From positions 4,325-68,324 of IMG/VR virus record IMGVR_UViG_3300020047_008132: DNA of 64,000 nt; one strand, 5' to 3'. The notes beneath the pieces are model-generated. The model was not told the origin of the DNA, did not search any database, and worked only from the letters and a program-made list of their open reading frames with translations. Position numbers and translations under genes: made by a program. Below are positions 1 to 64,000 of this stretch, in pieces (within the stretch, counting starts at the first letter, position 1; each line of letters starts with the position of its first letter). Source of the DNA: a virus (lineage: Duplodnaviria; Caudoviricetes).

Positions 1-21
1 CCCAATGAAGTTAAGGATAAA

Positions 22-432
22 ATGTCCAGAACAAAGAAGGGTAAGGTATTTACAGATGAACATAGAAAGAATTTGAGTATTGCATTTAAAGGTAGAGTAC
101 TTAGCTTGGAGGCAAGACACAATATGGCTATTGCTCACATGGGCGATAAGTCTAGTTTTTGGAAAGGTGGTCTAACAAAGAAATCTGAAGACATAAGAAA
201 ATCTCCAGAGTATAGTCAATGGAGGCGTGAGGTATTCCACAGAGATAATTACAAGTGTGTTGAGTGCGGGGCTGGCGAAAATATACAGGCTGATCATATT
301 AAACCATTCTCTTTATTCCCCGAATTGAGATTTGATATTAATAACGGTAGGACTTTATGTAAATCATGCCATAAAGAAACACCTACCTATGGTAGAAAAA
401 TTGCAAATTATAGGGCAACAATTCAAGCATAA
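22..432 (+). CDS. NUMOD3-motif HNH homing endonuclease
   Basis: N-terminal KKGKVFTDEHRKNLS (NUMOD3-like); C-terminal CVECG..ADHIKPF..NGRTLCKSCH HNH motif. Confidence 0.85.
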   Translation: MSRTKKGKVFTDEHRKNLSIAFKGRVLSLEARHNMAIAHMGDKSSFWKGGLTKKSEDIRKSPEYSQWRREVFHRDNYKCVECGAGENIQADHIKPFSLFPELRFDINNGRTLCKSCHKETPTYGRKIANYRATIQA

Positions 433-433
433 T

Positions 434-766
434 ATGACCGAAAAAGAGCTACTTGAATTTTTCACCCCAGCAAAGATAATCGGTATATGCTTTGCGGTAG
501 GCACTTTGGGATATGTTTTTTACTTAACAGTAACCCATAGGAATGAGTTTTGGAGCGCGGTAAAGGGGGAGAACAACAAACTTGATATTATTGAAGCCGT
601 TGTAATTATCTGGATGGTGTTATTTGTGGCCATGATTACGGCTGATTTTGCGCTTGGGCTTCATGCAAGCAATGAGGCTTGGTATTCAATGGATGCTATA
701 TTTGCATTCAGTGTGGCGGGTAGCAAATTTGCAACGCGGTCAAAGATACAAGAACCAAAAGAATAG
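434..766 (+). CDS. Membrane protein, holin-like
   Basis: Three hydrophobic segments, charged C-terminus; ATG at 434 preferred over the track start 332. Confidence 0.45.
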   Translation: MTEKELLEFFTPAKIIGICFAVGTLGYVFYLTVTHRNEFWSAVKGENNKLDIIEAVVIIWMVLFVAMITADFALGLHASNEAWYSMDAIFAFSVAGSKFATRSKIQEPKE

Positions 767-781
767 TTATATTTGCACTGC

Positions 782-1018
782 ATGGCCAAGATAATAGAAA
801 GAAAACTTGGAAGGGAGAACGCATTCGGACTAGCCGATATTGAAAAAAAGATTATAGAAATTGACCCACGTCAAAAGCCTAAAACGTACTTCGACACGTT
901 GATACACGAGGCCTTACATTTGGCATTTCCAGAAGCCACCGAAACCAGAATCAGGAAGGCTACAAAAATAATACGCGATATACTTTGGACACATAAATAC
1001 CGAAAGGTTAACCAATGA
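782..1018 (+). CDS. Small HExxH zincin-like protein
   Basis: TLIHEALH motif. Confidence 0.55.
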   Translation: MAKIIERKLGRENAFGLADIEKKIIEIDPRQKPKTYFDTLIHEALHLAFPEATETRIRKATKIIRDILWTHKYRKVNQ

Positions 1019-2085
1019 ATCAAGGAACCAAAAAAGAACTAGCCTTAAAATTCCTTAAAGAAAACGATCACAGAATAAAGGTACTCCAGGCAATGGATAC
1101 AGGCTGGAAGCAAACACTAGCCAGAGAACTTTTTGAAAAATACAAATCAGAATTTAAAAACATTGACTCTGCAAGGTCAGTGATAAGGGCATTAACAGAC
1201 TCAGCAGGTGCTAAAAACCGAAAATGGAAATCAGTAAAATTTGAAGTTACATCTGATAAGAAGGTTTCAAACTTCCACTGGCGTGACCCAATAGAGCCAC
1301 TAAAGCAGTTAAAAAAAGTTTTTGATAACGGTAAAGGAAGCCAAGACTTTGCAAATTGGAAGGTTAAAACAAACGAAGATATTTGCGTTATTGTTGCGGG
1401 TGATTTACATGCTGGTTCATGGGCAACTGACTACGATTTACTAATAAAGATAACTGAAGAAATTATTAATACCCCTAATCTATACGTTATCCTTATTGGG
1501 GATTTACTTCAAATGTCTATCAAACTCCGTGGTGTGTTGGAGGTTTCGGATAATGCCTTGCCCCCAAAGTGGCAATTGATGTGGTTGGAATCATGGCTTA
1601 TGGATATTAAACATAAAGTAATTTGTTCAACTTGGGATAACCATTCAGTAATGAGGGAAGAAAATGCTACTGGATATTCCCGTTATGCTGATATTTTCCA
1701 AAGGCATGTTATCTATCACGACAACATAGGGCATATAGATATAACAGTTAACGACAATACTTATAAGGTTGCAGCGGCTCACTTTTTTAGAGGTCGCACA
1801 ATGTATAACCCGTGTCATGGGCAAATGAGGTATATGAGGATGACCGCCAACGATCGAGAAATTGCGGTCGCTGGTGATAGTCATGAACCTGGAATAATTG
1901 TATATAACGAAGGAGGCACAAAGAAACGGGTAGCAATTAACTGCGGGTCAATCCAAAATGGTGGGTACGGCAAAAGATTCTTTAGCTTAGTCAATAGCCC
2001 TGTATTTCCTTGCTTTGTTTTAGGAGCAAAAGAGAGATATATAACCCCTTATTGGAGTGTTAAAGAATGGCTTACAAAACAGTAA
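1015..2085 (+). CDS. Calcineurin-like metallophosphoesterase
   Basis: GDLH, GDLL, DNH, AHFF and GDSH motifs in the expected order. Confidence 0.8.
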   Translation: MNQGTKKELALKFLKENDHRIKVLQAMDTGWKQTLARELFEKYKSEFKNIDSARSVIRALTDSAGAKNRKWKSVKFEVTSDKKVSNFHWRDPIEPLKQLKKVFDNGKGSQDFANWKVKTNEDICVIVAGDLHAGSWATDYDLLIKITEEIINTPNLYVILIGDLLQMSIKLRGVLEVSDNALPPKWQLMWLESWLMDIKHKVICSTWDNHSVMREENATGYSRYADIFQRHVIYHDNIGHIDITVNDNTYKVAAAHFFRGRTMYNPCHGQMRYMRMTANDREIAVAGDSHEPGIIVYNEGGTKKRVAINCGSIQNGGYGKRFFSLVNSPVFPCFVLGAKERYITPYWSVKEWLTKQ

Positions 2086-2101
2086 CTTACAAAGATGTAA
2101 C

Positions 2102-2449
2102 ATGAAAAAAGCCCAACCTGTAATAATCTTCATTCTATTTGTAGCCTGTTTATTTATGTACTTGCGTACACCTAGCGGCCATAAGCAGGAGATAGAGAGG
2201 ATGGCTAAAGAAATTAAGTTGCATAAATACAAAGCTGATAGCATTAGTAACCATGCCAAAGCCTTAAAAGATAGTTTGACAATAGCCTTTAACACAATCA
2301 GGATACAGGATGAGGTTATTAAGCAGGATAGTATTAAAGCCTATAAACAGCGTAAAAGATATGAAAGCATTATTTTTAAGCCTCTTGCTAATGACCATGA
2401 GCGGGATAGCATACTCGCAATTTTATACCCTTCCAGCCGTATACGTTGA
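2102..2449 (+). CDS. N-terminal TM coiled-coil protein (spanin-like)
   Basis: N-terminal hydrophobic helix then coiled coil; overlaps next gene; lysis-type context. Confidence 0.4.
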   Translation: MKKAQPVIIFILFVACLFMYLRTPSGHKQEIERMAKEIKLHKYKADSISNHAKALKDSLTIAFNTIRIQDEVIKQDSIKAYKQRKRYESIIFKPLANDHERDSILAILYPSSRIR

Positions 2450-2738
2450 TTCAATGTTTTTTGAGGTGGCCAAAGGTAGGGCATGCGACTCATTACAGGC
2501 CGCACAATCAACGCTAATCAAAAGCCAGGGAGAACAGCTACTTAACCAAGATAGTGCCTTAAAACTAGCCGTATCGCTTTCAGAAGCCAAAGAAGCAGAA
2601 GTTAAGGAATTACGCCAAGCGTTGACTAAAACAGAGGCTAAGTCCAAGATGGAACTAAAAGACCAAAAGACCAAAACCAGAAAGATAACTTTAATAGCTA
2701 TCGGTCAGGCTGTTATCATTGTGCTGTTAATCCTTTAG
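2361..2738 (+). CDS. Signal peptide + coiled coil + C-terminal TM protein (spanin-like)
   Basis: MKALFLSLLLM signal, coiled coil, C-terminal IAIGQAVIIVLLIL. Confidence 0.4.
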   Translation: MKALFLSLLLMTMSGIAYSQFYTLPAVYVDSMFFEVAKGRACDSLQAAQSTLIKSQGEQLLNQDSALKLAVSLSEAKEAEVKELRQALTKTEAKSKMELKDQKTKTRKITLIAIGQAVIIVLLIL

Positions 2739-2879
2739 ATTCAATTTAAACGGATATTATGGCTTATATATACTTATTATAAGCAATGCAAGCCGCCAAT
2801 TAAAAAAGCTGCCATAACCCCACCTCCTCCGCTACACGTGCCCACGCTCACGCTTTTTTGCCCACGCAGCAAGCACTGC

Positions 2880-3722
2880 TTATAACACCAAGTTTGTGCC
2901 ATTTGTAAAAAATTGTTTTATATTTTGCTTCATTTTTAAAACTTTAAAGAAAAAACCCACCGCACTAGAGTAACTAAAAAAGTGTAGTCTGACTTATAAA
3001 GTCACGGTAGCGTTGCTCCTGCTTATCAAAATACTCTTTATCAATTTCAAAGGCGGTAAAGTCCATCTTGTATTTGTGTGCTGAAATACGGTTAGAGCCT
3101 GAGCCTAAATGCGTGTCAATTACTTTCATTCCTTCTTCGGCATAGTTTTTATATATCCAGTCATATAATGCAACCGGCTTTTGTGTAGGGTGTGTTTTCT
3201 TTTCTCCTTGTGGATTATTCAAATATCCAAACCCAATCCAGTCATAGGTGAATCTTCTCAAGATACAATTAAATGAAGTCCACGCAAGTTCACCGTCTGA
3301 AAAGTTTGTATTATTTGCATTCGTTATTTTTTTATCCCAAAAAATCCATCCCTTCTTAGGTGGCAGTAAGTCTGCAAAATAATTACCTCCCCATACAATT
3401 TGATTCTTTGAAACGCGTTGAAGTTCGGCAAAGTATTCATCACTTGGTCGTTCATTATCCCATCCTTTTTTATCATGGTGCTGTTTATTTGAAAAAGTGT
3501 TTGCCTTACCTCCTTTGCCTTTTACGGTGGTATTCCCATCAAAGTTGATTCCGTATGGCGGGTCAACGACAGCCAAGTCGAAATAATTATCAGGAAACTG
3601 TTTCATTCCTTCGACACAATCAGAATTAAATACAATAGAACCCACGCTTTTTTTCTTTAAAGTTTTAAAAATTCATAAGGTCAATTTTTTACAAACGGAC
3701 ACAAACTCTTGCAGCGTTAGCT
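2880..3722 (+). repeat. attC-like site with a gene inside its loop
   Basis: R'' TTATAAC 2880-2886, R' GTTAGCT 3716-3722; arms ~2890-2955 and ~3648-3708 are inverted repeats (AGTTTGTG-CCATTTGTAAAAAATTG; TTTTTAAAACTTTAAAGAAAAAA). Confidence 0.75.
2974..3645 (-). CDS. DNA N4-cytosine/N6-adenine methyltransferase (beta class)
   Basis: DPPY motif, HPTQKP, then DTHLGSGS SAM-binding motif; GTG start. Confidence 0.9.
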   Translation of the reverse strand: MGSIVFNSDCVEGMKQFPDNYFDLAVVDPPYGINFDGNTTVKGKGGKANTFSNKQHHDKKGWDNERPSDEYFAELQRVSKNQIVWGGNYFADLLPPKKGWIFWDKKITNANNTNFSDGELAWTSFNCILRRFTYDWIGFGYLNNPQGEKKTHPTQKPVALYDWIYKNYAEEGMKVIDTHLGSGSNRISAHKYKMDFTAFEIDKEYFDKQEQRYRDFISQTTLF

Positions 3723-4058
3723 GCCATTTGCGGACGACAAAACATATCTCGGCATTGGTTCGCCTTGATGCTGTTCGATACCTTTAAACACCAGCGTTTT
3801 GTTTTCAATAAGCGGACGTATTACTTCGTGCCGTACAAGGCAATCAGCATACATAAACATTCCACGTTCAGGCAAAAACCAAACGCTGTGAAACATCCCC
3901 TGCGGTTTGTAAAATTCATCTTCTAACGATAGTTCGTGTTCAATCGCTTCAATTATTTTACGTTGGCTTAAATCAATTGAATAATCAAATTTTTCTCCAC
4001 CTACGCCTGACGACCTATGTAGGCCATCATTAAATCCGTTTAATAAATTCTTTTCCAT
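3717..4058 (-). CDS. Hypothetical cassette protein
   Basis: ORF fills the cassette; stop TAA lies in the complement of the GTTAG core site. Confidence 0.6.
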   Translation of the reverse strand: MEKNLLNGFNDGLHRSSGVGGEKFDYSIDLSQRKIIEAIEHELSLEDEFYKPQGMFHSVWFLPERGMFMYADCLVRHEVIRPLIENKTLVFKGIEQHQGEPMPRYVLSSANGS

Positions 4059-4121
4059 TTTGTCAAGTTATATGTTTACTTTTTAATCATTTTGTCAAGT
4101 TATAGGCTGACTAAAAACGGC

Positions 4122-4252
4122 AGCTAACAATATATTGGCAAAAGGCGGGCTGACGGTAATTAGAATGAGCATTTGCACTTTTGGCAACATTCCTACATAA
4201 CTCATCAGTAGTGCTATATTTCCCGCCCTTCGCCAATATTTTGCCGTTAGCG
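4122..4252 (+). repeat. attC-like site
   Basis: AGCTAAC...GTTAGCG; stem ATATTGGCAAAAGGCGGG / CCCGCCCTTCGCCAATAT. Confidence 0.85.
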
Positions 4253-4274
4253 GTAATTGCACCCCACCGCACGG

Positions 4275-4667
4275 TTAGAGTTCTTTATGAATTTGTAAAT
4301 AGTCCTCCAATTCGGTTAATGTATTTGCAGGTATATTAAAACCATCACTTTGCAAGTCGGGATTTTCTACCTTCATATTATCAAACATCCATCTCATAGT
4401 TTCTTGGGCGTTTTTTAATAAATTGAATTGCTTTGAAATATCCCTTTCATTTTGGTTTTTAAAAAATGCGTATTCTAAACAAGTTCTTGAGCAATAGTGG
4501 TGCATCCCATTACTTTCAATAATATGGCTATCTGTGCTATCATTTTTTATTTTGCCATTAATTATAATCCACCTAAATGGATGCTCTTTAATATCATTAA
4601 CCTCATAGGTATTTTCGCATTTTTTACCATCTTCAAAACGGTGTCCATCACATTTGTATATTAACAT
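4275..4667 (-). CDS. Hypothetical cassette protein with Cys/His (possible Zn) motifs
   Basis: YKCDG..KCE and HYCSRTC. Confidence 0.55.
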   Translation of the reverse strand: MLIYKCDGHRFEDGKKCENTYEVNDIKEHPFRWIIINGKIKNDSTDSHIIESNGMHHYCSRTCLEYAFFKNQNERDISKQFNLLKNAQETMRWMFDNMKVENPDLQSDGFNIPANTLTELEDYLQIHKEL

Positions 4668-4715
4668 ATTATTTTAGTTTTAAATTGTTTCTAATTCATT
4701 CGCTGTGCAACTAAC

Positions 4716-4772
4716 CGCTAACAGCGTATAAAAGCCATTGAAAAAACGGCTCTTATACGCAAAACGTTATGC
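4716..4772 (+). repeat. Short attC-like site (57 bp)
   Basis: CGCTAAC A GCGTATAAAAGCCA-loop-CGGCTCTTATACGC AAAAC GTTATGC. Confidence 0.85.
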
Positions 4773-5048
4773 GAAACCGCCAACATTCGTATAAGAAAAA
4801 AGCGTTTGTTGATATTCTGCAGAAAGATTTTTTACTTTCTCTAATTCATTCGGCATATTTTTATACAAGCCTTTTTGTCTATTTTGTTCACATTGAAATA
4901 AATATCTCTGAATGCTCCAAAGTTTTAAAAAATCTTTCTTTGGAATATCCCAATTTCTTAAATTGTAAAATCCTTGCAAAGGTTGGTATTCGCATAACAC
5001 AGGTTTTGCAATACCGTGCTTGAATGTTTCAGTTGGACTATTTTTCAT
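4767..5048 (-). CDS. Hypothetical cassette protein starting inside the attC loop
   Basis: ATG at 5048 within attC 4992-5123; stop overlaps GTTAT core at 4766. Confidence 0.55.
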   Translation of the reverse strand: MKNSPTETFKHGIAKPVLCEYQPLQGFYNLRNWDIPKKDFLKLWSIQRYLFQCEQNRQKGLYKNMPNELEKVKNLSAEYQQTLFSYTNVGGFA

Positions 5049-5123
5049 TTTAATAAAGTTTTTTGTTAGTATTTAGTTTCGTTGTCTTTAGGCACGGCAT
5101 CGCAAAGCCTTTTAACGTTATGT
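4992..5123 (+). repeat. attC-like site
   Basis: GCATAAC...GTTATGT; stem GGTTTTGCAATACCGTGC / GCACGGCATCGCAAAGCC. Confidence 0.85.
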
Positions 5124-5170
5124 GCAATTTTCTTTTTCATTTTTTTTCCCACCGCACAATGATTAAATGA

Positions 5171-5995
5171 TTAATCGAAGTTGCATATAGCACAATTTTG
5201 TTTTTCAAAGTTCACTTCCCAATCTTCACGACCAAATGATAAATAAGTTTTAATAAAATCTTCTTCATCTCTGCCCCAGTGCTTTTTTAGTCTGTTGCTT
5301 AAATCAACTGCCCTTTGCCAATATTCAGGGTAATGTATTCGCACCAATTCAAAATCCGACTTCTGCATATTTTTGCATGGTAAGCAGTTGTTATGGGTAA
5401 ATACTCTTTTCCCTGCTTCGTTTCTGATGTCGTAAATTTTCGGATACCAACCTATTTTTTCTTTCACAATTCCAAAACACCATTCATTGTCTTTATCTAT
5501 AATTGGAAATGCTTTGTAATAAATCATGTTTGGTGCATTGACAAACATTCGCTTTTCCCTTCGCCTTTCGTTTCTCACATAGCCCACCAAATCAATTTCA
5601 ATTCGTTTTTCTGCCATGTAATTTACAATCGGAATTACTTTTAATTCCTTTGTGCAAATTGGAATAGCTGCCGGGTGTGGTATCATTTTCATTTTCTCAA
5701 AATGAGCAATGATGCTATTCCAAGTTTCTTTGTAGAAAACGGTTTTGAAATTTTTCTTTGCAAACTCAACCCCTGCCAAAACAAAATCTCTTGTGTCTGG
5801 GCTATGTTCTTCAAAGTGTGCATAGAATAAATGCAACTCCAAAGGCTTTTTTTCTTCTGCTATTTCAGCCAACCAACACAGCACAGCCATTGAGTTTATG
5901 CCACCTGATAAACCAATCATAATTTTCTTATCTGAGAAATCACCTTTCTCAATCATAAGTGCTGCTGTATCTCTTTCAAATAATTCTATCTGCAT
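5171..5995 (-). CDS. PAPS reductase-like (PP-loop) protein
   Basis: IGLSGGINS PP-loop, PICTKELK, GYVRNERRR, C-terminal NCLPC; ATG at 5995 preferred. Confidence 0.75.
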   Translation of the reverse strand: MQIELFERDTAALMIEKGDFSDKKIMIGLSGGINSMAVLCWLAEIAEEKKPLELHLFYAHFEEHSPDTRDFVLAGVEFAKKNFKTVFYKETWNSIIAHFEKMKMIPHPAAIPICTKELKVIPIVNYMAEKRIEIDLVGYVRNERRREKRMFVNAPNMIYYKAFPIIDKDNEWCFGIVKEKIGWYPKIYDIRNEAGKRVFTHNNCLPCKNMQKSDFELVRIHYPEYWQRAVDLSNRLKKHWGRDEEDFIKTYLSFGREDWEVNFEKQNCAICNFD

Positions 5996-6054
5996 ACTTT
6001 TAATGATTAAATTGATTAATTGCCCACGCACAAAAAATGAAAAAGAAAACAGAC

Positions 6055-6186
6055 ACATAACAGCACCTAACCAAAATTGGCGGCTTAGCGGTAAATTGAA
6101 CTGTATTGCTTCGTATCATCATTTGTGCTTGTTTGAAAATTTGTACTTCGTAATCGCCAACTTCGGTTAGCCGCAAAACGTTAATC
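6055..6186 (+). repeat. attC-like site, right end of array 1
   Basis: ACATAAC...GTTAATC; stem CTAACCAAAATTGGCG / CGCCAACTTCGGTTAG. Confidence 0.85.
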
Positions 6187-6646
6187 AAAACCTAATCCAT
6201 GCACCAATACTTGGCGCAAAAGTGAAATGGTTACTCATTGTAAGTTCATACCTGATCGCGATATCCCTGTTTACTTCCTGAATGATACTGCCCCCGAATG
6301 TCATGCCATGACCAACGCGGTCAGATTCATCCGTCGGCATTGAGGTAAGACTGTATCCAATGATTAACCTTGCGGTGATGTCTTTGTCAAGTTCAAAGCT
6401 GTAACCGGTGCGAACCTGGAGCACCTTAGGAGCCGATACTTCCGGCGAAAGCGTGATGATCTGATTGTATTCGAGGAAAGATGGTCCAATGTTCCTGCCA
6501 GCCGTTAAGTTGGCGGAAAGGTATGATGAACTTCCTGGGACGTAGCCCAACGCAAGCGAGGCGTAGCCGTTGTGTTTGTTTATTTGGGCAAAGGAGGCCA
6601 TGGAAAAGATGATCAGCAGTAGGGTGATGATGGTTATGGTTTTCAT
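6185..6646 (-). CDS. Secreted/outer-membrane beta-barrel-like protein
   Basis: Sec signal ending SFA-Q, amphipathic beta pattern, C-terminal aromatic WIRF. Confidence 0.55.
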   Translation of the reverse strand: MKTITIITLLLIIFSMASFAQINKHNGYASLALGYVPGSSSYLSANLTAGRNIGPSFLEYNQIITLSPEVSAPKVLQVRTGYSFELDKDITARLIIGYSLTSMPTDESDRVGHGMTFGGSIIQEVNRDIAIRYELTMSNHFTFAPSIGAWIRF

Positions 6647-6651
6647 TGCGT

Positions 6652-6813
6652 TTAGTTTTTAATGTGAAATTTTGAAAGGATTGATATGACTAATTTTTTG
6701 ATCTGATCAATCTTTGAAACCGGGACACGAAAGGAAATCGTTTTTGTTGGCTCGTTGTACTTGGCTTTCCGGCCTGATGATGCTTGTTTTCCGCCGCGTG
6801 ATTGTTTTTTCAT
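6652..6813 (-). CDS. Small ribbon-helix-helix DNA-binding protein (53 aa, not in track)
   Basis: Manual translation MKKQSRGGKQASSGRKAKYNEPTKTISFRVPVSKIDQIKKLV. Confidence 0.6.
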   Translation of the reverse strand: MKKQSRGGKQASSGRKAKYNEPTKTISFRVPVSKIDQIKKLVISILSKFHIKN

Positions 6814-6989
6814 TATCTTGCTGCGCTTTTTAATGCGTGTTTATGTTCTTTGACATATTCAATCTTTTTAGCATCAGGATATTTTTCTTTCAGCCATTTT
6901 TTTGCTTCGGTAATTCCAAAGGAAAGTTCTGATTTTATTTCGTGATAACTTACCCTACCTGAAAAGGTTAGTTTAAATTTCCGTTTCAT
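6813..6989 (-). CDS. Small hypothetical protein (58 aa, not in track)
   Basis: Manual translation MKRKFKLTFSGRVSYHEIK...; overlapping stop/start with neighbours. Confidence 0.5.
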   Translation of the reverse strand: MKRKFKLTFSGRVSYHEIKSELSFGITEAKKWLKEKYPDAKKIEYVKEHKHALKSAAR

Positions 6990-7339
6990 TGTATGCCGAA
7001 CGGTTTTAAAATGTCCTGAAAAATTGGGTTGAGACTTGACGGTATGTTTTTGCTTTTCAGGTAGTCCTCAAAGGCTTCGTATCTATATTCTGCGTGGTCG
7101 CCAACGATTACGTATTCTTCCCTTGCTGCATCAAACGCTTTTCTTTCTTCCTGTGTCTCAAGATTCATTTCCACTATTTCTGATAGTGTGAAATCTGAAA
7201 TTATTTGCCCGTCCTTTGCTTCATCATCTTTTACTATGCAGCTTACTCTTGTTCCTCTGATTTCGTGAACTTCCAACCATTGACCGTTAAGGTTTTTGTA
7301 GTTGCTTTTGGTTTGAATTTTTGCTTTCATGTTTTGCAT
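6986..7339 (-). CDS. Hypothetical protein
   Basis: ORF in coupled operon. Confidence 0.55.
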   Translation of the reverse strand: MQNMKAKIQTKSNYKNLNGQWLEVHEIRGTRVSCIVKDDEAKDGQIISDFTLSEIVEMNLETQEERKAFDAAREEYVIVGDHAEYRYEAFEDYLKSKNIPSSLNPIFQDILKPFGIQ

Positions 7340-7442
7340 TTTGATTGGTTAAATTATACAACAAAGATGCTACTATAAAACGTATAATCCTGATATTTCA
7401 CCAATTATTTTTATACAATAATTTCAGGATTCTTACTAATCG

Positions 7443-8339
7443 CTATAACGCCGTCCTTAATCCAATAGGAACAACAACATCAGGAACCGGGCGCACCAAA
7501 TGCCCGCATTGATACCCACCGGCATATACCGGGAAGTTGTACTGATCCGTTCCGGCAATAAGCCCATACGGCAGTCCTGTCTTATCATATACGGCAATCT
7601 CTTTTCCGTCAATATCCCCTTTCAAAACAGTTGTAAACTCTGACCGATGTATATACCGCTTCTTGACCATGTGAACACAGAACTCCCGCGAGGTCTTAAT
7701 AAGCGATCCTGAGTATTCAAACCAATTCCAGCCCAGGTCATCAGATACAATTTGCCCATACTGCCGGTTGTACTGATTGATTGAATCGGTTACAATCTGC
7801 TTACTATACTTCAACAGCTTGCCATCCCCTGCATCTGTATTCGTGATAAACTCCCGCATCTGACCTACAAACTTCGTAATGGTCCCGCCGCCGGTTATAT
7901 TCTGCCTGAGTATATCCTGTATTGGCTTTATCACGTTTTCTGTAATACCGCTTTCTGTCAGAGACTCTAATGCTGAATCAATAGACTGTAATTTTATCTC
8001 CTCATAAACTTTTCCGGCTGAAAATTCTGCTTGTAATGAATTAAAATACTTGTTTTGAAGTGCCGAAACGTTGTCGAACTGTTTAATGTACTTTGATACA
8101 TTTTTCAGGTATTCTTTGGAAAGTATGATCTTTCGAAGCTGTGTCTTAATCTTCCCAATGGTGCGGATATTGGCAATGTTATTCTTTATCCGGCCATTGC
8201 TTACCTCGAGGTCTTTTATCAGACCAACCACCTCGGCAAATATCTTATCCTGAATCCCAGGGACGGCTTTAATAAAGTCGTTTACCGAGGATTCGAGTAC
8301 ATAAGTTAGCGCATTTACTATTTTGTCGGTTTCGGTCAT
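7443..8339 (-). CDS. Phage minor head protein (SPP1 gp7/Mu F-like)
   Basis: Directly after portal; SREFC and C-terminal GGYQCGH motif. Confidence 0.75.
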   Translation of the reverse strand: MTETDKIVNALTYVLESSVNDFIKAVPGIQDKIFAEVVGLIKDLEVSNGRIKNNIANIRTIGKIKTQLRKIILSKEYLKNVSKYIKQFDNVSALQNKYFNSLQAEFSAGKVYEEIKLQSIDSALESLTESGITENVIKPIQDILRQNITGGGTITKFVGQMREFITNTDAGDGKLLKYSKQIVTDSINQYNRQYGQIVSDDLGWNWFEYSGSLIKTSREFCVHMVKKRYIHRSEFTTVLKGDIDGKEIAVYDKTGLPYGLIAGTDQYNFPVYAGGYQCGHLVRPVPDVVVPIGLRTAL

Positions 8340-10081
8340 GCAACATCATTCATTACTTCTTGCTTCTCTGAATTAGCCTTAATGATCGCATCAGCATAGC
8401 CGGCAATAGTCTTAGCCTTTTCTTCGTACGACTTAGCCGCAAATTCAGCATCTGCATTCATGGCCATCTTCACAAATGATGCAATGTTGCAGGAAATAAT
8501 GTAATCCTTTTCAGTAATTCCGCCGTTTTGCAGTTGTAACACCTTATCATCCTCAGCAACACCGGCCAATGGATTGAGGATGTAGATATTTACCATGAAA
8601 TCCTTTGTCTTATCATCAGCGTTGAACTTGGCATTTGCGTAGTCAATTTCCAAGGCCGATACGATAGATGGATTCACCTTTGCATTTTTGGCTGAAGTCA
8701 ATTCCTGCAAAATGTAGTTAGATGAAATCAGGTCGAACTTTTGTGGAACCGGTATCTTTGGCAACTGCTTTTCTCGCTTATCTTTATCAACATTCGCGTA
8801 GCGGTAGTCATTGATCATCTTGTAAACACGATCAATCACCCTTACAATATCCTCTGCAATAGTGGCTACAAAGGTATTGAGTGAATCACGGTCCACCTCC
8901 TTCGACACGCCGGATTCAGAAAGCGGCACGTCGGCCAGAAATTCCATGTTGATCGCCGCCAGTCCATCAAAGATATGCGCCTTCACCCTCTTATCCTGAA
9001 TCTCCACGATCTTCGTGTCCTTCGTGACATATCCCACAAATGGGTTAGGCAGTGCCTGCTCTGTGGCTGAATTAGGCCTTAGTGAGATATGCTCGTAAGG
9101 ATTGAATGGTATATATCCGGTTCCCTTGCACGTTTCGCATTGAGATGAAATTATTTGTCCCTCTTTGCCTTTGGTAGTTACCGTTCCGGTTGAATGGCAC
9201 TTCTTACAGTCCTGGTTAGTATATGACCACATCAGCGAGTGAATATGCTGAACAACCTCTGCTTGTAAGTCTGAATATTCCCTTACCGCTTCATCCCATG
9301 AAGGAATACAATTTATAATCCTGGATTCAAAGATGAAATGCCTTTCGTACACTTTAAAGAATTGCGCCCCTATCATAAAGGCCGGAAGATACCCAAGCCC
9401 ATGCTCAAAAGGCTCGCCTGCCATCATTGCGCCTTTTTCATCAATCTGCTCATACCGTGTTATGGACTGCGCCGTAACTGCATAAAGGATAAGTCCATCC
9501 TTCACCTGTCCGCCCTTTGTTTTATAGGTGGAAGTGTTTTGTGAACGCAACACAGCATATTCGCCAGGCATGAAATCCCAAACCTGATCAGAATTGAAAA
9601 CGAAAGGATATGGTTTGTAATAGTCGGCCTCCTCAACAGTCTGCTCCAATGGCATAACTAATATGACGCTGTTCGGATCAACCACGTAGTTTTTTAAAAG
9701 GACATTAAACGCCCAATTTGTAACGCTATTGAAATCCAGCGGGAAGTTCTTTTCGCAATAATCATTAAGCCTTTCACCTTCACGCCCGGAGGTAAGACTT
9801 TTTTCATCATACTTCACATACCACCCTTCAGCCTTGCGTATCTTGCCAAGTTCGGTCAGCACCTTTCCAAATGCGCCTTTCGTCTTTGACTTATAAATAG
9901 CCTCTCTGTATTTCTTGATGGTGTCTGATTCACCGGGCCTGCGTTCCCCAATCAGTGTTTTTGGAAACTCTCCGTCAGAATGAATTTTAATTTCAGCAGC
10001 CATTTTACAAGTTAAAGGGTAGGCCGGATGCCTGTATGGTGATTTGCCTATGTACTTTTCAATCTTAATTTCTTCCATCAT
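8336..10081 (-). CDS. Portal protein with inserted CxxC zinc finger
   Basis: 581 aa, precedes minor head gene; CKKCHSTG..CETCKGTG insert. Confidence 0.65.
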   Translation of the reverse strand: MMEEIKIEKYIGKSPYRHPAYPLTCKMAAEIKIHSDGEFPKTLIGERRPGESDTIKKYREAIYKSKTKGAFGKVLTELGKIRKAEGWYVKYDEKSLTSGREGERLNDYCEKNFPLDFNSVTNWAFNVLLKNYVVDPNSVILVMPLEQTVEEADYYKPYPFVFNSDQVWDFMPGEYAVLRSQNTSTYKTKGGQVKDGLILYAVTAQSITRYEQIDEKGAMMAGEPFEHGLGYLPAFMIGAQFFKVYERHFIFESRIINCIPSWDEAVREYSDLQAEVVQHIHSLMWSYTNQDCKKCHSTGTVTTKGKEGQIISSQCETCKGTGYIPFNPYEHISLRPNSATEQALPNPFVGYVTKDTKIVEIQDKRVKAHIFDGLAAINMEFLADVPLSESGVSKEVDRDSLNTFVATIAEDIVRVIDRVYKMINDYRYANVDKDKREKQLPKIPVPQKFDLISSNYILQELTSAKNAKVNPSIVSALEIDYANAKFNADDKTKDFMVNIYILNPLAGVAEDDKVLQLQNGGITEKDYIISCNIASFVKMAMNADAEFAAKSYEEKAKTIAGYADAIIKANSEKQEVMNDVA

Positions 10082-10944
10082 TATATTTTTTGCCGTTCGG
10101 GTAAGTATTTAATTTTGTCACGCAGTTCAAACGGATGCAAAAGCCCCATTTGCTTAAATACCGATTTTACCCGGTTGTTATAAAACGTCCGCATCCGTGC
10201 CGTAGCAACCTTTCCTCCGGCTGAATACAGGTAGTAGTTATTCCAAATATCGCTGTCCTGGTAGCCATTGCGGGCATTCACATAGGCCCAGAAAGACGGA
10301 CGCCACATATCTTTATGTGGGTAGTTGTCCTGTAATATTGAAGCAACAGAAAAAGCAAACTCATCAGGCATTGAGCCGGCAAACTCACGCGGCGCGATAA
10401 GCGGAGCGTCCCATGTATCCTTTACCAATTCAAAGTAATTGTGGTTTTTATCTGTCTTTTTAAACCATATCACCTCTGTTGAAAGTGAATAGTACCTGCC
10501 TGCCGTAAGCTGATAAGCCTCTTTCAAATCCGATGGCTCCACCCAATACATTGAATTACGCTCGTTCATTCCTGGCAGTTTCTTCCCTGTTGCCATATCA
10601 GCAAAGCCATGGTTGGCAATAGTGAAGTCAACTTGCGACAATTCAGCAAACAATTCAGACGGCTTATTCTTCAGCCAAATAGTATCAGCGTCAATAAATA
10701 ACGTGTCATCAAATGGCGTAAGATCGTAAAGCCTTGTTTTTAGTCGCAAGGCGTGTTCCTGGCCTTCATAGCGTATCATTTCAACTCCATCGAACAAAGT
10801 ATTGCCTTCAAGCGATTTGAGTGCCACAGCGTCATAAATGAGCGCAATAGGCACGTTTTCCGTCGCCTTAATACTTGCGATCAGGTTATAAGCCATCCTG
10901 CCGTAGTACTGATTGCCTGTTGCTATGATTAAAATACCGGTCAT
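10081..10944 (-). CDS. GT-A fold glycosyltransferase
   Basis: LKTRLYDLTPFDDTLFIDAD (DxD) motif. Confidence 0.7.
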   Translation of the reverse strand: MTGILIIATGNQYYGRMAYNLIASIKATENVPIALIYDAVALKSLEGNTLFDGVEMIRYEGQEHALRLKTRLYDLTPFDDTLFIDADTIWLKNKPSELFAELSQVDFTIANHGFADMATGKKLPGMNERNSMYWVEPSDLKEAYQLTAGRYYSLSTEVIWFKKTDKNHNYFELVKDTWDAPLIAPREFAGSMPDEFAFSVASILQDNYPHKDMWRPSFWAYVNARNGYQDSDIWNNYYLYSAGGKVATARMRTFYNNRVKSVFKQMGLLHPFELRDKIKYLPERQKI

Positions 10945-12077
10945 GTGGCAGCGCAGTTTGAATTAACCTGATAGTATGGGTAAGGCTTCACTTTAAATGT
11001 CCCCATGCCGATATCGGTAGTGAATCCCTCAACCTCCGCCCATTCAATCTCATACTGCCCTTCACTGACATAGCTTGTAAACCGGCTTTCGCCTGATCGC
11101 TTCATCCCGAAGTCGTCATGCTTCATGGCAATAGCAAGCCTGAAGTGGAAAGATTCTCCGCCCCAGTCTGTCTTCCCCTGGAATAGTTTTTCAAAAGTTG
11201 CCTGTAATGTTTTATATGTGCCGTCTGAAAACCGGAACACATTTTCATTTACCACCGGCTGCGGCTTTTCGATCAGGATAGGCAGCCGGACGATATTGTA
11301 AAATTCGTCGTTTGTTTCGTAGTCGAAATCAAAAGCATTTTCAGAGTTTCGGTACTTAATCACAGTCGTATAGCAATCGCTTGCCTGGTACTTAAGGCAG
11401 TTTGAACAGGCGATCAAGTCATCTTCATTTGAAGTGATATCGGCCGTGAACACCTCCGCCCCAACTGTTACATTGCCATACACCGGGCCTGATGAATGAA
11501 TGGTGATAATGCTTATTCCGTAAGGGATAGTTATTTGCAGTTGCACGTTATCCCCTGTTAAATCCTCTATTGCATTTGCAATATCTTGGGCGTCGGAAAT
11601 ATCATAAACACCAGATACCGGGCTTCCTCCAATCACTACCGATATTGTTATGTCAGTTCCGGTTATGCCGGTGAAGTCCTGATAAGCGTAACTGTCGCCG
11701 CTTACCCTTACGATGCCTAAGTAAAAACACTGTCCTTCCTCAAGTATTTCCGCAAAGTTGAAATCCTCATTTATTGTTATCAACCCATAGGCCAAATCCT
11801 CTGCGCTTAAATGAGACCATAGCACGGTCGCAAATACGTCGGTAGTGGAATAGTAGCCTGTTGGCATTTCGATAATGTCGGCAATGTCGCATTCTGAAAA
11901 TAGCTTTATGACGTATTCATTCTGCCCTGGCGCGGATTCAACCTCATTTGCAATAAGCTGAAAGGAGATGTCCTCACTCCTTACCACAGGTAGGCAGGCG
12001 TTGACTTGCAACACACAATCATCCTCCTCGGCAATGCCGGAGAATTGGATAAAGCTATTTTCAGGCGCGTATATCAT
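10941..12077 (-). CDS. Putative tail/structural protein
   Basis: Acidic, beta-rich, within the tail block. Confidence 0.45.
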   Translation of the reverse strand: MIYAPENSFIQFSGIAEEDDCVLQVNACLPVVRSEDISFQLIANEVESAPGQNEYVIKLFSECDIADIIEMPTGYYSTTDVFATVLWSHLSAEDLAYGLITINEDFNFAEILEEGQCFYLGIVRVSGDSYAYQDFTGITGTDITISVVIGGSPVSGVYDISDAQDIANAIEDLTGDNVQLQITIPYGISIITIHSSGPVYGNVTVGAEVFTADITSNEDDLIACSNCLKYQASDCYTTVIKYRNSENAFDFDYETNDEFYNIVRLPILIEKPQPVVNENVFRFSDGTYKTLQATFEKLFQGKTDWGGESFHFRLAIAMKHDDFGMKRSGESRFTSYVSEGQYEIEWAEVEGFTTDIGMGTFKVKPYPYYQVNSNCAAT

Positions 12078-12079
12078 TG

Positions 12080-12544
12080 CTATTCTGTTTCAGGTATCAT
12101 GTTCCCGATCAGAGGAACAAGAACGCTTGCGCTGATTGCGCCGCTTTCTATGGCCTGATCTAAAACACTTTGGTTAAATGTGTTAAGCTGAATATCATGC
12201 TCCTCATTTACATACTCCTCTTTGATTTTCTTAGCCGCTTCAATGTCGGTGTACTTATGTACCACTGTCTGACCGGGCAGCAGTTTTGTTTCTTTGGTAA
12301 ATAGAACTTCTTTGCCGTCTTCGGTGACAATGTTTGCAAACTGATCACCGACGTAATTAATCGGATCGCCTTTTTCGTCCTTTTCAAAAAGCATCTTTTG
12401 CGCTTCAGTGAAGTCGCTGTCGGCGTGCTTTACTACCGAATTGATCTTTGATAGGTTACGAGCGATCACAAGAGCCAATGATGTCGGCGTCTTTGCCAGT
12501 TCGTCCAATGCTGCTTTAATCTGTTTTAATTGGTCAATCTTCAT
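12080..12544 (-). CDS. Hypothetical protein (possible fibre chaperone)
   Basis: Follows tail fibre gene. Confidence 0.4.
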   Translation of the reverse strand: MKIDQLKQIKAALDELAKTPTSLALVIARNLSKINSVVKHADSDFTEAQKMLFEKDEKGDPINYVGDQFANIVTEDGKEVLFTKETKLLPGQTVVHKYTDIEAAKKIKEEYVNEEHDIQLNTFNQSVLDQAIESGAISASVLVPLIGNMIPETE

Positions 12545-12566
12545 GATTTATTTATTGGTTTTGGTT

Positions 12567-15020
12567 TTATGCTGTAAAGTAAATTACTGTTACCTGTAAC
12601 TGTAATGCAGATGTTGAACCAAAGATAAGAAGTATTTCAAATGCGCTGTTGCCTGAGTTGCGGCGTATGCCTCCGCGTATCGCTGATGGGTTTGCTGTTT
12701 GGTTTGCTTCAACCCTTGCACCGGTTATCGGGTACATATATTCACTTGCCGCGTCGCCTGATGCAGCAAGTACGGCAGGAGCGGGTGCGGTTGATGGAAA
12801 AGTCACTATGCAAGTTGTATTGGTTGTTCCTGTGGATGTGTATAAAACAGAAATGGTTAATATTACCATGTTGCCAATTCTTGACATGACATACTTCTGA
12901 GAAACGATTGTTGACGGCGGTGTGCTGTTCCATGTAAATGTGCCGTCGTAGTCAGCAATAACATCATTGCGGTAATTGGTCAATGTGTATGCTGCCGTTC
13001 CACTGGTGTTATTCACGGCCATTGTATAGGCTGTCCCGGTAAGCTGCGTGGCTACGATGGATTTGTTTGTAAGCGTTTGTGTGCCGTCCAATGTGGCTAC
13101 GCTTGTGGCATTTGTTCCTGCCGTAGTCACTCTTAAATCACCTGTCGAAACCGTTAATACTGCTGATGAATGAGTGATAACAGAGTTGCCGTTAGCGAAG
13201 TTGACCACCGCGCCTGATGCAAGGAAAAGGTCGGAAAATGAAAGCGTGCCACTGCCTAATGCTGCGCCGTCATTAGAACCAGGAAGTAAAGTTGTGTTGA
13301 TCGCTACGGCTGCAAGATTTGATAACGCCGTATTTGCACCTGTTCCTGCTGGTACTGCCCAAGTTGTTACACCTGAACCATTGGTTTGTAAAAATTCACC
13401 TGAATTACCATCTGTGGTAGGCAATGTAAGCGTCCAGGTTCCGGCTGCGGCGGCTGATTGTACTGTAACTGTTCCTGAAGTTGCGCCATTGAATTTTAAT
13501 GTTCCGGTTAGAGTCCCTGCAAGTCCGGCAAATAATCCTGTGGCATCAAAGCCTCCTACCAAAGCACTATTTACCGAAACCCCTATTTCTGCACCTGCGC
13601 CTTTTAGATATATCCCCGAACTTGCATCAGACAAAAAACTTAATGATGGTGCAACAATAGAGCCTGAGCGTACTTGTAGTGCGGTATCAGTAAATTGGTG
13701 ATAGACTAAATTGCTAAATGATATTTCTATTAATCCTGCTGTATTATCATCTATTGCAGGCGTCTTAATCCCATTCGTAAACACCTGCGCCTGACTTGTC
13801 GCACCTGTCGTCGCTCCATCAACCGTCAAATACGTCCCGCTTAAACTTGGAATATCAGCCGCCACAAGAACCCTGAATGTCGGTGCCGCATCGGCTCCCG
13901 TTGCTGGCCCGGCAAACACTTTATTGGCATTCTGTGTATTGAGCGAAAATGATAAAGCCGGAGTAGTTGTTACCGTTGCTTCAGAGGTCGTGAATAGCGG
14001 GGAAAGGTCACCGGCCGAGAAGGATGTGACGGTTCCTGAGCCGCCGGATGGCGCAATCCACGAAAGAACACCGCCGCCATTTGTTGAAAGTATGTCCCCC
14101 CCATTACCGTCATTTGTTGGCAATGTTAATCCATATGTGCCTGCATTATCGGCAACATTAATAGTTACAGTGCCAGAAGTTAGCCCGTTAAGTTGTATTT
14201 TTCCGCCAACACTTCCATTCGCTCCGAGAAATATCCCATTTGCATCAAACCCTCCTACTAAAACTCCTGCTATTGATGCGCCTATTTCTGTTGTTGATTT
14301 ATAATAAAATCCATGATTTGAGTTGAATTTATAAGATGGATTTGCCGCTGATCCATCTATTACGGTTATGCCATTGGTATTAATTGCAGCTTTTTGAACT
14401 GTTGATATTGTAAATGATATTCCCCCTGTTGCATTATCGTCAACTATCGGAGCCTTTACTCCATTGGTAAATACTTGCGCCTGTGCGGTTGCGCCTGTAG
14501 TTGCTCCGTCAGTGGTCAGGAAAGAACCTATTGCGGCAGTAGCCCATGTAAGTACTCCACTACCATTCGTTTGTAAAAATTGTAAATTATTGCCGTCAGT
14601 TGTTGGTAATGTTAGAGTATAAGTAGTAGCATCAGGAACTCCAATAGTTACTATCCCACTTGTTGCACCTTGCAACTGTATTTCTTTTGTTTGCAGAAAA
14701 GTTGATATGCCAACCCCGCCGCCCGCATTTATTGTTAAGCTATTCCCTGCTACATCAATAGTTGCATCGATGCCAACAAATCCGAGCGTAGAAGTGCCAT
14801 CGTTCCAAATTAAAGAAGGACTGCTCGTTATCCCACTACCTGTACCATAAACTATTTGCGTAGAAGGCACGGACAAACCAAAAGCAGAAGCTAAAGCAGT
14901 TTTTACCGCCCCATGCGTAACCTTTTTCGTTTCCGTTGCTGATGTGTCAACAATTACATAAAGGTCATCATCCGCAAATGTCGCAAGTGCCGTAAGCTGG
15001 GAAATCTTTAAATCTGCCAT
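12567..15020 (-). CDS. Tail fibre with internal repeats
   Basis: MADLKISQL N-terminus; G/T/S rich; three LTLPT(T/N)DGN..L(Q/S)TNG.GV..W repeats. Confidence 0.75.
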   Translation of the reverse strand: MADLKISQLTALATFADDDLYVIVDTSATETKKVTHGAVKTALASAFGLSVPSTQIVYGTGSGITSSPSLIWNDGTSTLGFVGIDATIDVAGNSLTINAGGGVGISTFLQTKEIQLQGATSGIVTIGVPDATTYTLTLPTTDGNNLQFLQTNGSGVLTWATAAIGSFLTTDGATTGATAQAQVFTNGVKAPIVDDNATGGISFTISTVQKAAINTNGITVIDGSAANPSYKFNSNHGFYYKSTTEIGASIAGVLVGGFDANGIFLGANGSVGGKIQLNGLTSGTVTINVADNAGTYGLTLPTNDGNGGDILSTNGGGVLSWIAPSGGSGTVTSFSAGDLSPLFTTSEATVTTTPALSFSLNTQNANKVFAGPATGADAAPTFRVLVAADIPSLSGTYLTVDGATTGATSQAQVFTNGIKTPAIDDNTAGLIEISFSNLVYHQFTDTALQVRSGSIVAPSLSFLSDASSGIYLKGAGAEIGVSVNSALVGGFDATGLFAGLAGTLTGTLKFNGATSGTVTVQSAAAAGTWTLTLPTTDGNSGEFLQTNGSGVTTWAVPAGTGANTALSNLAAVAINTTLLPGSNDGAALGSGTLSFSDLFLASGAVVNFANGNSVITHSSAVLTVSTGDLRVTTAGTNATSVATLDGTQTLTNKSIVATQLTGTAYTMAVNNTSGTAAYTLTNYRNDVIADYDGTFTWNSTPPSTIVSQKYVMSRIGNMVILTISVLYTSTGTTNTTCIVTFPSTAPAPAVLAASGDAASEYMYPITGARVEANQTANPSAIRGGIRRNSGNSAFEILLIFGSTSALQLQVTVIYFTA

Positions 15021-15036
15021 GTCAATTTTTAGTGTT

Positions 15037-17370
15037 TTAGTCCTGTCTTAATTTTCCTGAATCTTCCTGTAACAAGTAATCTCCATTTTCCTGTAAGATA
15101 AAATCCGACACCGTTCCTGCACCCAATGGCAACAACACAAACGTAGCAAGCCCCTGATTAGGCCGGTATTCAATCTCCCTTAAATAGCAATCCTGAAAGT
15201 CCGTCTGTTGCCCATACCTGACCTGAATAATACCGCGCGGATTGGCTTTCAAAAGCGAATAATCATCGAACGACAACGGATATTCAAACTCCCATGATTC
15301 CAATTTATAGATAGGTAACCCCTCATCCGGCGTTGCAAGCGTGTTGACGGTGATCTCCGGTTTCTGCTCCGATATTACAGCGTCCTCCAATACACAACCA
15401 TCTTCCAAAAGCCCCTCTGCAAGCGTGTTGCCGGTTCCTGTGGTGAAGTAAAGGCTGCCACTGGTCGAAGGGTCAACATATCCGGCCATGACCTTATTCA
15501 TCCACCGTAGCAAGTTCCTGATCGGTGAAATACGGTAGTTATACACCGTGTCGGGATCAATGATGTTTGCCGGAGTATCAATATTTCCCTGTTCAACCGT
15601 TATCCCGCCGTATTCCCTGGTAACACAAATGATAAAGTCGTCGTTATCATATCTCCAATCCTTTGAAGTTGTTGAAAACTGTTGCCGTGTGATTTCAATG
15701 GCATATCCGGAAGCAATCAGTTCGGAAATCTTCACCAATGAATTACGGATATTCTTTAACGACGTCCGGTATTTGCGCGACGTGTTGAATTCGTCAAGAC
15801 CGCTGAATTCCTCAGCCTCCCATTTCTGATACCCAAATTCGGCAGTCGAATAGTGTTCGTCGGTGATTACCGTCCGCTTTATGTCGGGAACTTTATCACA
15901 AATCAAAACGACCGTATCATCATAGAAATAGTCCGCCTGTTCAATACGAAGCCTGTCATATCCTGTCCGGTCGGTATCGGTCTCAATGCCTACGCCCAGG
16001 TTATGGATTGCGCTAAGGCTGTCAAATAGCTTCTTAAATGAAATCCTATGACTTGCGTCAGCATTGCGCCTGATTAATAACCCATTTGTGATGACCTCAA
16101 GGCTGCCACAGCCATCTTCAGCCGCGTCGTAAGGTTCGCTATCCGTGCGCCCGAAATAATCGCTGTAAACGCGAAGACATTTGTTTGTAATGCTTTCCGT
16201 TATCCGGCTCAATGCCTCATTCACCATTGACACGCTGGCATTGGTGGATGAATAGTTTGTTTCAAGTGTTACACGGAAATAGCTTTCTGATTGATCGGTG
16301 ACGGTGAAATTTATTTGTAGTTCGGATGGGTCAAGCGGAATAATCCTGCTGTAAGTGCCTGACACCTGAACCCGCCAATACATAGAAACTTCATCCCCGG
16401 TTAAAAGTGCTGATGGGAAAGCCCCGGAAAAAGTATAGTCAAAGGCTTCATTAAATGTCGCATGACAGCCGGAAAATGTATCCGTGTCAATGGTGTGAAC
16501 AGATGTAGATAAATCAGATGGCCTATACCTGATCATCTGTAATGTTATTACAACGTCCTCAAAATCATCCGTGCCACAGCCATCAAGTGTTAAGTTGGTA
16601 AGGAATGCAGTTAGTGATATGGTCGCCTTTTGCCTGATATTAAACACCCAGTCCGGCGATGGGTCGCCGGGGATAGCCTGAGCAACCCACAAAGGAGTGG
16701 CCGTTACATCAGTAACACTATCGCTTTCTCCTGCAATATGGTCTTCATTGATCCCATTGAGTTCATTAATAACATCCGTCGTCTTTAGCCAGATGTAAGG
16801 CTCAAATTCAATAAGCCCAATTCCGGTGTCGCTCCTTTCAGCCGTTTGAATATCACCGTCAGCCTCATCAGCATATAGCCATTCGTCAGTTTTTAAAATT
16901 GTTTTCGATGGCAGCAATATTTCTTTGTTGATCCATTCGTAAGGCTCCATCGTTTCGCCGTCCAAAGAAACAAGCGAACTCAATTCTACTTCCTGGTCTT
17001 GCCTGTTCTTAAAAGCCGAAAGACAGCTGTCATCTTCGATAACAACCTCCACAAAGCAGACATCTGATTCCTGAAATTGAACCTTTGTAAAATTTAGTTT
17101 CCCGGTGTAGAAATTCACATAGTCGTCACCATCATTACATTGAACGTCAATGATAATTCGCTGATAAGCCTCTACGCCGTCAGCATCATAGGCCGTCTTG
17201 ATGATATTATACCCAAGCCCATAAAACTTAAGCGGAATGGAGTACTCAAAGAATACACCGTGCAATATCTTATCCCGCTTGAAATTGAAGACGGCATCAG
17301 CCCATCCAACAGGGTTTTCAATCTCTGTTGCGGTATAACCACCGTCCTCTAAATAGAATTTCCAGATCAT
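15037..17370 (-). CDS. Tail/baseplate hub protein
   Basis: 777 aa acidic protein directly after tape measure. Confidence 0.55.
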   Translation of the reverse strand: MIWKFYLEDGGYTATEIENPVGWADAVFNFKRDKILHGVFFEYSIPLKFYGLGYNIIKTAYDADGVEAYQRIIIDVQCNDGDDYVNFYTGKLNFTKVQFQESDVCFVEVVIEDDSCLSAFKNRQDQEVELSSLVSLDGETMEPYEWINKEILLPSKTILKTDEWLYADEADGDIQTAERSDTGIGLIEFEPYIWLKTTDVINELNGINEDHIAGESDSVTDVTATPLWVAQAIPGDPSPDWVFNIRQKATISLTAFLTNLTLDGCGTDDFEDVVITLQMIRYRPSDLSTSVHTIDTDTFSGCHATFNEAFDYTFSGAFPSALLTGDEVSMYWRVQVSGTYSRIIPLDPSELQINFTVTDQSESYFRVTLETNYSSTNASVSMVNEALSRITESITNKCLRVYSDYFGRTDSEPYDAAEDGCGSLEVITNGLLIRRNADASHRISFKKLFDSLSAIHNLGVGIETDTDRTGYDRLRIEQADYFYDDTVVLICDKVPDIKRTVITDEHYSTAEFGYQKWEAEEFSGLDEFNTSRKYRTSLKNIRNSLVKISELIASGYAIEITRQQFSTTSKDWRYDNDDFIICVTREYGGITVEQGNIDTPANIIDPDTVYNYRISPIRNLLRWMNKVMAGYVDPSTSGSLYFTTGTGNTLAEGLLEDGCVLEDAVISEQKPEITVNTLATPDEGLPIYKLESWEFEYPLSFDDYSLLKANPRGIIQVRYGQQTDFQDCYLREIEYRPNQGLATFVLLPLGAGTVSDFILQENGDYLLQEDSGKLRQD

Positions 17371-19469
17371 CCGTTCCAGGTAAATTTATCATCCCAATAC
17401 TTACGCCTGCTTAACCCTTCGTCCATGTGCTTCTGAAATCCGCGCTCATCAATATTCACCGCTACTTTTGGGTGACGTTCTATTTCAGCCCCTATATGCT
17501 TTGCAATGGATTTCCCAAGTGAATTATAGTCCACTTGTTCACCGCTTCTGTTCGTGATGTATTGCGTCAGCACCTCATCAGGAATATGGGGCAACATTTC
17601 CGGGAAGGCAAAAGGATTTTCAAAAAATTGCTTTGTGTCACCGGCGTTGAATATCTGATAGCCGCCCTTGTCGTACAATAATTCAGGGCCTTCTTCACCG
17701 ACAACCTTAAATCCAGCCGGGGCTTTCTTTGTTCCTTTCTTGAATGCCGGTATAGGCTGAGCCAACACTGTGGCAAGTTGGGCTGCGCCAAGTGCGCCAA
17801 TGGCAACAGATAGCACCGTTGCAAGTATTCCGGTTTGTGCTGCGACCTTTGAGATGGCAATAGCTGTATTGATTACGATATTGAACGCGGCAGCCTCTTT
17901 GTCTGCAACGGCCTGCTTGCGTTTCAATTCAGCGATTTCCTTAGCGTATTTCTGTTCCGAAATGCGACCTGAATCCAGCCTTTGCTTAAGATTGTCCTGC
18001 TGCTGGGCGTTCAATGCCGCGCCAAAGGCAAATAGCTGGTTCCCGAATTGGATGGATGTATTGAGTAGTTCTTGTTTTAGTTGTTGGTCAAGTGCAACCT
18101 GCTCTAATGATTCATCCTGCCTGATCTTGAGTCGCGCCTGCTTACCCTGTTCGGCAAGATTTGTTTTAAATCGCTCAACTTCTGCGGCTGAAATAGCTTC
18201 CGGGATAGCTGAAACGGTTGTCCCCACACTGTCTGCGCCGCCTGTAGGAATGGCTTTTAAGTCTTCATTGGATTTCCTTGCCAATGCCTCAATATCTTTA
18301 TAATACTGAGCCGCAAGAACTCTTTTATCATTCACAAGTTTATTAAATTCGGCAGTGTCTGAATTGCCTGAATTTTTCAAAAGTGTAAGCCGTGAATCAA
18401 TTAGATTCTTTTCAAGTCCAAACACTTCAGTAAGTGTTGCGCCCCTGATCTTGGCTAACTTGATTTGCGTTTCTAAATTGTTGATGATATTCTCATTGCC
18501 GGTATTTACAACCTCGTTTGACCTTTTTATCGCTGCGTAAAAGGCTGCGGAAGAATCCTCTACTAATTTCTTTTGTCTTGCAAGTTCCGCGTTTTGCTTT
18601 TTAAGCGATTCAGTACTGTCGTCCGTGCTTTTTACAAACTGATACACCGCCGTAACTGCCAACGTCAAAGCCGTAGCAATGGCAACAATAGGATTGAGGG
18701 CAAGAACCCGGTTCCATGCCGCTGTTGCAATAGTGGCAAGTGATGTGGCCCCTGAGTAAAGCCCTGTAACGGTTGCTGTGGCTGCCAACTGTAGCCGCCT
18801 GGCAGCAAGGACAACGGCGGATTCTTTTTGTAGCAAATTGGCAATCTGTTGAACACCATTTGCAACAGCCATCGCCGCTTGAACCTTCAATAAAGCCTTT
18901 TGTAAGTCCTGGTTTTCGCCGCCGAGTAGGGCAGCGGCTCCCTGGGCTACCGAAAAAGCCGAAGCAAGGCCAGAGACAGCCCCAACAACGGCATCAATGT
19001 TTTTTGTATCGGAAGCTAAGGCGCGTATTCGCTTGGAAGTGTCGCCTACCTGGTCCTCAAGTTTGGCAGCCTGGATAGATAGCTTTTCAAAAGCAGCGGT
19101 TCCTCCAAGTCCGGCCTGTTCCATCTGCGCCAGTTCATTGCGCATTGCGCGGACTTGCGTTGACAGCCGGACCGTCTTTTCTGTTGCCTGATCGGTAGCA
19201 GTGTTTAGTTTCTTGATCTGATCTTCAGCAGCACCGGTTACAATGTTTTTTGAAACGTCGGCGGCAGCCTTAGAAAGATTCTGCATTGAAGCGGTAGTGC
19301 TGTCAATGATTTCATCACGCTTTTGTAGCGCGGCATTTGTTTCAGCGAATTGCTGGGCCGTGGCTTCGTCAATAGAGCCTAAAGCACGTAATTGATCTAA
19401 TGTGGATTTTGATTCCGGGGAAAGCTGGAGGTCAAACTTTATGATTACGTTGTCTTGCGCCATCGCCAA
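17367..19469 (-). CDS. Tape measure protein
   Basis: Ala/Gln/Leu-rich helical protein, hydrophobic stretches, C-terminal VVGEEGPEL motif. Confidence 0.8.
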   Translation of the reverse strand: MAMAQDNVIIKFDLQLSPESKSTLDQLRALGSIDEATAQQFAETNAALQKRDEIIDSTTASMQNLSKAAADVSKNIVTGAAEDQIKKLNTATDQATEKTVRLSTQVRAMRNELAQMEQAGLGGTAAFEKLSIQAAKLEDQVGDTSKRIRALASDTKNIDAVVGAVSGLASAFSVAQGAAALLGGENQDLQKALLKVQAAMAVANGVQQIANLLQKESAVVLAARRLQLAATATVTGLYSGATSLATIATAAWNRVLALNPIVAIATALTLAVTAVYQFVKSTDDSTESLKKQNAELARQKKLVEDSSAAFYAAIKRSNEVVNTGNENIINNLETQIKLAKIRGATLTEVFGLEKNLIDSRLTLLKNSGNSDTAEFNKLVNDKRVLAAQYYKDIEALARKSNEDLKAIPTGGADSVGTTVSAIPEAISAAEVERFKTNLAEQGKQARLKIRQDESLEQVALDQQLKQELLNTSIQFGNQLFAFGAALNAQQQDNLKQRLDSGRISEQKYAKEIAELKRKQAVADKEAAAFNIVINTAIAISKVAAQTGILATVLSVAIGALGAAQLATVLAQPIPAFKKGTKKAPAGFKVVGEEGPELLYDKGGYQIFNAGDTKQFFENPFAFPEMLPHIPDEVLTQYITNRSGEQVDYNSLGKSIAKHIGAEIERHPKVAVNIDERGFQKHMDEGLSRRKYWDDKFTWNG

Positions 19470-19532
19470 AAGAGTTTTCTTGTTCTACTCTTGTTGGCGG
19501 CTCGTTTTGCGCCCGATATATGGTTAATGTAA

Positions 19533-19847
19533 TCATCTTCTTTTCTTGTTTGCTTTTTCCGCCGACTTGCGTTCCCTTTCGGCCTCTTTCAGCTTTAACT
19601 CCCGCAAGATAATATATTCTCCTAATGTTGTACCACGTCTAAGTGATTCAAGCCGGCCAGCTTCACCTCCGGCAAGCCAAATTTCTTCCTCAAATCCTTT
19701 CTTTTCTCTTTGTCCACGATGCAAGCCAAATGAGATTCCAAATGTGCCTCTGTTAGCTTGTTTATTGTTTCCACGACTACCTCCCATGATACTGGATGCT
19801 TTGGCAAAAATGGTATTAGCTGAATGAGTGGTTGCTGCAAAAAAAAA
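19533..19847 (-). CDS. -1 frame extension of tail assembly chaperone (GT-like)
   Basis: -1 frame open from the T9 run (A9 at 19839-19847) to 19533, just upstream of the tape measure gene. Confidence 0.45.
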   Translation of the reverse strand, partial: FFFAATTHSANTIFAKASSIMGGSRGNNKQANRGTFGISFGLHRGQREKKGFEEEIWLAGGEAGRLESLRRGTTLGEYIILRELKLKEAERERKSAEKANKKRR

Positions 19848-20296
19848 TCTTTCATGCCTGCCGTTTTCTTCCAAAATTCAATCTTCTTTTCGGCATAACC
19901 AGGGTCAAAGTTGTAAGGGCTTTCGGATTCATCAAAAAATACTACACTGGCAAACTTCCAAATGTATTCAGGCGGATCAATCCATTTGAGCCGTTCCTTT
20001 AACTGATTATTCAGTGTTTGCAATGTGTTTAGTTCAATAACTCCTTTCTTTGGCGTGTTAAGAACGTCGTCAACGGCTGCAACATGAAGTTCCAGGAACT
20101 CCCTGTTTACCCGCATTGCTAATTCATCGTAATACTTCAGCGCATTAAGCCCGCGAAGGTAGGCTGCATTGAAAACGTCCTGAAATTGGAAATACTTTTT
20201 GTTGCCAATGGTGAAGGCTTCAACAATTACGTGTTGGGTCTTTTCCGGGAATTGGGCGGATTTTTGGCGGAGGATATTTTTTAGGAATTGGAGCAT
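19622..20296 (-). CDS. Tail assembly chaperone (G-like)
   Basis: Position before tape measure; GAT TTT TTT TTG (DFFL) slippery run. Confidence 0.5.
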   Translation of the reverse strand: MLQFLKNILRQKSAQFPEKTQHVIVEAFTIGNKKYFQFQDVFNAAYLRGLNALKYYDELAMRVNREFLELHVAAVDDVLNTPKKGVIELNTLQTLNNQLKERLKWIDPPEYIWKFASVVFFDESESPYNFDPGYAEKKIEFWKKTAGMKDFFLQQPLIQLIPFLPKHPVSWEVVVETINKLTEAHLESHLACIVDKEKRKDLRKKFGLPEVKLAGLNHLDVVQH

Positions 20297-20517
20297 TAAA
20301 TCTTTTTCAGCGTTTCTTCAATCTTAGAAATAAATGCAGTTATCGTCTTGCGCCCATTCACCCTGACGGCAAATGTATTCTTGTTCGGCTTCACTTCGAT
20401 CATCTTATCTGGCTTTGCCTCACAGATGTAAAGGAACTTATACCCCGAACACGCCCCGCAAAATTCTTTCTTTAGAAAACTCCATCCGTGCTGTGAAAGT
20501 ATGTCCTCGTAACTCAT
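20296..20517 (-). CDS. Small hypothetical protein
   Basis: CGACSG motif; coupled operon. Confidence 0.5.
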   Translation of the reverse strand: MSYEDILSQHGWSFLKKEFCGACSGYKFLYICEAKPDKMIEVKPNKNTFAVRVNGRKTITAFISKIEETLKKI

Positions 20518-20804
20518 TTTTCAAAGTATGGTGAATTTCTGAAGTAGTCAATGACTGAATTAAGTACCGTGTTTACACCTGTCACCGCCAACACGAACAA
20601 AAGAATGTTAAAGTTACAACTCCATTGAGCAACCCAAAAGAACGATCCCCAGAATGACGACATACATATCAGGCAAGAAAAAAGCGGCTTTGTCCACGCG
20701 GCATTATCATATCTGGCAACAAGTGGGTTAAATATCATTCCGTCCTGAAACAATATCCAAATGCCGGTGATTTGCAGTGAAGTGAGGAGTACTTCTGAAA
20801 GCAT
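20514..20804 (-). CDS. Membrane protein
   Basis: Three hydrophobic segments, CLICMSSFWG. Confidence 0.55.
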   Translation of the reverse strand: MLSEVLLTSLQITGIWILFQDGMIFNPLVARYDNAAWTKPLFSCLICMSSFWGSFFWVAQWSCNFNILLFVLAVTGVNTVLNSVIDYFRNSPYFEK

Positions 20805-20919
20805 TTTGTAAAAGTAAATAAAATGTTTGAATTGTAGTATCCAATAATTATATGATGCTATTCATGCTTACCTAATATTAACATTATAGGAATTCCAATA
20901 TTTTTATTATTTTTGACGA

Positions 20920-21261
20920 ATGGATAAATTGATACCAACCAAGCCGTCAAATAGAACGCCTTCTCCTGAATCCTTGTATATTTTTTACGAAAGTTACTTC
21001 CTGAAAATCCTTAATAAGTTTAGAAAGCATCAATGTAGCATAGGTGTTTTTATGACAGCTTATGCAACATTGTATAATATTGATTTCTCCTTTACGGATT
21101 TAAAGAATGAATACGATAAAGCATTTAATCAGGAAACCATTTATGAAAATCCAATATTTTATGCACAGCCAATAGAATCAGTACAAAATCAGAATGAATA
21201 CGTTGTTATTGATAAACTTGGAAACAAAAAAGTCAGAAAGCACAAAATTGTTATAAAATGA
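20920..21261 (+). CDS. Hypothetical protein in AT-rich insert
   Basis: Opposite strand, visibly low GC. Confidence 0.55.
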   Translation: MDKLIPTKPSNRTPSPESLYIFYESYFLKILNKFRKHQCSIGVFMTAYATLYNIDFSFTDLKNEYDKAFNQETIYENPIFYAQPIESVQNQNEYVVIDKLGNKKVRKHKIVIK

Positions 21262-21914
21262 GATTCGAAGATTTAGACATAAATAAAATTAGGAATTATG
21301 CCTACGCAAAAATAAAACGGCATAATCTCCAGCATGAAATAAATGATCTCATAAACGATGCTTATATATTTCATATTGAAAAAGGATTTGATTTTAGCTA
21401 TGATCTTTTTACTAATTCTATAAATTTTATTGCGCTCCAAACTCATAGTAGGCTTGAAGTGGAATTGCCACAAATATCAGTACCAAAAGGAACAAAAGAA
21501 AGGTATATTGAAAAACAATGCAAAATATGTTTAGAAATATTGCCTGTTGATAAATTTAGGTTTGATGAAACAAAAGAAGGCCAGAGATTTTATAGAAACA
21601 AATGTAAAAAATGCGAAGGTGAGTTTTATACAAAAACCCCTTACAATAAGGAAGGCAGGAAAAGGGCTTATAATAAGGTTAAGTCAACTCCTGTTTATAA
21701 ATTAGCTAACAAGAATAATTTCAGAAAGTATGTAAATGAAAATAGAGATAAATGGAATAGTTATTTGGTTGAAAGATCAAAAAGAGAAAAGGATAATTTA
21801 ACAGATGCCTACATAAGAAAATTATTGCGTCATAAATATAATACGCATTTTTTAAAATCAAATCCTGAAATTATTTTGCAACACAGATTAAATCTCATGA
21901 AAAAAAGACAGTAA
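21258..21914 (+). CDS. Sigma-region-2-like plus CxxC zinc-ribbon protein
   Basis: EINDLINDAYI; CKICLEILPVDKF..RNKCKKC. Confidence 0.4.
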   Translation: MRFEDLDINKIRNYAYAKIKRHNLQHEINDLINDAYIFHIEKGFDFSYDLFTNSINFIALQTHSRLEVELPQISVPKGTKERYIEKQCKICLEILPVDKFRFDETKEGQRFYRNKCKKCEGEFYTKTPYNKEGRKRAYNKVKSTPVYKLANKNNFRKYVNENRDKWNSYLVERSKREKDNLTDAYIRKLLRHKYNTHFLKSNPEIILQHRLNLMKKRQ

Positions 21915-22215
21915 TCTGCTGCAACAAAACAATACTTTTCCCTGGTATCACCCCATCAAAGGGGAACGAAACGGCCATCTTCTTTACATCAGCCAGGTAA
22001 ATAATCCCTTTAAACTTATCCACAGGAACACCATCAAAGCGAAATTTTGAAAGGCTGAAATCCTTTTCAGACAAATGCGAAAGGTGTACGACAAAAATAT
22101 CATTACGCCTCACTGCCAACCCTTCGATATTGCATTCCTTATTGACAAACCATGTCATCTGTTCGCCGCCCATGACAAACAAATCAATCATCAAGTGATC
22201 GTTACAATGATGCAA
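21895..22215 (-). CDS. Hypothetical protein
   Basis: ORF in late operon; true start uncertain. Confidence 0.4.
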   Translation of the reverse strand: MHHCNDHLMIDLFVMGGEQMTWFVNKECNIEGLAVRRNDIFVVHLSHLSEKDFSLSKFRFDGVPVDKFKGIIYLADVKKMAVSFPFDGVIPGKSIVLLQQITVFFS

Positions 22216-22535
22216 TCATACTCAATATCCAATATTTCAAACGTGGCAGGCTCCCTTTCATAAAGGGAAATTATCTCCTCCGCTATAAACGTGAAACTAC
22301 CGGCATTCCTGTTAAAGAAGAATGAAGGAAAGCCCAAGTCCTCATAATCGCCGTCCGTCGGGTTCGTGATGATCAGAATATCCCCATCGCCGTCAGCCGT
22401 CGCTTCAAATGAGTATTCAGTTCCGAATTTATCGGACACCGTTATCTCATAATCAGTCCCTGCAATAAGGCCAGGTAATACAATGTCGTCGCATTCATCA
22501 AATGTTGCGGTGTAACAAGTGGAGCAAGTTGTCAT
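22191..22535 (-). CDS. Hypothetical protein
   Basis: ORF after terminase. Confidence 0.5.
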   Translation of the reverse strand: MTTCSTCYTATFDECDDIVLPGLIAGTDYEITVSDKFGTEYSFEATADGDGDILIITNPTDGDYEDLGFPSFFFNRNAGSFTFIAEEIISLYEREPATFEILDIEYDCIIVTIT

Positions 22536-22555
22536 AAGTCAAAAGTAATAAATGT

Positions 22556-23905
22556 TTATGTAAGTAGGTATTGCTTTTCAAAGCCTGAAAGTTCCATATT
22601 ACAAACATACCGCCAGCAGTCCAAGACGTCTGATTGCTGCTTCGGGTCCTTCCTGTCTTCCTTCAAAATTGTCCCATCAGCCAGCGATTGCACGTTTTCC
22701 AAGTCGAATATCAAATCCCTGGCATTCTGTTCATCTATTTCAACGGTGTAGTGTTGCAAAATAAGATTAACCAAAGTCCGGTTATCTTCCAGCCGGGGAT
22801 TAACACGTGTCTTTATTTGTCCCGGCCCAATCCTTAGCTTATGCTGAATCATGGTGTAGTGTGTCACCTGTTCCTTAAGAATTGACTGCCTGTTATGGCC
22901 TGAGTTATCCCCTGTGACAATGTAAAGCGACCCGGGGTACTTTATCAGTATCCGGTTGCAAAGTTCGTCCACGCCTGAGTTAGGTATCTTTATTGATTCC
23001 AGCGCCCTGATTGTGTTATGTGGCCGGTCGTGCTGTACCACCACGCAAGATATGGGATTCCTATTGAAGTCAAAGGATATTATTAGCGGCAGCGTATGGT
23101 CAACTTGTAATCCGGGTTTAACATGCTTTTTTCTGTCAAAAGCAAACGCCCACGGTGATTCATTAAGTTTGTTACCCCATAATCCAAGCGTGAACACATT
23201 GTACCAATAGTAATTGGTTTCGGCAAATGATTCATGTATGGCAGTCCGTTGCGATGTTATGAATGGGTTGTCATGGTAGGTTGTATGAGTTGCCCTGTAA
23301 GTCAGTTCAAAGCTTTTCCCCCCGGCTGAATATTGCTTTGTATTGGTAAATGACTTTTCCGCCGTGTGCGAAAAGAAGTTTTTATAAATCCAAAAGTCGG
23401 TATAATCAGGAGTGTCACATTCCGGATTGAAAGTAAAATCTAACTTTATGCGCCCCTGGTTGGACCGGAGCGAAGATATCAGGAAGATGAAGTCTTCCTC
23501 TGTGATCTGATTGCCTTCCTCCACCCATGCGCCTGATGGGTTGGAAATGGATTTCAGCTTTGCCGGTTCATCGAGTCCACGCGCAATAAACTTATTGCCG
23601 TTTACGCAACGGATTTCCAAAGGTGAAACATTAAACACAAATAGCGATTCCAGCCCCCATTCATAAACCACGTCTTTGATGGTCTGAAATTGGCTGTCCT
23701 TAATCGTGTTTGCTCCTTTTCTTACAAGAATATATCTGAAATAGTCTGATTCCAGGCATCTAAGCACAAGCCTTTGGGCTTCGTCGCGCGACTTCCCGGA
23801 ATCCCGGCCTCCGTAGATTAGGTCAATGTCAATACCGGTGTCATCGCGTAAGTGTTGGTAGCAAGGGAGGAAAACGTCTTCGTCAACTTCAATCTGAGTT
23901 GTCAA
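22556..23905 (-). CDS. terL: Terminase large subunit (PBSX-like)
   Basis: YGGRDSGKS Walker A, AWVEE Walker B, SFDFN RNase H-like nuclease. Confidence 0.92.
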   Translation of the reverse strand: MTTQIEVDEDVFLPCYQHLRDDTGIDIDLIYGGRDSGKSRDEAQRLVLRCLESDYFRYILVRKGANTIKDSQFQTIKDVVYEWGLESLFVFNVSPLEIRCVNGNKFIARGLDEPAKLKSISNPSGAWVEEGNQITEEDFIFLISSLRSNQGRIKLDFTFNPECDTPDYTDFWIYKNFFSHTAEKSFTNTKQYSAGGKSFELTYRATHTTYHDNPFITSQRTAIHESFAETNYYWYNVFTLGLWGNKLNESPWAFAFDRKKHVKPGLQVDHTLPLIISFDFNRNPISCVVVQHDRPHNTIRALESIKIPNSGVDELCNRILIKYPGSLYIVTGDNSGHNRQSILKEQVTHYTMIQHKLRIGPGQIKTRVNPRLEDNRTLVNLILQHYTVEIDEQNARDLIFDLENVQSLADGTILKEDRKDPKQQSDVLDCWRYVCNMELSGFEKQYLLT

Positions 23906-24344
23906 CTGTGGGCTGATCTTTTTTGCGTGTGGTTATGACAAATTTCATTTCGCCTGAATTCTCTACCTCAAGCCTGTCGCCGTATTTCTTTGGAGCCAGC
24001 TTCGACGCAATCCATTTACGAGCATCAACACGGAGTCGTGACCGGTTTATATTGTCGTGATTCGTGATGATATTTCCATCCTGATCAACCTGAGTATCAT
24101 TTGTTGAATCGTCAGCTATTTGTATGATCTCATGTGCCATCAATTCAGCTTGCGCCTCTCTTGCGCGCGCGTATTTGTGCTGAAAATCTTTTTTGTCCGG
24201 GTCGCTTAACCAAGTGAAAATCGTTCTAAATCCTGGGAATCCGTCATTTTCACGGCATATCTTATGAAGTCCGTCGCCTGAAGTAGCTATCTTTTCGCAA
24301 ATAGCGTTAATGACTTCTTCACTGTATAATGTTGGTCTTCCCAT
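23889..24344 (-). CDS. terS: Terminase small subunit
   Basis: GRPTLYS..KYARARE..RLRVDARKWIASKLAPKKYGD. Confidence 0.9.
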   Translation of the reverse strand: MGRPTLYSEEVINAICEKIATSGDGLHKICRENDGFPGFRTIFTWLSDPDKKDFQHKYARAREAQAELMAHEIIQIADDSTNDTQVDQDGNIITNHDNINRSRLRVDARKWIASKLAPKKYGDRLEVENSGEMKFVITTRKKDQPTVDNSD

Positions 24345-24345
24345 T

Positions 24346-24540
24346 TTATCTTTTCACGTGAAACCATGCCATAACTCTCGCAAATATACCAATTTTAACT
24401 TTACAGTTTATTGCAGGATATTCACCGAACCGCAGGAAATTGTCAATTTCAGAAGGCGTTATCGGCTCCATTGTGCAAATTGGTTTTGCATTCGGGATTC
24501 TAAGATAGTATAGTTTTGGTAAAAATCCAAGTGTTGACAT
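24346..24540 (-). CDS. Small hypothetical protein
   Basis: Short ORF before terS. Confidence 0.3.
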   Translation of the reverse strand: MSTLGFLPKLYYLRIPNAKPICTMEPITPSEIDNFLRFGEYPAINCKVKIGIFARVMAWFHVKR

Positions 24541-24938
24541 TTGTTGTTAATGTCGTCCTGGCACTTGTTACGGCTGTGAATTATTGTTGAATGATCTTTT
24601 GGCTTTCCTTCCCCTTGCCACATATAGAACGCAAGTCGCTTAAGGCTTACGTCTGTCAGCTTTGTAGCAAAATGTATTATCAGGTTGCGGGCAAATGTGT
24701 ATTTCCTTTTCCTTGATCGGTTGGTTAATAGTTGATAAACCGGGATTCCGACTACTAAGCAGACCTCAGTTATTATCTTTTTAACGGCTGTCTCCGTGTC
24801 CATGCTTATTTCAGATGGCTCAACCCCGCTCAATAGTATGTGATACCTGATGTGGTTTGCCGTCGGCTTTGGGATTTCTGTCGTGTTGATCATGTGCTGG
24901 TAGTACGTGACCAATTCAAGTTGTTCGCTGGTTTGCAT
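24459..24938 (-). CDS. DnaA C-terminal-like HTH protein
   Basis: RKRKYTFARNL..SLKRLA..DHSTIIHS. Confidence 0.7.
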   Translation of the reverse strand: MQTSEQLELVTYYQHMINTTEIPKPTANHIRYHILLSGVEPSEISMDTETAVKKIITEVCLVVGIPVYQLLTNRSRKRKYTFARNLIIHFATKLTDVSLKRLAFYMWQGEGKPKDHSTIIHSRNKCQDDINNKCQHLDFYQNYTILESRMQNQFAQWSR

Positions 24939-24962
24939 TTTTTGGTTTGTTTTTTAAAAAGG

Positions 24963-25802
24963 TTATTTATTAAATTCTACTATTCCATCCATCCAATCAT
25001 AAAGCGCCATTGACTTCGCAATAGCCCTGATTTCAGCCTGTTCGCTTGAATGAAGCGTGTTTTTAACGTGCGATTCAATAAGTGTCCTCAGTTCCCGCAT
25101 ACGCCCAACACCTTCAGGAACTTCAGACTTAATTTGCCCGAACCGATATTCTTTTGCCTTTTCAAGATACTCCTGTTTCTTTTCTTCCGACAAAACCGGA
25201 ACCAGCTTGTAACGCTGAAGCATATCGTACTTCAATGCCGGATTCTTGATTTTGTAAGACTTATCTTTTTTGTAAGCCTGAAATTCTTTTCTGAAATCAT
25301 CGATTGCCTGTTCCCGGCTTTGCCTGATCTGCTCCTCTGTGGGTCTTACCTCTTTGGCAGCCTCAATGGCCTGTTCCCTTGCCGACTTCAATACCGCCTC
25401 TCCCCGGTATTTCTCATAAGCCGAAATAACCCTGACCACGAAATCCATTGAAAATAGGTTGAAGTGTTCAATACGCTGTTCGAGGTCGCCGTAAGAATTA
25501 AGTCGGAATGCTAATAAAAACTCCTCACCTGTGACCCATTGGAACTTTTCCTCCACCGCCGTCATGATATGCCTGTAATCTTCGCCGCTGGGAGCCTTAC
25601 AGCCGGCCAGGACGGCGGCATTTAGTAGGAGTGTGGTTTTGTTAGTCTCTGTCATTTCCGTTACCCTGGGGGCCAAAGTTGCCATTAGCATCCTTCTTTC
25701 GCTGCTCGTATAACTGGGCAGCAGCCAGAAGCTCATCGGCTGCCTGTTGAGTAACGCGACCTGCGATGATGGTGTGTCCATTTTTGTCAGTTGATTTTCC
25801 AT
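24963..25802 (-). CDS. Putative replication accessory protein
   Basis: Directly downstream of initiator-like gene. Confidence 0.4.
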   Translation of the reverse strand: MENQLTKMDTPSSQVALLNRQPMSFWLLPSYTSSERRMLMATLAPRVTEMTETNKTTLLLNAAVLAGCKAPSGEDYRHIMTAVEEKFQWVTGEEFLLAFRLNSYGDLEQRIEHFNLFSMDFVVRVISAYEKYRGEAVLKSAREQAIEAAKEVRPTEEQIRQSREQAIDDFRKEFQAYKKDKSYKIKNPALKYDMLQRYKLVPVLSEEKKQEYLEKAKEYRFGQIKSEVPEGVGRMRELRTLIESHVKNTLHSSEQAEIRAIAKSMALYDWMDGIVEFNK

Positions 25803-26631
25803 TTAGTTTTTTTGTTTTTACTTCAAATAATCCCTGCCATCCTCCTGCGATCGAATCGTCCATCATTTCTATTGCTTCTTCTTCAGGATATTTGCTTAGT
25901 TTTTTTAAACATGCCTGAAGTGCGGAAAATGATTTCCCGCGCCACTTTTTTTCTTTTACCAGGATATTCCAAGTTGATATGAATCTTTCAGAATCAAAAG
26001 GAAAAATTAAATCCGGCTTTCTGTTTACATTTTTAATTTCATTTTCATTTTCATTTTCCATATGATTAGTCATATGAAGTTCTATATGATTAGTCATAAT
26101 ATCATTTAAATCACTTTTTGAAAGCGAATACCACTCATTAACCATTTTCTTTTCTGCAAAAAAATTATGCAGCTCAGTTTCCTTTGACTGAGGATATTTT
26201 ATAGAAACAAAAAGTAATTTTAACCCTTCATGATATTGCCTTCTTAATTCTAAGAATCTTCGCTCAACATCTACAGAGCTTCCAATTTTTACAAGTCCTG
26301 TTTCAGGATTTTCTATAAAATAAATATGCAATGAGTCGTTATTTAATTGATTCCTGTTATTCCTCCTGGATTCAGAAAATGCCTTGCGCTTATTGCATTC
26401 ATTTTCCAATCTTTCCTGGTAATATTTTCCTTCAGAATCAACTTTAAATTTTTCAAAAATCATATCATCTCTCTCCTTACATATGAAAATCATTTGTTTT
26501 TCTGAAAGGTGACCATGCTGATGTTGAGCCATCATTAACCTTATATATTTTCCGACCTGTTCATCAGTAAAAAATTGCGTACCTGTTGAAAAATCGCCTG
26601 TATAAAAAAGAAATGCGGGGTCTTTAGCCAT
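25642..26631 (-). CDS. Replication initiator-like protein with internal GIY-YIG/T5orf172 domain
   Basis: KDPAFLFYTGDF N-terminus; IYFIENPETGLVKIGSSVDVERR; ENENENE linker. Confidence 0.65.
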   Translation of the reverse strand: MAKDPAFLFYTGDFSTGTQFFTDEQVGKYIRLMMAQHQHGHLSEKQMIFICKERDDMIFEKFKVDSEGKYYQERLENECNKRKAFSESRRNNRNQLNNDSLHIYFIENPETGLVKIGSSVDVERRFLELRRQYHEGLKLLFVSIKYPQSKETELHNFFAEKKMVNEWYSLSKSDLNDIMTNHIELHMTNHMENENENEIKNVNRKPDLIFPFDSERFISTWNILVKEKKWRGKSFSALQACLKKLSKYPEEEAIEMMDDSIAGGWQGLFEVKTKKLNGKSTDKNGHTIIAGRVTQQAADELLAAAQLYEQRKKDANGNFGPQGNGNDRD

Positions 26632-26633
26632 TT

Positions 26634-26855
26634 TTAGTCCCCGTTTTTTTCACCTATAAAAATCTCCCCAATATCCGAAATCATCCAGTTATGGCAATTA
26701 TCCATACACCAATTTAAAGCAATCTTAGCCAGCTCCTTTTCTTGCTTATCATTCTCATAGTCGAATGTGTGCATATAAACCAGGTTCTTATTCTTGTCCC
26801 ATCCGCAAATTATTGTTGCGTGGGTTGGTACTGGGGGTATGGTTTCTATTGCCAT
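26634..26855 (-). CDS. Hypothetical protein
   Basis: ORF. Confidence 0.45.
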   Translation of the reverse strand: MAIETIPPVPTHATIICGWDKNKNLVYMHTFDYENDKQEKELAKIALNWCMDNCHNWMISDIGEIFIGEKNGD

Positions 26856-26993
26856 AAAAAAAGAAAGCCCTAAAACTCCTGGAGAAGTTAAAGGGCTTAG
26901 GTTTAGTCGTTTCCGACACCAACTTTTGCTGCACTCCAGGCTGCGGCAAAAATTGCAAGAGTAAAAGTAATCATTTATTTGGATTCAATAGAA

Positions 26994-27362
26994 TTACTTT
27001 TTAAAATAATTATCAATCACCACCCTTGCCTCCTCAAATGAAAAGCATACCTCCGCTTTATAGTTCCGGTTATGCAGGGCTGCCAGCCACGCATTTTGAT
27101 TCTCCGTGCATTTGTTTGGCTTTACCTTAAGTTCTATGGCCAGGCCATTGCCGTTCCTGTTAGAAGCGAAAATGAACAGGTCAGGGAATCCGGACTTTGC
27201 GCCAAGCCATTTCAACTTAAATTGTTCAAACTTGGACCTACGCCCCTCCATAGGTGAATGATGGAATAGGACGCCTGGGTATTGCGCTGTCAGGAATCCA
27301 ATTACCTGGTGATGCAGATGGTCTTCCGGGCCTAAGAACTTCTCGAATGGGTTGCGCCTCAT
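26994..27362 (-). CDS. VRR-NUC (PD-D/ExK) nuclease
   Basis: GFPDLFI..LAIELKV..NQNAWL. Confidence 0.85.
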   Translation of the reverse strand: MRRNPFEKFLGPEDHLHHQVIGFLTAQYPGVLFHHSPMEGRRSKFEQFKLKWLGAKSGFPDLFIFASNRNGNGLAIELKVKPNKCTENQNAWLAALHNRNYKAEVCFSFEEARVVIDNYFKK

Positions 27363-27589
27363 TTGTTATATTGTTTTATGACCTGATCATTCAAGTCCAA
27401 CAGAATAATTCTATACCGGTCTTCCTTTATGGCTTTGATAAGCCGGTCAATGGCTTTCTTATTTGACTGGATTGATTGCTTTGTTTCGGACGTGAATACA
27501 ATACGGCCGTTGCCGTGATCAATATTGGCGTAAGTTTCCCCTGGCATGTGGCCGGATGGAATGATGTTGAATGTGAGTTGCTTTGTCAT
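27359..27589 (-). CDS. Hypothetical protein
   Basis: Coupled ORF. Confidence 0.5.
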   Translation of the reverse strand: MTKQLTFNIIPSGHMPGETYANIDHGNGRIVFTSETKQSIQSNKKAIDRLIKAIKEDRYRIILLDLNDQVIKQYNK

Positions 27590-27599
27590 GGTTGGTTAT

Positions 27600-28022
27600 T
27601 TATTTGTTGATTGACTTACTACCTTCTGCAAAATGCGCCACAGCTTTTTCCATATCCTCTTCTGTGAATTGATACTTTTCTTTTGCTTTGTTGACTTGTG
27701 GTATAACAACATTTTCTATAAACGCTTCCATATTAGTTTTCTTATGGTCATTGGCAGTCATCCATGCTTTTGATAAAATAATCAAGTTCTCTTTCAATTC
27801 ATCGCTATCAACATTCTCCCAATCATCAGGCACATCAAACAAAGGCAATTCACCTATCTTCTTTGAGGCGGCTATTACCTTTGAAAATTGTTCTTCATCA
27901 GTTTTGTTGAAAGTGATCTTTTGCGTAACACGATTGTTATAGTAATAATATTCACCTACACCAATTTTATGTTCATCAGAAATAATCAACCAATAATCAT
28001 CTACTTTAAGTGCTGTGTTCAT
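27600..28022 (-). CDS. Hypothetical protein
   Basis: ORF. Confidence 0.55.
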   Translation of the reverse strand: MNTALKVDDYWLIISDEHKIGVGEYYYYNNRVTQKITFNKTDEEQFSKVIAASKKIGELPLFDVPDDWENVDSDELKENLIILSKAWMTANDHKKTNMEAFIENVVIPQVNKAKEKYQFTEEDMEKAVAHFAEGSKSINK

Positions 28023-28025
28023 GGG

Positions 28026-28373
28026 TTATCCTTTTAAGAGTTCGGTGACTGATTTGGATTCTGTTTCCAGCTTTAAGTTTTCTATGTGCCTCATCATTAT
28101 ATCAATATCATTTGCAGTGAAATCCTTTGGTAGAACAATAACGCAATGCCGCCCTCTTTCCAGTGGAATATTAACTACCAGATACCCTAAGCGATCAACG
28201 AGTTCCAACAATCCAAATCTAAACGCCCTCATTGCAAGGATATTTACTTCACACTGCCTTTCTTCATCAGTAAAGGCATCGGATTTCTTCACCATTGCAT
28301 AGTGAGAATTTATCTTCATAGAAACCCAAGCAAGGTCATCTGTGTTGATGTTTTTTGAAATTGTATCATTCAT
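28026..28373 (-). CDS. Hypothetical protein
   Basis: ORF. Confidence 0.55.
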   Translation of the reverse strand: MNDTISKNINTDDLAWVSMKINSHYAMVKKSDAFTDEERQCEVNILAMRAFRFGLLELVDRLGYLVVNIPLERGRHCVIVLPKDFTANDIDIMMRHIENLKLETESKSVTELLKG

Positions 28374-28383
28374 AGGTTTAGAT

Positions 28384-28485
28384 TTACTTTTTATTTTTTT
28401 TCATGTAAAGCCCTGTATAAATAGCTATTCCATACGCTACAGCAATCATCACTATAAACAACAGAAATCTCATATCGTTATTCAT
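28384..28485 (-). CDS. Small single-TM peptide (33 aa, not in track)
   Basis: MNNDMRFLLFIVMIAVAYGIAIYTGLYMKKNKK. Confidence 0.5.
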   Translation of the reverse strand: MNNDMRFLLFIVMIAVAYGIAIYTGLYMKKNKK

Positions 28486-28531
28486 GGTTATCCTTTTAAT
28501 AGTTCGCTTACTGTTTGTTCTTCAGGATTGG

Positions 28532-28738
28532 TTAAAGTATTGGAGGATTAATAACAATCACTCTCTTGTTTTTACCCTTCACTAAATTTCCTGTTCTTTC
28601 AGAAATTCTGTCATCATCGGCATGGTCACAAATATTTTCATCATCAAATGGAATCAATTTCCCATTACGTGTATAAAGGTTAACCTCCATTTCGTCAGGG
28701 TATCCATTAAGAATTTGTTTAAGCTCTTTATTTTTCAT
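28532..28738 (-). CDS. Hypothetical protein
   Basis: MKNKELKQILNGYPDEMEV-type phage early protein. Confidence 0.55.
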   Translation of the reverse strand: MKNKELKQILNGYPDEMEVNLYTRNGKLIPFDDENICDHADDDRISERTGNLVKGKNKRVIVINPPIL

Positions 28739-28787
28739 TGTTAAGATTTTTTTAGGTCAGGAACAGGTATATAAACTTCTTTTGGTG

Positions 28788-29039
28788 TCATGGGTCTGAT
28801 AGTTGTTTTTTAAGTCCTACAATAGTTGCTTCTGGAATAAATGTTGCGTTAATATGCTTATTATATCCTGCATCTTTCATTGTCTGCATACACTCATTCA
28901 ACACATCAATGCAATATTCCAATGTGATCTTGGTGCATTCTTTGGCTGCATTACCTTGTCCAAATATCTCGCTTTGAGGATGGTTTGAATCAACGTATTG
29001 CTCTATTGCTTCTAAATGCTTTTTTTGGAGTTCATTCAT
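28788..29039 (-). CDS. Hypothetical protein
   Basis: ATG at 29039 preferred. Confidence 0.5.
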   Translation of the reverse strand: MNELQKKHLEAIEQYVDSNHPQSEIFGQGNAAKECTKITLEYCIDVLNECMQTMKDAGYNKHINATFIPEATIVGLKKQLSDP

Positions 29040-29097
29040 GATTTTCAATTTTACACGTAAAAGAGAGTATTGAGGTGGTTGTTGGTTAGGATTGGTT

Positions 29098-29385
29098 TTA
29101 CAAATAATACTCCTTAAACCTGGTCCTTTTGCCGTCCTTGTCAACAATCCACCGCTTATGAACCTCAACACCGGCATTTATAAGATGCCTAACAATGGAG
29201 CGTAAATCAGCAATGCCATACATGCCAGCCGTCACGCTGCTTAAGTACAGCCCTGAGTTCAATAAATCGTACACCTTTGCGCATTGATCGCTTAGCTGGT
29301 CTTTATTCAAATCAAAGTGTGCCTGATTGTCCGGCGTATTTTGCCTGATATCTTTTACGGTGAAGTCAATTTCGGATTGTATCAT
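29098..29385 (-). CDS. Winged-HTH-like protein
   Basis: LSSVTAGMYGIADLRSIVRHL..WIV..RFKEY pattern. Confidence 0.55.
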   Translation of the reverse strand: MIQSEIDFTVKDIRQNTPDNQAHFDLNKDQLSDQCAKVYDLLNSGLYLSSVTAGMYGIADLRSIVRHLINAGVEVHKRWIVDKDGKRTRFKEYYL

Positions 29386-29501
29386 GCGTCGTATGTTTTT
29401 TCAGGGAATACGCCTTGATCAGTAATGATTAGCCTGATCGGCTCAGGTATTTCTTCCGGCTGCTCGTCGCCAGGGTCGCGGCCTGTTATGATGTCGTCCA
29501 T
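29382..29501 (-). CDS. Small acidic peptide (39 aa, not in track)
   Basis: MDDIITGRDPGDEQPEE..; ATGA overlap with next gene. Confidence 0.4.
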   Translation of the reverse strand: MDDIITGRDPGDEQPEEIPEPIRLIITDQGVFPEKTYDA

Positions 29502-29838
29502 TGCATCGTGGTTTATCGGTTAGCAAAAAAGTGCCTTTACTTTGAAAGGCTAAGTCACGATTTTACCTGTGTCTGACAATTGTTTTGCCACTCATTACCT
29601 CACAGGGTTTGGGGAGCTACTTACCTGGATATATCACTCCAAGCCAACAAGCAGGGGCTGAATATCTTGAAATCAAAGAACAAAAGAACATTGGCTGCTT
29701 AACCCTTAGTTTCAATTAAGGACAAGTCAGTAGAAAGTTATGTCCGCAGCCAAAGTATTTTCAAAGAACAAGTTCAATGAATCCCGGCCTGCCACCTGAA
29801 GGCTGCTGATTTTACAGAGCCGGGGAACCTAAAAAAAA

Positions 29839-30261
29839 CTACAAAATGGCAATCTGTTCATTGGGTAATGGTATGTTAATTCCGAACTCCTCACTTGCAA
29901 ACTGCCTTACCTGATCGTAGTACTCCTCCGCTTCCACCGTTGACAACCCCGCACTACTTTTCACATATTCAAAGACTGCCCCGGTTTCAACATTGACCTT
30001 TTCAGCTTTCAGGAACCGGCTTTTTAGAACCAGGTGCATTTCATCCTTTGTGAACCCGGTATATTCGGCCATCATGGTCACAATAAGCCAATAGTACCGG
30101 TTCTGCTGAACGCTCCTGTGCTTTCTTTTCCGGCGGACAATAATTTCTATTGACTCCCCTTTGAAAAACTGCCTAATCTCATTTCCGAACTTATGACGCG
30201 GTAACCCTTGTATGGCTCCGTCGTCAGATACCTTGCAGAAGTATTGCAGTTCAAATTTCAT
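29839..30261 (-). CDS. NinB-like protein
   Basis: RSVQQNRYYW..SSAGLS..YYDQV. Confidence 0.75.
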   Translation of the reverse strand: MKFELQYFCKVSDDGAIQGLPRHKFGNEIRQFFKGESIEIIVRRKRKHRSVQQNRYYWLIVTMMAEYTGFTKDEMHLVLKSRFLKAEKVNVETGAVFEYVKSSAGLSTVEAEEYYDQVRQFASEEFGINIPLPNEQIAIL

Positions 30262-30644
30262 TTTCGGGATTCGTAAAAGCGTTCAAGCAAGTCAGCGTCA
30301 ATGGATTTTAGGAACCTGGCAAGCCTGTTTTCATTAATCTCGTCAGCCGTCCCCATCTCCGACGTTGGCGGATAAACAGCCAGGTATTCTTCGTCGCTTT
30401 CCGGATCGTAAAAAGGTAGTTCCCATACAACAAATATGTCCTTGTTGTCAATAGCCCACTGCCTGATTGTGTCAATTTCAATCTTATCAAAAATCTCTTT
30501 GCCCTGACCGTCCAGGTAGTACAATACTTCAATGCCGTCGCTTGTGACCTTGTGCTTTATTATCTCATAACGCCCTATTTCCGGCTCTTTTAGTGGGATA
30601 TATATTCCGCTACCAAAAAACGTATTATTGCTTAAGTTTGACAT
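30258..30644 (-). CDS. Hypothetical protein
   Basis: ORF. Confidence 0.5.
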   Translation of the reverse strand: MSNLSNNTFFGSGIYIPLKEPEIGRYEIIKHKVTSDGIEVLYYLDGQGKEIFDKIEIDTIRQWAIDNKDIFVVWELPFYDPESDEEYLAVYPPTSEMGTADEINENRLARFLKSIDADLLERFYESRK

Positions 30645-30655
30645 GGGTTTGCGGT

Positions 30656-31291
30656 TTAGAACGGTAGATCATCAACTAACTCCTGACTGTTTTCTTCGGC
30701 TGTATTTGGCAGATCAATTACGCCGGGATTCATGAGCAACTTAAACTCTTTTGACTGGCTCATTTTGTCCTTTATGAACTGCGGAAGTTTTGAGTATTCA
30801 ATCGCGCTCCAACTGTCAGTATAATTCAACTCCATATTTGCATTCACCTGATCAGGACAAACAAGGCCCTTTGGCATTGCTGAGCAGGATGAAATTTCTG
30901 CAAACAAGTTACCTTTTTTACTGGTCTTGTGGATTACAGAAATCATACACGGCTTTCCAAGTAATGCCGTTATGTCAAAGGCTTTCGCTTCATCTTCTGT
31001 AAATCCTTTTCCGCGCCATCCTTCCAGGAACTTGCGCAAATTGGCTTTTTCATTCATTGAAAGCGTGAACTCTTTGGAAATAACGAAAGGCTGTTCGCCG
31101 TTTTCTTCTTTGAAAACTTTTGTCTCAGTAGGCAGCTCCCATGATATCCGGACCTTGTTAAGCCATTTGGATTCACCCATTATGTTTTCTTCAACCGTGC
31201 CAATGTGTATCATCTGATAACACCGTGCTACATACGTTCCTGCCGGAACCGGCGTGTGGTCTCCACCGCCTGAATTTGTTGCTGTAATCAT
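30656..31291 (-). CDS. Putative single-stranded DNA-binding protein
   Basis: PVPAGTYVARCY..LLGKPCMI; acidic tail DDLPF. Confidence 0.65.
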   Translation of the reverse strand: MITATNSGGGDHTPVPAGTYVARCYQMIHIGTVEENIMGESKWLNKVRISWELPTETKVFKEENGEQPFVISKEFTLSMNEKANLRKFLEGWRGKGFTEDEAKAFDITALLGKPCMISVIHKTSKKGNLFAEISSCSAMPKGLVCPDQVNANMELNYTDSWSAIEYSKLPQFIKDKMSQSKEFKLLMNPGVIDLPNTAEENSQELVDDLPF

Positions 31292-31392
31292 TTTTGCAGT
31301 TTGTTTTTTTTGTTAGTGAATAATTATTGGAATTTCTGTTGGTAATACTTGTTTTGAAAACTTCGTTATCTTTGCCATTGCAAGTTTGTTTT

Positions 31393-31434
31393 AGCCCTGC
31401 CGGTTTTTTGCATTTCCGGCAGGGCTTTCTTTTT
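31393..31434 (+). terminator. Intrinsic terminator-like hairpin
   Basis: AGCCCTGCCGG / CCGGCAGGGCT followed by TTCTTTTT. Confidence 0.55.
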
Positions 31435-31708
31435 AAAGTTTGGATTTCAGATTGTAAAGGATGGATTCAAGTTCGGCGATGATATCCTCAGCCGGGATTT
31501 CGGTTCCTGAACCATTGCGTAATATATCAGCGGCAATGGTTGAGTCCCTCCATTCATAAATAACAATCTCTCTAAAATCAGAGACGGCAAGGTATTTGGC
31601 TGGCGAAGAATTCGACTTAACACCTATCGGATAAGGCACTTCTTCAACAGCCATTGCGCCGGTAGTTGGGTCAAGTAGGTCCTGAATTGCTTTTGCTTCT
31701 TTTGTCAT
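31433..31708 (-). CDS. Hypothetical protein
   Basis: ORF. Confidence 0.5.
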   Translation of the reverse strand: MTKEAKAIQDLLDPTTGAMAVEEVPYPIGVKSNSSPAKYLAVSDFREIVIYEWRDSTIAADILRNGSGTEIPAEDIIAELESILYNLKSKL

Positions 31709-31730
31709 GTTGCATTTTTTTAAAGTGAAA

Positions 31731-31967
31731 TTATTGATTGATTTCTAAGTTTGAAAGTTTGAGTAAAATAGAACTTTTGCGAGCGTAGTAATTATATAAC
31801 GCAACAACTATCCTTTCATGCCTTGTACGTCCACGCCTGACAGCAGTTTCAACGTCGCGCGAAGTGATCTTCCTTCGTGAAGTGGATGCCATCTTCGCAA
31901 CGATCACATTGTCCCCCCTGGTCATGTATTCCTTTCGCCTTTTTAAAATTGCTTCAGGGATTTTCAT
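31731..31967 (-). CDS. Small basic DNA-binding (Cro-like) protein
   Basis: First gene after a promoter; basic and helical. Confidence 0.4.
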   Translation of the reverse strand: MKIPEAILKRRKEYMTRGDNVIVAKMASTSRRKITSRDVETAVRRGRTRHERIVVALYNYYARKSSILLKLSNLEINQ

Positions 31968-32001
31968 TCGTGTTTTATAGTTTATTGTTGCTTATTGTAG
32001 T

Positions 32002-32009
32002 ACAAATAT
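32002..32009 (-). promoter_or_regulatory. Bacteroidota -7 promoter element
   Basis: TATATTTG on the - strand upstream of the early block matches TAnnTTTG. Confidence 0.55.
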
Positions 32010-32072
32010 AAACAAGATTTTACCAAATGCAACTATTTGTTCATTTTTTTAAAAAATATTTTTTGCCCTGGA

Positions 32073-32699
32073 TTACTTATGATGGTGTGCAAGTTCAGCC
32101 TCTATTTGGGTAGCATATTCTTTTATAAGCTCCACATCGCCCGCCGTAATTGCGTGTTGATGGCTGTACCCGATTGCCAATATCCCGGCAAAATATCCCT
32201 CCTTGTTTTTTAGTTTGAAAAGCCCTGATGATACGATATGATAAAGGCTGTTTATTACAGCCATTGAATCCTTATACTGCAATTCATTGTATTCGGCAAA
32301 CCAATCATTGGCAACTAACTTTTCTAAGTTCCTTTGAAATATTGCCATTGGCTGATTTTGGAATAAATGAATAACCGGCTCCACGCCGTCATCGTTTTTC
32401 TCACATATAATACTCAGCTTCTGTATCGGCTCCCCGGTATAATAGTACCCTCCATTGTGGAATAACCATACATTCACCCTTTGCGCTTGTAGCCGGTGTA
32501 ATAACTCACTACACAAACCATCAAGCCTTTTGTTTTTTTCAACAGCATTGGAAACATTGTGCGGAACCTTATCTTTTTTGTCAAGATACCGCTTAAGAAG
32601 TATCGTAATAACAGGAATACTTGCAACAGTTATTGGAATCAGCAAATGGTCATTTATCCACGCAACGACCTTCCATATATTCATTACTTCTGTTTCCAT
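32073..32699 (-). CDS. N-terminal TM plus GAF-like domain protein (possibly T4-T-like holin)
   Basis: TM, then RVNVWLFHNGG..KLSIICE..GILAIGY GAF-like pattern. Confidence 0.45.
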   Translation of the reverse strand: METEVMNIWKVVAWINDHLLIPITVASIPVITILLKRYLDKKDKVPHNVSNAVEKNKRLDGLCSELLHRLQAQRVNVWLFHNGGYYYTGEPIQKLSIICEKNDDGVEPVIHLFQNQPMAIFQRNLEKLVANDWFAEYNELQYKDSMAVINSLYHIVSSGLFKLKNKEGYFAGILAIGYSHQHAITAGDVELIKEYATQIEAELAHHHK

Positions 32700-33010
32700 T
32701 TGTGAACCATTGCAAAGTTTAAAAGTATGTAAGCCACAAACTCCTCAATCTGAAATCCATGATTTTCGCGCATGAGTGTTTGTACAAAATCAAGCGTACA
32801 AAACGCGAAGTAATTCGCCACTGCCAACTCTCCCCACTTATCCAATTTCTGACCCAAAAGCATTATTATAGGAATCAGACATACGCGCCCGGCCATCGAA
32901 CTATCCCATACCTCCCATTGTCGCTCAGCCTCTGCGTGTCGCCAAAACCAATGTACATTTGTCAACGTCACATCTATGACAATGACAGCAAGCCACCAAA
33001 ATTTTTGCAT
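32684..33010 (-). CDS. Multi-pass membrane protein
   Basis: Several hydrophobic segments. Confidence 0.5.
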   Translation of the reverse strand: MQKFWWLAVIVIDVTLTNVHWFWRHAEAERQWEVWDSSMAGRVCLIPIIMLLGQKLDKWGELAVANYFAFCTLDFVQTLMRENHGFQIEEFVAYILLNFAMVHKWKQK

Positions 33011-33055
33011 CCATGAGAATTTAACGGTGTTTTAGTTCGTAAATTCCAAAACGCT

Positions 33056-33316
33056 TTAAACTTGTTTTGGCCTGGGCCTGGATGGCATCCCGCCGATTTG
33101 TATCGGGTCGCCATCCTCATTCATGCCGTTGACCGGCTCATTGTTCTCAAGTGCCTCCGCAATCTGGTCTTCCAGGTCAAGATAATCAGCCCGCAACTGA
33201 TTGTAATAGTTTACAGGGCTATCATCCCATATCGCATTGAACAAATCGCCGTTGTCGCTTGTGGCCTGTGATCTGGCAGCCACTACCAATGCCGTTTGTT
33301 GTCTTGTTAAAGTCAT
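33056..33316 (-). CDS. Small acidic protein with Pro/Arg tail
   Basis: Ends GDPIQIGGMPSRPRPKQV. Confidence 0.5.
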   Translation of the reverse strand: MTLTRQQTALVVAARSQATSDNGDLFNAIWDDSPVNYYNQLRADYLDLEDQIAEALENNEPVNGMNEDGDPIQIGGMPSRPRPKQV

Positions 33317-34677
33317 GATAAAGGTTTTTTGATTTCAAAATAAGCTATTGAGTACCCGGGAAGGATCATCGTGTCCGCTGGGTTAAATGCCGTTGAAGTA
33401 GTGCTGGCCAGTGATGCGCACCTTCGCCCCGCCGCCAGTGATGGTGCAAAATCAATCACCGTACCATCAACTGATACCTGTGATGGCAGCGTAAGGTCAA
33501 TACCTTTGCGATTCTGAATTACAAGCCTGAGCGTTCCGTCTTTTATGCCGCCGTAAATATCAACAGCCTCATCAATAGCCTGTATCTTGCAAGCCTTAAG
33601 CCCCTGGATGTACAGCATGTTTGCAATAGAAACATATTCAAAGTCAAGATTCGGGACATTCTGCTTTGAAATCCAGGCATTCATTCCGATGTAGCATTGT
33701 CCGATGTATTGAACCTGTCCATCAATGAGCGAATCAATGAAATGCTTTGTGAATCTGGCATAAGCCGACACGATGTAATTTTTGCCACGTATGATACCAG
33801 CCTTATCGTACTCATGCGCCGATACCTGACCTATAAACACCTTGCATCCGGAAAGTACAGACCCCGCTATTGCAGCCGTAAATGCCGGTAGCACATTTCT
33901 GATTGCGTTATCTATTTGTGCTACGTCGCTGTCAATATCTCCTGTCAGTGCCCACATATCCCATCCATGACAGTACTGCCGTATGCACCACTTCTTTTTA
34001 TCAACCGGCTTTACTGATACAATCTCCTCCGCCCATCTTTTTGCTTTTTCCGATATTCCATTCTCTGAATGCCAGAAGTTAGGCGTGTCGAACACGTACC
34101 GGAACCTTTGCTGTGGATATTGTTTCTCAATGGCAGCCTGCCATGTGTAGCACTCATTGGCGTAGTTGGCCCCATTTCCCCACTGCTCCGGTCCTGTTTC
34201 TTCATTGAACTGAATAAAGATTGCTTTCTGTGGCAAAGTTGCGTCAATCTGCCTGTAAAGCTGCTCCAATGTACCCTTAAGCATATTGGCAATGATATAA
34301 TTCTCCGCGCCCATCTTATTGCGCAAAATCATATGGCTATTCCAAAAGTCAAGATTCTTGCCGCCAACTCTGTAATCAGCGCAAAGTTCACCCTGCTTAA
34401 TAGTGCAATCCACCGGAGGTATGGCATTCCATCCATTACCCGCTCCGCCTATATGCAGCCGGTCTTCCACAATGCCATAGTCGCGGCTGAATCCGCCGTT
34501 ACCGTGCGAAATTGAAGTGAACCCCCCTTTAAGGAATTCTGTGAACCATGGATCGGTTTCAACGTCCACCCCAATGGGAGCCTGCCCACCTTTGAAAAAC
34601 ATATCCGTTGAACTTGTTGATCCGAATAGTCTTTTGATTTTCTTTTCCGATGTGGTTACGATTAGCGGGTCGCTCAT
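33313..34677 (-). CDS. Glycoside hydrolase-like (TIM barrel plus beta sandwich) protein
   Basis: QFNEE motif; C-terminal ILPGYSIAYFEI typical of clan-A beta-sandwich ends. Confidence 0.45.
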   Translation of the reverse strand: MSDPLIVTTSEKKIKRLFGSTSSTDMFFKGGQAPIGVDVETDPWFTEFLKGGFTSISHGNGGFSRDYGIVEDRLHIGGAGNGWNAIPPVDCTIKQGELCADYRVGGKNLDFWNSHMILRNKMGAENYIIANMLKGTLEQLYRQIDATLPQKAIFIQFNEETGPEQWGNGANYANECYTWQAAIEKQYPQQRFRYVFDTPNFWHSENGISEKAKRWAEEIVSVKPVDKKKWCIRQYCHGWDMWALTGDIDSDVAQIDNAIRNVLPAFTAAIAGSVLSGCKVFIGQVSAHEYDKAGIIRGKNYIVSAYARFTKHFIDSLIDGQVQYIGQCYIGMNAWISKQNVPNLDFEYVSIANMLYIQGLKACKIQAIDEAVDIYGGIKDGTLRLVIQNRKGIDLTLPSQVSVDGTVIDFAPSLAAGRRCASLASTTSTAFNPADTMILPGYSIAYFEIKKPLS

Positions 34678-34883
34678 TTTGTGGGACTTTTAAGTGTTTC
34701 GATTACCGTTCCCGCGAAGCAGGAAGCAGCAAAGATAAGTAATGAATCAAAGTATTGGAGGTAAGGTACGTCAATCCAACTGAATATCATATTAACAGGT
34801 ATTATAAGGATAGCTACTATTAAAGCAAGCGCAGCCAGCACACGCTTCGATGAAGGCGTACCGGCTGCGCTGAATGCTGCCAT
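34674..34883 (-). CDS. Small 2-TM holin-like protein
   Basis: SSKR followed by two TM helices. Confidence 0.5.
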   Translation of the reverse strand: MAAFSAAGTPSSKRVLAALALIVAILIIPVNMIFSWIDVPYLQYFDSLLIFAASCFAGTVIETLKSPTK

Positions 34884-34908
34884 TATAAAAGAACTCTTTA
34901 CCTGTTGC

Positions 34909-35439
34909 TTAGCCCTCACAAACAAATGTGTCAGCGGGAACGTCGTAAGGTAACGGCAGGTCATTGCTCACCCATGAACATTCAACCTCCCATACAACCT
35001 CTGATTCATCGTCGTTCTGCACGGCTGCCTTTGGCACAATGGCCGCAACGCGGTCAGCCAAATGTACTTGCGTTTCAGTAACAAAAAACGGCTTCCAGTT
35101 GAAGTCCTTTTGAATGGAGTTGTAAAACTGAGCATTGCCGATATAGTTCGGGTCAATGAACTTTAGTTTAAACAGTGAAGAAATCCTGCGCTCATGAACC
35201 TGACCGTAGCCAGGGACAATCTTTGCAGTCCCGCCGTCAAACTCTCCTTGTGTGTTGGGAATCACTAAAACGGTTCCTGCCGCAATAGGACCAGACCAAT
35301 CCGTAGGGTCTGTAGGGTCTGCAATGGTAACGTCTGAACGGATGAATCCAGCCGAACGAATCCGGCCTAATTCGATGTCGCCGCATACCTCACAGGCCGG
35401 CGTCGGTATTGCATTTCCGCAATCATCATAAATGTACAT
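34909..35439 (-). CDS. Putative major tail tube protein
   Basis: Position after neck genes; acidic and beta-rich. Confidence 0.5.
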   Translation of the reverse strand: MYIYDDCGNAIPTPACEVCGDIELGRIRSAGFIRSDVTIADPTDPTDWSGPIAAGTVLVIPNTQGEFDGGTAKIVPGYGQVHERRISSLFKLKFIDPNYIGNAQFYNSIQKDFNWKPFFVTETQVHLADRVAAIVPKAAVQNDDESEVVWEVECSWVSNDLPLPYDVPADTFVCEG

Positions 35440-35470
35440 TGTGATTTTAGTTTAGTTGGTTAAAAAAAAG

Positions 35471-36070
35471 TTATGCCGCACAAAGGACAAAACAGGATTT
35501 GTCATACCTGGTCGCTATTGTGTAATTGATTTGAAAAAGAATGTTATTGGGCTTCAGTTTGTAATCCACGCTACCGGAATACTCCTGAACAAAAACCGAT
35601 CTTGAGTTAAAGTTTGGGGCCAGTGCCTTAATTGACACCATTCGCAAGTTCCATCCACTTACGATCGTACGGTCTATGATGCGCGGAAATCCTGCAATGA
35701 TAGCCGCGTAAAGGGCTTCAGGAGTAATCAGTAGCCGCGCACGATCGCCAAATACGATCATCTGCATCACTGCCGTTTCTGAAATTATATTCTGATCGCG
35801 TCCGTAGTTGTACTTCGCCTCCGGCGCGGAGGTGATTGATCCGGTTTTATGGTAAATGATAATTGGGTGAATGTCATCAATGCCGCAAAATATTTCTTCG
35901 TCTATATTCGAAACAATTACCGGTAAAAGTTCCTCACGTCCATCAACGTTCGTTCTTGGTATGTTTTGAGCAATGCCATAATAAGCCCCTTCCTGGTATA
36001 TATGCCCGGATAAGGAGTTGGCGACAATCTCCTGATTGATGTATGCTATTATGTTGTCAAGCTGTGGCAC
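35471..36070 (-). CDS. Putative tail terminator/completion protein
   Basis: Synteny. Confidence 0.4.
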   Translation of the reverse strand: MPQLDNIIAYINQEIVANSLSGHIYQEGAYYGIAQNIPRTNVDGREELLPVIVSNIDEEIFCGIDDIHPIIIYHKTGSITSAPEAKYNYGRDQNIISETAVMQMIVFGDRARLLITPEALYAAIIAGFPRIIDRTIVSGWNLRMVSIKALAPNFNSRSVFVQEYSGSVDYKLKPNNILFQINYTIATRYDKSCFVLCAA

Positions 36071-36512
36071 CAGTGATTATTTTCTGTAAATATTCAGTAC
36101 TAATTTCAAGAATCATGTCTTTTTCCTCAGCCGTCAGATCGTAAACATTCTTTTCAAAATGCTCTTGTACCCATTGCGACTTATCGGCATTTAGTGAGTT
36201 TTTAAACCCAAGCCCCCAGCGTCCACCCTGGCCAACGACGGCGGAAAAATCATCCTCCATCTGTCTGGTAAGGGATAGTACCACTTTTTTTCCTTCAAGC
36301 CTACCATACTTGCGCTCCCTTAGCCGTAAGTAGTTATTCTCATAACTGCCAATAGGCGACCCATCAGCGGCCTTGCCTTGTATATGTATTCGGTTGTGAA
36401 CTGTCGAAATTATACCGGTAGCGACTACCCGCGTGAAGTTCTCAGGTTTGATAGCCTCCTCAATCCTCATTGCCAAAGTCCCCAACACCTCTGATATGTT
36501 TGATGTTATCAT
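36057..36512 (-). CDS. Putative neck/tail completion protein
   Basis: RIHIQGKAADG..LSLTRQM pattern; synteny. Confidence 0.5.
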   Translation of the reverse strand: MITSNISEVLGTLAMRIEEAIKPENFTRVVATGIISTVHNRIHIQGKAADGSPIGSYENNYLRLRERKYGRLEGKKVVLSLTRQMEDDFSAVVGQGGRWGLGFKNSLNADKSQWVQEHFEKNVYDLTAEEKDMILEISTEYLQKIITGATA

Positions 36513-37528
36513 AGCCGGGCCTCCACTGTTGTAAGCTGAGCGTGACATTCAATACACGAATCAGACAGGTCAATGTCAATGCCTGCCAGGGCGGTTTCTA
36601 AAAGCGACTTCCATTCTGTATCGTAATAATCTTTCAGTTCCTGGGCCTGCTTACGGTCAACGGTCGTGTACCTGTTAAGCCGGTTTGTGTTAATCCGGAA
36701 AGCCATCGTAACGGCTCCGATCAAATACTGCAATGGCAACGTGAATACGTCCTTATTGTTACAGATGAATGAATTGTAATTGCATTGAATAGCGACAATC
36801 GAAGAAAGCCCCGATGTGCTGCTGCCAATTGTAAGATTTGTGTCTGTAATGGTAGAAGATAATGCCGCGCTTTCTGCGCCTCTTATCCTCACCGATCCAC
36901 TTGCCCAATCGCAGAAGCAGTCAGCCGCTTGGCTGATGTCCTGGACGCAACTATCTACTAAAGTGGCGTCGTAGCCTACAAATATCCTGTAAGCGGAGTA
37001 TTTGCGGTTTACTGAAATAAGATTCCATCCTGTGGCAGGGTTTGTAAGGACAATGGTATCAAGTACAAGCCCTGTGGTAAGGTCAAATATTTTTATGTTT
37101 ACCGTCCCGGTAAATCCGGTGGTAACATAAAGCGAAAACGATTGAAAAGAAAACTGCTGAAATACTGAAGATACTAATCCGGATTCATTCTCAAAGGTCA
37201 GTTCGGCGGTGAAGCCACGCCACTTTGCGGCTGCCGCAACAGCCTGTGAGGTGTCAACGCGGCGCAGGAGGTCAACGGATTGTTGCACCGTCTTTATCCT
37301 ATACCGCTTCCGTAATTCCTTAATGATCTCTAAGTCAAGATGTCCGAGTGCTGTAGTCTGAATATCATCGTACACGCCTGCGAAGGTTGCCTGATCAGCG
37401 TTTGCGATCTTATCAAGCATGTCGAGCGACATCCCCGGAAGCGAGTTTATGTAAAGATCGCTTTCAGGCTCATCAAGCCCTGCGCAATTAAGTACCCCTA
37501 TCCAGTCGCGTAAGCATTCCATCTGCAA
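36509..37528 (-). CDS. Putative head-tail adaptor
   Basis: Directly after major capsid gene. Confidence 0.45.
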   Translation of the reverse strand: MQMECLRDWIGVLNCAGLDEPESDLYINSLPGMSLDMLDKIANADQATFAGVYDDIQTTALGHLDLEIIKELRKRYRIKTVQQSVDLLRRVDTSQAVAAAAKWRGFTAELTFENESGLVSSVFQQFSFQSFSLYVTTGFTGTVNIKIFDLTTGLVLDTIVLTNPATGWNLISVNRKYSAYRIFVGYDATLVDSCVQDISQAADCFCDWASGSVRIRGAESAALSSTITDTNLTIGSSTSGLSSIVAIQCNYNSFICNNKDVFTLPLQYLIGAVTMAFRINTNRLNRYTTVDRKQAQELKDYYDTEWKSLLETALAGIDIDLSDSCIECHAQLTTVEARL

Positions 37529-37538
37529 TGTTTTTAAA

Positions 37539-37576
37539 CAGGGGCGGGAAATCCTTGTCGGTCATCCCGCCCACTG
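37539..37576 (-). terminator. Hairpin after major capsid gene
   Basis: GGGCGGGA / TCCCGCCC stem. Confidence 0.45.
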
Positions 37577-37597
37577 TCGTCTTAGAAACTGTGGCTA

Positions 37598-38722
37598 CTA
37601 AGAGTTGGTGATCACGTAACGGAGCGTTCCATTGTTGCCAGTCAACCGGTCAGTACCAACGTAAGCGTCGGTAGGAATGTTGATCATGTCGAACATCTTC
37701 GAAATCATCAATTTCCACCCTTCCTTAATTGCCTGCGTTCCTGCATACGGTGCAGCAGCGATGGTCGTCGGACAGTTGATGCGCATCAGCTTTGCATCAA
37801 AAGTGATGAAACTGAGTGGGTTGCCGGAAATATCCGAAACCGGAAGATTGATGGTGAAGTTGAATGAAGTCTGCTTATCCCCTGCGAACGGACCTTTGTA
37901 TTTATTGTACGAAAGGATAGGGATGATTGCGCCAGGCTGGAATACTCCGATTTCATTTGTTCCCCATTCCGTTTGGGAAATAATGTCGTAGTAGTATTTG
38001 TAATCAGCTTCAAATCCGGCGGTATTAATGCCGTTTTGAGCGATACCCTTTGCCTTTTGCTGCATCACGTATTTATTGAACAGCCCCCCACCGACGATGA
38101 TAGGCGTTCCCTGTCCTTCGTTCAGTTGGTAGTCGTCCAATATTTCGCCAAGCCCTTCAGTGAACAGATTTACGTTTGTGTCATCATTGAAGTTGACAGT
38201 TTTGGTAGTCGTGGCATTTGCCACGTTTGTTCCCCATGCAAGTTCCTGTTTTGCAAGGAGTATGCGGTTCATCTTCGTGAACAAAGCGTTTGCCGCGTTC
38301 TTAACAGCGTCCAAATGCTCCTGCATAACACCAGGTGCGGCTGGTGCGCCTACGTTCACGGTACGGCTGGCAGCCTCAACGTAACGTGCAATCGTCCGGT
38401 CGTCAATGTAAATTCCCAACTCAACATATTTCGTTATGTCGGTTGTGATTTCATTGTACCAGGGAACGATATCAGGGTCGCATGATTCGGTAGTCCCTAC
38501 GAGGGATTCAGGGAATCGCGGCATGTATGAAATCCTCGCATTGCGGATATGTCCGTTTTCTTCGTAACCTTCATTGATTACGGTTCCTGCGAAATTGTTT
38601 TCGTTCAATGAACGAAGGAATCCGGGAGGAGTGATTTTTTTGCCTGGGTCGTTGCCATTGGCAACGTCGCCGAGGTGGTGTAGCAACGCGGATGCGTAGT
38701 TTTCAGCTACTGAATAAGCCAT
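37598..38722 (-). CDS. Major capsid protein
   Basis: 374 aa after scaffold; followed by hairpin. Confidence 0.7.
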   Translation of the reverse strand: MAYSVAENYASALLHHLGDVANGNDPGKKITPPGFLRSLNENNFAGTVINEGYEENGHIRNARISYMPRFPESLVGTTESCDPDIVPWYNEITTDITKYVELGIYIDDRTIARYVEAASRTVNVGAPAAPGVMQEHLDAVKNAANALFTKMNRILLAKQELAWGTNVANATTTKTVNFNDDTNVNLFTEGLGEILDDYQLNEGQGTPIIVGGGLFNKYVMQQKAKGIAQNGINTAGFEADYKYYYDIISQTEWGTNEIGVFQPGAIIPILSYNKYKGPFAGDKQTSFNFTINLPVSDISGNPLSFITFDAKLMRINCPTTIAAAPYAGTQAIKEGWKLMISKMFDMINIPTDAYVGTDRLTGNNGTLRYVITNS

Positions 38723-38760
38723 GATTATTTTAGTTTAGCGAGTGAAAAGATGCTCCACTG

Positions 38761-39639
38761 CTATTGTAGGCCAATGTCGGCCAGGGATTGCCTTGCGGCG
38801 TCCTGGAGGACTTGATTAACTTTCTGGCCATCAGCAGCAGGAGTAATGATTTTGCCGTTGCCTCCACTCGCGCCATTGGATGCCGCGCTGTTAGCCAGAA
38901 GTTTGTTCGTGTCAAGAACCTGTTTTGCGAAGTCGGGAAACTCCACCTTTTTATGAGCGGCATCATAATAATCCGTGCCGTCATTTTTTTGTAAGCGTAA
39001 AACGCCATCAGCTTTTACAACCCTCAACCCTTTAGATTGAAGTTCGTTGTTAAGAATTGAAAGCGATGTCTTTGTTTTCACCTCTACCGGCATTTCCTTT
39101 GGTAAGGAATAGTTGTACCCGGCAAGGTGACCTAATATGTCGTAATTCAAAAGTTCATTTTGATGCGCCTGACGCAAGGTGTCGGTTTCATGTTTGCTGT
39201 CAGCAACGATCTTGGCGATCTGCGCTTCAAGTGTATTGATTTTGGTTTGCAGTTCCGCTTTGTCGCCGCCTTTGCCTTCGAATTGCTTTGCGGTCAGGTC
39301 TTTAATTTTCTTTGCAAGCATTCCAACGCGCTTGTAAGATGATCTTTCCGTCTTCAGTTCGTTGATTGTGGATTCATCCAGGCCAAGTTCTGCCATTACA
39401 CGGTCTTGCTCTGCATCCAATCCATTCATGTGAGTCGCTTTGAAATGCGCTGATATGATGGAATTGTTTTTAGCCGCTTCGAGGGTGAATAAGTTTTCCT
39501 GCAAGGGTTTTGAAAAGTCTTCCGGCACTTCGATAGCTTCGAGTGCTGGATTTTTCAGGATTGCTTTAAACGCTTCAGCGTTAATGTCTATCCCGCTTTT
39601 CGCGGCGAGGTCTGAAAGAAGTGTATTGAGTTTTCCCAT
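38761..39639 (-). CDS. Capsid scaffolding protein
   Basis: Coiled coil, Gly-rich C-terminal linker, precedes capsid gene. Confidence 0.65.
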   Translation of the reverse strand: MGKLNTLLSDLAAKSGIDINAEAFKAILKNPALEAIEVPEDFSKPLQENLFTLEAAKNNSIISAHFKATHMNGLDAEQDRVMAELGLDESTINELKTERSSYKRVGMLAKKIKDLTAKQFEGKGGDKAELQTKINTLEAQIAKIVADSKHETDTLRQAHQNELLNYDILGHLAGYNYSLPKEMPVEVKTKTSLSILNNELQSKGLRVVKADGVLRLQKNDGTDYYDAAHKKVEFPDFAKQVLDTNKLLANSAASNGASGGNGKIITPAADGQKVNQVLQDAARQSLADIGLQ

Positions 39640-39707
39640 AATGATGGGTAAAAATAGTTGTTAAACAAATTGTTTGCTATCTAAATAGATTTTATATTTG
39701 TGGTAAA

Positions 39708-39935
39708 TTGCCACTAATGTGTTTATTCTCATTCAAAAAGATCAAGCATACGCCGAACGATATAGAACTTGTTTTTAGTAGCAGGGGTTTTTATTTTGTC
39801 AGAATTAATGGAGTGGCTGTGCAGGATAGTCTTACAAAAGACTTAGGAGAGGCTGAAATCTTCTTTGATGCGTATTGTGATCAAAAGAGAGGCACTCCAT
39901 TCATCCATACTGTAATTAAAAAAGTTACAATATGA
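39708..39935 (+). CDS. Small hypothetical protein
   Basis: Divergent; TATATTTG promoter box just upstream. Confidence 0.45.
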   Translation: MPLMCLFSFKKIKHTPNDIELVFSSRGFYFVRINGVAVQDSLTKDLGEAEIFFDAYCDQKRGTPFIHTVIKKVTI

Positions 39936-40123
39936 TCCAACCCGCCAAAGATTGCCGCCGTCCAGGAATGAAGCTGTGGCCTAAATATGTCCCTGCCGAC
40001 GTTCGGAAAATTGTGATAAGGAAGCAAGCGAAAATGATGGATGAGGCAAGTGGTGTTCGCAGTCAGGAAGCGGCTATTTATGCGATTATCAGGGAATGGG
40101 ATGAAATGAAAAATAAAGTTTAA
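39932..40123 (+). CDS. Small RHH-like regulator
   Basis: KYVPADVRKIVIRKQ..SQEAAIYAIIREW. Confidence 0.45.
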   Translation: MIQPAKDCRRPGMKLWPKYVPADVRKIVIRKQAKMMDEASGVRSQEAAIYAIIREWDEMKNKV

Positions 40124-43077
40124 AGATGCAACCTATACTTTTTAGTAAAAAGAAAGTCAATGTTTGCAAAGTTCTTTTCATCAGGCCGTCTAACGTATAG
40201 ATGTATCTCCCTTGCGGCCAATGGTAATATCTCAATGATGTAATTGATTGCCGTTGAAACTGTGTGAATCGTATTAGCCCGTTCAATAACCTTTGACCAG
40301 TCCAGCAAAGTAAAGCCTGCGACCTCTTTCATAAATACTTTTCGGTCACCACCGGATAAATGAACATTGACTTTGCCGGTACTATTGCTTCGAAAGGTTG
40401 AATTGATCAGATTGTATTTTTCACCGTCCTTTAATCCCAAGACATTATAATACAATTCATCCTCCTTTGCCGTGTCGCGCACCCATGAGCATCCGCGCCA
40501 GCCCTGCCAGTCCTTGCCAAAGTACAGATATTTTGATTTCATGCAGTCAGTAAATGGCAGTTTCAAAATACCATCAGCGAAACGAAGCGGGATAACGGTC
40601 GCGCCGTTTAAGTCATATTCATCCTTTCTTTCGTAGTCAATGGTAAGTATTGACTTATCAATGAATGTTATTTCCGGGAAGTGTTTTCCAATGGCTGCAT
40701 ATTGAGGGACCACCGGCACGATTATCTTATGTCCCTGGGAAATGAATTGTCGTAGTAAAGCAATGATAAACAAATGATCCCCCAACCCAAACGGCTGATT
40801 GATGATTAATACCTCTTGACGTTTTTTGTCTTGACTATTTTTGTCAATAGTTGTAACTTCAACAGGCTTAACAACTTTAGAAACTGTCTGTTTATCCAAC
40901 ATCGTTACCGGCTTCTTTTCCGTCCCATTCAAACAGGTGAACCCATGAAACCCAAACTCATTAGTATAGTATTTCTTTTCCTGGCGTCCATGCCCTTCGA
41001 TACTGAATTTCCGTGCGGCCTCCTCTGAAGCATACCTGATGCCATACTTACGTTCAAGATAACGCCTGTAAGTCCTGCAAATATGGTGATCCTCAGGATG
41101 GGTAAGCCTTATCTGTGGATCCGTCGCTACAATCTCCATTAGTCGCTTTGAACGCAAAGAAAACCCGCCGTTACCGACGTTCATGCCGTCCCTATGCCAC
41201 CATGTCGCGCCAATGTAGTCGAATTGCAAAAATGCGCTATCCCATGCCGCCGGGTTCTTTACATATCCGTCCGACTGGACGATAAGGACAAATTCTGTGT
41301 CAATGTATTTGTATAGCTCCTTTACAATGAAATGGGAATAATCTTCAATTTTATCAAGCGGAGCAATTGGGACACGAAAAACACTCCAGGCATCGCCTAA
41401 TGTTTCTGTGGATGCCGACGTAATGAATTTATGCGCTCCAAACTTTATGCGCATTGTACATTCATTCATTGCGATAACTCCATCTTTAATCTTATCACAG
41501 TTGACCGTCACGAGCGTAACGTTTGGCAGGTGTAGTCTTTTGTCTTCCGGCTCAATAGGTTCGCCTAATGGCTTAATTTCGACCAAATCGGCGAAATTGG
41601 AATTTTCATCTTCAAATTCGTCAAAAATTGTCCCGCTTTGTGCTAATGTATGGGCTTTCAGCAAAAAAGCGTGATCATGCGCCGTGTGCATAGCGGCAAT
41701 AAATTCATCTTTTGAATACGACCGCCCATTCATTCCAATGAAATTATAAATCGGAAATAATGTGTCCGCAATCATCTTTGTATTTTCCTCTAAATCAGGG
41801 AACCAACCTGGATGAAATGCTATGTAAATATTTGGCTTATGCTTCTCCAAATAATCTGACATCTGTGGAAGCAGCAACACCTCCCCGGCCTCAATATCAA
41901 TTTTTATCAGGCACACTTCGCCAATGTCAATATTGTTTTCAGCGATAAAGGATTCAAGTGTCAGCGACTTTACTTTTTCTATTGCAGCATACTTATTAAA
42001 TCTTACAACCATGCTGCTTTCAGAATCCCCAAACTCTCCCTTTGCATTGAGATCAATTTCGCCGTTCACATTCCCAATAGCCAATTTGTGAACTGAAATA
42101 TCAGCCCTATTGATTTTTACATTTTCATCCAATATTTTATGGATTCCTTTATCCGGCTCCGCCGCGTAACACTTTGCTCCAAGTTTTGAAGCGTATAAAG
42201 AAACCGCCCCATTCCATGCCCCGATATCAATAAATACTTTGCCAGGAACAATCTCTTTGTCGAATACATCAAATGTTTCTGGCTCCCATTCATTGCGTGA
42301 TACACGGCCCCACCATTCGAAGTGATTTTTATCTGAGTAATATATTTTCTTACCCCTTACGAAAACATGATCAGCTTCATCCATTACAAAATCATCTGCA
42401 ACGTCCATCGGCTCGTTTCCTGCGCTATGTCCCATACTTGAATTTATACCAATGTGTTGAACAACTGACGGGACGGTGCAAACCGCCCCTCCTGAATTCT
42501 TGCAAGCCTCCGCGTCCCAATTTACGAGTCGTTTCATTCCTTTTTCTAAGGCTGGCAAAATCCATTTTTGGTATTGGTCCCGGTCAAAGCACATATTTAT
42601 TCCGCCAACTGATGACTTGATATTATACCCTTCACCAGCTTCGATTATAGGGTGTCTTTCGGTCCCGTTTGCGTTTTTTGTAAGGCAGTTGAAGCCGGTA
42701 ACTATCTTGTCGGGGAACTTTTCCTTTAGGGATATGATCTTTTCGATGAAATCTGGACGGACGATTGCGTCACTGTCGAGATTCATTACGATGTCGCAGA
42801 CTGGATTATCACCCCTGATTAATGAGGGGTAAAACAAATGTTCAATTCCTTTGTCAAGACAAACACAAACCCCGCTATTCCTATCCCTTGTTATGATTGT
42901 AGCATTCAATAATACTGAAGCGTGATTTAAAATATTCACAGTTTCTTTATCAGTGCTTTTGTCATCAACAAAAACAATTTCCGTCCCTTCAGGAATCCGC
43001 GCCGCCTTCAAACTGTCAAGGCATTGGCGCAAGTAGTCAGCGCGATTGTAACATGGTATTACGATTCCTAATTTCAT
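40120..43077 (-). CDS. Multidomain GT2 - FkbM methyltransferase - DUF5672-like - GT-B-like protein
   Basis: IVIPCYNR..LDSD; DIGAWNG..KIDIEAGE; FDYIGATW..VGNGGFSLRS; QPFGLGD..STAINY. Confidence 0.8.
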   Translation of the reverse strand: MKLGIVIPCYNRADYLRQCLDSLKAARIPEGTEIVFVDDKSTDKETVNILNHASVLLNATIITRDRNSGVCVCLDKGIEHLFYPSLIRGDNPVCDIVMNLDSDAIVRPDFIEKIISLKEKFPDKIVTGFNCLTKNANGTERHPIIEAGEGYNIKSSVGGINMCFDRDQYQKWILPALEKGMKRLVNWDAEACKNSGGAVCTVPSVVQHIGINSSMGHSAGNEPMDVADDFVMDEADHVFVRGKKIYYSDKNHFEWWGRVSRNEWEPETFDVFDKEIVPGKVFIDIGAWNGAVSLYASKLGAKCYAAEPDKGIHKILDENVKINRADISVHKLAIGNVNGEIDLNAKGEFGDSESSMVVRFNKYAAIEKVKSLTLESFIAENNIDIGEVCLIKIDIEAGEVLLLPQMSDYLEKHKPNIYIAFHPGWFPDLEENTKMIADTLFPIYNFIGMNGRSYSKDEFIAAMHTAHDHAFLLKAHTLAQSGTIFDEFEDENSNFADLVEIKPLGEPIEPEDKRLHLPNVTLVTVNCDKIKDGVIAMNECTMRIKFGAHKFITSASTETLGDAWSVFRVPIAPLDKIEDYSHFIVKELYKYIDTEFVLIVQSDGYVKNPAAWDSAFLQFDYIGATWWHRDGMNVGNGGFSLRSKRLMEIVATDPQIRLTHPEDHHICRTYRRYLERKYGIRYASEEAARKFSIEGHGRQEKKYYTNEFGFHGFTCLNGTEKKPVTMLDKQTVSKVVKPVEVTTIDKNSQDKKRQEVLIINQPFGLGDHLFIIALLRQFISQGHKIIVPVVPQYAAIGKHFPEITFIDKSILTIDYERKDEYDLNGATVIPLRFADGILKLPFTDCMKSKYLYFGKDWQGWRGCSWVRDTAKEDELYYNVLGLKDGEKYNLINSTFRSNSTGKVNVHLSGGDRKVFMKEVAGFTLLDWSKVIERANTIHTVSTAINYIIEILPLAAREIHLYVRRPDEKNFANIDFLFTKKYRLHL

Positions 43078-43322
43078 ACAAATGGATTTTCTGTATAAAG
43101 CGAAACGGGGGGCATTCCATTTCCTGCAACCTGTAAATATACTACTCCGGTTTTTGCAATCTCTTCTAAGTCTTCTTTATTAAAAGCCCATTTAGTAATA
43201 ACAACCGGAATTCCTTCGTGGTCTTGCCCCTTAAATGCGCTTACTGACATACATTGCTCATCAGTCATTCCTTCCGGCTTGTTGAATGTAATGTTTGCTT
43301 CTTTAAATTCTATTGGTAGCAT
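43074..43322 (-). CDS. Hypothetical phage protein
   Basis: MLPIEFKEAN..PEGMTDEQC family. Confidence 0.6.
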   Translation of the reverse strand: MLPIEFKEANITFNKPEGMTDEQCMSVSAFKGQDHEGIPVVITKWAFNKEDLEEIAKTGVVYLQVAGNGMPPVSLYTENPFV

Positions 43323-43332
43323 GATTGATATT

Positions 43333-44097
43333 TTAGTAAATTATTTCAATTAACCTTTCCCTTGCCGAATCACTAAACAAATGAAGCCCCAGTTTGTACG
43401 GCTGAAACCCTCCGGCATGATGCAGCACCTTAATCTTCTTTCCAAAAAATACAAGTTCATGATCTATGACCCCTATTGATTTCCAACTATCCCAATGTGA
43501 CTGCTCGCCAAAATCAACCCCTCGTAAAGAGTTTTCTCCGGCTAATACCGAAACACCATAGTGAGTATCGCTATCAATACGATCAATAATTCCCCATCTG
43601 TAATTGTCAACAATGGTGTTCAATACAGACTGCGAGCCAAAAGGAAGCATACCGGCAAACTTCCTGTTTTCAGCAAGCCATTCTGAAATAAACGCTTTCG
43701 AAGTGGTTGCCACGAGTCCGGCATTGACATAAGTGTTTACGTCCTTTCCCGCTTGCGTTATTGGGTCGCTGGTTCCGGCCTTTCCATAGTCGTTATTGTT
43801 GCGCACGCATACCACCTCGTAAATTTCAAGCAGCTTGAAAAGCTCATCCAATGAGCCGGCAATAATACTGTCCGCATCAAAATAGACAACAGCATCAAAG
43901 TCACCTTTAGCCATCGTCCATTCCATTACAAGCGGATGCAGTGATTCAATCGGCATTCCTGCGCCTTCAATGTCCTTTGTGCCATACATAAATAAAGGAA
44001 TATCATAGTGAAAGTATTTGGCTGACGCAATCAGTTTGTCGGCCCCGAAGGAATAGAAATACTTATCAGAGCAGTACGTGCAAAAAGCAATCTTCAT
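43333..44097 (-). CDS. GT-A (GT8-like) glycosyltransferase
   Basis: YFDADS DxD, VNAGLV, QSVLN, LHHAG. Confidence 0.75.
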   Translation of the reverse strand: MKIAFCTYCSDKYFYSFGADKLIASAKYFHYDIPLFMYGTKDIEGAGMPIESLHPLVMEWTMAKGDFDAVVYFDADSIIAGSLDELFKLLEIYEVVCVRNNNDYGKAGTSDPITQAGKDVNTYVNAGLVATTSKAFISEWLAENRKFAGMLPFGSQSVLNTIVDNYRWGIIDRIDSDTHYGVSVLAGENSLRGVDFGEQSHWDSWKSIGVIDHELVFFGKKIKVLHHAGGFQPYKLGLHLFSDSARERLIEIIY

Positions 44098-44477
44098 AGA
44101 ATTTCAATTTTAAATGGTGAAGTGCCTAATATCTCCATGACCAGGTCATAAGCATCCCTGCTTTGCAGTATCGTGTCACGGTCTCGCTGAAGCCCTACCA
44201 ATATGCAGCCGTGAGTATCTTTTGCAGTGTTCCCTGCGTGAATGCGCACCCCTTCAAACCCTGGCACATTGAGCAACAGCGGCATCATTCGTTTAAACCG
44301 ATTTGAGACGTTCACAATGCCGTTATATGTTCCTTTGGGGATGGCAGTTGCGCCAAATACCTTTACAGGCCGCTCCACGTCCTCAAGCGTGTAGCACACA
44401 AATTCGCCGTTGACAAACATTTCCCCGGCTGTACTTTGATCAGTTGACTTTTCGCGGATTACTGTTATTTCTATCAT
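44094..44477 (-). CDS. DUF5675-like putative endolysin
   Basis: YTLED..TAIPKGTY..GVRIHAGN..GCILVG. Confidence 0.75.
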   Translation of the reverse strand: MIEITVIREKSTDQSTAGEMFVNGEFVCYTLEDVERPVKVFGATAIPKGTYNGIVNVSNRFKRMMPLLLNVPGFEGVRIHAGNTAKDTHGCILVGLQRDRDTILQSRDAYDLVMEILGTSPFKIEIL

Positions 44478-44917
44478 GGCAGTTTGTTTTTAAACGGATT
44501 CAATTTACTTGCTAACCAAAAAAGCAACAGCCCAAAGCATAACAAGGCAAATAAAAGCAGTGTAAAGTCAAGTAGCGTCTTGCCCAAACTTTTACGTTCC
44601 TTAATAACCGGATTAACTGTATTAGTCTGCACCATCACCTCTTTGATAATCGTGTCCGTAGCACATTCACCAAACACATGAATTGTATCATTGTACCTTA
44701 CAACCTTAACATGGAGCCGCTCCTTATCCATATAGAACGTATCTATTGACTTGGAAAAGATAAACGTGCTGTCAGCCCTTACGGCCTCAATGATCGTAGT
44801 GTCTGATTTGTAGATGGTATCAATACCAACAAGTTCGGGATTCTTTTTGACCAACCGCCCAAGCCGTTGGGCCGGACTGCATGATTGAAGCAGAAGTAAA
44901 ACGATGATTATTCTCAT
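44474..44917 (-). CDS. Lipoprotein with C-terminal TM (u-spanin-like)
   Basis: LLQSC lipobox, beta-rich middle, C-terminal TM; beside lysin. Confidence 0.6.
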   Translation of the reverse strand: MRIIIVLLLLQSCSPAQRLGRLVKKNPELVGIDTIYKSDTTIIEAVRADSTFIFSKSIDTFYMDKERLHVKVVRYNDTIHVFGECATDTIIKEVMVQTNTVNPVIKERKSLGKTLLDFTLLLFALLCFGLLLFWLASKLNPFKNKLP

Positions 44918-45423
44918 ATTTTTTCAGCAAAAGCGGTGAATGAATTGTAAGCGTCCAATTCGCTTACAAAAATGTTTTTATATTTTCCGGATGCGACAAA
45001 ATAGTCCTTTATCATATCCGGTACAAAAGCGTTTATGTGTTTCCGGTTTGAATAAGGACGCCAATAAAGCTGATTCCAATGCGGGAGGTAAAGAAACATT
45101 ACCCCGCCTGACCGTAAGCAATCCGTCCAGTGGTTAAGGTGCGCAACCCAATCATTGAGATGCTCAAGACAATGCGAACTGAATATCCCATCGGCATAAT
45201 TTAAAGGAAGATTCATTGCATCCCGCAAATCTTCATCCTTACAATTTTTATCAATTCCAATTGCCCCTGGAAATTTCCACTCCTCGCGACCATATCCAAT
45301 GTCGAATATTATACCTTCTTTCAGAACTTCTTTTGCAAATGGAAGGGCAAATCTGGCAGCGTTGCCATCGGCCTGGAATGCCGGATAATTCACGCCTCTA
45401 AAGGTTACTGTTTCTATTGGCAT
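44914..45423 (-). CDS. Class I SAM-dependent methyltransferase
   Basis: FDIGYG, FSSHCLEHL, LRSGGVM. Confidence 0.8.
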   Translation of the reverse strand: MPIETVTFRGVNYPAFQADGNAARFALPFAKEVLKEGIIFDIGYGREEWKFPGAIGIDKNCKDEDLRDAMNLPLNYADGIFSSHCLEHLNDWVAHLNHWTDCLRSGGVMFLYLPHWNQLYWRPYSNRKHINAFVPDMIKDYFVASGKYKNIFVSELDAYNSFTAFAEKI

Positions 45424-45427
45424 TTGA

Positions 45428-45435
45428 CAAAAATA
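45428..45435 (-). promoter_or_regulatory. Bacteroidota -7 promoter element
   Basis: TATTTTTG immediately upstream of the late block. Confidence 0.5.
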
Positions 45436-45453
45436 ACTATTTTTAGTATATTC

Positions 45454-45714
45454 TTATTTCGCTTTGTAGGCAATGTGTCCTTTTAAAAAGGTGTTAATCT
45501 CAACAGTCCCGCCGATCGCTTCGACAATCAATATCAGCGTCTTTACAGTACAATTTCTACCAGCCTCAATGTCAACAATGGTCGCCTGGCGTACTCCGGT
45601 TTTTTCGCAAAGTTCCTTTTGAGTAAGTCCTGACGCCTTACGAAGCGTTTTGATAGCCTCGGCAATTTTCAATCTTGACTTCTTTGGATTTGCTGTATTC
45701 TTATTCTTATTCAT
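45454..45714 (-). CDS. XRE-family HTH regulator
   Basis: LRKASGLTQKELCEKTGVRQATIVDIEAG. Confidence 0.85.
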   Translation of the reverse strand: MNKNKNTANPKKSRLKIAEAIKTLRKASGLTQKELCEKTGVRQATIVDIEAGRNCTVKTLILIVEAIGGTVEINTFLKGHIAYKAK

Positions 45715-45892
45715 TAATTATGGTTATTAGTTCTTTGATCTTGTTGCGCGAAACAAACTTTCTGTCAAGATACCATCCAAGTGTTCCGTTCTTTATTACT
45801 CTTTTCACAGGCTGAAGCCCCTTTTTGAAGACATCCATTCCCTGTAATGTGTATTTTTCATGTCCCCTAATTTGATATTGTTTTTCAGGCAT
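45707..45892 (-). CDS. Hypothetical protein
   Basis: ORF. Confidence 0.5.
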   Translation of the reverse strand: MPEKQYQIRGHEKYTLQGMDVFKKGLQPVKRVIKNGTLGWYLDRKFVSRNKIKELITIINE

Positions 45893-45922
45893 TTGTGATT
45901 TTTTTATTCGTCAAGCCTGGTG

Positions 45923-46450
45923 TTAGTGGCAATAGTTAAGAAACTCCGTCTTACCATTGTAACCTTTCGACATTTGGAGAATACAGGTTTGCACCCTTGC
46001 TCCGTTAAATATGCTTCTTGGTAAGTGAGTAATGCTTACCAATCCAAACTCAATGATATCACTCGTTCTTTTTTGCCCGTTTATCACAGTCAACCAAGGC
46101 ATTAAAGCAATAATGTTATCGCTCATTTCCATACACTCATACAAAATTTTATATCCTTTTGCCATTGGCGTAAATGGTGGGTTCATTACCACCCAATCAA
46201 ATCTCTGTTTTTCCATAGCAAAAAAATCTTGTGGCTCAATTACAGTTCCTTTATGCTTTAATGCCTTTACCAAGTTTCCTAATCCGCTTGTAGGTTCTAA
46301 AATTGTTCCTGCGTTATCAGGCAAAAAAGAACTCATATAGTTGCAAACCTTTTCTGGTGTTTGAAATCCTGCAATACTACTGCCACTAACATCCGCTATA
46401 AGTAATGGCGGGTTCTGTGGTAAATCAATGTTTTTGCTTTCTATTATCAT
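45923..46450 (-). CDS. Small N6-adenine DNA methyltransferase-like protein
   Basis: FQTP, ILEPTSGLG, VMNPPF; start inside attC loop, stop in core site. Confidence 0.8.
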   Translation of the reverse strand: MIIESKNIDLPQNPPLLIADVSGSSIAGFQTPEKVCNYMSSFLPDNAGTILEPTSGLGNLVKALKHKGTVIEPQDFFAMEKQRFDWVVMNPPFTPMAKGYKILYECMEMSDNIIALMPWLTVINGQKRTSDIIEFGLVSITHLPRSIFNGARVQTCILQMSKGYNGKTEFLNYCH

Positions 46451-46512
46451 TTGTGTATAATTCAAAGTGAGTAGTCCTAAATCCGCCACTACTCATAGCG
46501 GAAACGTTATAA
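46384..46512 (+). repeat. attC-like site
   Basis: CACTAAC...GTTATAA; stem CCGCTATAAGTAATGGCGG / CCGCCACTACTCATAGCGG. Confidence 0.85.
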
Positions 46513-47154
46513 GCAAGCTGCTACATTCCTGCTGCGAATGAAAGTTCCCCATTGTTCAGCCATAGCTTTTGCCACCCCTGTGAAAGTTTTTGAGCTTTCC
46601 TTTGCGTTTTTTGCAATCCCCATGTTATAACTTTGTCCACGTTTCTTTCCTCCAGTATTACTCGGCAAATACGGCTTATAGTTGCTCTTAATGTCTGTCG
46701 GCTTTAATAGTGGCAAATTTTTCAACCACAATAAAGTTCGTTTACTGTATTCGTGTCCATACTCGTAGGGCTGTATCGCTTGGCTATGTTTTGGTAATTC
46801 AACTACTTTTAATGGTGTTGGGTTTTCAACTGCAATATATTCAATAGGCGCGTTAAGCAGTTCCAAAAACATAGCTTTCGCTTCCATTGCTTTTTCGTAC
46901 CTATCTTGGCACAAATTACCTGCTGTTGGGTACATCCATCTTGCTCCAGCCCTACTCATATAAGTGCAAGGCGGGTGTGCTATCATCACATCATATTTGC
47001 CACTATAAGCCTCTTTAACTGCATCGCCTACAATATGCCATTCGGGTCTACCTCCACTACATTCTTGTAGGTCGCAACTATAAGCCTCAAATCCTAATTC
47101 TCGGAAAGCTCTGCAAACTTCTTGGCTCTCCTCACAAGCTATTAATATTTTCAT
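46507..47154 (-). CDS. C5-cytosine DNA methyltransferase-like protein
   Basis: ILIACEES, HPPCTY, IAVENP, RSKT-like SKTF; stop in core site. Confidence 0.8.
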   Translation of the reverse strand: MKILIACEESQEVCRAFRELGFEAYSCDLQECSGGRPEWHIVGDAVKEAYSGKYDVMIAHPPCTYMSRAGARWMYPTAGNLCQDRYEKAMEAKAMFLELLNAPIEYIAVENPTPLKVVELPKHSQAIQPYEYGHEYSKRTLLWLKNLPLLKPTDIKSNYKPYLPSNTGGKKRGQSYNMGIAKNAKESSKTFTGVAKAMAEQWGTFIRSRNVAACL

Positions 47155-47191
47155 TTCAATTTAAGTTTCTTTTTAATTAACCGCAGCCAGC

Positions 47192-47322
47192 TTATAACAC
47201 GTGTTTTGTGCAATAGGGGCTGTGGTGGTTTATTCAAGTTTCTGCTTCTAATCAAGGTCTGTGGTAGGTTGAAGGTTTCGTTTCCAAAATCCCCTACTGC
47301 ACAAAGCACCTTAACGTTACCT
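47192..47322 (+). repeat. attC-like site, right end of array 2
   Basis: TTATAAC...GTTACCT; stem GTGTTTTGTGCAATAGGGG / CCCCTACTGCACAAAGCAC. Confidence 0.85.
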
Positions 47323-47508
47323 ACCCACCCCGCACGTATCTACCGGCACATCGTAGTGCATATTCCAGCCATCTACTACTACTACCGGTGCGGTGGCTTT
47401 GGTGCAGCTAAACAAAGCGGTGCTGGTAATTATTGCCAGTATAATAAACAGCAGTGCCAGTAAAATTTTTTGGCTGCGTAAAAGTGGTTTGCGTTTTTTG
47501 TTTTTCAT
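47317..47508 (-). CDS. Small lipoprotein-like protein
   Basis: Basic N-terminus, hydrophobic helix, LFSC. Confidence 0.5.
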   Translation of the reverse strand: MKNKKRKPLLRSQKILLALLFIILAIITSTALFSCTKATAPVVVVDGWNMHYDVPVDTCGVGR

Positions 47509-47795
47509 TTTAGTGTTGTTTCTTCTTCCGGTAGTATTATTCGCTTTACTTCAGTTGGGCTTACCCTTACTATAGCACCGGTTGCAGCATTAAAACATTG
47601 TGTAACCTGCACCAGGTAAACAGTGGCAGGAATAGCAGTTAGTCTATTAGAACCATCGGTATAGTTCATTCCTTTTGATGATGCTTCATCCTGGCTATAC
47701 TTATATACTACTTCCGTCTCTGTAATTTTATCCAGCACAATGCCTTTTACATTTCCGTAAATAGCGGTAACAGCTTCTATTTTGTTTCCAATCAT
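47505..47795 (-). CDS. Hypothetical protein
   Basis: Coupled ORF. Confidence 0.5.
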   Translation of the reverse strand: MIGNKIEAVTAIYGNVKGIVLDKITETEVVYKYSQDEASSKGMNYTDGSNRLTAIPATVYLVQVTQCFNAATGAIVRVSPTEVKRIILPEEETTLK

Positions 47796-48055
47796 TACAT
47801 CAACTTATTTAAAATCAATTCGCCCTGGGTAACGGTTAAAAGTCTAAGCTGGTCGTATTCTTCTTCGGTAATACCAAATTGCTCAAGCAGTCCGCTGCGT
47901 ATTACATCGCGCTTTAACAGGCCGGTAGCTTGTGTATGTATTTTTATTGCAGCAAAGTTGCCCGCAATAAAGTTTTCGGGATCGGCCAGCAGTTGGCAGA
48001 TTTCCGTTTTTGTGTATTTGCGCTTTGGTATACGGTCTAATATGCTAACGGGCAT
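47795..48055 (-). CDS. Hypothetical (possible DNA-binding) protein
   Basis: ATG at 48055 preferred. Confidence 0.5.
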   Translation of the reverse strand: MPVSILDRIPKRKYTKTEICQLLADPENFIAGNFAAIKIHTQATGLLKRDVIRSGLLEQFGITEEEYDQLRLLTVTQGELILNKLM

Positions 48056-48369
48056 AGTTTGCTTTAATGGGTAAGCGAAAATAATTGCCTTTTTTGAATA
48101 TACAAAAAAAGCAAGCATTATTTTTTCGTGTTCAAACCGTGTTTGTTTTGTAAATTTTGTTGTGCAAACCGTGAATTTTAAAGTGTTTTTGGTGGCACAG
48201 GTGGGGTAATGGGTGGGGCGTAGTATAAAAGGGGGCGCGGGGCGCAATTTTGAATGCGGAATGCGGAATGCGGAAGTATAAATGCACGGCAAACCGGGTG
48301 CTGAAGATTATAATGTGTGTGTTTAGTTTATTGCACACACTTTTAGAAAGTGCCGTTTTTGGGTACTGA

Positions 48370-48667
48370 CTTGAAAAAACGCGTAAGTTTTGTAAGTTTT
48401 TTTTACTGTATTGATTTGCAGAAAGTTAAGTGCCATTTTTTACTTACAATTTATTTTTTGTAAGTGTAAGTTTTGTAAGTTGGGCTGCTGCCTGCTAACA
48501 ATACTTACAAAACTTACAAAATTTAAAATAAATGTAAGTAATGTAGTTTCATAGGCAAATGGTTGTAAAACTTACAAAACTTACAAAACTTACGCAAAAA
48601 TAGCTGCGCTGTAAAAACGGCTATTTACAGGAAATAAAAAACCCGCCAATGTTGGCGGGTTGTAAGT
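48370..48667. repeat. Iteron cluster, putative replication origin
   Basis: About 13 GTAAG/CTTAC copies in direct and inverted orientation, AT-rich, non-coding. Confidence 0.7.
48635..48661 (-). terminator. Intrinsic terminator
   Basis: AACCCGCCAAC-ATTGGCGGGTT followed by TTTTATTT on the - strand. Confidence 0.7.
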
Positions 48668-48686
48668 TTGGTAAAGCAGGGTTTGG

Positions 48687-48866
48687 TTATGCCGGGCCTT
48701 TGAAGGTTATGGGTGGGTAGATAATATGCGAAGCTGGTAATGCTTGTGCTGTATTGCATTTAATACATATCCAGTAAAGTTTATGTGGCGGCTTAAATAT
48801 TACAGTTTGGCTGCAATTACATTCAAAGCACTTCGCCCTAAAAATGTATTCGTTTAGTTGCCTCAT
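48687..48866 (-). CDS. Small zinc-ribbon protein (59 aa, not in track)
   Basis: CFEC..CIKC. Confidence 0.55.
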   Translation of the reverse strand: MRQLNEYIFRAKCFECNCSQTVIFKPPHKLYWICIKCNTAQALPASHIIYPPITFKGPA

Positions 48867-49066
48867 GGTTTGGTAATTGTGTTTAAAGTAACTTCGGTGT
48901 TATCAATAGCTGCGTTTATTTCGGCAATGGCTGTAGTAACCTTTACATACTCTTTATCGCAAAATTCTTTTTCAGAATCTGATCTATGGTAACTTCGTGA
49001 AGGATGCACTTCGCTCCAGCGTTTATCTAAAAGTTCAAGGCAAAATTTGAGTGTTGCTATTTTCAT
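48863..49066 (-). CDS. Hypothetical protein
   Basis: Coupled ORF. Confidence 0.5.
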   Translation of the reverse strand: MKIATLKFCLELLDKRWSEVHPSRSYHRSDSEKEFCDKEYVKVTTAIAEINAAIDNTEVTLNTITKP

Positions 49067-49731
49067 GGTTTACCGGTTTTGCTGATTACTTTAAATTCTA
49101 TTACCCAAACGTATGGGTTGGCATCCCAGCTTTCGCGGCCGTTAATTTTTAACCATAAAGATGTAAAAGAAGAAGCTGCGTATTTGCATATATCTGAAGG
49201 ATGATTAGATATATAATTTACATAACCCTGCCGTGCGCTCCATTCTACCCCTTCTGCCTTTGCATCGGCTTCGGTAATGGTTTGCAGGCGTTCTACGCGT
49301 ATGCCGGTTATTTGCAGCCAAAGGCGGGCGGCTGCTTTTGGCATAAATAAAGAGGGGCGTTTATACCAGCCTACTTTACGGTAACTGTTTTTGCGTATAG
49401 TGGTTGGTTTTTCATCTTGATAAGAATAAATACCACCATCTATAAAAGCCCATTTTTGTTTACCAGTTTTAGTCAATCCGTTTTTCTTCCAGTAGCCATA
49501 TGCGTAGAAAGTTTCTTTTACCCAAAGCAGGTTGCCCGGTTCACCGTATTTAGAAGTATTTGCCAGTTCGGGGTAATCTATAGCGCACCATTGTTTACCA
49601 AAACCGAATTTATACCCACCACAAAAAGTTTTATCTTTTACCGGTGTGGCAACCCTGCGGGTTTGTGTTTTGGTGCCGTTTAAAATAGCCTGCACCATTG
49701 GTGTGCTAAATAAAATTGGTGTTTCTTTCAT
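49063..49731 (-). CDS. ASCH/PUA-like phage protein
   Basis: PILFSTPMVQAILNGTKTQTRR..PSLFMP..WDANPYVWVIEF. Confidence 0.75.
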   Translation of the reverse strand: MKETPILFSTPMVQAILNGTKTQTRRVATPVKDKTFCGGYKFGFGKQWCAIDYPELANTSKYGEPGNLLWVKETFYAYGYWKKNGLTKTGKQKWAFIDGGIYSYQDEKPTTIRKNSYRKVGWYKRPSLFMPKAAARLWLQITGIRVERLQTITEADAKAEGVEWSARQGYVNYISNHPSDICKYAASSFTSLWLKINGRESWDANPYVWVIEFKVISKTGKP

Positions 49732-49735
49732 ATTG

Positions 49736-49936
49736 TTATAGTTTGGTTGGTTCGGTAATTATTAAAAAGTGAGTAATTGAATTTAGTTCGTGGGGTGTAA
49801 GCAGGCGGGCATCGCTGTTATACCAGTGCCCTTCGTCAAACATGGCATCGGCATAATAGCCCTGATCTATATCATACCATATTAGGTAATCTCCATTTGT
49901 GTTTTTAAATTCGGTTATAGGTTGCCAGTGCATCAT
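49736..49936 (-). CDS. Hypothetical (DUF551-like) protein
   Basis: WQPITE..ITHFL pattern. Confidence 0.5.
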   Translation of the reverse strand: MMHWQPITEFKNTNGDYLIWYDIDQGYYADAMFDEGHWYNSDARLLTPHELNSITHFLIITEPTKL

Positions 49937-52566
49937 TTCTTATCGTATTTAGTGCCTTCGGTGCCAAAGGGGTTTTCTTCAGCCGCCATGTGCTTTATAT
50001 TAAATAGGTTTACTTTTTCGGTGGTGGTGGTGGGTCGCTCAGGATGGGTGGTGGTGTCTGGGGTTTCGGGTTCGTCCAGGTGTTTGCCTGTTACCCATTT
50101 ATCGTATTCAAACATATAGCAGCGGGCTACGCGGCTGGTGTCGTAAACGGGTTCGTCTATACCGTTGGTGGTGCGTATGTTGGTGGGGTAGCGTATAATG
50201 CTGGGTGCGCCCGGGTTCATTCCTTTTTTATCCTTCAGGTAGTTTTTTAAGTCGGTGGTGTCTAACTTGTATTTGCTGTAACCTTCTTTGGTAATAGCTT
50301 CCACCAACCCGCGCAGGTCCAGTTTAAAGTAGGTGCAGCCAAAGGGTTGGAAGGTTTTAAGTTTGTCTATTATAAACTCGTCTACCACTTTATCTATGCG
50401 GTTGCGGGTTTTTTCTATAATAATTTGCAGTTGCTCGGTTTTTAATACTTCGGGGTCAAACCAAGCGCGGCCAATTTTTGGGTGTACCACTTCTCTGTTT
50501 TGCAAAAAGTTAAGCCATGCCGGTATTTCGGGGCGCATAAGTTTTTCGCGCAGGTCGGGTAGTTCTTTTGTAAACGGATGCACACGCACCACCCACCAGC
50601 GTATTTCTCCGTCCTCTATCTTCATTAGGTTATCGGCATCGTTACTGGCAATAATTATTTTGCCGTAAAAATCTATTTCGTAAACATCGCTGCCTTTAAA
50701 TTCTAAATACTGCCTGTCATCGGTTGCCATCTTTTTAAGGCGCTCCTTTTCTTTCTTCTTCTCTACATCTAAAAACCCTTCATCTATACCAATTACATGC
50801 TTGGTTATGTAGTGGCTGTTAAACGACATTTGGAAACGTTCGTTATCTATAACCGTGGCGTTGCTTCCGTAAATATCGCGCAGCCATTTCAGAAAGGTAG
50901 ATTTACCGGTGTTGTTCTCCGGGCTTACCAAACACAGCACCGGTAATATTATTTTGGGCTGCGCATACATTAAATTAAGGTAGTCAAGCGCAATAGTGAA
51001 CGGGTCTTTTAATATAGAAACTTCGCGATAGTTACCTGTGAATACAAAGGGGGTGCGTTTGCCTATTTCTGTAGGTATAGCTGTAAATTGTTTCCCCTTG
51101 TAATCGTTTCTATTTTCGTCAGTAATTAAAACAGGGGCGGTATCTACAATAATGTATTCGGCAGGCTCTATATCTTCAACAGCAACAAAACGACCTTCTG
51201 TTGTTTCAAACTCAATAGTTGCCTTACCTTTAAACAGGTGTTTTAAAAATAAAACAGTATAGTAAATATTGCCCGGTGCCGGTGGTATAGGCATAGGGTT
51301 AAAAAGGTTGTAGCACTTGCCAAACTCTTTGTTGTCAATTACTCGCCTGTATTCACGGTGCATAGCCGGTTCGTTTGCCCATGCTTCCATTTTAGGTATA
51401 TCATCTAAAAAGGTAGGATACTGTTTTATGTAGTCGCGCTGTATTTCGCCTACCTTCCATTTTTTTACTTCGGCCAGTAAACCGTATTTGCTGGGCACCC
51501 ATACTTCCTTAAACCAATCGCAACCCACGCGCACAAACTTTTGTATATCTTCATGCAGAATTTTGTGCAGGCGTTCTTCGTCTGCTATCCAGCGGTAGGT
51601 TTGCTTCTTATACTTAAACTCGTTATCGGTTAGGTATTCCTGGTAAACGGTGTAAAAGTCCTGCGGACCGGTAAGCCCAAAGTGCTGGCTAATTTTGTTT
51701 AAGCCATCGGTTATATTCTGTATGTAGAAATAATGGCTATTAAAGCTAAGTGCGTTAAGGCTGTTTACTATGCTGTCTTTATTATGCGCGAAGTTTTGCA
51801 GTAAATCATCTAAGCCCTTGCCGGTGGCTACGTGTTTGCGGTCAATGTGCCCAAAATAGGCATCGCGCAGGGCAAGGTCGGTGCCGGTGGTAATAGCCAG
51901 CATGGCTGCTTCGCGGAAGTTTTTAACGCTGCTGTAAAAGCTAACGGGGCGTTGCGCTAAATCGGTATCGGGTTTGTAGGTAAGGGTGAGGGTGTCGGCA
52001 TCGGTAAGCAGTAGTATTTTTTCTACCTGGCATACGCGGCAAAGTTCTATAATATCAAAGTGCAGTTTCTTGCTGCCATCGGGATCATAAAAGCCCTGTA
52101 TGCCGGTAATGCCTACTACGTGCAGCCCGGCATTGCAGCCTGCCACGGCTTTAAATTCGCCTTCGGTAAGCACCAGCAGGGGTATTTTGGTTTTGTTGGT
52201 GTATGCGTCTATTATCTGCGGGGTAAAGTAGGGGCAGTTGTGGCTACCCTTCGGGCTTTGGTATTTGCGCTCCTTTGGTTTGGTTATGCCGTTTTCGGTT
52301 ACTTCGGTAATGGTGGGCACTTGCAGGCGGTCGCGGTAGTAATTTTTTACCCAGTCGCGGTTGCCATCTTCGGTTTTCTTTTGGTGGAAGGTGTACGGGG
52401 TGCCGTCTAACCGGTAGTAGTGTATGCGAATATCGCCACGCTCCGTTTGCTCAAACCGGGTGCGCTGCACGGGTTTGCCTAAGTGCTGGGCGGTAAAGTG
52501 CATGGTGGTGGCGGTAATGCCGAGGGCAGCCATGCGGGTGCTGAAGTATGTAGTAGTTTCGGACAC
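49933..52566 (-). CDS. Toprim primase - P-loop helicase fusion
   Basis: LTEGEFKA..VGITGI..DAD Toprim; SPENNTGKST Walker A, IGIDE Walker B. Confidence 0.85.
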   Translation of the reverse strand: MSETTTYFSTRMAALGITATTMHFTAQHLGKPVQRTRFEQTERGDIRIHYYRLDGTPYTFHQKKTEDGNRDWVKNYYRDRLQVPTITEVTENGITKPKERKYQSPKGSHNCPYFTPQIIDAYTNKTKIPLLVLTEGEFKAVAGCNAGLHVVGITGIQGFYDPDGSKKLHFDIIELCRVCQVEKILLLTDADTLTLTYKPDTDLAQRPVSFYSSVKNFREAAMLAITTGTDLALRDAYFGHIDRKHVATGKGLDDLLQNFAHNKDSIVNSLNALSFNSHYFYIQNITDGLNKISQHFGLTGPQDFYTVYQEYLTDNEFKYKKQTYRWIADEERLHKILHEDIQKFVRVGCDWFKEVWVPSKYGLLAEVKKWKVGEIQRDYIKQYPTFLDDIPKMEAWANEPAMHREYRRVIDNKEFGKCYNLFNPMPIPPAPGNIYYTVLFLKHLFKGKATIEFETTEGRFVAVEDIEPAEYIIVDTAPVLITDENRNDYKGKQFTAIPTEIGKRTPFVFTGNYREVSILKDPFTIALDYLNLMYAQPKIILPVLCLVSPENNTGKSTFLKWLRDIYGSNATVIDNERFQMSFNSHYITKHVIGIDEGFLDVEKKKEKERLKKMATDDRQYLEFKGSDVYEIDFYGKIIIASNDADNLMKIEDGEIRWWVVRVHPFTKELPDLREKLMRPEIPAWLNFLQNREVVHPKIGRAWFDPEVLKTEQLQIIIEKTRNRIDKVVDEFIIDKLKTFQPFGCTYFKLDLRGLVEAITKEGYSKYKLDTTDLKNYLKDKKGMNPGAPSIIRYPTNIRTTNGIDEPVYDTSRVARCYMFEYDKWVTGKHLDEPETPDTTTHPERPTTTTEKVNLFNIKHMAAEENPFGTEGTKYDKK

Positions 52567-52641
52567 AGTAAAAAGACAATTAGTAAATTAGTAAATGAGA
52601 AAATGGGGAAGGGTAGGGAATGGGTGTTAGGTGCGAATTTG

Positions 52642-52875
52642 CTACAGTATAGGGTTAATTAAAAGTTTCATGCGGGTTACATCGGCAGGTACTACGTGGC
52701 AGTATTGTTTGCCTTGTTTGGTGCCAAAGGTTATAGCGGGTTGCCCGGTGTCAAATACTCTGCGCATAGCGCGTTTGTTTAGGGTTTTGTAGCCCATGCA
52801 GTGTATTTCTATTACCAGTTGTTTATCGCTGTCGGAAAGTTCTACCCACGGTTTGGTTTGTTCGGTTGGTTGCAT
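52642..52875 (-). CDS. Hypothetical protein
   Basis: ORF. Confidence 0.5.
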   Translation of the reverse strand: MQPTEQTKPWVELSDSDKQLVIEIHCMGYKTLNKRAMRRVFDTGQPAITFGTKQGKQYCHVVPADVTRMKLLINPIL

Positions 52876-52913
52876 ATTGTGTTAAGGTGTTTAAGTGTTA
52901 AAGTGTTGAGGTT

Positions 52914-52990
52914 AAAAAAGCCTGCGGGCTATAAACTTTGCCCCATCCATGACAACGGTATAAGTTTAAAAGAACGGTTGCGCCCGCAGG
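52914..52990 (-). terminator. Long hairpin terminator/attenuator
   Basis: CCTGCGGGC / GCCCGCAGG outer stem, TAAACTT / AAGTTTA inner stem, then CTTTTTT. Confidence 0.55.
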
Positions 52991-52999
52991 AAGGAGTTT

Positions 53000-53197
53000 T
53001 TATTTAAGAGAATAGAAAAGGTTTGACCAATACCCAAAACCTTGTTTTGTTTTATCCCACTTGAAGGAACTCTGCAATGAGTATTTAAGATTTATGCCGG
53101 GTGTGTTTTCTAAAGATTTATCCATGTTTTTAAGTGCCAATGTTTTGTATGGCTCCGGTAGTTCTTCTAAAAACTCTTTTTTTGTTTTGCGGTTCAT
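53000..53197 (-). CDS. Hypothetical protein
   Basis: ORF. Confidence 0.5.
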   Translation of the reverse strand: MNRKTKKEFLEELPEPYKTLALKNMDKSLENTPGINLKYSLQSSFKWDKTKQGFGYWSNLFYSLK

Positions 53198-53415
53198 GCT
53201 GCTTCTTTTTTAATGGGGGTTACTAAAAGGTTATTGTCGTTTTGAATTTTTACAAGTAGTTGGCGTATTTCGGGTTCGTAGTCTTTGGCGGCAAACAGGT
53301 TGCGCTTGTCTTTTGTTTTTCGGTATTTATCAAGCCACTGAAACATTATATCGGTGCTGGTGCATAGCTGCATCAGGTCGTTGTAGTGTTGTATTTTTTC
53401 TTCGGGGCTTAACAT
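53194..53415 (-). CDS. Hypothetical protein
   Basis: ORF. Confidence 0.5.
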   Translation of the reverse strand: MLSPEEKIQHYNDLMQLCTSTDIMFQWLDKYRKTKDKRNLFAAKDYEPEIRQLLVKIQNDNNLLVTPIKKEAA

Positions 53416-53418
53416 GGT

Positions 53419-53688
53419 TTAAAACCTTTCCGGCATTTCTATAGCAATGGTGGTATCGTCAATAGCTGCCAGTAATACTTCTACTGGTATAAGGGCCAGC
53501 TTGGCATCTATCAGCTTTTGTGTGGTGGTGTATTGTTCTTCTAAAAAATCTAATTCGGTTTCTTTCCACTGCTTGTATTTTTCGCTTTCGGGTTCAAACT
53601 CGTGCGTGGCTTTTAGCAGTTGGTTAAGGTTATGCAGGTTAGTATCTAACTGCGCATAGCTTAATGTGGCGGTTGGTTTTAAGTGCAT
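53419..53688 (-). CDS. Hypothetical protein
   Basis: ORF. Confidence 0.5.
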   Translation of the reverse strand: MHLKPTATLSYAQLDTNLHNLNQLLKATHEFEPESEKYKQWKETELDFLEEQYTTTQKLIDAKLALIPVEVLLAAIDDTTIAIEMPERF

Positions 53689-53709
53689 GGGTGGTTTGTT
53701 TTTATGTGG

Positions 53710-54051
53710 TTAGTAATTATAATCTAAGCCCTGTGCTAATTGTCTAACAGGCACGGTGCCGTATGCCTTTATATATTCAGCAAAGTTTTTTTCAAAATCT
53801 TCTATAATTTGGTTGGCCTGCTTAATGTTTGCGCCCGTGTAATCATCGGGGCTTGCAACAACTTCTTTTGCGCGTTTGTATTTTTCGCCCTGTGTAATAA
53901 AGGCATTGGCGCGTTCAACAAACTCTACTGCGTGTTTGTGGGCTAAAATCGGATCGTCATTTTCCTGCAATTCGATTTCTACACCAATTTTTTCGTTTTG
54001 GTAGTTTCCTAAATTGAAAACTTTGTGGTACTGAATGTTTTTGATTTTCAT
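53710..54051 (-). CDS. Hypothetical protein flanked by direct repeats
   Basis: VFNLGNYQNEKIGVE family; flanks carry ~17-bp repeats. Confidence 0.6.
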   Translation of the reverse strand: MKIKNIQYHKVFNLGNYQNEKIGVEIELQENDDPILAHKHAVEFVERANAFITQGEKYKRAKEVVASPDDYTGANIKQANQIIEDFEKNFAEYIKAYGTVPVRQLAQGLDYNY

Positions 54052-54081
54052 AATGGAGATTGTTTTTTATGTGGTTAAAAA

Positions 54082-54348
54082 TTATTTACTTAAAATAACT
54101 ATGGCAGTAAGCAGCGGCACTACGGCCAGCACCATAAGGGCAATGTTTAAAAAGCAGAAGTTGCGCTGCGCGGCTTGTGTAGCCAGTTCGTGTTTGTGCA
54201 TATCGGTGCGCAGCAAAACATCTTGGCGGTAGCCCGGTTGCATCATTACTGCCAGGGCGTGTATGTTTTTGTAGCATATAAAGCAGTTGATTAAAAACAT
54301 AAGGCAAAGTGCGCCTGCGGTTAGTTGTAGTAGTAGTGTTGGGTTCAT
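54082..54348 (-). CDS. 2-TM membrane protein
   Basis: Two hydrophobic segments. Confidence 0.45.
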   Translation of the reverse strand: MNPTLLLQLTAGALCLMFLINCFICYKNIHALAVMMQPGYRQDVLLRTDMHKHELATQAAQRNFCFLNIALMVLAVVPLLTAIVILSK

Positions 54349-54354
54349 GTTTGT

Positions 54355-54555
54355 TTAGTTTAAAGGGTGTTGTATAATTTCAAAAACTTCATTCTTGTAT
54401 GTGCCGGTGGTTTTAATTGCACCTTTTACCACGGTGTGGAAGGGTTTAGCTTCTTCTTCATAACCACTTTGCCGTATTCTTCTTAGTGCTTTTTCTACAC
54501 TGCTGTAGTAGCCTTCGTGCTGTTCTAAGGTTTTTAACTGGTATATGTTTTTCAT
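54355..54555 (-). CDS. Hypothetical protein
   Basis: ORF. Confidence 0.5.
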   Translation of the reverse strand: MKNIYQLKTLEQHEGYYSSVEKALRRIRQSGYEEEAKPFHTVVKGAIKTTGTYKNEVFEIIQHPLN

Positions 54556-54884
54556 GCCGGTATGATTTGTAACGGTTCGTTAATTTTTACAGGTAAAGGC
54601 AGCAGTGTTATTTTGCTGTAGTATATAGTTCCCTTAACTTGGTTGCCCATTGGGTGAAACGTATACCAATGCACACCCTTTGGCTGAAGTTCTGCATTGC
54701 CTATTCTTTCTTCAGTAGTTAAGCCATCATCTACCTTATATATGCAGCGTCCTATACTTCCACTTTCGTGGGCATGTTGAAAAAATCTAAAAGTTGCTTT
54801 GTAGCCATCAACTCTAAAGGTTAGCACTTCATCGGATATAAGCGCAACATTTAATGCTTGCTGTAACTCAATCTTTGTAATCAT
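54552..54884 (-). CDS. Hypothetical protein
   Basis: ORF. Confidence 0.5.
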   Translation of the reverse strand: MITKIELQQALNVALISDEVLTFRVDGYKATFRFFQHAHESGSIGRCIYKVDDGLTTEERIGNAELQPKGVHWYTFHPMGNQVKGTIYYSKITLLPLPVKINEPLQIIPA

Positions 54885-54886
54885 GC

Positions 54887-55195
54887 CTATTTCTTTTTAT
54901 TGGTTAATGGAATAAACTTGTATAGTTTGCTCATAGGCACCTTTACCCATGCCGCGTATGCCGCAGCTTCGCATAACAGAAAATTACTTTCGCCACGCAT
55001 AAGCGCGTGGAAGCGTTTGCCGGTTACGCCTAAATGGTCTAAAAACTTTTTATCGGCTTTGTATGTTTCTAACTGTTGCCCGGTTTCTGCCAGCATATCG
55101 TTAAAGTGTTCCGGTATAAGGCAGTTGATAGTTGGGCGCGTAGCCGTTGTGCGCAGGTAAATTTCTGTTGGCACGGAAGTTGTTTTTTTTGACAT
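54887..55195 (-). CDS. Cro-like HTH protein
   Basis: LDHLGVTGKRFHALMRGE; divergent from the repressor. Confidence 0.55.
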   Translation of the reverse strand: MSKKTTSVPTEIYLRTTATRPTINCLIPEHFNDMLAETGQQLETYKADKKFLDHLGVTGKRFHALMRGESNFLLCEAAAYAAWVKVPMSKLYKFIPLTNKKK

Positions 55196-55354
55196 CTGTT
55201 ATAATGGGGTTTGTTTTTCTACGAATAACGAAAGCAAATGAAAATAATATGCTTGTAAAAACCAAGCATTGTGCAAAATAAATTTTCGATACTGATAAAA
55301 TACAAGTATAAAATAGTATTTCCCCCATTACATAACCCTTAAAATTGCAATTTT

Positions 55355-55558
55355 ATGTCCACTATACATATTGGGCGTTTGGTAGAAAGGTTGGTTGAGG
55401 AAAAGCCAATGAAGAAAAACGTATTTGCCAAAGCCATGAATTACTCGCCTACTAACATTAGCAGCCTGTTTGCCCGTGAGGATTGGCATGTAGGCATGGT
55501 AGAACAAGCCGGTGCTATAAATTATACGGCAGTAAGCATACCGGTGGAAAGAATTTAA
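55355..55558 (+). pseudogene. Truncated XRE repressor
   Basis: IHIGRLVERL..FAKAMNYSPTNISSLF HTH; ends abruptly at the integrase remnant. Confidence 0.6.
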
Positions 55559-55695
55559 CGAAGAAAACAAACGCGTACATTACTAAAGAACATTTTGGGC
55601 ACGGCAGTTTAAGCGTAACCGAAAATTACATAGATGATTTGGATAAAAACGAATTGAAGTTTTTACAAGTAGAATACCCGGAGTTTGCGGGGTAA
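55513..55695 (+). pseudogene. C-terminal remnant of a tyrosine integrase
   Basis: YKLYGSKHTGG..HFGHGSLSVTENY catalytic H/H/Y region only. Confidence 0.75.
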
Positions 55696-55896
55696 CTACA
55701 AACCAACCCTGCGCGTGTTGGCGGTGGCTTTGGCTTTGTTGTAAGCAGCTATTGCGCGTAGCATAAAGCTGCCACTGCACTGCTCACATATATAGGCATT
55801 ACACATGCCGCAGTATTGCACCTGGTAAATAGGCCGTGCATCGTTAAGCGCGTATTGGTGTACTTCGCATGTGCCGGTTTTGGGTGCGCTGTTCAT
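55696..55896 (-). CDS. Small Cys-rich protein
   Basis: CEVH..CGMC..CEQC. Confidence 0.55.
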   Translation of the reverse strand: MNSAPKTGTCEVHQYALNDARPIYQVQYCGMCNAYICEQCSGSFMLRAIAAYNKAKATANTRRVGL

Positions 55897-55935
55897 TACT
55901 GATTCTTAAAATATTGACAAAATTTGCCCATACTG

Positions 55936-56244
55936 CTAAATGACTTTTGCAATTTTCAATACAACAAAAATGGCGGCTAATCCGAAAAATGCCTTTGCTG
56001 GAGCATGTATATTGTTTACGCTGTTGTATATTGGTGAAGTGTTTTGCGAATTAGTATTACCTGCATTTGCTGCAACACAATTATTATACGCATCCTTCAC
56101 AGCTTGCGAATTTGTCATTGTATCAAATGGGTCCACCATTGGTTCCGTAAATACATATCCTGTTTGTGCTGCACAACTTTTTTGTGTTGGCGTTGCAAAT
56201 GTTCCTGGTGCATATAGGCTCATACGTTTGATTTTATACTGCAA
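55936..56244 (-). CDS. C-terminal TM protein
   Basis: FFGLAAIFVVLKIAKVI. Confidence 0.55.
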   Translation of the reverse strand: MQYKIKRMSLYAPGTFATPTQKSCAAQTGYVFTEPMVDPFDTMTNSQAVKDAYNNCVAANAGNTNSQNTSPIYNSVNNIHAPAKAFFGLAAIFVVLKIAKVI

Positions 56245-56251
56245 AATTAAA

Positions 56252-57550
56252 TTAAAGAAATCCTACTGAATTTTTAAGTGTGCCGGTGTTTCTTCTTACA
56301 CCACTAATAGCAAACAAGCTGGGTGCGTTGGCTCCCTGGTTTACTATGCTGGCTTTCTTTTGTTGCCAGGCGGTAAGTTCTACGCGCAGGCGGTTTAAGT
56401 AACCGTAATCGTTTTGCAGTAGCTGCAAAATTTGCTCGTTGGTGGCTCCGTTGCTGCGCAGGTTGGCTGCCTTCTGTTTTATTAAAATATCCTGATCCGC
56501 AATTTTCTGCTTCAGTTCTTCTTCTTCTTCCAAGTATCTGCTTTCGCTAAAGCTGCGCACCGCCACGTTTTCTAAGTTCAAAGCCTTGTCAGCATCAAAC
56601 ACACCAAAGCTGGTGCGCTGGTGTATGGTTTGCGCTATCTTCTTTAAAAAATCGTTTTTGGCTTTATACTGTTTACCAAAAGCACCATTTACCAGCCAGG
56701 TGTAAATTTCATCTTCATGCAAATTACTAAGCATCGGGAATTTTTGCCGCGCCTCACCCACCCACTGCGCAATGCTTTCTATAATCTTTTCGCTGGTAGC
56801 ATCGCCACCGGCCAGGCTTTTAAGCGCGGTAAAGGTTTTGCCAAACGGGTTTAAGTAAGCATAGGCCACAATGCGCATAGCGTTGCTGCCTTCGTTTTTG
56901 CGGGCGGTATCTATAACCTGTGCATAGCTGCGGCCCATTTCAATTTCTCTGCGGTAAAACATAGCGCGTTCGTAGTCTTTTTCTTTAGTAGATAGGGTAT
57001 TGCTGCGCAGGGCAATTTCTTCTGCCTCTGCCTGTGGCACGGCCACAATCTTTGCGGGTATTTTAGTAAAGCGGGTGTTGCCTTGTTTGCTTAACCGGGT
57101 AAATGCTTCTAACCGGCTGTGCCCACTTAGCATATATAGTATGCCATCGGGTGCGCGCCAAAGCAGCACCGGATCAAACTCCTCAAAACGAAAGGTGCCA
57201 TCTTTTACGGCATTAAGTATGCGCTGCACACTTTCTTCGCTGTAAGGTGTTTCGCGGTTTTGGAATTTCTTTAAATAAAGCTGTATATCTTTTACCGGTA
57301 TGTTATGCACTTGCAATTCGCTGCCTTCCAGTTCTACACCGTTGCATAAGCGTATGGCTTCATCGGTAATAAGCCCACCGTGGCGGGTGCAGGCGCGGTT
57401 GCGGTTGTGGTCGCTGTAGGTGCCATCTACACACGGGTAAAACTCGTTTGGTATTTCTTTATAGATAGCACCCACCTTTGCAGTGCGGTTGCGTAATGCA
57501 ATTAAACCGGCACCGGCACCAAGTAGTAATATGGTGTTGGCTACTTTCAT
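56252..57550 (-). CDS. Membrane-anchored ParB/Srx-like protein with a CxDG..C..HGG motif
   Basis: N-terminal anchor; CVDGTYS..ACTRHGG; DPVLLW..LSGHSRLEA. Confidence 0.65.
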   Translation of the reverse strand: MKVANTILLLGAGAGLIALRNRTAKVGAIYKEIPNEFYPCVDGTYSDHNRNRACTRHGGLITDEAIRLCNGVELEGSELQVHNIPVKDIQLYLKKFQNRETPYSEESVQRILNAVKDGTFRFEEFDPVLLWRAPDGILYMLSGHSRLEAFTRLSKQGNTRFTKIPAKIVAVPQAEAEEIALRSNTLSTKEKDYERAMFYRREIEMGRSYAQVIDTARKNEGSNAMRIVAYAYLNPFGKTFTALKSLAGGDATSEKIIESIAQWVGEARQKFPMLSNLHEDEIYTWLVNGAFGKQYKAKNDFLKKIAQTIHQRTSFGVFDADKALNLENVAVRSFSESRYLEEEEELKQKIADQDILIKQKAANLRSNGATNEQILQLLQNDYGYLNRLRVELTAWQQKKASIVNQGANAPSLFAISGVRRNTGTLKNSVGFL

Positions 57551-58426
57551 TTAAAGTATCGGCCACGGTGTTAAGCTGGTAGCCAGTAAAAAATTTTCTT
57601 TAAAGCCTGCAATGCCTTCATATTCCAAAGCATCTATTGCCTGCATCATTTCGGGGTAAATTTGGCGAATAGCATTTTTTATATTCAACTCAAAAGTAGC
57701 AGCAGGTTTATTTAAATAGAAAACATCGCTTTGCCATATTTCAGATTCAAGCCCTCTGTTGCGGGTAAACTTTTCTACATTAAAGTAAAAAGCGTTTTTG
57801 TTTTTTGGCAAACCTTTAATGCGCTGTGTTAGGCTATCGCCACCAAAGCAAACTATATCAAGGTCTGTAAATGGAAGTTTAATAACAACTGAACCAACAT
57901 AGCCCCACTTCTTTACATGCACAATTATATCTTTCTCAAATATCTTCAGCACTTTTATGAAATCTCTTTCGCTTGTTGGCCTTGTGCTGCCTATCTTCGC
58001 TCCCGTATCAAACGGTATTTGCACGGGGCCTACTTTTACAAGGCCGTTAAAAATTAAGTTGGTGGGTAGTGTGCCGCTGCTGATAATACCCAGTATTACA
58101 CTTACTAAGTTTTGGTAGTTGGGTTGCACCACGGCATAAATAAAGCTGGTGCTGTTTGCCGGTATGTATTGCAGTTGGTTGTTTATGGCCGTGCCTAAAA
58201 AGTTGCTGTTGTTATCAAACACATTTATAAGTGCCTGCGGCACCGGGTAGCCAAAAAACTTATTAGGGTTGGTGGCTTTAATGCGCATAAGCAGCCCTGC
58301 ACCATCCGGTGCGGGTTGGTAGCCATCTAAACTAAACTGCACGTGGTTTACACCCATGCGGTAAGCATACGCGCCTACGGCTAAAGTTGCTCCACCTGCC
58401 AATAAAAGTTTTGTGCTTGTTTTCAT
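57551..58426 (-). CDS. Membrane-anchored LEA_2-like protein
   Basis: N-terminal anchor; LMRIKATNPN..INVFDN..FLGTA pattern. Confidence 0.5.
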   Translation of the reverse strand: MKTSTKLLLAGGATLAVGAYAYRMGVNHVQFSLDGYQPAPDGAGLLMRIKATNPNKFFGYPVPQALINVFDNNSNFLGTAINNQLQYIPANSTSFIYAVVQPNYQNLVSVILGIISSGTLPTNLIFNGLVKVGPVQIPFDTGAKIGSTRPTSERDFIKVLKIFEKDIIVHVKKWGYVGSVVIKLPFTDLDIVCFGGDSLTQRIKGLPKNKNAFYFNVEKFTRNRGLESEIWQSDVFYLNKPAATFELNIKNAIRQIYPEMMQAIDALEYEGIAGFKENFLLATSLTPWPIL

Positions 58427-58792
58427 TTAGTCCTTTAAACCTTTGAAAGTATCGGTAATAACATAGTAGCAATCTTTACCCTCACCGTGTCCGATAATAT
58501 CATAACCGTTCTTGCTTAACCAATCATCGGCAATATCCAATGCGCTATTAAAAGAATGGTCGTATTGCAATGTCTTGCTATCCTCAAACCTTTCTGAAAT
58601 AAGCTTAACACGGCTGCCGCTGTAATTTGTAGGCCCCATGTATTTTACTTTAATAACATGGTAGTTGCGATATTGAAGTAGCCCGATTTCATCTAAGCGA
58701 CCAATGCCACTTACTTTATCGGAATTTCTTTTCGCAAAAAGCGCACCGGCAGCAAAGGCGGCCAATGGTAAAATGTAGTTGGTTGTTTTCAT
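58427..58792 (-). CDS. Membrane-anchored hypothetical protein
   Basis: ILPLAAFAAGALFAKR anchor. Confidence 0.55.
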   Translation of the reverse strand: MKTTNYILPLAAFAAGALFAKRNSDKVSGIGRLDEIGLLQYRNYHVIKVKYMGPTNYSGSRVKLISERFEDSKTLQYDHSFNSALDIADDWLSKNGYDIIGHGEGKDCYYVITDTFKGLKD

Positions 58793-58853
58793 GGTAGTAT
58801 TCTTATTATTTCGTTTTGTGTAATAGTTTCCGGTATCTTAATTTTTCTGCGGC

Positions 58854-59480
58854 TCATGCAACAAAGTTTTTAATGCGCACACTGTATATTTTCCATACGG
58901 CATAAGCAGTGCCCAGCAGCAGCAGTAACGCTATCAACGAACCACCCACATACCAAGCCCCCTGCTTACGGTACCGTATTATATCTTCCTGTAAAATTGC
59001 CGTAACCTGAACGGCTTTAGAATTGCTTAAAACCCTTCCACCTGTGCCCTGCACCGAAATACTGAAGGCATTGCCTTCTTGTGTTACCACTACAGTAACG
59101 GGTAACATCAATTCCAGTTCTTTATCTGCGTATAGTATGGTATCGGTAAAAAGTAGTGGTTGCTCTAAACACTTCTTCTCTTTAAACAGTTGCACTACCC
59201 GTGCCTTTGTCTTGTGTCTTGTGTCTTGTGTCTTGCCAGCGCAGGTATCTACAAATAGCGTATCTAATTCCGTCAGCACCAAATAATTATCGGTAAGTGG
59301 TGTAATGGTAGTATCAATATACACCGTGCGCAGTATTTCAAAACTATCCTGCTTAGTGTACGCGCGTAACTCCGGGTGCGTGGTAAGTAACCGTTGCAGC
59401 CGCTTTTGTGGAGTGCAGCTACTAACGGTTACAAGACACACTATGAAGAAGAATAAGAAAGGACGCGCCAAAAGTTTCAT
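58854..59480 (-). CDS. Lipoprotein with C-terminal TM (u-spanin-like)
   Basis: VSSC lipobox, QKRLQRLLTTHPEL, C-terminal TM; beside lysin. Confidence 0.6.
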   Translation of the reverse strand: MKLLARPFLFFFIVCLVTVSSCTPQKRLQRLLTTHPELRAYTKQDSFEILRTVYIDTTITPLTDNYLVLTELDTLFVDTCAGKTQDTRHKTKARVVQLFKEKKCLEQPLLFTDTILYADKELELMLPVTVVVTQEGNAFSISVQGTGGRVLSNSKAVQVTAILQEDIIRYRKQGAWYVGGSLIALLLLLGTAYAVWKIYSVRIKNFVA

Positions 59481-60119
59481 CTAATTAGTTTCTGTTTTGC
59501 CTGTAGTAATAAATTGCGGACAAAAAAAAAGCGTGGCAATAATTACAGGCCCCTTCTTTTTTACTTCAGTAACCACATCGCTAAAGGTTATTGCGTTAAG
59601 CCTGTTAAGCCAGCCCTGCAAAAACATGCCATACTTTGCCGGGTTACTTTCTGCCAAATAAACGCGCTGGTCAATGTTGCGCTGCTTTACGGCATTAAAC
59701 ACTGCCTGCGGGTTTAGTGCGTTTACTACACCCACGGTATAATTATTAAACGGCACGTTGCCCTGGTCTACACTTCCGCCTGCATCGGCTATGCCTTGCC
59801 TGCTTAGTTTTAAACTTCCGGTAGCTATGTAGCTATCAAACATAATATGCGCCACACTATCGTTTAAAAGTGCATCGCCTGCCATTTTATCCCAAAACAA
59901 TTTTTTGTAAACTGCTTTAGCAATAGCCGGAGTAATTGCCCGCATTTGGCTTACCGTTGGGGGAAAGCCCAAATACGTTTCGTACGCAATAGCACTAATA
60001 CCGCGATTTGTACCCACCAGTTGCCCCAAACTATTGTAGTTTGCACTATCGTTGGCAAAAGCCTGATAGCCGCCCTCAAAGTTTAAAGTCTTATCTACTA
60101 TGGTTGTAAAGTTTGCCAT
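59481..60119 (-). CDS. GH108 lysozyme (endolysin)
   Basis: FEGGY..TNRGIS; C-terminal FLQGWLNRL peptidoglycan-binding motif. Confidence 0.9.
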   Translation of the reverse strand: MANFTTIVDKTLNFEGGYQAFANDSANYNSLGQLVGTNRGISAIAYETYLGFPPTVSQMRAITPAIAKAVYKKLFWDKMAGDALLNDSVAHIMFDSYIATGSLKLSRQGIADAGGSVDQGNVPFNNYTVGVVNALNPQAVFNAVKQRNIDQRVYLAESNPAKYGMFLQGWLNRLNAITFSDVVTEVKKKGPVIIATLFFCPQFITTGKTETN

Positions 60120-60421
60120 TACGCTTCCTTATTTACCGTTTGTGTAAAAATTATTTTATCGCCTTGCTGCACCTGAAAAAAAACACTATCGCCCTGCGGC
60201 AATACGCTAAACGCAGTATCGCCCTGCCAGCTTATGGTGTTGGTTAGTGTGGTATCGTTTGGGCTTACTGCACCGTTAATGCCTTTGCTGCCTTTGGTAA
60301 GGTTAAACACCAGTTGGCCGTTTACCCATTGGTGGGTTAGTCTTGGCTTGTTATAATTAAACCAAAAGAATAAGCCCATCACCGGCACTAAAAATAAATA
60401 CGATCCGTCTTTGCTGCTCAC
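60119..60421 (-). CDS. Membrane-anchored protein
   Basis: N-terminal TM. Confidence 0.55.
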   Translation of the reverse strand: MSSKDGSYLFLVPVMGLFFWFNYNKPRLTHQWVNGQLVFNLTKGSKGINGAVSPNDTTLTNTISWQGDTAFSVLPQGDSVFFQVQQGDKIIFTQTVNKEA

Positions 60422-60900
60422 TTTATATAGTTTTTATAAACGTAAAGCCCGCCACCTACTAAAGCCAATAGCCCTAAAGGTTTTGCCAAGCCGCTTAAAA
60501 AGTTTGCACCGCTGCTTACATTGGTTACTACATCGCCCGCGCCTTGCGCTAAGTTTCCGGTAGCATCAAACACCGGCATTACTATAGCACTTACTACGCT
60601 GTCAATATCTACGCCCTGGCTGCGCATGTAATTGCGAAAAGCAGAATTGTATTTGCACCAGTTGTATGGTCCGGCAAAACTATCCTGCTGGTTCCATGCG
60701 GCCGTAAATACCAGCGCGGCATCTTTTGCGCTCATTAGTTTGCGCAGTTCTACATGCCATGCCTGCCATTCGGCACACTGCCAGTAGTCGCCCCAGCCCC
60801 AGCCATCCAGCACCGGCACACTTTGCGCGGTAATGGGTTGCCCGGCAAAGGTTAAACCTATGCGCGGTTTTAAGCCACTTATGTATGATACTCTTGCCAT
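60418..60900 (-). CDS. C-terminal TM protein
   Basis: Trp-rich N-half; LGLLALVGGGLYVYK. Confidence 0.55.
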   Translation of the reverse strand: MARVSYISGLKPRIGLTFAGQPITAQSVPVLDGWGWGDYWQCAEWQAWHVELRKLMSAKDAALVFTAAWNQQDSFAGPYNWCKYNSAFRNYMRSQGVDIDSVVSAIVMPVFDATGNLAQGAGDVVTNVSSGANFLSGLAKPLGLLALVGGGLYVYKNYIK

Positions 60901-60911
60901 TTGGTTTGTTA

Positions 60912-61217
60912 TTACCAGTTATCGTATGGATCAATATCGGCTGCGGTAATAGTGCTGCCACCGCCACCGGTTAAGCTGCTCCACGGTATGGTAGTTAATA
61001 CCTGCCCTAAAGCGTTTACTATTTGTGCCGTGGCACCTACAGCCTGCACCCAAACCGGTTGCCCGCTGGCATTACCAAAGCCGTTCCACTGCCCGCCTGC
61101 GGGTATGTATTGCGCTCCTGAATAACCCGGTGGTGGTGTTGGTTTGCTGAAGTATTGGTAAGCTGCAAACGCTGCCAAGCCTACGCCTGCTACAAGTGCT
61201 ATATCTTTTGTTTTCAT
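60912..61217 (-). CDS. Membrane-anchored protein
   Basis: IALVAGVGLAAFAAYQYF. Confidence 0.6.
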   Translation of the reverse strand: MKTKDIALVAGVGLAAFAAYQYFSKPTPPPGYSGAQYIPAGGQWNGFGNASGQPVWVQAVGATAQIVNALGQVLTTIPWSSLTGGGGSTITAADIDPYDNW

Positions 61218-61228
61218 AGGTATAAAGT

Positions 61229-61450
61229 TTAAAGCCCGCTAATGCCGGGTTTGGTTTCAAAAATGTTTGTTGGGTTTAGCCACTGCGCCTGGTTAGTGTT
61301 GGGCTGCAAAGTGTTGTTTACAATATTGGTAGGTATAGCCGTAGTGTTGGCGTTTACCGGTGTTGCCGGTGCTGCTTCTGCTTTTGGTCTAAAAACCAAA
61401 TACCCGGCATAAAATGCCAATGCACTGTAAAGTAGTGTTGAAGTTTTCAT
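61229..61450 (-). CDS. Membrane-anchored protein
   Basis: LLYSALAFYAGYLVF. Confidence 0.6.
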   Translation of the reverse strand: MKTSTLLYSALAFYAGYLVFRPKAEAAPATPVNANTTAIPTNIVNNTLQPNTNQAQWLNPTNIFETKPGISGL

Positions 61451-61452
61451 AA

Positions 61453-61647
61453 TTATTTCTTTTGCGCTTTAGCAATTTGATTTTTCACCACGTTAGCCAG
61501 GCTATCGCACTTCAGGCAGGTTTCAAAGCTGCCGGTGCTTAATTGCCCTTCGGCTTTGCTTACGGTGCAATGTTTTTGCACATCTTTTACAAAACTGCAC
61601 GAAGCAACAGTGCAAAGCATAATGGTGGAAATGATTAGTGTTTTCAT
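61453..61647 (-). CDS. Small lipoprotein
   Basis: VASC lipobox. Confidence 0.55.
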   Translation of the reverse strand: MKTLIISTIMLCTVASCSFVKDVQKHCTVSKAEGQLSTGSFETCLKCDSLANVVKNQIAKAQKK

Positions 61648-61880
61648 AGGTTCAATAGTTTTTGAATGAAATTTTTAAAACGTGGCGAAATAGTGCTAAC
61701 CCCTACCAACACTGCGGTTAATGCCGCTGCGCTTTGCAGGCAGTGCATAATCAGTTGCACCAGTTTATCGGCACCGGCTGCGCTACTCATAATGTCTAAA
61801 GCAATGCTTATAACAAAAAGTGTAACAGTTAGCAGGGCTCCTGGCATAGTGTCGCTATTATGGTGGTGGTTAAACTCCAT
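61644..61880 (-). CDS. 2-TM membrane protein
   Basis: Hydrophobic helices. Confidence 0.55.
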   Translation of the reverse strand: MEFNHHHNSDTMPGALLTVTLFVISIALDIMSSAAGADKLVQLIMHCLQSAAALTAVLVGVSTISPRFKNFIQKLLNL

Positions 61881-61883
61881 TGG

Positions 61884-62075
61884 TTATTTATCCTTTGGTG
61901 TGCCGGTTACATCAAAATCTTTTACCAATACACCGCCCACGGCTATAAGTATGGCAAAAACTATTTCGGTAATTGTTTTAGCGTCAAAGTGGTACCCGGT
62001 AGCATCCAGTGCCGGCTTAGCGGCCATTAATGCTGCCATAACGCAGGCTACAAGTGTTGTTTTCCAGTTTTTCAT
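61884..62075 (-). CDS. Small holin-like protein
   Basis: MKNWKTT, two TMs, KDFDVTG tail. Confidence 0.55.
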   Translation of the reverse strand: MKNWKTTLVACVMAALMAAKPALDATGYHFDAKTITEIVFAILIAVGGVLVKDFDVTGTPKDK

Positions 62076-62111
62076 ATTTATAGTGGTTTGGTTATATTTT
62101 AAGTGTCTCCG

Positions 62112-63347
62112 TTAATGTGCAGTCCAGTTTGTGCCGTCAAAAAATGCAATAGTTCGCACCGCTCCACCGCCAACTAATGTTGCTCCGTAAACAGGCGCAG
62201 CAGCATCGGTTACATATGCCATATCGCCAACAGTTCCCGCTGGCAATGTTCCTACCGTGTAGGCATTCAATCTTACAACATCATCAAACTTTATGCGTGG
62301 CAGATTGGTTGATATATGCACCGCATCGGTAAGCGTAATGTTTACACTGTCGCACAAAGCCAAATCAGTATTTGAATGATTCTTTACTACAAAGCCGCCA
62401 TCGCATATATTGGTTATAGTATTAGCTACCGTATCGCCATAAATAGTGGCATTGTTCCATTGGTTTGCGCCTAAGTTCCACGTGCCAACTTCCCAATCAA
62501 ATTGCAGATATTGGTTGGATGAAAAATAGTCGCCCAAGTTGTAGGTAGTTTGTGTAAGTTTTGAAACTACATTTACTCCACCGGGAGTAATTATTTCATG
62601 CTCCATTACACCGGGCGCATATTCTGATATAGAATAGAACTCGTTTATAGAATCCATTACACCAACGACAGTAAAGCCGTTAAATGGGTTACCTGGTGTT
62701 GGTGAATTTAACCCATAGATACCTGCCCAATGACCTAAATGGTCGCTTGAAACAAGTTTAAACCCTGAATAGGTTGCAGGTGCAAGCTGGTAAGGAATTT
62801 TCTTCCCCATAGCAAAGAAAACCGAATCGCCAATGTTTGCCGCAACAGCAGAATCGCTTTTAATAATAAGCGGTTGTCCGTCTGTTGTGCCTAAAAAATT
62901 AGTTGCAGGGTTAGTGCCTGCGTTGCCGCTGGTGTCCCAAAAACCGGTAACGCTGTTAGCATCCAGTTTGGGCGTAAACTTCCATGCATTTACCGTTGCG
63001 TTTACGTGTGCCGTATCGCCACTAAAGTTTATTAGTATGCTATCTGTTGCGCCTTGCTGTAATTGTATGTTGGTGGCGGTGGCTGCTACCCTGTACCCTG
63101 TGCCATTAAATAAGCCAATAGCTGATTTGCTGTTGTTAAGCAATAAAGTGCCTAAGCCGTGGTTAAGTGTACTGTTAGTGCCAATGGTGCGCAGGGTTAA
63201 ACTGTCGCTGCCGTCTGTTTGGCTTACTTCTTTTTTAAAACTTACCTTTTCGTGGAACACACTGGGCGCGTACCAGTTATTTTGCGCACCGGCTACGGTG
63301 GCAAAGGCAATTAAGAGTATAGTTAAAAGTTTCTTTATAGTTTTCAT
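62112..63347 (-). CDS. Spike/fibre-like protein
   Basis: GNAGTNPATNFLGTTDGQPL and YTVGTLP..AYVTDA..FDGTNW fibre motifs; signal-like N-terminus. Confidence 0.6.
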   Translation of the reverse strand: MKTIKKLLTILLIAFATVAGAQNNWYAPSVFHEKVSFKKEVSQTDGSDSLTLRTIGTNSTLNHGLGTLLLNNSKSAIGLFNGTGYRVAATATNIQLQQGATDSILINFSGDTAHVNATVNAWKFTPKLDANSVTGFWDTSGNAGTNPATNFLGTTDGQPLIIKSDSAVAANIGDSVFFAMGKKIPYQLAPATYSGFKLVSSDHLGHWAGIYGLNSPTPGNPFNGFTVVGVMDSINEFYSISEYAPGVMEHEIITPGGVNVVSKLTQTTYNLGDYFSSNQYLQFDWEVGTWNLGANQWNNATIYGDTVANTITNICDGGFVVKNHSNTDLALCDSVNITLTDAVHISTNLPRIKFDDVVRLNAYTVGTLPAGTVGDMAYVTDAAAPVYGATLVGGGAVRTIAFFDGTNWTAH

Positions 63348-63353
63348 AGTGTG

Positions 63354-63620
63354 TTATGGTGCTGCCAGGTATAAAATGTTTGCCTCTATGTTGTCGCTTA
63401 CTATTGTTATAAAAGTTATAATGCCGGTGGCACTGTCAAAACTGTAATCTGCGGGGGTTCTGCGCGTTTGCAGGGTTTGCCCGCCATAAAATACTTCCAG
63501 CAGGGTTGCCCCTATTAAATCTGTGCGGGTGTATGCCTGCGTGCCGCTTACGGTCAAAAAGCTGTCCATATCGGTTGCGCCTTGCGCTGCTGCTGAAGTA
63601 AATGGTGTACCAAAGAACAT
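63354..63620 (-). CDS. Hypothetical structural protein
   Basis: DYSFDSATGIITF beta-rich. Confidence 0.5.
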   Translation of the reverse strand: MFFGTPFTSAAAQGATDMDSFLTVSGTQAYTRTDLIGATLLEVFYGGQTLQTRRTPADYSFDSATGIITFITIVSDNIEANILYLAAP

Positions 63621-63623
63621 GCG

Positions 63624-63989
63624 TTATACTTTATGTATTTTAAACCGGTAGCCTACAAATAAATTATGCACGGCTGCCGCTGCGCCATCAATAGCAGAAA
63701 ACTGCACGTTGTAGTTTCCTAAATCAAAAAAGCCACTTGGTATAAACGGGCTCCAACTTGCGCCTTCGCCTTTGGTGCCGCTGCGCAGGGTAATTTCGCC
63801 ACCGTCAAAAGTTATGGTAGCCAAACTGTTAGTGCCCTGGTTTTTAAAACCTAAGTCAATAATCTGCATGTTGTTAAACCCGGCTATTTCGGGAGTAAAC
63901 AATAACATGCCCGCAATAGGTGCATACACCCCGCAAGTGTTTAACGAAATTATGGATGCAAAAATTGGTTTGCTGAAAGAAGAACACAA
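63624..63989 (-). CDS. Beta-rich hypothetical protein (start uncertain at window edge)
   Basis: Alternating beta pattern. Confidence 0.4.
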   Translation of the reverse strand: MCSSFSKPIFASIISLNTCGVYAPIAGMLLFTPEIAGFNNMQIIDLGFKNQGTNSLATITFDGGEITLRSGTKGEGASWSPFIPSGFFDLGNYNVQFSAIDGAAAAVHNLFVGYRFKIHKV

Positions 63990-64000
63990 GCGCGAAATGC

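Follow-up and report, generated by a model that had tools for sequence, protein, structure and literature searches.

Probable integron-like gene cassettes with bulge-less sites in a recombinase-less tailed phage of Bacteroidota

We have found five putative mobile gene cassettes, integron-like in layout, at positions 2777-6186 of a 64 kb stretch of phage DNA (the window; all coordinates refer to it unless stated otherwise). It is probable that these are true cassettes carried by a recombinase-less tailed phage of Bacteroidota, with the enzyme provided in trans. On the coding (minus) strand, each cassette would consist of a folded recombination site followed by an ORF. Possible sources of the recombinase are a co-infecting phage, a prophage and the chromosome of the host. 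Its substrate would be the folded strand, here the coding strand, which would make the phage cassettes mirror images of host cassettes. As judged by sequence comparison, the integron reading holds in architecture and mobility, with corrections concerning the enzyme, the extrahelical bases and the orientation of the cassettes.

Layout of the array in the phage

The phage is a tailed phage of Bacteroidota, probably of Flavobacteriaceae. Searches for close relatives using its backbone proteins returned only the distant phages L001 and L002 for the exonuclease, and none for a 298-aa protein. The window was scanned for the pattern TAAC-(0-5 nt)-stem...stem-(0-8 nt)-GTTA, which yielded exactly six sites (4125-4249, 4719-4769, 4995-5120, 6058-6183, 46387-46509 and 47195-47319). 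Among 20 composition-preserving shuffles, 19 gave no site and one gave a single site (~0.05 vs 6 real). In the first array, five TAAC...GTTA hairpin sites lie between minus-strand genes. All five palindromes proposed in the sequence-only reading are at the positions claimed, four being recovered by the scanner and the fifth (2880-3722) through nested inverted repeats (I1, I9 and I10) around a methylase gene. Inverted repeats of 8-30 nt flank each gene and extend the core. The array joins the phage backbone between 2776 and 2777 on the left and between 6180 and 6181 on the right, directly past the stop codon of a 153-aa backbone gene. The integron-cassette layout claimed earlier is supported at the level of architecture.

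All features of the array are on the minus strand. Cassette 1 has an ORF-less body (2777-2885), delimited by inverted repeat I8 and by sequence. The ends of this body carry the inverted repeats TTATAAGC... and ...GCTTATAA(C), and CCCAC(C)GC motifs are abundant. ORF-less bodies of ~90 bp are also seen in L002. Site A (2882-3719) is attC-like with TAAC/GTTA cores and ~75-nt arms that were read by hand, and is based on I1 (24 nt, 100%), I9 and I10. Its polarity is that of the other sites, with the long spacer 5' on the minus strand. The cargo of cassette 1, an N6/N4 DNA methyltransferase with a DPPY motif (2974-3606; PF01555, 4e-11; phrog_23224, 1.9e-40), is contained in the loop of site A; with a loop of 700 nt, the hairpin may not take this form. 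The view that the palindromes separate single-gene units fails for the first, which holds this whole gene.

Cassette 2 (3717-4246) carries a 113-aa ORF (3717-4058) from the ORF list whose stop codon is inside the GTTA core. Site B (4125-4249; scanner score 15; 88.9 bits with the covariance model R1) folds as DNA at -26.1 kcal/mol on the minus strand vs -21.7 on the plus strand. The cargo of cassette 3 (4247-4766) is a 130-aa Cys-rich ORF (4275-4667), also from the ORF list; in the protein atlas, the 113-aa and 130-aa proteins matched viral hypothetical clusters only. Site C (4719-4769) is a short, 51-nt form (scanner score 13) that scores 43.7 bits with R1 and was absent from the R1 training set. 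Cassette 4 (4767-5117) contains a putative 93-aa ORF (4767-5048; ORF list). The start of this ORF falls within the loop of site D (4995-5120; scanner score 16.5; R1 110.1 bits). Muminvirus gp008 and gp006 show the same arrangement. Cassette 5 (5118-6180) encodes a PP-loop ATPase/PAPS-reductase-like protein with an SGGxNS motif (5171-5995; phrog_424, 5e-14), and site E (6058-6183) scores 12.5 with the scanner and 118.5 bits with R1. The PP-loop gene is flanked by a ~30-nt inverted repeat (I3, I6) and by GTGCG(G)TGGG direct repeats. Its product has 753 homologues, including P0001 (97% identical) and P0002 (79% identical). Homologues in L003, L005 and L009 are likewise flanked by sites. Those in ten bacterial contigs mostly have no sites nearby, so the gene is not always cassette-borne.

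A second array (45923-47319, minus strand; scanner and R1) comprises two methylase cassettes with sites at 46387-46509 and 47195-47319. The absence of an integrase, noted earlier from the letters, was borne out: PF00589, NF040815 and PF00239 had no match in the 68 kb phage, and tblastn with recombinases linked to arrays elsewhere returned noise. A candidate integrase remnant at 55355-55695 was undetectable with PF00589 or tblastn and was discarded. A complete integron has an adjacent IntI with an additional domain, which this phage lacks. Integron cassettes, attC sites and CALINs have been described (Cury 2016, PMC4889954; Neron 2022, PMC9024848). With a CALIN defined as at least two clustered attC sites and no integrase nearby, the five sites in 3.4 kb of this integrase-less genome constitute one if they are counted as attC in the broad sense.

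Structure of the site family

On the minus strand, a site is made up of an R box in which TAAC and GTTA are paired, an unpaired asymmetric spacer (5-6 nt 5' and 1-3 nt 3'), a bulge-free stem of 13-24 bp and a loop. Left/right spacers given by the scanner were 0/3, 1/5, 2/6 and 1/5. The right spacer is longer, as had been noticed, but the excess is 3-4 nt and not a uniform 4 nt. A central spacer is present and unpaired, with 5-8 nt on the R' side vs 1-3 nt on the R'' side. In canonical attC, the two sides of the spacer are about 1 nt apart in length.

Twelve sites from five phage contigs were aligned (alignment A2). TAAC and GTTA, corresponding to the outer R''/R' boxes, are invariant and paired in 12/12 sites, and the positions flanking them match RYYY/RRRY loosely. 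Pairing was found in 93.2% of cells vs 66% after shuffling and 38-48% in slid controls, and 17/22 pairs display compensatory changes. G.T is conserved at two stem positions. No extrahelical bases were seen in A2; its 18 stem pairs are contiguous and have no conserved bulge, unlike canonical attC sites. Mean column identity is 55%, and the loop motifs and an ATTRC in the 5' flank are conserved. The repeat had been described as structure-defined and not a sequence repeat; at this level of identity, the sites are not purely so. The minus strand folds more strongly at all four foldable sites.

The covariance model R1 was built from phage sites only and recovers sites outside the training set. It is strand-specific, and its E-values are rough because calibration was short. 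Matches were found in many Bacteroidota genomes and in cultured Flavobacterium phages. Rfam, which has no attC family, gave no match to the sites. The sites form a covarying family common to phages and Bacteroidota chromosomes.

As in integrons, single-gene units are parted by imperfect palindromes with RYYYAAC/GTTRRRY-like outer boxes, the arms of which covary while the loops vary. In contrast to canonical attC, there are no extrahelical bases, the spacer is strongly asymmetric, two G.T pairs are conserved, and most sites have a uniform length of ~125 nt and conserved loop motifs. Orientation differs as well. ORFs are on the model (bottom-type) strand in the window, L002-L005, L009, Muminvirus and 8 IMG/VR arrays, so that in phages the ORF follows its own site and occupies the folding strand. 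The canonical position, on the top strand and upstream of the cassette's own attC, is not that of the phage ORFs but was found in 8/8 host arrays (L077-L084).

Chaining and exchange of cassettes

The start of each unit was claimed to be complementary to its own R'' box, and this proved correct: 8-10 nt (a mismatch-limited count) pair across each gene vs 4-7 nt between a site's own boxes. Read from the sequence, complementarity amounts to 12-14 nt for bodies one and two and reaches 30 nt at 70% for the PP-loop body. Between neighboring sites (GTTA extension of one, TAAC flank of the next), pairing spans 8-10 nt in the window, 4-14 nt (mostly 9-14) in Muminvirus and, in host arrays L078 and L082, 7-14 nt. 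Pairing between the boxes of one site is 3-9 nt across the window, Muminvirus and host arrays. The hybrid R' box of integron arrays, which fits the R'' of the next cassette, is present in all three, with the crossover at G|TT (bottom strand AA|C) as in integrons.

Comparison of related phages for presence or absence of cassettes, proposed as a check in the sequence-only reading, gave a positive result. Phage mumin6-1 was compared with 6-3/6-4, mymlan6-2 and tooticki6-1, cultured Flavobacterium phages whose flanks are 99.4-99.99% identical. One 499-nt cassette is present or absent between TAACGTT repeats, and two cassettes are replaced. All junctions are in TAAC(G/GTT), at the 5' end of the hairpin. 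In addition, a methylase cassette of the second array (46507-47154) is shared with mumin6-1 (gp004) with the same boundaries. The ends of the two copies are near-identical, and divergence sets in directly after ...TTATAAC and directly before the TAAC of the upstream site. These three polymorphisms and one shared cassette, seen in relatives and in the second array, show gain, loss and replacement of whole cassettes, as well as their sharing by unrelated phages, with boundaries precisely at TAA|C. On the plus strand this junction is G|TT. Integron integrases cut the bottom strand of attC at the position matching TAA|C. The exonuclease adjacent to the array was considered as a marker of a conserved insertion hotspot and rejected, as the window and Muminvirus exonucleases have no detectable homology.

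The linked recombinase and alternative explanations

Arrays of this site family normally adjoin a small, IntI-related tyrosine recombinase without the IntI extra domain. It retains the catalytic residues and is missing the ~41-aa IntI insertion. Its best NCBIfam matches are NF040815 (216 bits) and TIGR02249 (up to 203), both just below cut-offs; against TIGR02249, scores are 192-203 bits with a cut-off of 265. R1 sites occur in 22/23 genomes with this insertion-less recombinase vs 20/57 without (odds ratio 41, p=3e-7); many of the 20 are draft genomes or MAGs, some with only single sites. In at least 13 genomes the recombinase gene is 0.4-11 kb from arrays. In IMG/VR, R1 gave 261 matches in the flanks of recombinase homologues at 80 loci; almost every match is immediately upstream of the recombinase gene and on its strand. 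About 50 of these 80 recombinase-encoding loci carry the R1 family, and the contigs contain phage genes. Neither the window phage nor the Muminvirus isolates were found to have a recombinase. Arrays with or without an adjacent tyrosine recombinase are likewise known among integrons and CALINs.

The sequence-only reading had named a host IntI as the partner. That ordinary attC sites are recombined here by a host IntI of the canonical kind (TIGR02249-type, carrying the extra domain) is unlikely. Such an enzyme is common, with 113/401 Bacteroidota genomes above the curated cut-off, and arrays adjoining canonical intI in G181 and G197 share the general architecture (TAAC, 7-nt spacer, stem...stem, 3-nt spacer, GTTA) and give 12-13 collinear weak R1 matches on the non-coding strand. 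However, R1 sites are as frequent without TIGR02249-grade IntI as with it (42/80 vs 44/80 genomes, p=0.87) and track the insertion-less recombinase instead. In IntI-positive genomes, strong R1 arrays are on other contigs or far from intI, and the sites lack extrahelical bases, the feature read by the extra domain of IntI. The strict TAAC/GTTA scanner returned next to nothing beside canonical intI in nine genomes, and an inverted-repeat scan near the intI of G390 found no array; in GC-rich DNA, a generic AAC...GTT fold scan produced too much noise.

The stem-loops of the PeSL mobile regulatory cassettes in T4-type phages flank small ORFs and are thought to mediate modular shuffling; they are promoter/terminator sequence repeats acting by homology. 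It is improbable, somewhat more so than a role of IntI, that the present hairpins similarly serve as short stretches of homology through which co-infecting phages undergo general or illegitimate recombination. This would suit phages without a recombinase, such as this one and the Muminvirus isolates, and the partial sequence conservation of loops and flanks. The deletion junction is a 7-nt direct repeat, which slippage or microhomology could also delete. Against this, the four independent junction pairs all map to the same handful of bases despite unrelated hairpin arms on either side, complementarity across genes is what single-strand crossover at one point predicts, and one recombinase family is tightly linked to the sites in hosts and other phages. 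PeSLs, unlike these sites, have no TAAC/GTTA cores, chained complementarity or linked recombinase. Least probable is that the hairpins act only in RNA, as terminators, mRNA stabilizers or translation-start structures, and resemble cassettes incidentally. The coding strand is the better-folding one and has G.U-compatible pairs, and several ORFs begin within A/T-rich loops, but no Rfam family matched, the same site family is on the non-coding strand in host arrays, and an RNA role leaves the cassette-precise polymorphisms, the shared cassettes and the recombinase linkage unexplained. The hairpins may have an additional RNA role in phages.

Integrons are considered uncommon both in Bacteroidota and in phages. 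R1, made from a handful of phage sites, detects arrays in roughly half of the 160 Bacteroidota genomes sampled, in cultured Flavobacterium phages and in dozens of phage contigs from IMG/VR, which points to a whole lineage overlooked by standard attC models and by the definition of IntI. It is about as likely as not that Bacteroidota and their phages harbor a second, largely unrecognized integron lineage with bulge-less sites, a minimal IntI-related recombinase devoid of the signature domain, and a mirror-image phage form. In that form, every ORF would follow its own site on the recombinogenic strand, and reading of the array would proceed towards the recombinase. Many phages would have complete versions with 10-15 cassettes; others, such as this phage, would be recombinase-less and use an enzyme in trans. 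The arrays would serve to exchange small genes, among them anti-restriction methylases, both inside a phage lineage and across lineages. The bulged bases are missing along with the domain that reads them, so the system bears on how integron integrases recognize folded DNA. The linked enzyme differs from IntI in lacking the specific insertion and in scoring below the IntI cut-offs. By NCBIfam scores it fits the "integron-like" subgroup of simple tyrosine recombinases in the excerpt of Smyshlyaev et al. 2021 (PMC8138268) drawn on here. Insertion-less members have no assigned function or cognate site in that excerpt; here they are tied to a site family and its arrays.

CALINs in phages, including Polaribacter phage P12002L with one site of the present type, are already known (Qi et al. 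2023, PMC9892861), so the earlier remark that integrons are rare in phages and that novelty could not be judged needs updating. The phages of that study resemble ours in being integrase-less with attC-bounded methylase cassettes. P12002L_attC1 (30005-30059), which was called by HattCI in a survey that gave only two P12002L sites, has exactly this architecture and polarity. This site, the only one of the architecture to have been assayed experimentally, was not recombined by IntI1, the only enzyme tested in the assay (Qi 2023, PMC9892861), a departure from class 1 behavior that speaks against a canonical IntI and supports no other enzyme. Muminvirus arrays, with 10-12 sites, are absent from the lists of that study (Qi 2023, PMC9892861).

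The identifiable cargo of the window (a methylase, a PAPS-reductase-like enzyme and two second-array methylases) suggests rapid exchange of DNA-modification genes against host restriction, and the arrays would give phages plug-in exchange of such genes in the phage-host arms race. In Muminvirus, how efficiently the phages plate on different hosts has been linked to their methylase content (Nilsson 2020, PMC7077304). Muminvirus phages and Flavobacterium hosts are in culture, making recombinase dependence, strand choice and mirror-image cassettes directly testable. Homologues of the window cassette proteins were not found in the fetched host arrays. A general view of host arrays as defense arrays was dropped, as only 2/10 sampled proteins are defense-related, both from a single R-M cassette (its methylase and its restriction enzyme). 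Of the others, one has no family match, and the rest are the diverse accessory cargo also seen in integrons: an esterase, a PLP enzyme, a TauD-type fragment, an MFS transporter, an amidohydrolase, a beta-lactamase-family protein and an RHS protein.

Sites and genes of the phage array

The source genome is that of a tailed phage, encoding a large terminase (window 22556-23905), a portal (window 8336-10081), a tape-measure-like protein and a primase; the window corresponds to positions 4325-68324 of one IMG/VR record, 68,324 bp long and with a completeness rating of 100%. G+C content in the 3-6 kb segment is 33-38%, compared with 40-48% for most of the genome, and every gene of the segment is on the minus strand. 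Array 1 (2777-6186) carries genes for a DNA methyltransferase (2974-3606) and a PP-loop/PAPS-reductase-like protein (5171-5995), together with ORFs of 113, 130 and 93 aa, all on the minus strand. The adjoining backbone gene (6185-6646) ends in a stop codon one base ahead of the first core of the array; its 153-aa product has an N-terminus resembling a signal peptide and weakly matches outer-membrane beta-barrels.

A scanner for the pattern TAAC, short spacer, stem, loop, stem, short spacer, GTTA returned six sites in the 64 kb, four in the array 1 segment and two at 46.4-47.3 kb, against approximately 0.05 sites per shuffle in 20 shuffles. The fifth palindrome of array 1 (2880-3722) consists of nested inverted repeats of up to 24 nt, 100% matched, around the whole methylase gene, and the five palindromes that the sequence-only reading placed between genes are thus present. 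All window sites share one polarity, with a minus-strand spacer of 3-6 nt after TAAC and 0-2 nt before GTTA, and at every foldable window site the minus strand folds more stably than the plus strand. Inverted repeats around each array gene prolong the core by 8-30 nt, which bears out the proposed complementarity of cassette starts to their own R'' boxes, and the two boxes of one and the same window site match across 4-7 nt only. Such chained complementarity between successive sites is the expected trace of a single crossover at G|TT.

Twelve sites of ~125 nt, taken from five contigs including that of the window, were aligned end to end. On a 22-pair structure, 93.2% of cells pair, as opposed to 66% after shuffling and 38-48% with the partner column slid, and 17 of the 22 pairs show changes on both sides. 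G.T occurs at two stem positions (11/12 and 7/12 sequences), and no conserved bulge was found in the stem of this alignment. Sequence is conserved in the loops and in an ATTRC motif 5' of TAAC; therefore, the earlier description of a repeat defined by structure and not by sequence is only partly right. R1, a covariance model built from phage sites only, detects sites outside its training set, including site C of array 1 (4719-4769) at 43.7 bits, and gives a far lower score to the opposite strand.

Recombinase linked to the sites

Canonical integron integrase (TIGR02249 above cut-off) was detected in 113/401 sampled Bacteroidota genomes (among G006-G405), and the arrays adjoining canonical intI in two of these (G181 and G197) show an architecture like that of the phage sites, with only weak R1 matches. 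Strong R1 sites were as common in genomes with IntI (44/80) as in those lacking it (42/80; p = 0.87), which argues against the suggestion that a host IntI is the partner of the phage sites. R1 arrays adjoin a tyrosine recombinase of ~350 aa, for which the best NCBIfam matches are NF040815 at 206-216 bits (cut-off 220) and TIGR02249 at 192-203 bits (cut-off 265, in two pieces). In this protein the catalytic residues are conserved and the C-terminus resembles that of IntI; the ~41-aa IntI insertion is missing, and the N-terminus is extended by ~75 aa. Of the 80 IntI-negative genomes, 23 had the insertion-less recombinase (presence called at E<=1e-50, well apart from Xer paralogues at ~1e-35); R1 sites occurred in 22 of these 23, versus 20 of the 57 genomes lacking the recombinase (odds ratio 41, p = 3e-7).

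Relatives of the array-linked recombinase (~265 aa, 40-47% identical) were present in 197 IMG/VR stretches. Approximately 50 of the 80 loci kept held 261 R1 matches, nearly all directly upstream of the recombinase gene on the same strand, and the surrounding genes belong to phages (helicase, nuclease, thymidylate synthase, Ant, sigma factor), which indicates that many phages carry complete versions. No tyrosine recombinase of the array-linked type was found in the window phage by profile and tblastn searches.

The intI-adjoining arrays of G181 and G197 have sites with a 7-nt/3-nt spacer that the standard model may miss; IntegronFinder 2.0 reports almost only In0 elements and one complete integron for Bacteroidetes. 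The host array L077 (G021:C1:1196000-1213000) has strong R1 sites 4-7 kb from a canonical intI, with cassette ORFs pointing toward intI, an atypical arrangement. On the 5 Mb chromosome G068:C1 there are ~29 R1 sites, many dispersed as singletons and not in arrays, suggesting either that cassettes inserted one at a time or that the site spread independently.

Cassette mobility and ORF orientation

By blastn, site F, a further window site, has homologues in 17 records of Flavobacterium phages in culture (genus Muminvirus). In isolate mumin6-1, the coding strand of a methylase-rich region carries 11 R1 sites, with no tyrosine recombinase found in this phage, and its relatives have 10-12 each. Three differences were seen among isolates with flanks 99.4-99.99% identical: a 499-nt unit (hairpin plus gp008), bounded by a TAACGTT repeat, occurs in mumin6-1 and 6-2 and is missing from 6-3, 6-4, mymlan6-2 and tooticki6-1; the methylase gp006 unit is replaced in mymlan6-2; and the gp004 plus gp005 unit is replaced in tooticki6-1. 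At all junctions identity stops or starts inside TAAC(G/GTT), so that cassette presence and absence among related phages, a comparison the sequence-only reading had proposed, change at the TAAC core. As this is the 5' end of the coding-strand hairpin, the mobile unit is a hairpin with its downstream ORF. In several cases the ORF begins within its own hairpin loop, including the 93-aa ORF in site D of the window (4995-5120).

The methylase cassette at window 46507-47154 and mumin gp004 have near-identical ends, and no backbone relationship between the two phages was detectable. A 29-nt stretch running from the GTTA core into the cassette body is invariant, and the match ends directly after ...TTATAAC on the downstream side and at the TAAC of the upstream site on the other. 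The closest DNA match to site F in the phage collection (78.5% identical) lies at 580327-580445 of LR756502.1, a 642-kb 'uncultured phage' record.

ORFs lie opposite to the strand scored by R1 in 8/8 host arrays, which resemble a classical integron in having the ORF and then its attC on the top strand, whereas in every phage array examined (the two of the window, contigs L002-L005 and L009, Muminvirus and eight recombinase-bearing IMG/VR arrays) the ORFs are on the model strand. Since chained complementarity has the same polarity in phages and hosts, the difference is one of ORF orientation within the cassette and not of array orientation. The mirror image could be due to the coding strand being more single-stranded during phage replication or transcription, to an A/T-rich loop serving as translation start, or to mutual silencing between phage and host cassette pools.

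Precedent and cassette cargo

In a screen of 10,705 phage genomes, Qi et al. 2023 (PMC9892861) described 17 CALINs (clusters of attC sites lacking an integron-integrase), among them one with methylase cassettes in Polaribacter phage P12002L. Its P12002L_attC1, the only one of six sites that IntI1 failed to recombine (PMC9892861), maps to 30005-30059 between two methylase genes and has exactly the architecture of the window sites (TAAC, 6 nt, stem, 3 nt, GTTA, on the coding strand); the second methylase block of P12002L has chained inverted repeats, as in the window. The Muminvirus phages are absent from that list; Nilsson et al. 2020 (PMC7077304), who described them and linked methylase content to plating efficiency, make no mention of integrons or palindromes. 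As judged from sequence comparison, array 1 is, in both its architecture and its behaviour, an array of integron-type cassettes, as had been proposed for a phage without integrase. A CALIN in a phage is a kind already published, of which this array is a further member. What makes it a distinct variant is its site architecture, together with the insertion-less recombinase linked to such sites and the inverted orientation of the phage cassettes; we did not find this variant described in the literature.

Host cargo is varied and not specifically defence-related; the cassettes sampled encode an esterase, a PLP enzyme, an MFS transporter, an amidohydrolase, a beta-lactamase-family protein, an RHS protein and, in one case, a type II R-M system. 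The motif CCCAC(C)GC (coding strand GTGCG(G)TGGG) forms direct repeats at window 2843, 2861, 2957, 3642, 4264, 5150 and 6025, closely flanking the methylase gene and the PP-loop gene and also following the 130-aa gene, and an inner direct repeat, TTAATCAWTTAATCATT, is found on both sides of the PP-loop gene. The motif also surrounds the methylases of L002, and L003 has TGTGTCCTC in its place. Whole methylase genes lie in the loop of an attC-like hairpin at window 2880-3722 and at 7680-8520 and 8600-9560 of L002, alternating with ORF-less, CCCACGC-rich cassette bodies of ~90-110 bp. In the IMG/VR records of L003, L004 and L005, each array is no more than 2.2 kb away from the end of its contig, which may reflect assembly breaks at repeats or arrays near genome termini.

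Follow-up and report, generated by a model that had tools for sequence, protein, structure and literature searches.

The window, that is, the whole 64-kb stretch of DNA that was analysed, comes from a Flavobacterium-type phage of 68 kb carrying seven swappable cassette genes, mostly DNA methyltransferases. They are arranged in two arrays of five and two cassettes. Read on the + strand, a cassette begins with the TT of a G|TTA core, runs through a gene encoded on - to a ..TAAC core, and closes with a hairpin of 50-125 nt and its final G. The features are the following (positions counted from the first base of the window):

2777..2886, +, gene-less unit, the hairpin-less start of array 1; begins TTATAAGC and ends in the inverse core GCTTATAAC
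2883..3719, -, giant attC-like site; TAAC and GTTA cores, ~70-nt arms around a methyltransferase gene
2777-3716, +, cassette 1; unit 2777-2882 plus the giant site
2974..3645, -, N6/N4 DNA methyltransferase ORF in the loop of the giant site; PF01555 E = 4e-11, phrog_23224 E = 1.9e-40
3717..4246, +, cassette 2; ORF 3717-4058 (-, 113 aa, no family) and hairpin 4122-4252 (-, 74.2 bits)
4247..4766, +, cassette 3; ORF 4275-4667 (-, 130 aa) and short hairpin 4716-4772 (-, 40.5 bits)
4767..5117, +, cassette 4; ORF 4767-5048 (-, 93 aa) and hairpin 4992-5123 (-)
5118..6180, +, cassette 5; PAPS-reductase-like gene 5171-6058 (-, phrog_424 E = 5e-14) and hairpin 6055-6186 (-, 106 bits)
45923..46506, +, cassette 6; N6 DNA methyltransferase 45923-46489 (-, ATG at 46450) and hairpin 46384-46512 (-, 94.9 bits)
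46507..47316, +, cassette 7; DNA methyltransferase 46507-47154 (-, own start, phrog_757 E = 7.6e-52) and hairpin 47192-47322 (-, 101.8 bits)

The left ends of both arrays lack a hairpin on + (A|TTATAAGC at 2777 and G|TTAGTGGC at 45923), and a complete hairpin closes each array on the right, with its G at 6180 and at 47316; the last core of array 2 overlaps the stop of the backbone gene 47317-47508. This is the layout given in the preliminary description, which had also placed all seven ORFs on - and their stops over the core site, and these claims stand: the strand agreed for each of the seven, and the core ..TAA|C supplies the stop TAA of 3717-4058, 4767-5048, 45923-46489 and 46507-47154. The stop of 4275-4667 likewise falls within a GTTA. 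Family support as DNA methyltransferase or PAPS-reductase-like protein was obtained for four of the seven ORFs, and one ORF has 13 homologues.

A covariance model of the hairpins found the six sites listed for cassettes 2 to 7, all on - and none elsewhere in the window, including 4716-4772, which was absent from its training set. The seventh site (cores 2883-2886 and 3716-3719), whose arms enclose the whole methyltransferase gene, was missed because of its length; its inverted repeats lie at 2899-2915/3682-3698 and 2932-2955/3649-3672. Every unit opens with 11-30 nt complementary to its own ..TAAC box, a stretch reaching far past the 7-bp core. The gene-less unit carries a 20-nt inverted repeat (2777-2796/2866-2885), cassette 2 a 14-nt repeat (3716-3729/4115-4128), and cassette 5 a terminal inverted repeat of ~30 nt and a repeat at 5128-5145/6032-6049. 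With our own covariance model, the window meets the CALIN criterion of at least two nearby attC sites with no IntI close by. A search of Rfam gave no match.

Cassette boundaries and movement

The clearest cassette movement comes from related Flavobacterium phages, and recombination was not directly observed for the phage of the window. The sister phages lillamy9-1 and lillamy9-3 are of equal length, with blocks 98.4-100% identical, and differ by a 439-nt unit, which occupied 5638-6076 before its move to the start of the array (2037). Its parts are, in order, TTATAAC.., an ORF on -, ..TTATAAC, a hairpin and a G. Another phage, snork6-2, lacks both this unit and a 342-nt unit of like build. In these sister phages the crossover falls at the G|TT of the antisense strand, and a hairpin travels with the gene lying downstream of it in gene sense. 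The joints of the translocation share just 5-7 nt of identity, all inside the core.

Within the window itself, one metagenome contig (run X5) skips 4245-4764, 520 nt with 5 nt ambiguous, which corresponds to cassette 3 (4247-4766); this joint rests on a single contig whose shorter side is only 24 nt. Coverage from other metagenomes starts at 3715, at the edge of cassette 2, and the homology of relatives to cassette 7 ends at the G|TT at 46506. When methyltransferase cassettes in different contexts were compared (up to 10 comparisons per locus), homology stopped at ..TAAC, and in none of these comparisons did it include the whole downstream hairpin. Population breakpoints fall at both cores of a hairpin; hairpin and gene therefore re-assort too, something not expected from a strict one-core mechanism.

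Hairpin structure, folding strand and starts in the loops

The structure of the hairpins was supported by covariation. A single fold accounts for 19 of them, with compensatory changes in 16 of its 23 pairs; the covariation score was 0.595 vs 0.163 in shuffles (none of 500 as high) and ~0.13 when the partners were slid, and 90.1% of the alignment cells were paired vs 65.8% in shuffles.

Strand-specific folding energies were computed, since - had been claimed to be the better-folding strand, and this proved right in five of the six window hairpins and in 25 of 36 distinct hairpins of the family (mean -1.54 kcal/mol, Wilcoxon p = 7e-5). The coding strand of these 36 is 53.6% purine. The same properties (folding, G.T pairs, purines) have been published for the attC bottom strand (PMC5027507). 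The related claim that stem mismatches are mostly A:C on + was borne out only in part: it is weak in the window stems as a whole (14 vs 11), but it applies to the core-adjacent pair, which is A.C on + and G.T on - in all seven window sites. In the 19-site alignment this pair is G.T on the coding strand in 19/19, and - contains 58 G.T cells vs 6 A.C cells overall.

For comparison, 26 attC sites from nine genomes with IntI-bearing integrons of the phylum were taken as a reference. The spacers measure 5.47/1.67 nt on the phage coding strand and 5.65/2.0 nt on the bottom strand of these IntI-adjacent sites, and both strands share the signature AACG...TGTT. Extrahelical bases, by which IntI is guided, are on the other hand nearly absent from the phage sites (0.14 vs 2.58 per site). 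Boundaries, folding energy, the conserved G.T, purine excess, and the spacer asymmetry with its AACG...TGTT signature all identify the - (coding) strand as the equivalent of the integron bottom strand.

Two genes had been described as starting inside an attC loop, and this was also found here. ORFs 4767-5048 and 45923-46450 have their ATG in the loop and read on through the 3' arm and the core, and homologues and PHROG profiles align solely from the core on. In cassette 4, the ORF starts in the loop of 4992-5123 and continues across arm and core (..PVLCE..); its 13 homologues are conserved from VLCEY on, with variable leaders of 15-25 aa. In cassette 6, homologues and phrog_799 align only from residue 42, and the stretch from the core to the conserved TPEKV motif contains no in-frame start. 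Of the 36 hairpins, 10 are followed by an ORF that begins in their loop, and about 30% of the genes in relatives start at a loop ATG. The leaders vary while the protein body is conserved, and one leader is recurrent. Since the hairpin precedes its gene, the loop can supply that gene with its ATG and its first 15-30 codons.

Polarity in phages and hosts, and the possible mechanism

The hairpin family is not restricted to phages. The covariance model R1 matches 125 of 151 Flavobacteriaceae genomes, the maximum being at least 22 matches per genome, and in chromosomal arrays of 9-14 matches all sites are on one strand. All intervals were scored with a single hairpin model and a single ORF rule, the longest ORF standing in for the gene. 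The bottom-like strand carried this ORF in 37 of 38 phage intervals, 3 of 46 Flavobacteriaceae chromosomal intervals (six loci, six genomes) and 1 of 19 IntI-integron intervals; the contrast between phage and chromosome gives a Fisher p = 4e-19. Conversely, top-strand genes number 0/7 in the window, 1/38 in phage intervals and 18/19 in IntI-integron intervals, and 43 of the 46 chromosomal intervals have the gene on the top-like strand, then the hairpin. The phage gene lies on the strand opposite to that of genes in bacterial arrays with these sites, and therefore the recombination hairpin precedes it. This site-then-gene arrangement recurs in many unrelated phage contigs. As inversion of a whole array leaves the gene-to-site polarity unchanged, the phage cassettes are a distinct class and not host arrays captured backwards. 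Boundaries, site shape and polarity thus agree on the phage-specific class with genes antisense to attC which the preliminary description had inferred.

Regarding the recombinase, none was found among tyrosine recombinases, serine recombinases or Y1 transposases in three cassette-bearing phages; PF00589 has no match in the 68-kb record, lillamy9-1 or P12002L. The IntI profile TIGR02249 scored above its cut-off in 0/401 genomes of Flavobacteriaceae; at class level it did so in 1/401 and at phylum level in 113/401. A contig with the same methyltransferase cassette encodes a Xer-like recombinase at a distance of 1.6 kb from an array. In all three genomes where both enzyme and array could be placed (3/3), its best homologues are co-directional with a chromosomal array and located 2.6-8 kb from the 5' end of the array's top strand. 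This host Xer-like enzyme, and not IntI, is the best candidate, although it is untested and proposed by position only. The absence of extrahelical bases and of IntI means that the phage arrays have not been shown to be integrons in the strict sense.

The reading to which we assign a probability of roughly 0.7 is that the window contains two arrays of integron-type mobile cassettes, with the cargo gene on the equivalent of the attC bottom strand. The coding (-) strand would be the one selected to fold. A tyrosine recombinase supplied in trans, for which the best candidate is the Xer-like enzyme near the Flavobacteriaceae chromosomal arrays with these hairpins, would cut at AA|C, at the foot of the folded hairpin on its 5' side. 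Recombination is inferred to be single-stranded: one strand would be exchanged and replication would complete the event. Cassettes may leave in circular form and enter again at a different core, possibly the hairpin-less array end, the 3' one when read with the genes. That the genes are expressed by read-through from phage promoters is also an inference; the data themselves show the fold with its covariation, the folding strand, the boundaries, the phage-host contrast in polarity and the loop starts. The cargo, mainly DNA-modification genes, could shield the phage DNA from host restriction.

A canonical orientation would have + as the recombined strand and would assign each hairpin, in gene sense, to the preceding gene, a cassette being gene then attC. 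Each ORF does end, in gene sense, in ..TAAC followed by a hairpin, like a normal cassette, and the flanking inverted repeats fit either reading. Nevertheless, the moved or missing units of the sister phages and the X5 contig carry the hairpin upstream of the gene, the downstream hairpin is never co-inherited whole, and genes starting in loops would be split in two. Folding energy, G.T pairs and spacer asymmetry also mark the coding strand as bottom-like, and the canonical orientation, contradicted by these data, is scarcely credible. It also seems very improbable that the arrays are dead fragments of host arrays picked up in reverse, with no phage-specific class at all. The hairpin family does occur in Flavobacteriaceae chromosomes and the phage has no recombinase, but inversion would keep the relative polarity, which is 37/38 in phages vs 3/46 in chromosomes, the arrangement recurs in unrelated phage contigs, and movement between near-identical sister phages is recent.

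The hairpins might instead be RNA elements (processing sites, terminators or translation-start modules), with genes swapped by homologous recombination between them. In T4-type phages, regulatory cassettes join a promoter to a stem-loop before each gene, and exchange of these promoter/stem-loop cassettes by homologous recombination between conserved elements has been proposed. G.U pairs tolerated only on the transcribed strand, loops with start codons and a recurrent leader, and phages without a recombinase would all be consistent with such elements. The Bacteroidota -7 motif TAnnTTTG, the sole promoter type tested, occurs six times in sense in the hairpins vs 3.2 +/- 1.7 expected, and five times in antisense. 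Against RNA elements as the whole explanation, the lillamy9-1/9-3 joints share only 5-7 nt within the core, and the inverted repeats at the two ends of a unit vary together (TTATAAGC/GCTTATAA vs TTAGCCA/TGGCTAA). Moreover, the core signature is the same as in attC next to IntI, and the long host arrays have their sites on the non-coding strand, where a 5' RNA leader is impossible. This explanation is unlikely, though an additional RNA role of the hairpins in phages is not excluded. Transposons of the IS200/IS605 type, which have a hairpin at each end and encode a Y1 HUH transposase (PF01797), were also considered as a single-strand mechanism and rejected: PF01797 has no match in the three phages, and each unit has one hairpin, not two.

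Returning to the integron-type reading, a broader and more speculative extension, which we hold only tentatively, is that Flavobacteriaceae and their phages share an IntI-independent integron analogue driven by a Xer-like enzyme, with mirror-image pools of host (gene-site) and phage (site-gene) cassettes. If so, the flip would give the phage gene, at its 5' end, a stably folding site that brings along a portable start codon and leader, and a cassette crossing between phage and host would land antisense to resident transcription, forming a barrier between the pools.

Comparison with known systems

A canonical integron cassette carries its ORF on the top strand followed by attC, and a complete integron has an IntI with an extra domain adjoining attI and the cassette promoter. 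The integrons compared are those of class 1 and chromosomal ones, such as that of Vibrio cholerae and those of the IntI-bearing members of the phylum sampled here. As in integrons, the phage units are single-gene cassettes in arrays, with an imperfect hairpin between ..AAC and GTT.. cores, a G|TT crossover, a unit start complementary to its own inverse core and insertion at the hairpin-less array end. The sites also share with attC the spacer asymmetry (AACG...TGTT) and one better-folding, purine-rich strand. Unlike in integrons, the gene is on the bottom strand, the sites lack extrahelical bases, the terminal repeats (11-30 nt) exceed the 7-bp core and loops contain start codons; unlike in complete integrons, there is no IntI in the phage nor in the 401 Flavobacteriaceae genomes. 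Chromosomal integrons are known to contain reverse-oriented cassettes, with the gene antisense to the attC top strand; toxin-antitoxin cassettes that have promoters of their own are one example. These are scattered exceptions, whereas every phage array examined is wholly reversed.

CTX phage integrates folded single-stranded DNA by means of XerCD, with one strand exchanged and the junction resolved by replication. This resembles the mode proposed here, which is only a proposal, but the whole phage genome enters at dif and there are neither arrays nor cassettes.

CALINs in virulent phages have already been published, among them that of P12002L, a phage of Polaribacter that has two methyltransferase cassettes (Qi et al. 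2023, PMC9892861). Its host family, cargo and hairpin type are the same as in the window, and P12002L_attC1, between gp36 and gp35, has its HattCI bottom strand on the coding strand, as in the window. That study reported 'divergent directions', which it attributed to mosaicism, and IntI1 failed to recombine P12002L_attC1, the sole tested site of this type (PMC9892861). The reversed polarity is absent from that publication, as are cassette movement between sister phages, starts in loops and host chromosomal arrays. No paper was found on Flavobacteriaceae chromosomal hairpin arrays, which have the same hairpin family as the phage, lie near a Xer-like recombinase and show the mirror-image gene order.

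Layout and cargo of the two arrays

The virus record, graded complete by CheckV, has 68,324 bp, of which the window takes bases 4325-68324, and the - strand carries nearly all window genes from 2974 onwards. Sequence reading and repeat scanning recovered the cassette layout proposed in the preliminary description. In both arrays the left end lacks a hairpin and the right end has a complete one, the stop codon is the TAA of ..TAA|C in four genes, and all seven ORFs lie on -, which is the strand matched by the hairpin covariance model in 7/7 window intervals. Read on the + strand, each unit starts with the TT of a G|TTA core and continues through one ORF on -, the inverse core ..TAAC and an imperfect hairpin, closing with the G of the following core. 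Over its initial 11-30 nt, each unit complements the bases that precede its own TAAC.

Units of the two arrays (from sequence reading and repeat scan) and identified cassette cargo
2777-3716, ORF on -, array 1 unit
3717-4246, ORF on -, array 1 unit
4247-4766, ORF on -, array 1 unit
4767-5117, ORF on -, array 1 unit
5118-6180, ORF on -, array 1 unit
45923-46506, ORF on -, array 2 unit
46507-47316, ORF on -, array 2 unit
2974-3645, -, DNA methyltransferase
45923-46489, -, DNA methyltransferase
46507-47154, -, DNA methyltransferase
5171-6058, -, PAPS-reductase-like protein

No family could be assigned to three small cassette proteins, and a pattern search with ORF 4767-5048 found nothing. Permissive Rfam scans of both arrays returned only chance matches and no attC family. 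The 58 nt at 47154-47211, with a methyltransferase gene on one side and a small ORF on the other, have 93% matches in 37 Flavobacterium phages. The methyltransferase 46507-47154 is a mosaic when compared with viral locus L001 (2380-3036): the protein is only 39% identical to lillamy gp007, and the cassette DNA is about 80% identical over the first 110 nt and the last 150 nt.

Concerning the surroundings of the arrays, metagenomes of wastewater, sludge, sediment and freshwater, produced by at least nine studies, contain near-identical copies of 3715-12000. In four metagenomes where this region was almost unchanged, 1-2800 was uncovered and 2800-3700 had very little cover; relatives carry other sequence instead of the + strand gene block and cassette 1, and the switch falls at G|TT 3716. 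At 3601-4400, over cassette 2, the summed contig depth was 2-8x that of the backbone in three runs out of four and roughly matched it in metagenome run X5; this cassette is probably also present in other genomes. An empty insertion site was sought through backbone relatives, but the queries 47508-47795 and 40123-43077 gave no match, and nothing beside the array of the related Flavobacterium phage lillamy corresponds to the genes left of array 1. At the left edge, 22-432 encodes an HNH endonuclease weakly similar to NinG/Rap; NinG/Rap-type nucleases are also present in lillamy9-1 (gp047) and in the Polaribacter phage P12002L (gp51).

Hairpin structure and the bottom-like strand

One fold fits 19 hairpins from the window and related viral contigs, with compensatory changes in 16 of 23 pairs. 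Paired cells made up 90.1% of the alignment versus 65.8% in shuffles, and the covariation score was 0.595 versus 0.163 for shuffled alignments (reached by 0/500) and about 0.13 with the partners slid. This marks the hairpins as a conserved structure. The covariance model derived from this alignment gave six hits in the 64-kb window, every one on -, including a 57-nt site outside the training set. It took over from a reversed-sequence control for a crude hairpin finder, which was inadequate because inverted repeats survive reversal. A weak hairpin-like stretch at 48565-48687, with tandem ACTTACAAA units, was detected by the crude finder but not by the model. Furthermore, some contigs carry shorter forms (at 4153-4227 and 6076-6161) of hairpins 4122-4252 and 6055-6186, one of them with 84 letters replaced by 31 others. 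Loop length is variable within the population.

Five criteria (folding, wobble pairs, attC homology, a published prediction and the cassette boundaries) agree that the coding strand is the bottom strand in integron terms. With DNA parameters, - gave the better fold in 5/6 window sites, as the preliminary description expected, and the coding strand folded better in 25 of 36 distinct sites (mean 1.54 kcal/mol, p = 7e-5), with a purine content of 53.6%. The bottom strands of attC sites fold better by 2.12 kcal/mol and are purine-rich (PMC5027507). On the coding strand, 19/19 sites have G.T as the pair adjacent to the core. The earlier claim that most stem mismatches are A:C on + and hence G:T on - held across the 19-site alignment (58 G.T versus 6 A.C cells on the coding strand) and was only weakly borne out inside the window stems (14 versus 11).

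For attC homology, IntI above the curated cut-off was found in 113/401 genomes of the phylum, and the top strand of IntI-bearing reference integrons was set by the position of intI. Read on the bottom strand, IntI-linked attC sites (n=26) consist of AACG, a 5.65-nt spacer, the stem, a 2.0-nt spacer and TGTT. The coding strand of the phage sites (n=36) gives the same AACG...TGTT reading, with spacers of 5.47 and 1.67 nt. A longer 5' spacer was considered as a top-like mark of the coding strand and dropped, since IntI-adjacent attC sites have such a spacer on the bottom strand. Regarding the published prediction, the forward primers of Qi et al. 2023 represent bottom strands, according to their aadA7 control (PMC9892861), and for P12002L_attC1 the bottom strand in that study coincides with the strand that codes for the methyltransferases on either side. 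P12002L_attC2 was rejected as experimental backing for the strand assignment: with bottom strands as forward primers, as the supplement shows, it is an AT-rich hairpin of opposite orientation and is uninformative here.

Gene polarity and cassette boundaries

One polarity rule was applied everywhere, namely on which strand the longest ORF lies between two adjacent sites. In IntI integrons of the phylum, the ORF was on the top strand in 18/19 intervals. The phage-derived model also matched 125 of 151 Flavobacteriaceae genomes, often 20 or more times, and six chromosomal loci carry arrays of up to 14 sites, with one strand per array. There, the ORF was opposite to the model strand in 43/46 intervals, and in an inspected example the top-like strand reads gene then hairpin. 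In the window and ten viral loci, by contrast, the ORF was on the model strand in 37/38 intervals (Fisher p = 4e-19 for phage versus chromosomal arrays). In lillamy9-1, 16 model matches between 2252 and 8959 are all on -, as are all depositor-annotated genes there except gp026 at 8837. Inversion of a whole array would not account for this, since it leaves the gene-to-site polarity unchanged; therefore, phage cassettes are a class of their own. The observation that cassette genes are antisense to the attC orientation is thus confirmed, and the inverted, phage-specific cassette class inferred in the preliminary description is supported; expression from the - strand, a single-strand mechanism and the identity of the recombinase are inferences only. 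RNA sequencing runs contained at most 0.12 of the sampled words and give no evidence on expression. The single IntI locus found at class level (in G284) has only one cassette, without a clear gene, and hence gave no polarity reading. Chromosomal loci L227-L234 (Flavobacteriaceae genomes G858, G881, G883, G772 and G781) have long arrays of phage-type hairpins in canonical gene polarity, with a Xer-like recombinase a few kb from one end.

Flanking repeats alone cannot show which of its two neighbouring genes a hairpin belongs to. Hairpin identity upstream versus downstream of the methyltransferase cassette (0.53 vs 0.49) did not separate the boundary models; breakpoints did. Lillamy9-1 and lillamy9-3 have equal length and blocks 98.4-100% identical, and one unit lies at 5637-6080 in the former and at 2037-2480 in the latter. 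On +, this moved unit reads G|TTATAACTC.., an ORF on -, ..GAGTTATAAC, the hairpin and ..CAAAGCG|. Its donor site closes to ..AACG|TTATGTAAAA, and the array start that it targets, which has no hairpin, is ..TTGTAG|TTATAAGC. The related phage snork6-2 has neither this unit nor a second, similarly built one of 342 nt. In the window, a contig of run X5 skips 4245-4764 (520 nt, 5 nt ambiguous), which corresponds to cassette 4247-4766, and cover from other samples begins at 3715, one base before G|TT. When the methyltransferase cassette 46507-47316 was compared across contexts, homology stopped at ..TAAC in as many as ten comparisons per locus. The whole downstream hairpin was never within the shared homology, and the upstream hairpin was common to several pairs, with the break at its far core. 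The breakpoints of these natural variants therefore define the mobile unit as a gene together with the hairpin lying upstream of it in gene sense. The crossover point is G|TT in the antisense strand, equivalent to AA|C in the coding strand. Population breakpoints were found at both cores of a hairpin; this would fit, by inference only, a low strand selectivity at sites that lack extrahelical bases.

Other variants were observed in the population. A contig of metagenome run X10 skips 873 nt (window 5149-6023) between the direct repeats CCCACCGCAC and CCCACGCAC, in agreement with a separate early remark on direct repeats; gene 5171-6058 is gone and a 30-nt terminal inverted repeat remains as a bare hairpin. 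At 4274-4692, ORF 4275-4667 is skipped or replaced in contigs of two runs with the ends of cassette 3 kept, and the left joint is at a G|TTA. Outside the arrays, 596 nt at 6813-7410 with the small genes 6813-6989 and 6986-7339 are skipped in contigs of three metagenomes; this region has no hairpin-model match.

Loop starts, recombinase and relation to known integrons

The two genes described as initiating in the attC loop do so: ORF 4767-5048 begins 71 nt and ORF 45923-46450 begins 58 nt into its own hairpin. Homologues and a PHROG profile match 45923-46489 only from residue 42, and the stretch from the core to the conserved TPEKV motif contains no in-frame start. In the 13 homologues of 4767-5048, conservation begins at VLCEY, which the core encodes, and extends to the end of the protein; their leaders of 15-25 residues are different. 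Genes reading through from the loop were found in 10/36 hairpins; in the remaining ones the gene starts 16-80 nt past the core. Since the frame through the core varies among cassettes, hairpin and gene must match each other. Similar loop-encoded leaders (MIIESKN.., MIVESTK.., MEKVSNK.., MNSTKVS..) were seen at loci L012, L013, L018 and L098, in P0001-P0013 and at window 46450, fused to unrelated genes in different frames through the core. No enrichment of the promoter motif TAnnTTTG was seen in the hairpins.

Regarding the enzyme, no tyrosine recombinase, serine recombinase or Y1 transposase was detected in the phage of the window, lillamy9-1 or P12002L. Comparison of the three proteomes gave no common candidate for this role; what they share is limited to methyltransferases, tail proteins and, in two of them, an HNH/NinG-like nuclease. 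IntI above the cut-off was found in 0/401 genomes of the host family (Flavobacteriaceae) and in 1/401 of the class; as the sites are present in 125/151, another recombinase must act. A Xer-like recombinase (177.6 bits against the IntI model, cut-off 265) is encoded 1.6 kb from an array, on a contig with the same methyltransferase cassette. In three Flavobacteriaceae genomes, its best homologues are encoded 2.6-8 kb past the 5' end (top strand) of the chromosomal arrays and in the same direction; tblastn with this protein found none inside the six chromosomal array loci. Its candidacy rests on position alone.

CALINs, clusters of attC sites without integrase, were published in virulent phages in 2023, including P12002L with two methyltransferase cassettes; that paper mentions 'divergent directions' without explaining them, and IntI1 did not work on the sole tested site of phage type (PMC9892861). 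In a study of Flavobacterium phages, methyltransferase content was tied to plating efficiency on a second host, with no mention of hairpins or cassettes (PMC7077304). No published account of cassettes with reversed polarity, of genes starting in the loop or of the chromosomal arrays was found. Integron-type shuffling is seen as bacterial and IntI-dependent, with promoterless genes read from one array end. These results indicate that integron-type sites move genes in virulent phages too, and that the moved cargo consists of anti-restriction DNA-modification genes. Surveys that orient attC by gene, or genes by attC, will mis-annotate phage arrays, and gene callers will miss the loop-encoded N-terminal leaders. 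Phage sites differ from integron attC in lacking extrahelical bases, with 0.14 per site versus 2.58 per IntI-linked site. Moreover, a functional explanation is needed for the strand rule of phage cassettes, which is opposite to that of host cassettes on the same sites.

Follow-up and report, generated by a model that had tools for sequence, protein, structure and literature searches.

In the integrase-less cassette array of a probable Bacteroidota phage, two unrelated genes lie between long, perfectly complementary arms, and every seam between ORF unit and arm is marked by a copy of the same short motif, always at the inner arm end and always on the same strand. The array lies within a 64,000-nt stretch (hereafter the window) of a 68-kb virus record, and its features are collected in Table 1. 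The paired seam motif is new, whereas the phage setting in which it occurs is already known. We tentatively read the arrangement as a second tier of assembly in which ORF units are placed, directed by the motif, at the tips of hairpin-form cassettes, and would give this reading somewhat less than an even chance. To our knowledge, the way in which genes become joined to attC sites is not established, and we know of no other mechanism that has been demonstrated. Two-step loading, if true, would provide a concrete and testable route for cassette genesis, and the array offers landmarks for its seams in the form of the motif, covarying perfect arms, gene-less hairpin cassettes and a gene inside an attC loop. 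Even if the motif were regulatory, we found no description in the literature of a conserved long-range stem that surrounds cassette ORFs and has paired motifs at its fork. The cargo consists of DNA-modification genes, probably with an anti-restriction role, and the process would thus bear on how phages refresh their counter-defence genes.

The array is made up of integron-type attC cassettes that lack an integrase (CALIN). Specifically, the first of two arrays contains six folded attC sites and the second contains two, with ..YAAC and GTTR.. boxes flanking an imperfect stem, and the 68-kb record, searched for an integron integrase, has no match to PF00589. Folding is strand-asymmetric, with the gene-sense strand, which corresponds to the mRNA, folding better (-16.6 versus -9.3 kcal/mol for the attC that travels with the PAPS-reductase-like gene). 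The boxes on the two sides of each gene are complementary over 8-10 bp, both in the window and in 55 cassettes from related loci, such that the start of a cassette pairs with its own inverse-core box. CALINs were previously known from phage genomes, including that of Polaribacter phage P12002L with its methyltransferase cassettes (Qi et al. 2023, PMC9892861). These arrays share with the window folded attC-type sites between genes, ..TAAC / GTTA.. boxes, complementary cassette ends, the lack of a phage integrase and a cargo of mostly DNA methyltransferases, and P12002L has the same box-TCTG-arm ... arm-TTG-box ends. That report describes no gene lying within the loop of an attC and mentions neither long, perfect arms nor seam motifs in pairs.

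In comparisons with relatives, the unit of cassette exchange proves to be bounded by ..TAA|C core boxes, and each gene moves together with its upstream attC. Unit exchange at the core box was seen for the 113-aa, PAPS-reductase-like (PAPS) and 130-aa cassettes alike. The 113-aa gene and its upstream attC are identical in 10 loci whose neighbours diverge straight after GGCAGCTAA|C, and the exact protein together with this attC occurs in more than 300 database blocks; at the PAPS cassette, the window and locus L069 part directly after CACATAA|C. In the classical integron layout, the attC of a gene follows it downstream, and the coding strand is opposite to the recombining, better-folding one. 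This layout was rejected for the window, in which the gene lies downstream of the travelling attC and on the better-folding strand.

Table 1. Cassettes, arms and motif copies in the window (window coordinates; motifs in gene sense)
Feature	Position	Strand	Description
Gene-less cassette body	2777..2886	-	TTATAAGC (2777-2784) to box GCTTATAAC (2878-2886); hairpin
Motif copy GCGTGGG	2841..2847	-	apical loop of gene-less cassette hairpin
Motif copy GCGTGGG	2861..2867	-	inner end of gene-less cassette's outer stem
attC with methyltransferase module in apical loop	2878..3725	-	boxes GCTTATAAC 2878-2886 and GTTAGCTGCC 3716-3725
Methyltransferase 3' arm, 24 nt	2932..2955	-	100% complementary to 3649-3672
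3' seam motif GTGCGGTGGG	2956..2965	-	8 nt past methyltransferase stop codon
N6/N4 DNA methyltransferase, 223 aa	2974..3645	-	PF01555; GTG start inside 5' motif
5' seam motif GCGTGGG	3641..3647	-	contains GTG start codon
Methyltransferase 5' arm	3649..3672	-	doubles as A-rich leader of the gene
Compact cassette, 113-aa gene (3717-4058)	3717..4128	-	boxes GTTAGCTGCC and GGCAGCTAAC; ordinary
130-aa gene (4275-4667) cassette	4246..4722	-	boxes GTTAGCGG and CCGCTAAC
Short arms of 130-aa cassette	4254-4262; 4705-4714		TAATTGCAC; GTGCAACTAA
3' seam motif GTGCGGTGGG	4263..4272	-	2 nt past 130-aa stop codon
PP-loop / PAPS-reductase-like cassette	5117..6061	-	ORF 5171-5995, phrog_424
PAPS 3' arm, 18 nt	5128..5145	-	100% complementary to 6032-6049
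3' seam motif GTGCGGTGGG	5148..5157	-	PAPS module
5' seam motif GTGCGTGGG	6023..6031	-	PAPS module
PAPS 5' arm	6032..6049	-	pairs with 5128-5145
attC co-travelling with PAPS gene	6054..6186	-	boxes CACATAAC and GTTAATC
Variant GTGCGGGGTGGG	47324..47335	-	1 nt before core box, edge of second array
Small lipoprotein ORF	47317-47508		contains variant GTGCGGGGTGGG in coding end

Seven same-strand copies of CCCAC(C)GC span 3.4 kb of the first array. Four of these (CCCACGC at 2841, 2861, 3641 and 6023) and the remaining three (CCCACCGCAC at 2956, 4263 and 5148) are all on the plus strand, exactly as the first-pass annotation had placed them. About 0.05 copies would be expected on one strand (Poisson P ~2e-13), and none of 2000 dinucleotide shuffles gave seven. 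Elsewhere in the 68-kb record the pattern occurs just twice, at 51524 (+) and 26818 (-), and a looser pattern that admits the CCCACCCCGC variant at 47324 gives eight matches on the plus strand and one on the minus strand of the whole record. This variant had been described as following the last attC; it is present beside the core box, but inside the coding end of a small lipoprotein ORF. In gene sense the motif reads GCGTGGG at the 5' junction and GTGCGGTGGG at the 3' junction, within a family that can be written (GT)GCG(G)TNGG. The 3' copies in the window are three identical 10-mers, the bases that precede the 5' copies differ (GT, AA, CT and GA), and the same one-base difference separates 5' from 3' copy in both complete modules.

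Collapsing each motif pair gives a clean hairpin with the motif as its loop, in agreement with the original description (z = -11.5 to -12.9 against shuffles); the collapsed methyltransferase hairpin, of 169 nt, folds at -43.8 kcal/mol (z = -11.7). In gene sense, the PAPS cassette runs from box GTTATGTG through TCTG, arm, motif, ORF, motif, arm and TTG to box CACATAAC. The inner 18-bp arms of the hairpin proposed for this cassette are indeed perfect, but its outer elements GTTATGTG and CACATAAC are the cassette core boxes and form no separate hairpin. The proposal that the motif supplies the GTG start of the methyltransferase is upheld by alignment of this codon with the native start codon of ten homologues. 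Because the motif provides this codon, we do not regard it as sequence native to the cargo. Locus L034 keeps the arm, the 5' motif and the methyltransferase start and has neither the 3' motif nor the 3' arm. Similarity by chance in low-complexity, AT-rich spacer DNA has a negligible probability in our estimation: the arms are A/T-rich, and searches with the arms only also match unrelated AT-rich giant-virus DNA, but the clustering of the motif refutes this explanation, as do arms that are perfect over 24/24 and 18/18 positions and a layout that recurs in independent contigs.

With respect to this recurrence, the full layout (core box, perfect arm, motif, ORF, motif, arm, core box) was found around four unrelated genes on three contigs, namely the methyltransferase and PAPS-like genes of the window, an HD-domain gene in L181 (14-bp arm; motifs GCGTTGG and GTGCGGTAGG) and a 119-aa ORF in L076 (12-bp arm; motifs GCGTGGA and GTGCGTTGG). 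Copies at the 3' seam only are found in the 130-aa cassette of the window and L181, in two L001 cassettes and in another L181 cassette; in the 130-aa cassette the 5' motif has decayed to GCGAATG in the window and GCGAAGGG in L181, and the cassette of the 113-aa gene has no seam motif. The enrichment near attC sites that had been suggested as a check is seen at the 3' inner edge of the stems, where the 55 cassettes give 6 matches against 0.13 expected (P ~5e-9), a count that includes the same 130-aa cassette three times and one weak match. Motif-bearing cassettes amount to only about 1 in 10. Motif-like sequence also occurs in the hairpin loops of gene-less cassettes, in the window (2777-2886; -17.2 kcal/mol as single-stranded DNA of the gene-sense strand), L087 and L135.

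CCCAC(C)GC does not serve as a universal signal. Three further PAPS cassettes (L001, L002 and L059/L060) carry the 12-mer CTCTGTGTYCTC in both seam positions, matching at 11-12 of 12 bases although their ORFs are 62-73% identical at the nucleotide level and their UTRs unrelated, and P12002L has arms of 12-18 bp with the TCTG/TTG spacer and no motif. The PAPS arms are perfect over 18-22 bp in all four lineages and differ in sequence, which implies multiple compensatory changes. As for the possibility, raised at the outset, that the motif is a generic translation or termination signal, it is absent from ordinary phage genes. Taken together, the recurrence of the motif, the CTCTGTGTYCTC lineage, the covariation of the arms and the gene-less loops indicate that it is neither universal, nor a general phage signal, nor a random target duplication.

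In a rival explanation, non-specific (illegitimate, template-switch) insertion of accessory genes would have left the repeats as ordinary target duplications, with hairpin loops as tolerant landing places and the same process at work elsewhere in these phages. Operon-borne homologues of both gene families have on their two sides unique direct repeats of 12-38 nt, beginning at the stop codon or immediately past it (28 nt in L070, 24 in L075, 20 in L148, 19 in L129, 18 in L096, 12 in L147 and 38 in L046), and borrowing of the methyltransferase start codon from a repeat would have a counterpart in L037, whose repeat covers the first four codons. Against this, the same 10-mer loop would be required in three unrelated hairpins of one array, one motif family recurs on other contigs, the one-base difference between 5' and 3' copies is identical in both complete modules, and CTCTGTGTYCTC is conserved on both sides despite the divergence of the ORFs. 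We consider target duplication unlikely. A transposon with target-site duplication was rejected as a separate candidate, since the 5' copy is not identical to the 3' copy but shows the same single-base difference from it in each module, the arms are unlike between modules, and no Y1 transposase or recombinase was found.

The motif might also be a host or phage DNA signal unrelated to cassette building, such as a Chi-like hotspot or protein-binding site that favours exchange or protects ends. It is G-rich, strand-specific and always co-oriented, and the 3' form contains GGTGG, as does E. coli Chi. Such a signal is improbable, as the motif hardly occurs in the remaining 60 kb of the phage, its positions are fixed relative to the stems rather than scattered, and the second motif family, being rich in pyrimidines, resembles no Chi.

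A structural or regulatory role is a serious rival, albeit one that we hold to be somewhat less likely than motif-directed placement. Here, arms and motif would be a working part of the cassette and no insertion scar; the arms would lengthen the end-paired stem in folded single-stranded DNA or mRNA, and the fork motifs would bind a factor or mark a processing site, and might serve to release the ORF transcript in the manner of RNase III, to regulate how the attC folds or to regulate translation of the next cassette. Consistent with this, motif and pairing are both conserved over deep divergence, as for a selected element, and P12002L keeps long arms with the same spacer. Moreover, nearly all 55 cassettes have a second stem past the core box with a small conserved mismatch (G/T, TG/TT or TCTG/TTG), which suggests that extended end-pairing is general to the system. 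It is also the gene-sense strand, and hence the mRNA, that folds better, and in all four PAPS cassettes an A-rich ATG start within the 3' arm opens a short ORF that continues into the next attC. The low frequency of the motif and the decay of its 5' copies nonetheless show it to be dispensable, the two motif families have no sequence in common, and Rfam covariance models gave only one sub-threshold chance match over 2600-6400. A purely structural role likewise leaves unexplained why unrelated cargo should carry one motif and homologous cargo different ones.

On the reading as motif-directed placement, the cassettes have two layers. The first is the integrase-less attC array, in which a cassette comprises an attC and the gene downstream of it. 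In the second, an ORF unit sits at the tip of a perfect hairpin stem of the cassette backbone, this stem being the attC apex for the methyltransferase and the extended paired cassette ends for the PAPS-like and 130-aa genes. An ORF unit would be joined at the motif into a hairpin-form gene-less cassette, so that a cassette is made or re-loaded, by an enzyme that is not encoded by the phage and that would recognise the stem and the single-stranded motif. The two forms of the motif may then be hybrids, with target-left and cargo-right halves in the 5' form and cargo-left and target-right halves in the 3' form; the copy pattern fits such attL/attR-like sites, for which varied bases before the 5' copies and identical 3' 10-mers would be expected. 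Young cassettes would have long perfect arms and an intact motif, and old ones second stems of 3-6 bp and no motif. A fuller version, in which a blank cassette (an attC and a hairpin with a lineage-specific 7-12-nt loop motif) is loaded with a bare ORF by a host or helper-element enzyme that leaves the motif on both sides, long-armed cassettes being newly minted and compact ones aged, is conceivable and in our view less likely than not.

The second, motif-directed step that had been proposed at the outset is partly supported, by the placement of the motif at the seams, its enrichment, the long arms at four cargoes and the motif-bearing gene-less cassettes. Of the searches suggested along with it, those for empty alleles and for a recombinase or Y1 HUH enzyme of the phage were negative: none of the relatives has these arms without cargo, and neither a tyrosine or serine recombinase nor a Y1 HUH transposase (PF01797) is among the phage genes. 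A search for circular junctions likewise gave none. The motif-free long arms of P12002L, the missing 3' seam of L034 and the low frequency of the motif also speak against such a step. Since the motif is not universal and neither an allele pair with and without cargo, a circle junction nor a phage enzyme was found, we infer the insertion event, its direction and its enzyme from the arrangement of the array. Public metagenomes are rich in such material, and a neighbouring cassette is present in more than 300 database blocks, so that alleles with and without cargo, and circle junctions, can feasibly be sought.

Several known systems resemble parts of this arrangement. Sites of HUH enzymes include rolling-circle origins, IS200/IS605 ends and REP/RAYT; IS200/IS605 ends have local subterminal hairpins and are not known to leave a direct repeat. 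The hairpin-plus-motif geometry of HUH sites is present in the window, whose putative substrate likewise consists of a short conserved motif in single-stranded form, borne on a stem whose sequence is arbitrary, and if two HUH-type sites were joined, the insert would have the motif at either end as seen here. In contrast to such systems, the phage has no Y1 HUH gene, and no nick-site consensus is common to the window and these sites. In the promoter-early stem-loop (PeSL) regulatory cassettes of T4-type phages, individual accessory ORFs of variable genome regions are reportedly bordered by short repeated non-coding modules, which have been proposed to promote shuffling of the ORFs via circles. 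PeSLs are local hairpins directly repeated between genes and exchanged by homology, whereas the window has a long-range, ORF-spanning stem and a 7-12-nt repeat, all inside an attC cassette. IS1111-attC insertion sequences target attC hairpins. Group IIC-attC introns have been proposed to help form cassettes (PMC3001079), and this model, too, addresses the joining of genes and attC sites. Both kinds of element resemble the window in being a second mobile layer nested in integron recombination sites. They have their own reverse transcriptase or transposase, a fixed place of insertion in the attC and no flanking direct motif, whereas the insert in the window is a bare ORF with a 0-34-nt leader, for which no Y1 transposase or intron RNA was detected.

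The PAPS genes show some further features. Those borne on cassettes fall into two separate clades, each of which includes genes outside arm-and-motif cassettes, and this counts in favour of motif-directed placement. The PAPS arms, on the other hand, appear to be homologous between lineages whose motifs differ (two motifs in all), which is awkward for simple independent insertion. In addition, the PAPS ORFs of the window and L060 are 91% identical at the nucleotide level, and the ORFs of L070 and L076 are 92% identical, with unrelated flanks in both pairs; this near-identity is best explained by gene conversion of the ORFs and not by motif-directed movement.

The genes of 2777-6186 are without exception encoded on the minus strand, with folded sites bearing ..TAAC and GTTA.. 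boxes between them. Every right-hand box is the complement of the left-hand box that follows it, the hallmark of integron cassettes. With respect to the unit of exchange, the exact 113-aa protein was found in >300 blocks of the contig collection, and in ten loci with its gene the upstream attC is the same, with divergence directly after GGCAGCTAA|C and ahead of the attC body. The same pattern was seen for the PP-loop/PAPS-reductase-like (PAPS) cassette in locus L069 and for the 130-aa cassette in L163, L166 and L181. The shared upstream attC and the divergence at the box in these relatives indicate, from sequence comparison, that the cassette unit here is an attC together with its downstream gene. 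For attC 6054-6186 the gene-sense strand folds better than its complement (-16.6 versus -9.3 kcal/mol), and the layout is that of a classical cassette with the ORF reversed. As a profile search of the record found no phage-encoded tyrosine recombinase (PF00589), the array is a CALIN, that is, an attC array without an integrase. Phage CALINs were reported in 2023, among them the methyltransferase-bearing array of Polaribacter phage P12002L (PMC9892861), and this layer of the system is thus already known.

The 113-aa cassette (gene plus upstream attC, 3717-4256) is identical across many phage contexts (loci L171-L180), and is an unusually successful cassette. Just upstream of its gene, and including an ATG, a 25-26-nt tandem duplication at 4044-4112 (CATTTTGTCAAGTTATA.. 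twice, 32 nt apart) could be an operator, or else a start region that was duplicated.

The array also carries a seam motif, CCCAC(C)GC on the + strand, which abuts the inverted repeats (arms) that bracket certain genes. The source record (IMG/VR, 68,324 bp, rated complete) is for the most part covered by the window, and outside the array it contains two more CCCAC(C)GC matches and one variant. Because matches outside the array are so few, only ~0.05 copies per strand are expected within it, against the seven observed (P ~2e-13), and none of 2000 dinucleotide shuffles yielded seven copies. The arms of the methyltransferase and PAPS genes are 100% complementary, and when either gene was deleted in silico with one motif copy retained, the flanks formed clean hairpins whose loop is the motif (z ~-12). 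Taken together, the shuffles, perfect arms and hairpin folds establish that the motif copies and arms described in the first-pass annotation are real and far from chance.

Seam motif copies and modules of the window, and related cassette ends in other loci (module structures in gene sense)
Feature	Position	Strand	Arm	Structure or motif	Basis
CCCACGC copies	2841, 2861, 3641, 6023	+			sequence search
CCCACCGCAC copies	2956, 4263, 5148	+			sequence search
CCCACCCCGC variant	47324				
Gene-less cassette	2777-2886				
Methyltransferase gene (N6/N4 DNA, 223 aa), within loop of attC 2878-3725	2974-3645		24 nt	arm, A, GCGTGGG (contains GTG start), ORF, 8 nt, GTGCGGTGGG, arm'	
113-aa gene	3717-4058				
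130-aa gene (structure given for its 3' end)	4275-4667		9 nt	stop codon, CC, GTGCGGTGGG, arm, box	
PAPS gene	5171-5995		18 nt	box GTTATGTG, TCTG, arm, GTGCGTGGG, 27-nt leader, ORF, 13 nt, GTGCGGTGGG, arm', TTG, box CACATAAC	
L181, HD-domain gene			14 bp	GCGTTGG and GTGCGGTAGG	
L076, 119-aa ORF			12 bp	GCGTGGA and GTGCGTTGG	
L181, another cassette			10 bp	GCGTTGG on 3' side	
L001, two cassettes				GTGCGTCGGG and GTGCGGATGGG on 3' side	

Three modules of the window are complete or near-complete, the 5' motif copy of the 130-aa gene having decayed. At the 3' side one identical 10-mer occurs in all three modules, and the 5' copies have GCGTGGG alone in common, preceded by varying bases. In the methyltransferase module, alignment with ten homologues places their native start at the GTG within the 5' motif. 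The gene-less cassette folds into a hairpin with one motif copy at the end of the stem and the other in the apical loop. The variant outside the array adjoins the last core box of a second array, in the coding end of a small lipoprotein ORF; an inverted partner, GTGCGGTGG (+ strand, 47388-47396), lies 52 nt off, and both are inside that ORF (47324-47396). The PAPS gene additionally has an 18-19-nt direct repeat, ATTAATCA(A)TTTAATCATT in gene sense, located in the leader (6002-6020) and again over and after the stop codon (5158-5175), and the order of this module is therefore motif-repeat-ORF-repeat-motif.

A survey of cassette ends covered 55 non-redundant cassettes from the loci retrieved in this analysis. 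Nearly all have an 8-10-bp core box and a 3-6-bp second stem, with a small conserved mismatch between the two (G/T, TG/TT, TCG/TG or TCTG/TTG), so some pairing of the ends past the box is normal. Long second stems are rare, and the majority have the window's motif family at the seam; in P12002L, where the TCTG/TTG spacer recurs, arms of 12 and 18 bp lack the seam repeat. The enrichment in other arrays anticipated by the first-pass annotation was borne out: within 18 nt of the 3' stem, the 3' form of the motif was matched six times against 0.13 expected (P ~5e-9), with three of the six being copies of one cassette and one being weak. The seams of this cassette system thus carry a recurrent motif family, tied to long perfect arms and independent of cargo, and its presence in L181, L076 and L001 rules out a lineage-private motif. 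It is absent from ordinary phage genes, which disposes of the generic phage signal raised as a counter-explanation. Short gene-less cassettes were also encountered, namely a 41-nt hairpin between two attC sites in L135 and a 90-nt hairpin with two GCGTAG copies in L087.

Homologues of the PAPS gene with the same layout occur in viral contigs L001 (58% protein identity), L002 (53%) and L059/L060 (97% protein, 91% nucleotide). These cassettes have CTCTGTGTCCTC or CTCTGTGTTCTC at both sides, a CTCTGTGTYCTC-type motif in place of CCCAC(C)GC, and the original proposal of a single, universal CCCAC(C)GC signal was accordingly too narrow. At either end, 11-12 of the 12 positions of this 12-mer agree, with the ORFs just 62-73% identical and the leaders unrelated. 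In the four lineages the PAPS arms pair perfectly for 18, 22, 22 and 22 bp and differ in sequence, and several changes must therefore have been compensated. Selection for a structural or regulatory role, in the folded cassette or in its transcript, is another account of the motif and arms; it is a serious rival, rated somewhat below the motif-directed placement considered further down.

Single inheritance of arms and motif was examined for the PAPS modules only, using a protein tree, in which armed cassettes fall in two clades that each include genes outside arm-and-motif cassettes. Between the window and L060, alignment is confined to the ORF and arms, the motif-plus-leader and trailer-plus-motif segments being replaced on both sides, a pattern that is probably ORF-only gene conversion. 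The PAPS-like ORFs of L070 and L076 are likewise 92% identical in unrelated flanks, with homology stopping at the ORF ends. With ORFs 91-92% identical in such settings, ORF-only conversion seems common in this family, between cassette and non-cassette copies. In the 1.8-kb locus L069 (CXWK01069855.1), the start of the PAPS cassette (box, arm and 5' motif) occurs twice, at 391-411 and ~1730-1844, flanking a small cassette; the two copies are either a true tandem or the product of two array variants joined in assembly.

Several familiar elements were considered for the seam. A terminal-repeat (TIR) transposon is ruled out by the unrelated arms of different modules, as is a loxP-like double-strand site, for which the cargo side also lacks arms. 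No known RNA family matched, and none of the Chi-like, tRNA-3'-end, G-quadruplex, promoter or terminator readings, weighed from the sequence, appears to fit both motif families. Insertion of a non-specific kind draws on the operon homologues of the same genes, which do have unique flanking direct repeats, 12-38 nt long, so these phages commonly undergo illegitimate insertion with duplication; judged from their positions, such repeats would be a general signature of ORF-precise gene insertion. The operon repeats all differ from one another, whereas the seam motif recurs, and we consider non-specific insertion improbable as its source. A random target duplication is likewise improbable, since the 5' and 3' copies differ in the same way in two modules and conservation extends to the second motif family. 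The operon repeats at L070, L075, L096, L129, L147 and L148 (PAPS-like) and at L046, L011 and L037 (methyltransferase) start at the stop codon or directly behind it, and sometimes take in the neighbour's start codon.

In terms of mechanism, the first-pass annotation had proposed a motif-directed step that inserts genes into empty hairpins. This proposal is plausible and supported in part, by the enrichment and the arms; neither an empty allele nor a phage-encoded recombinase of the families sought was found. Specifically, IMG/VR pattern scans in which the two window hairpins and the CTCTGTGTYCTC type were sought as arm-loop-arm forms returned nothing relevant, the body of the gene-less cassette had no match in such a scan, and ten close relatives of the phage all retain the PAPS module; arms with a single motif and no cargo were thus not seen in either search. 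Samples containing the phage include JGI 3300020036, ENA ERZ2271846 and ERZ2272097. Profile searches for tyrosine and serine recombinases and Y1 HUH enzymes (PF00589, PF00239 and PF01797) were negative for the phage. A single recombinase lead emerged: 136 nt after a 70% homologue of the 130-aa gene, the contig of protein P0242 (ENA ERZ27276474) encodes a 280-aa tyrosine recombinase (PF00589), a candidate integrase for these phage arrays. We tentatively favor a motif-directed process that places ORF units at the tips of cassettes in hairpin form, at somewhat less than even odds; under such placement, long perfect arms and an intact motif would be marks of recent events.

Among methyltransferase relatives, locus L034 keeps the 5' arm and motif and has neither the 3' motif nor the 3' arm, an arrangement which indicates that the 5' arm is able to travel with the gene as a leader. 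An exact arm-plus-motif search returned L034 and two chance matches in unrelated viruses only, and a synteny search with the neighbouring 298-aa gene found no relatives in IMG/VR. The closest homologues (83% identity) sit in ordinary operons with no arms, and cultured phages gave distant matches only. In P12002L (L190), two methyltransferase cassettes have a conserved leader element in common (at 30848-30900 and 38816-38870), GCTGACGWTAGGAAGSCAAA, a small hairpin located just inside the 5' arms, which may be that lineage's counterpart of a seam or regulatory motif.
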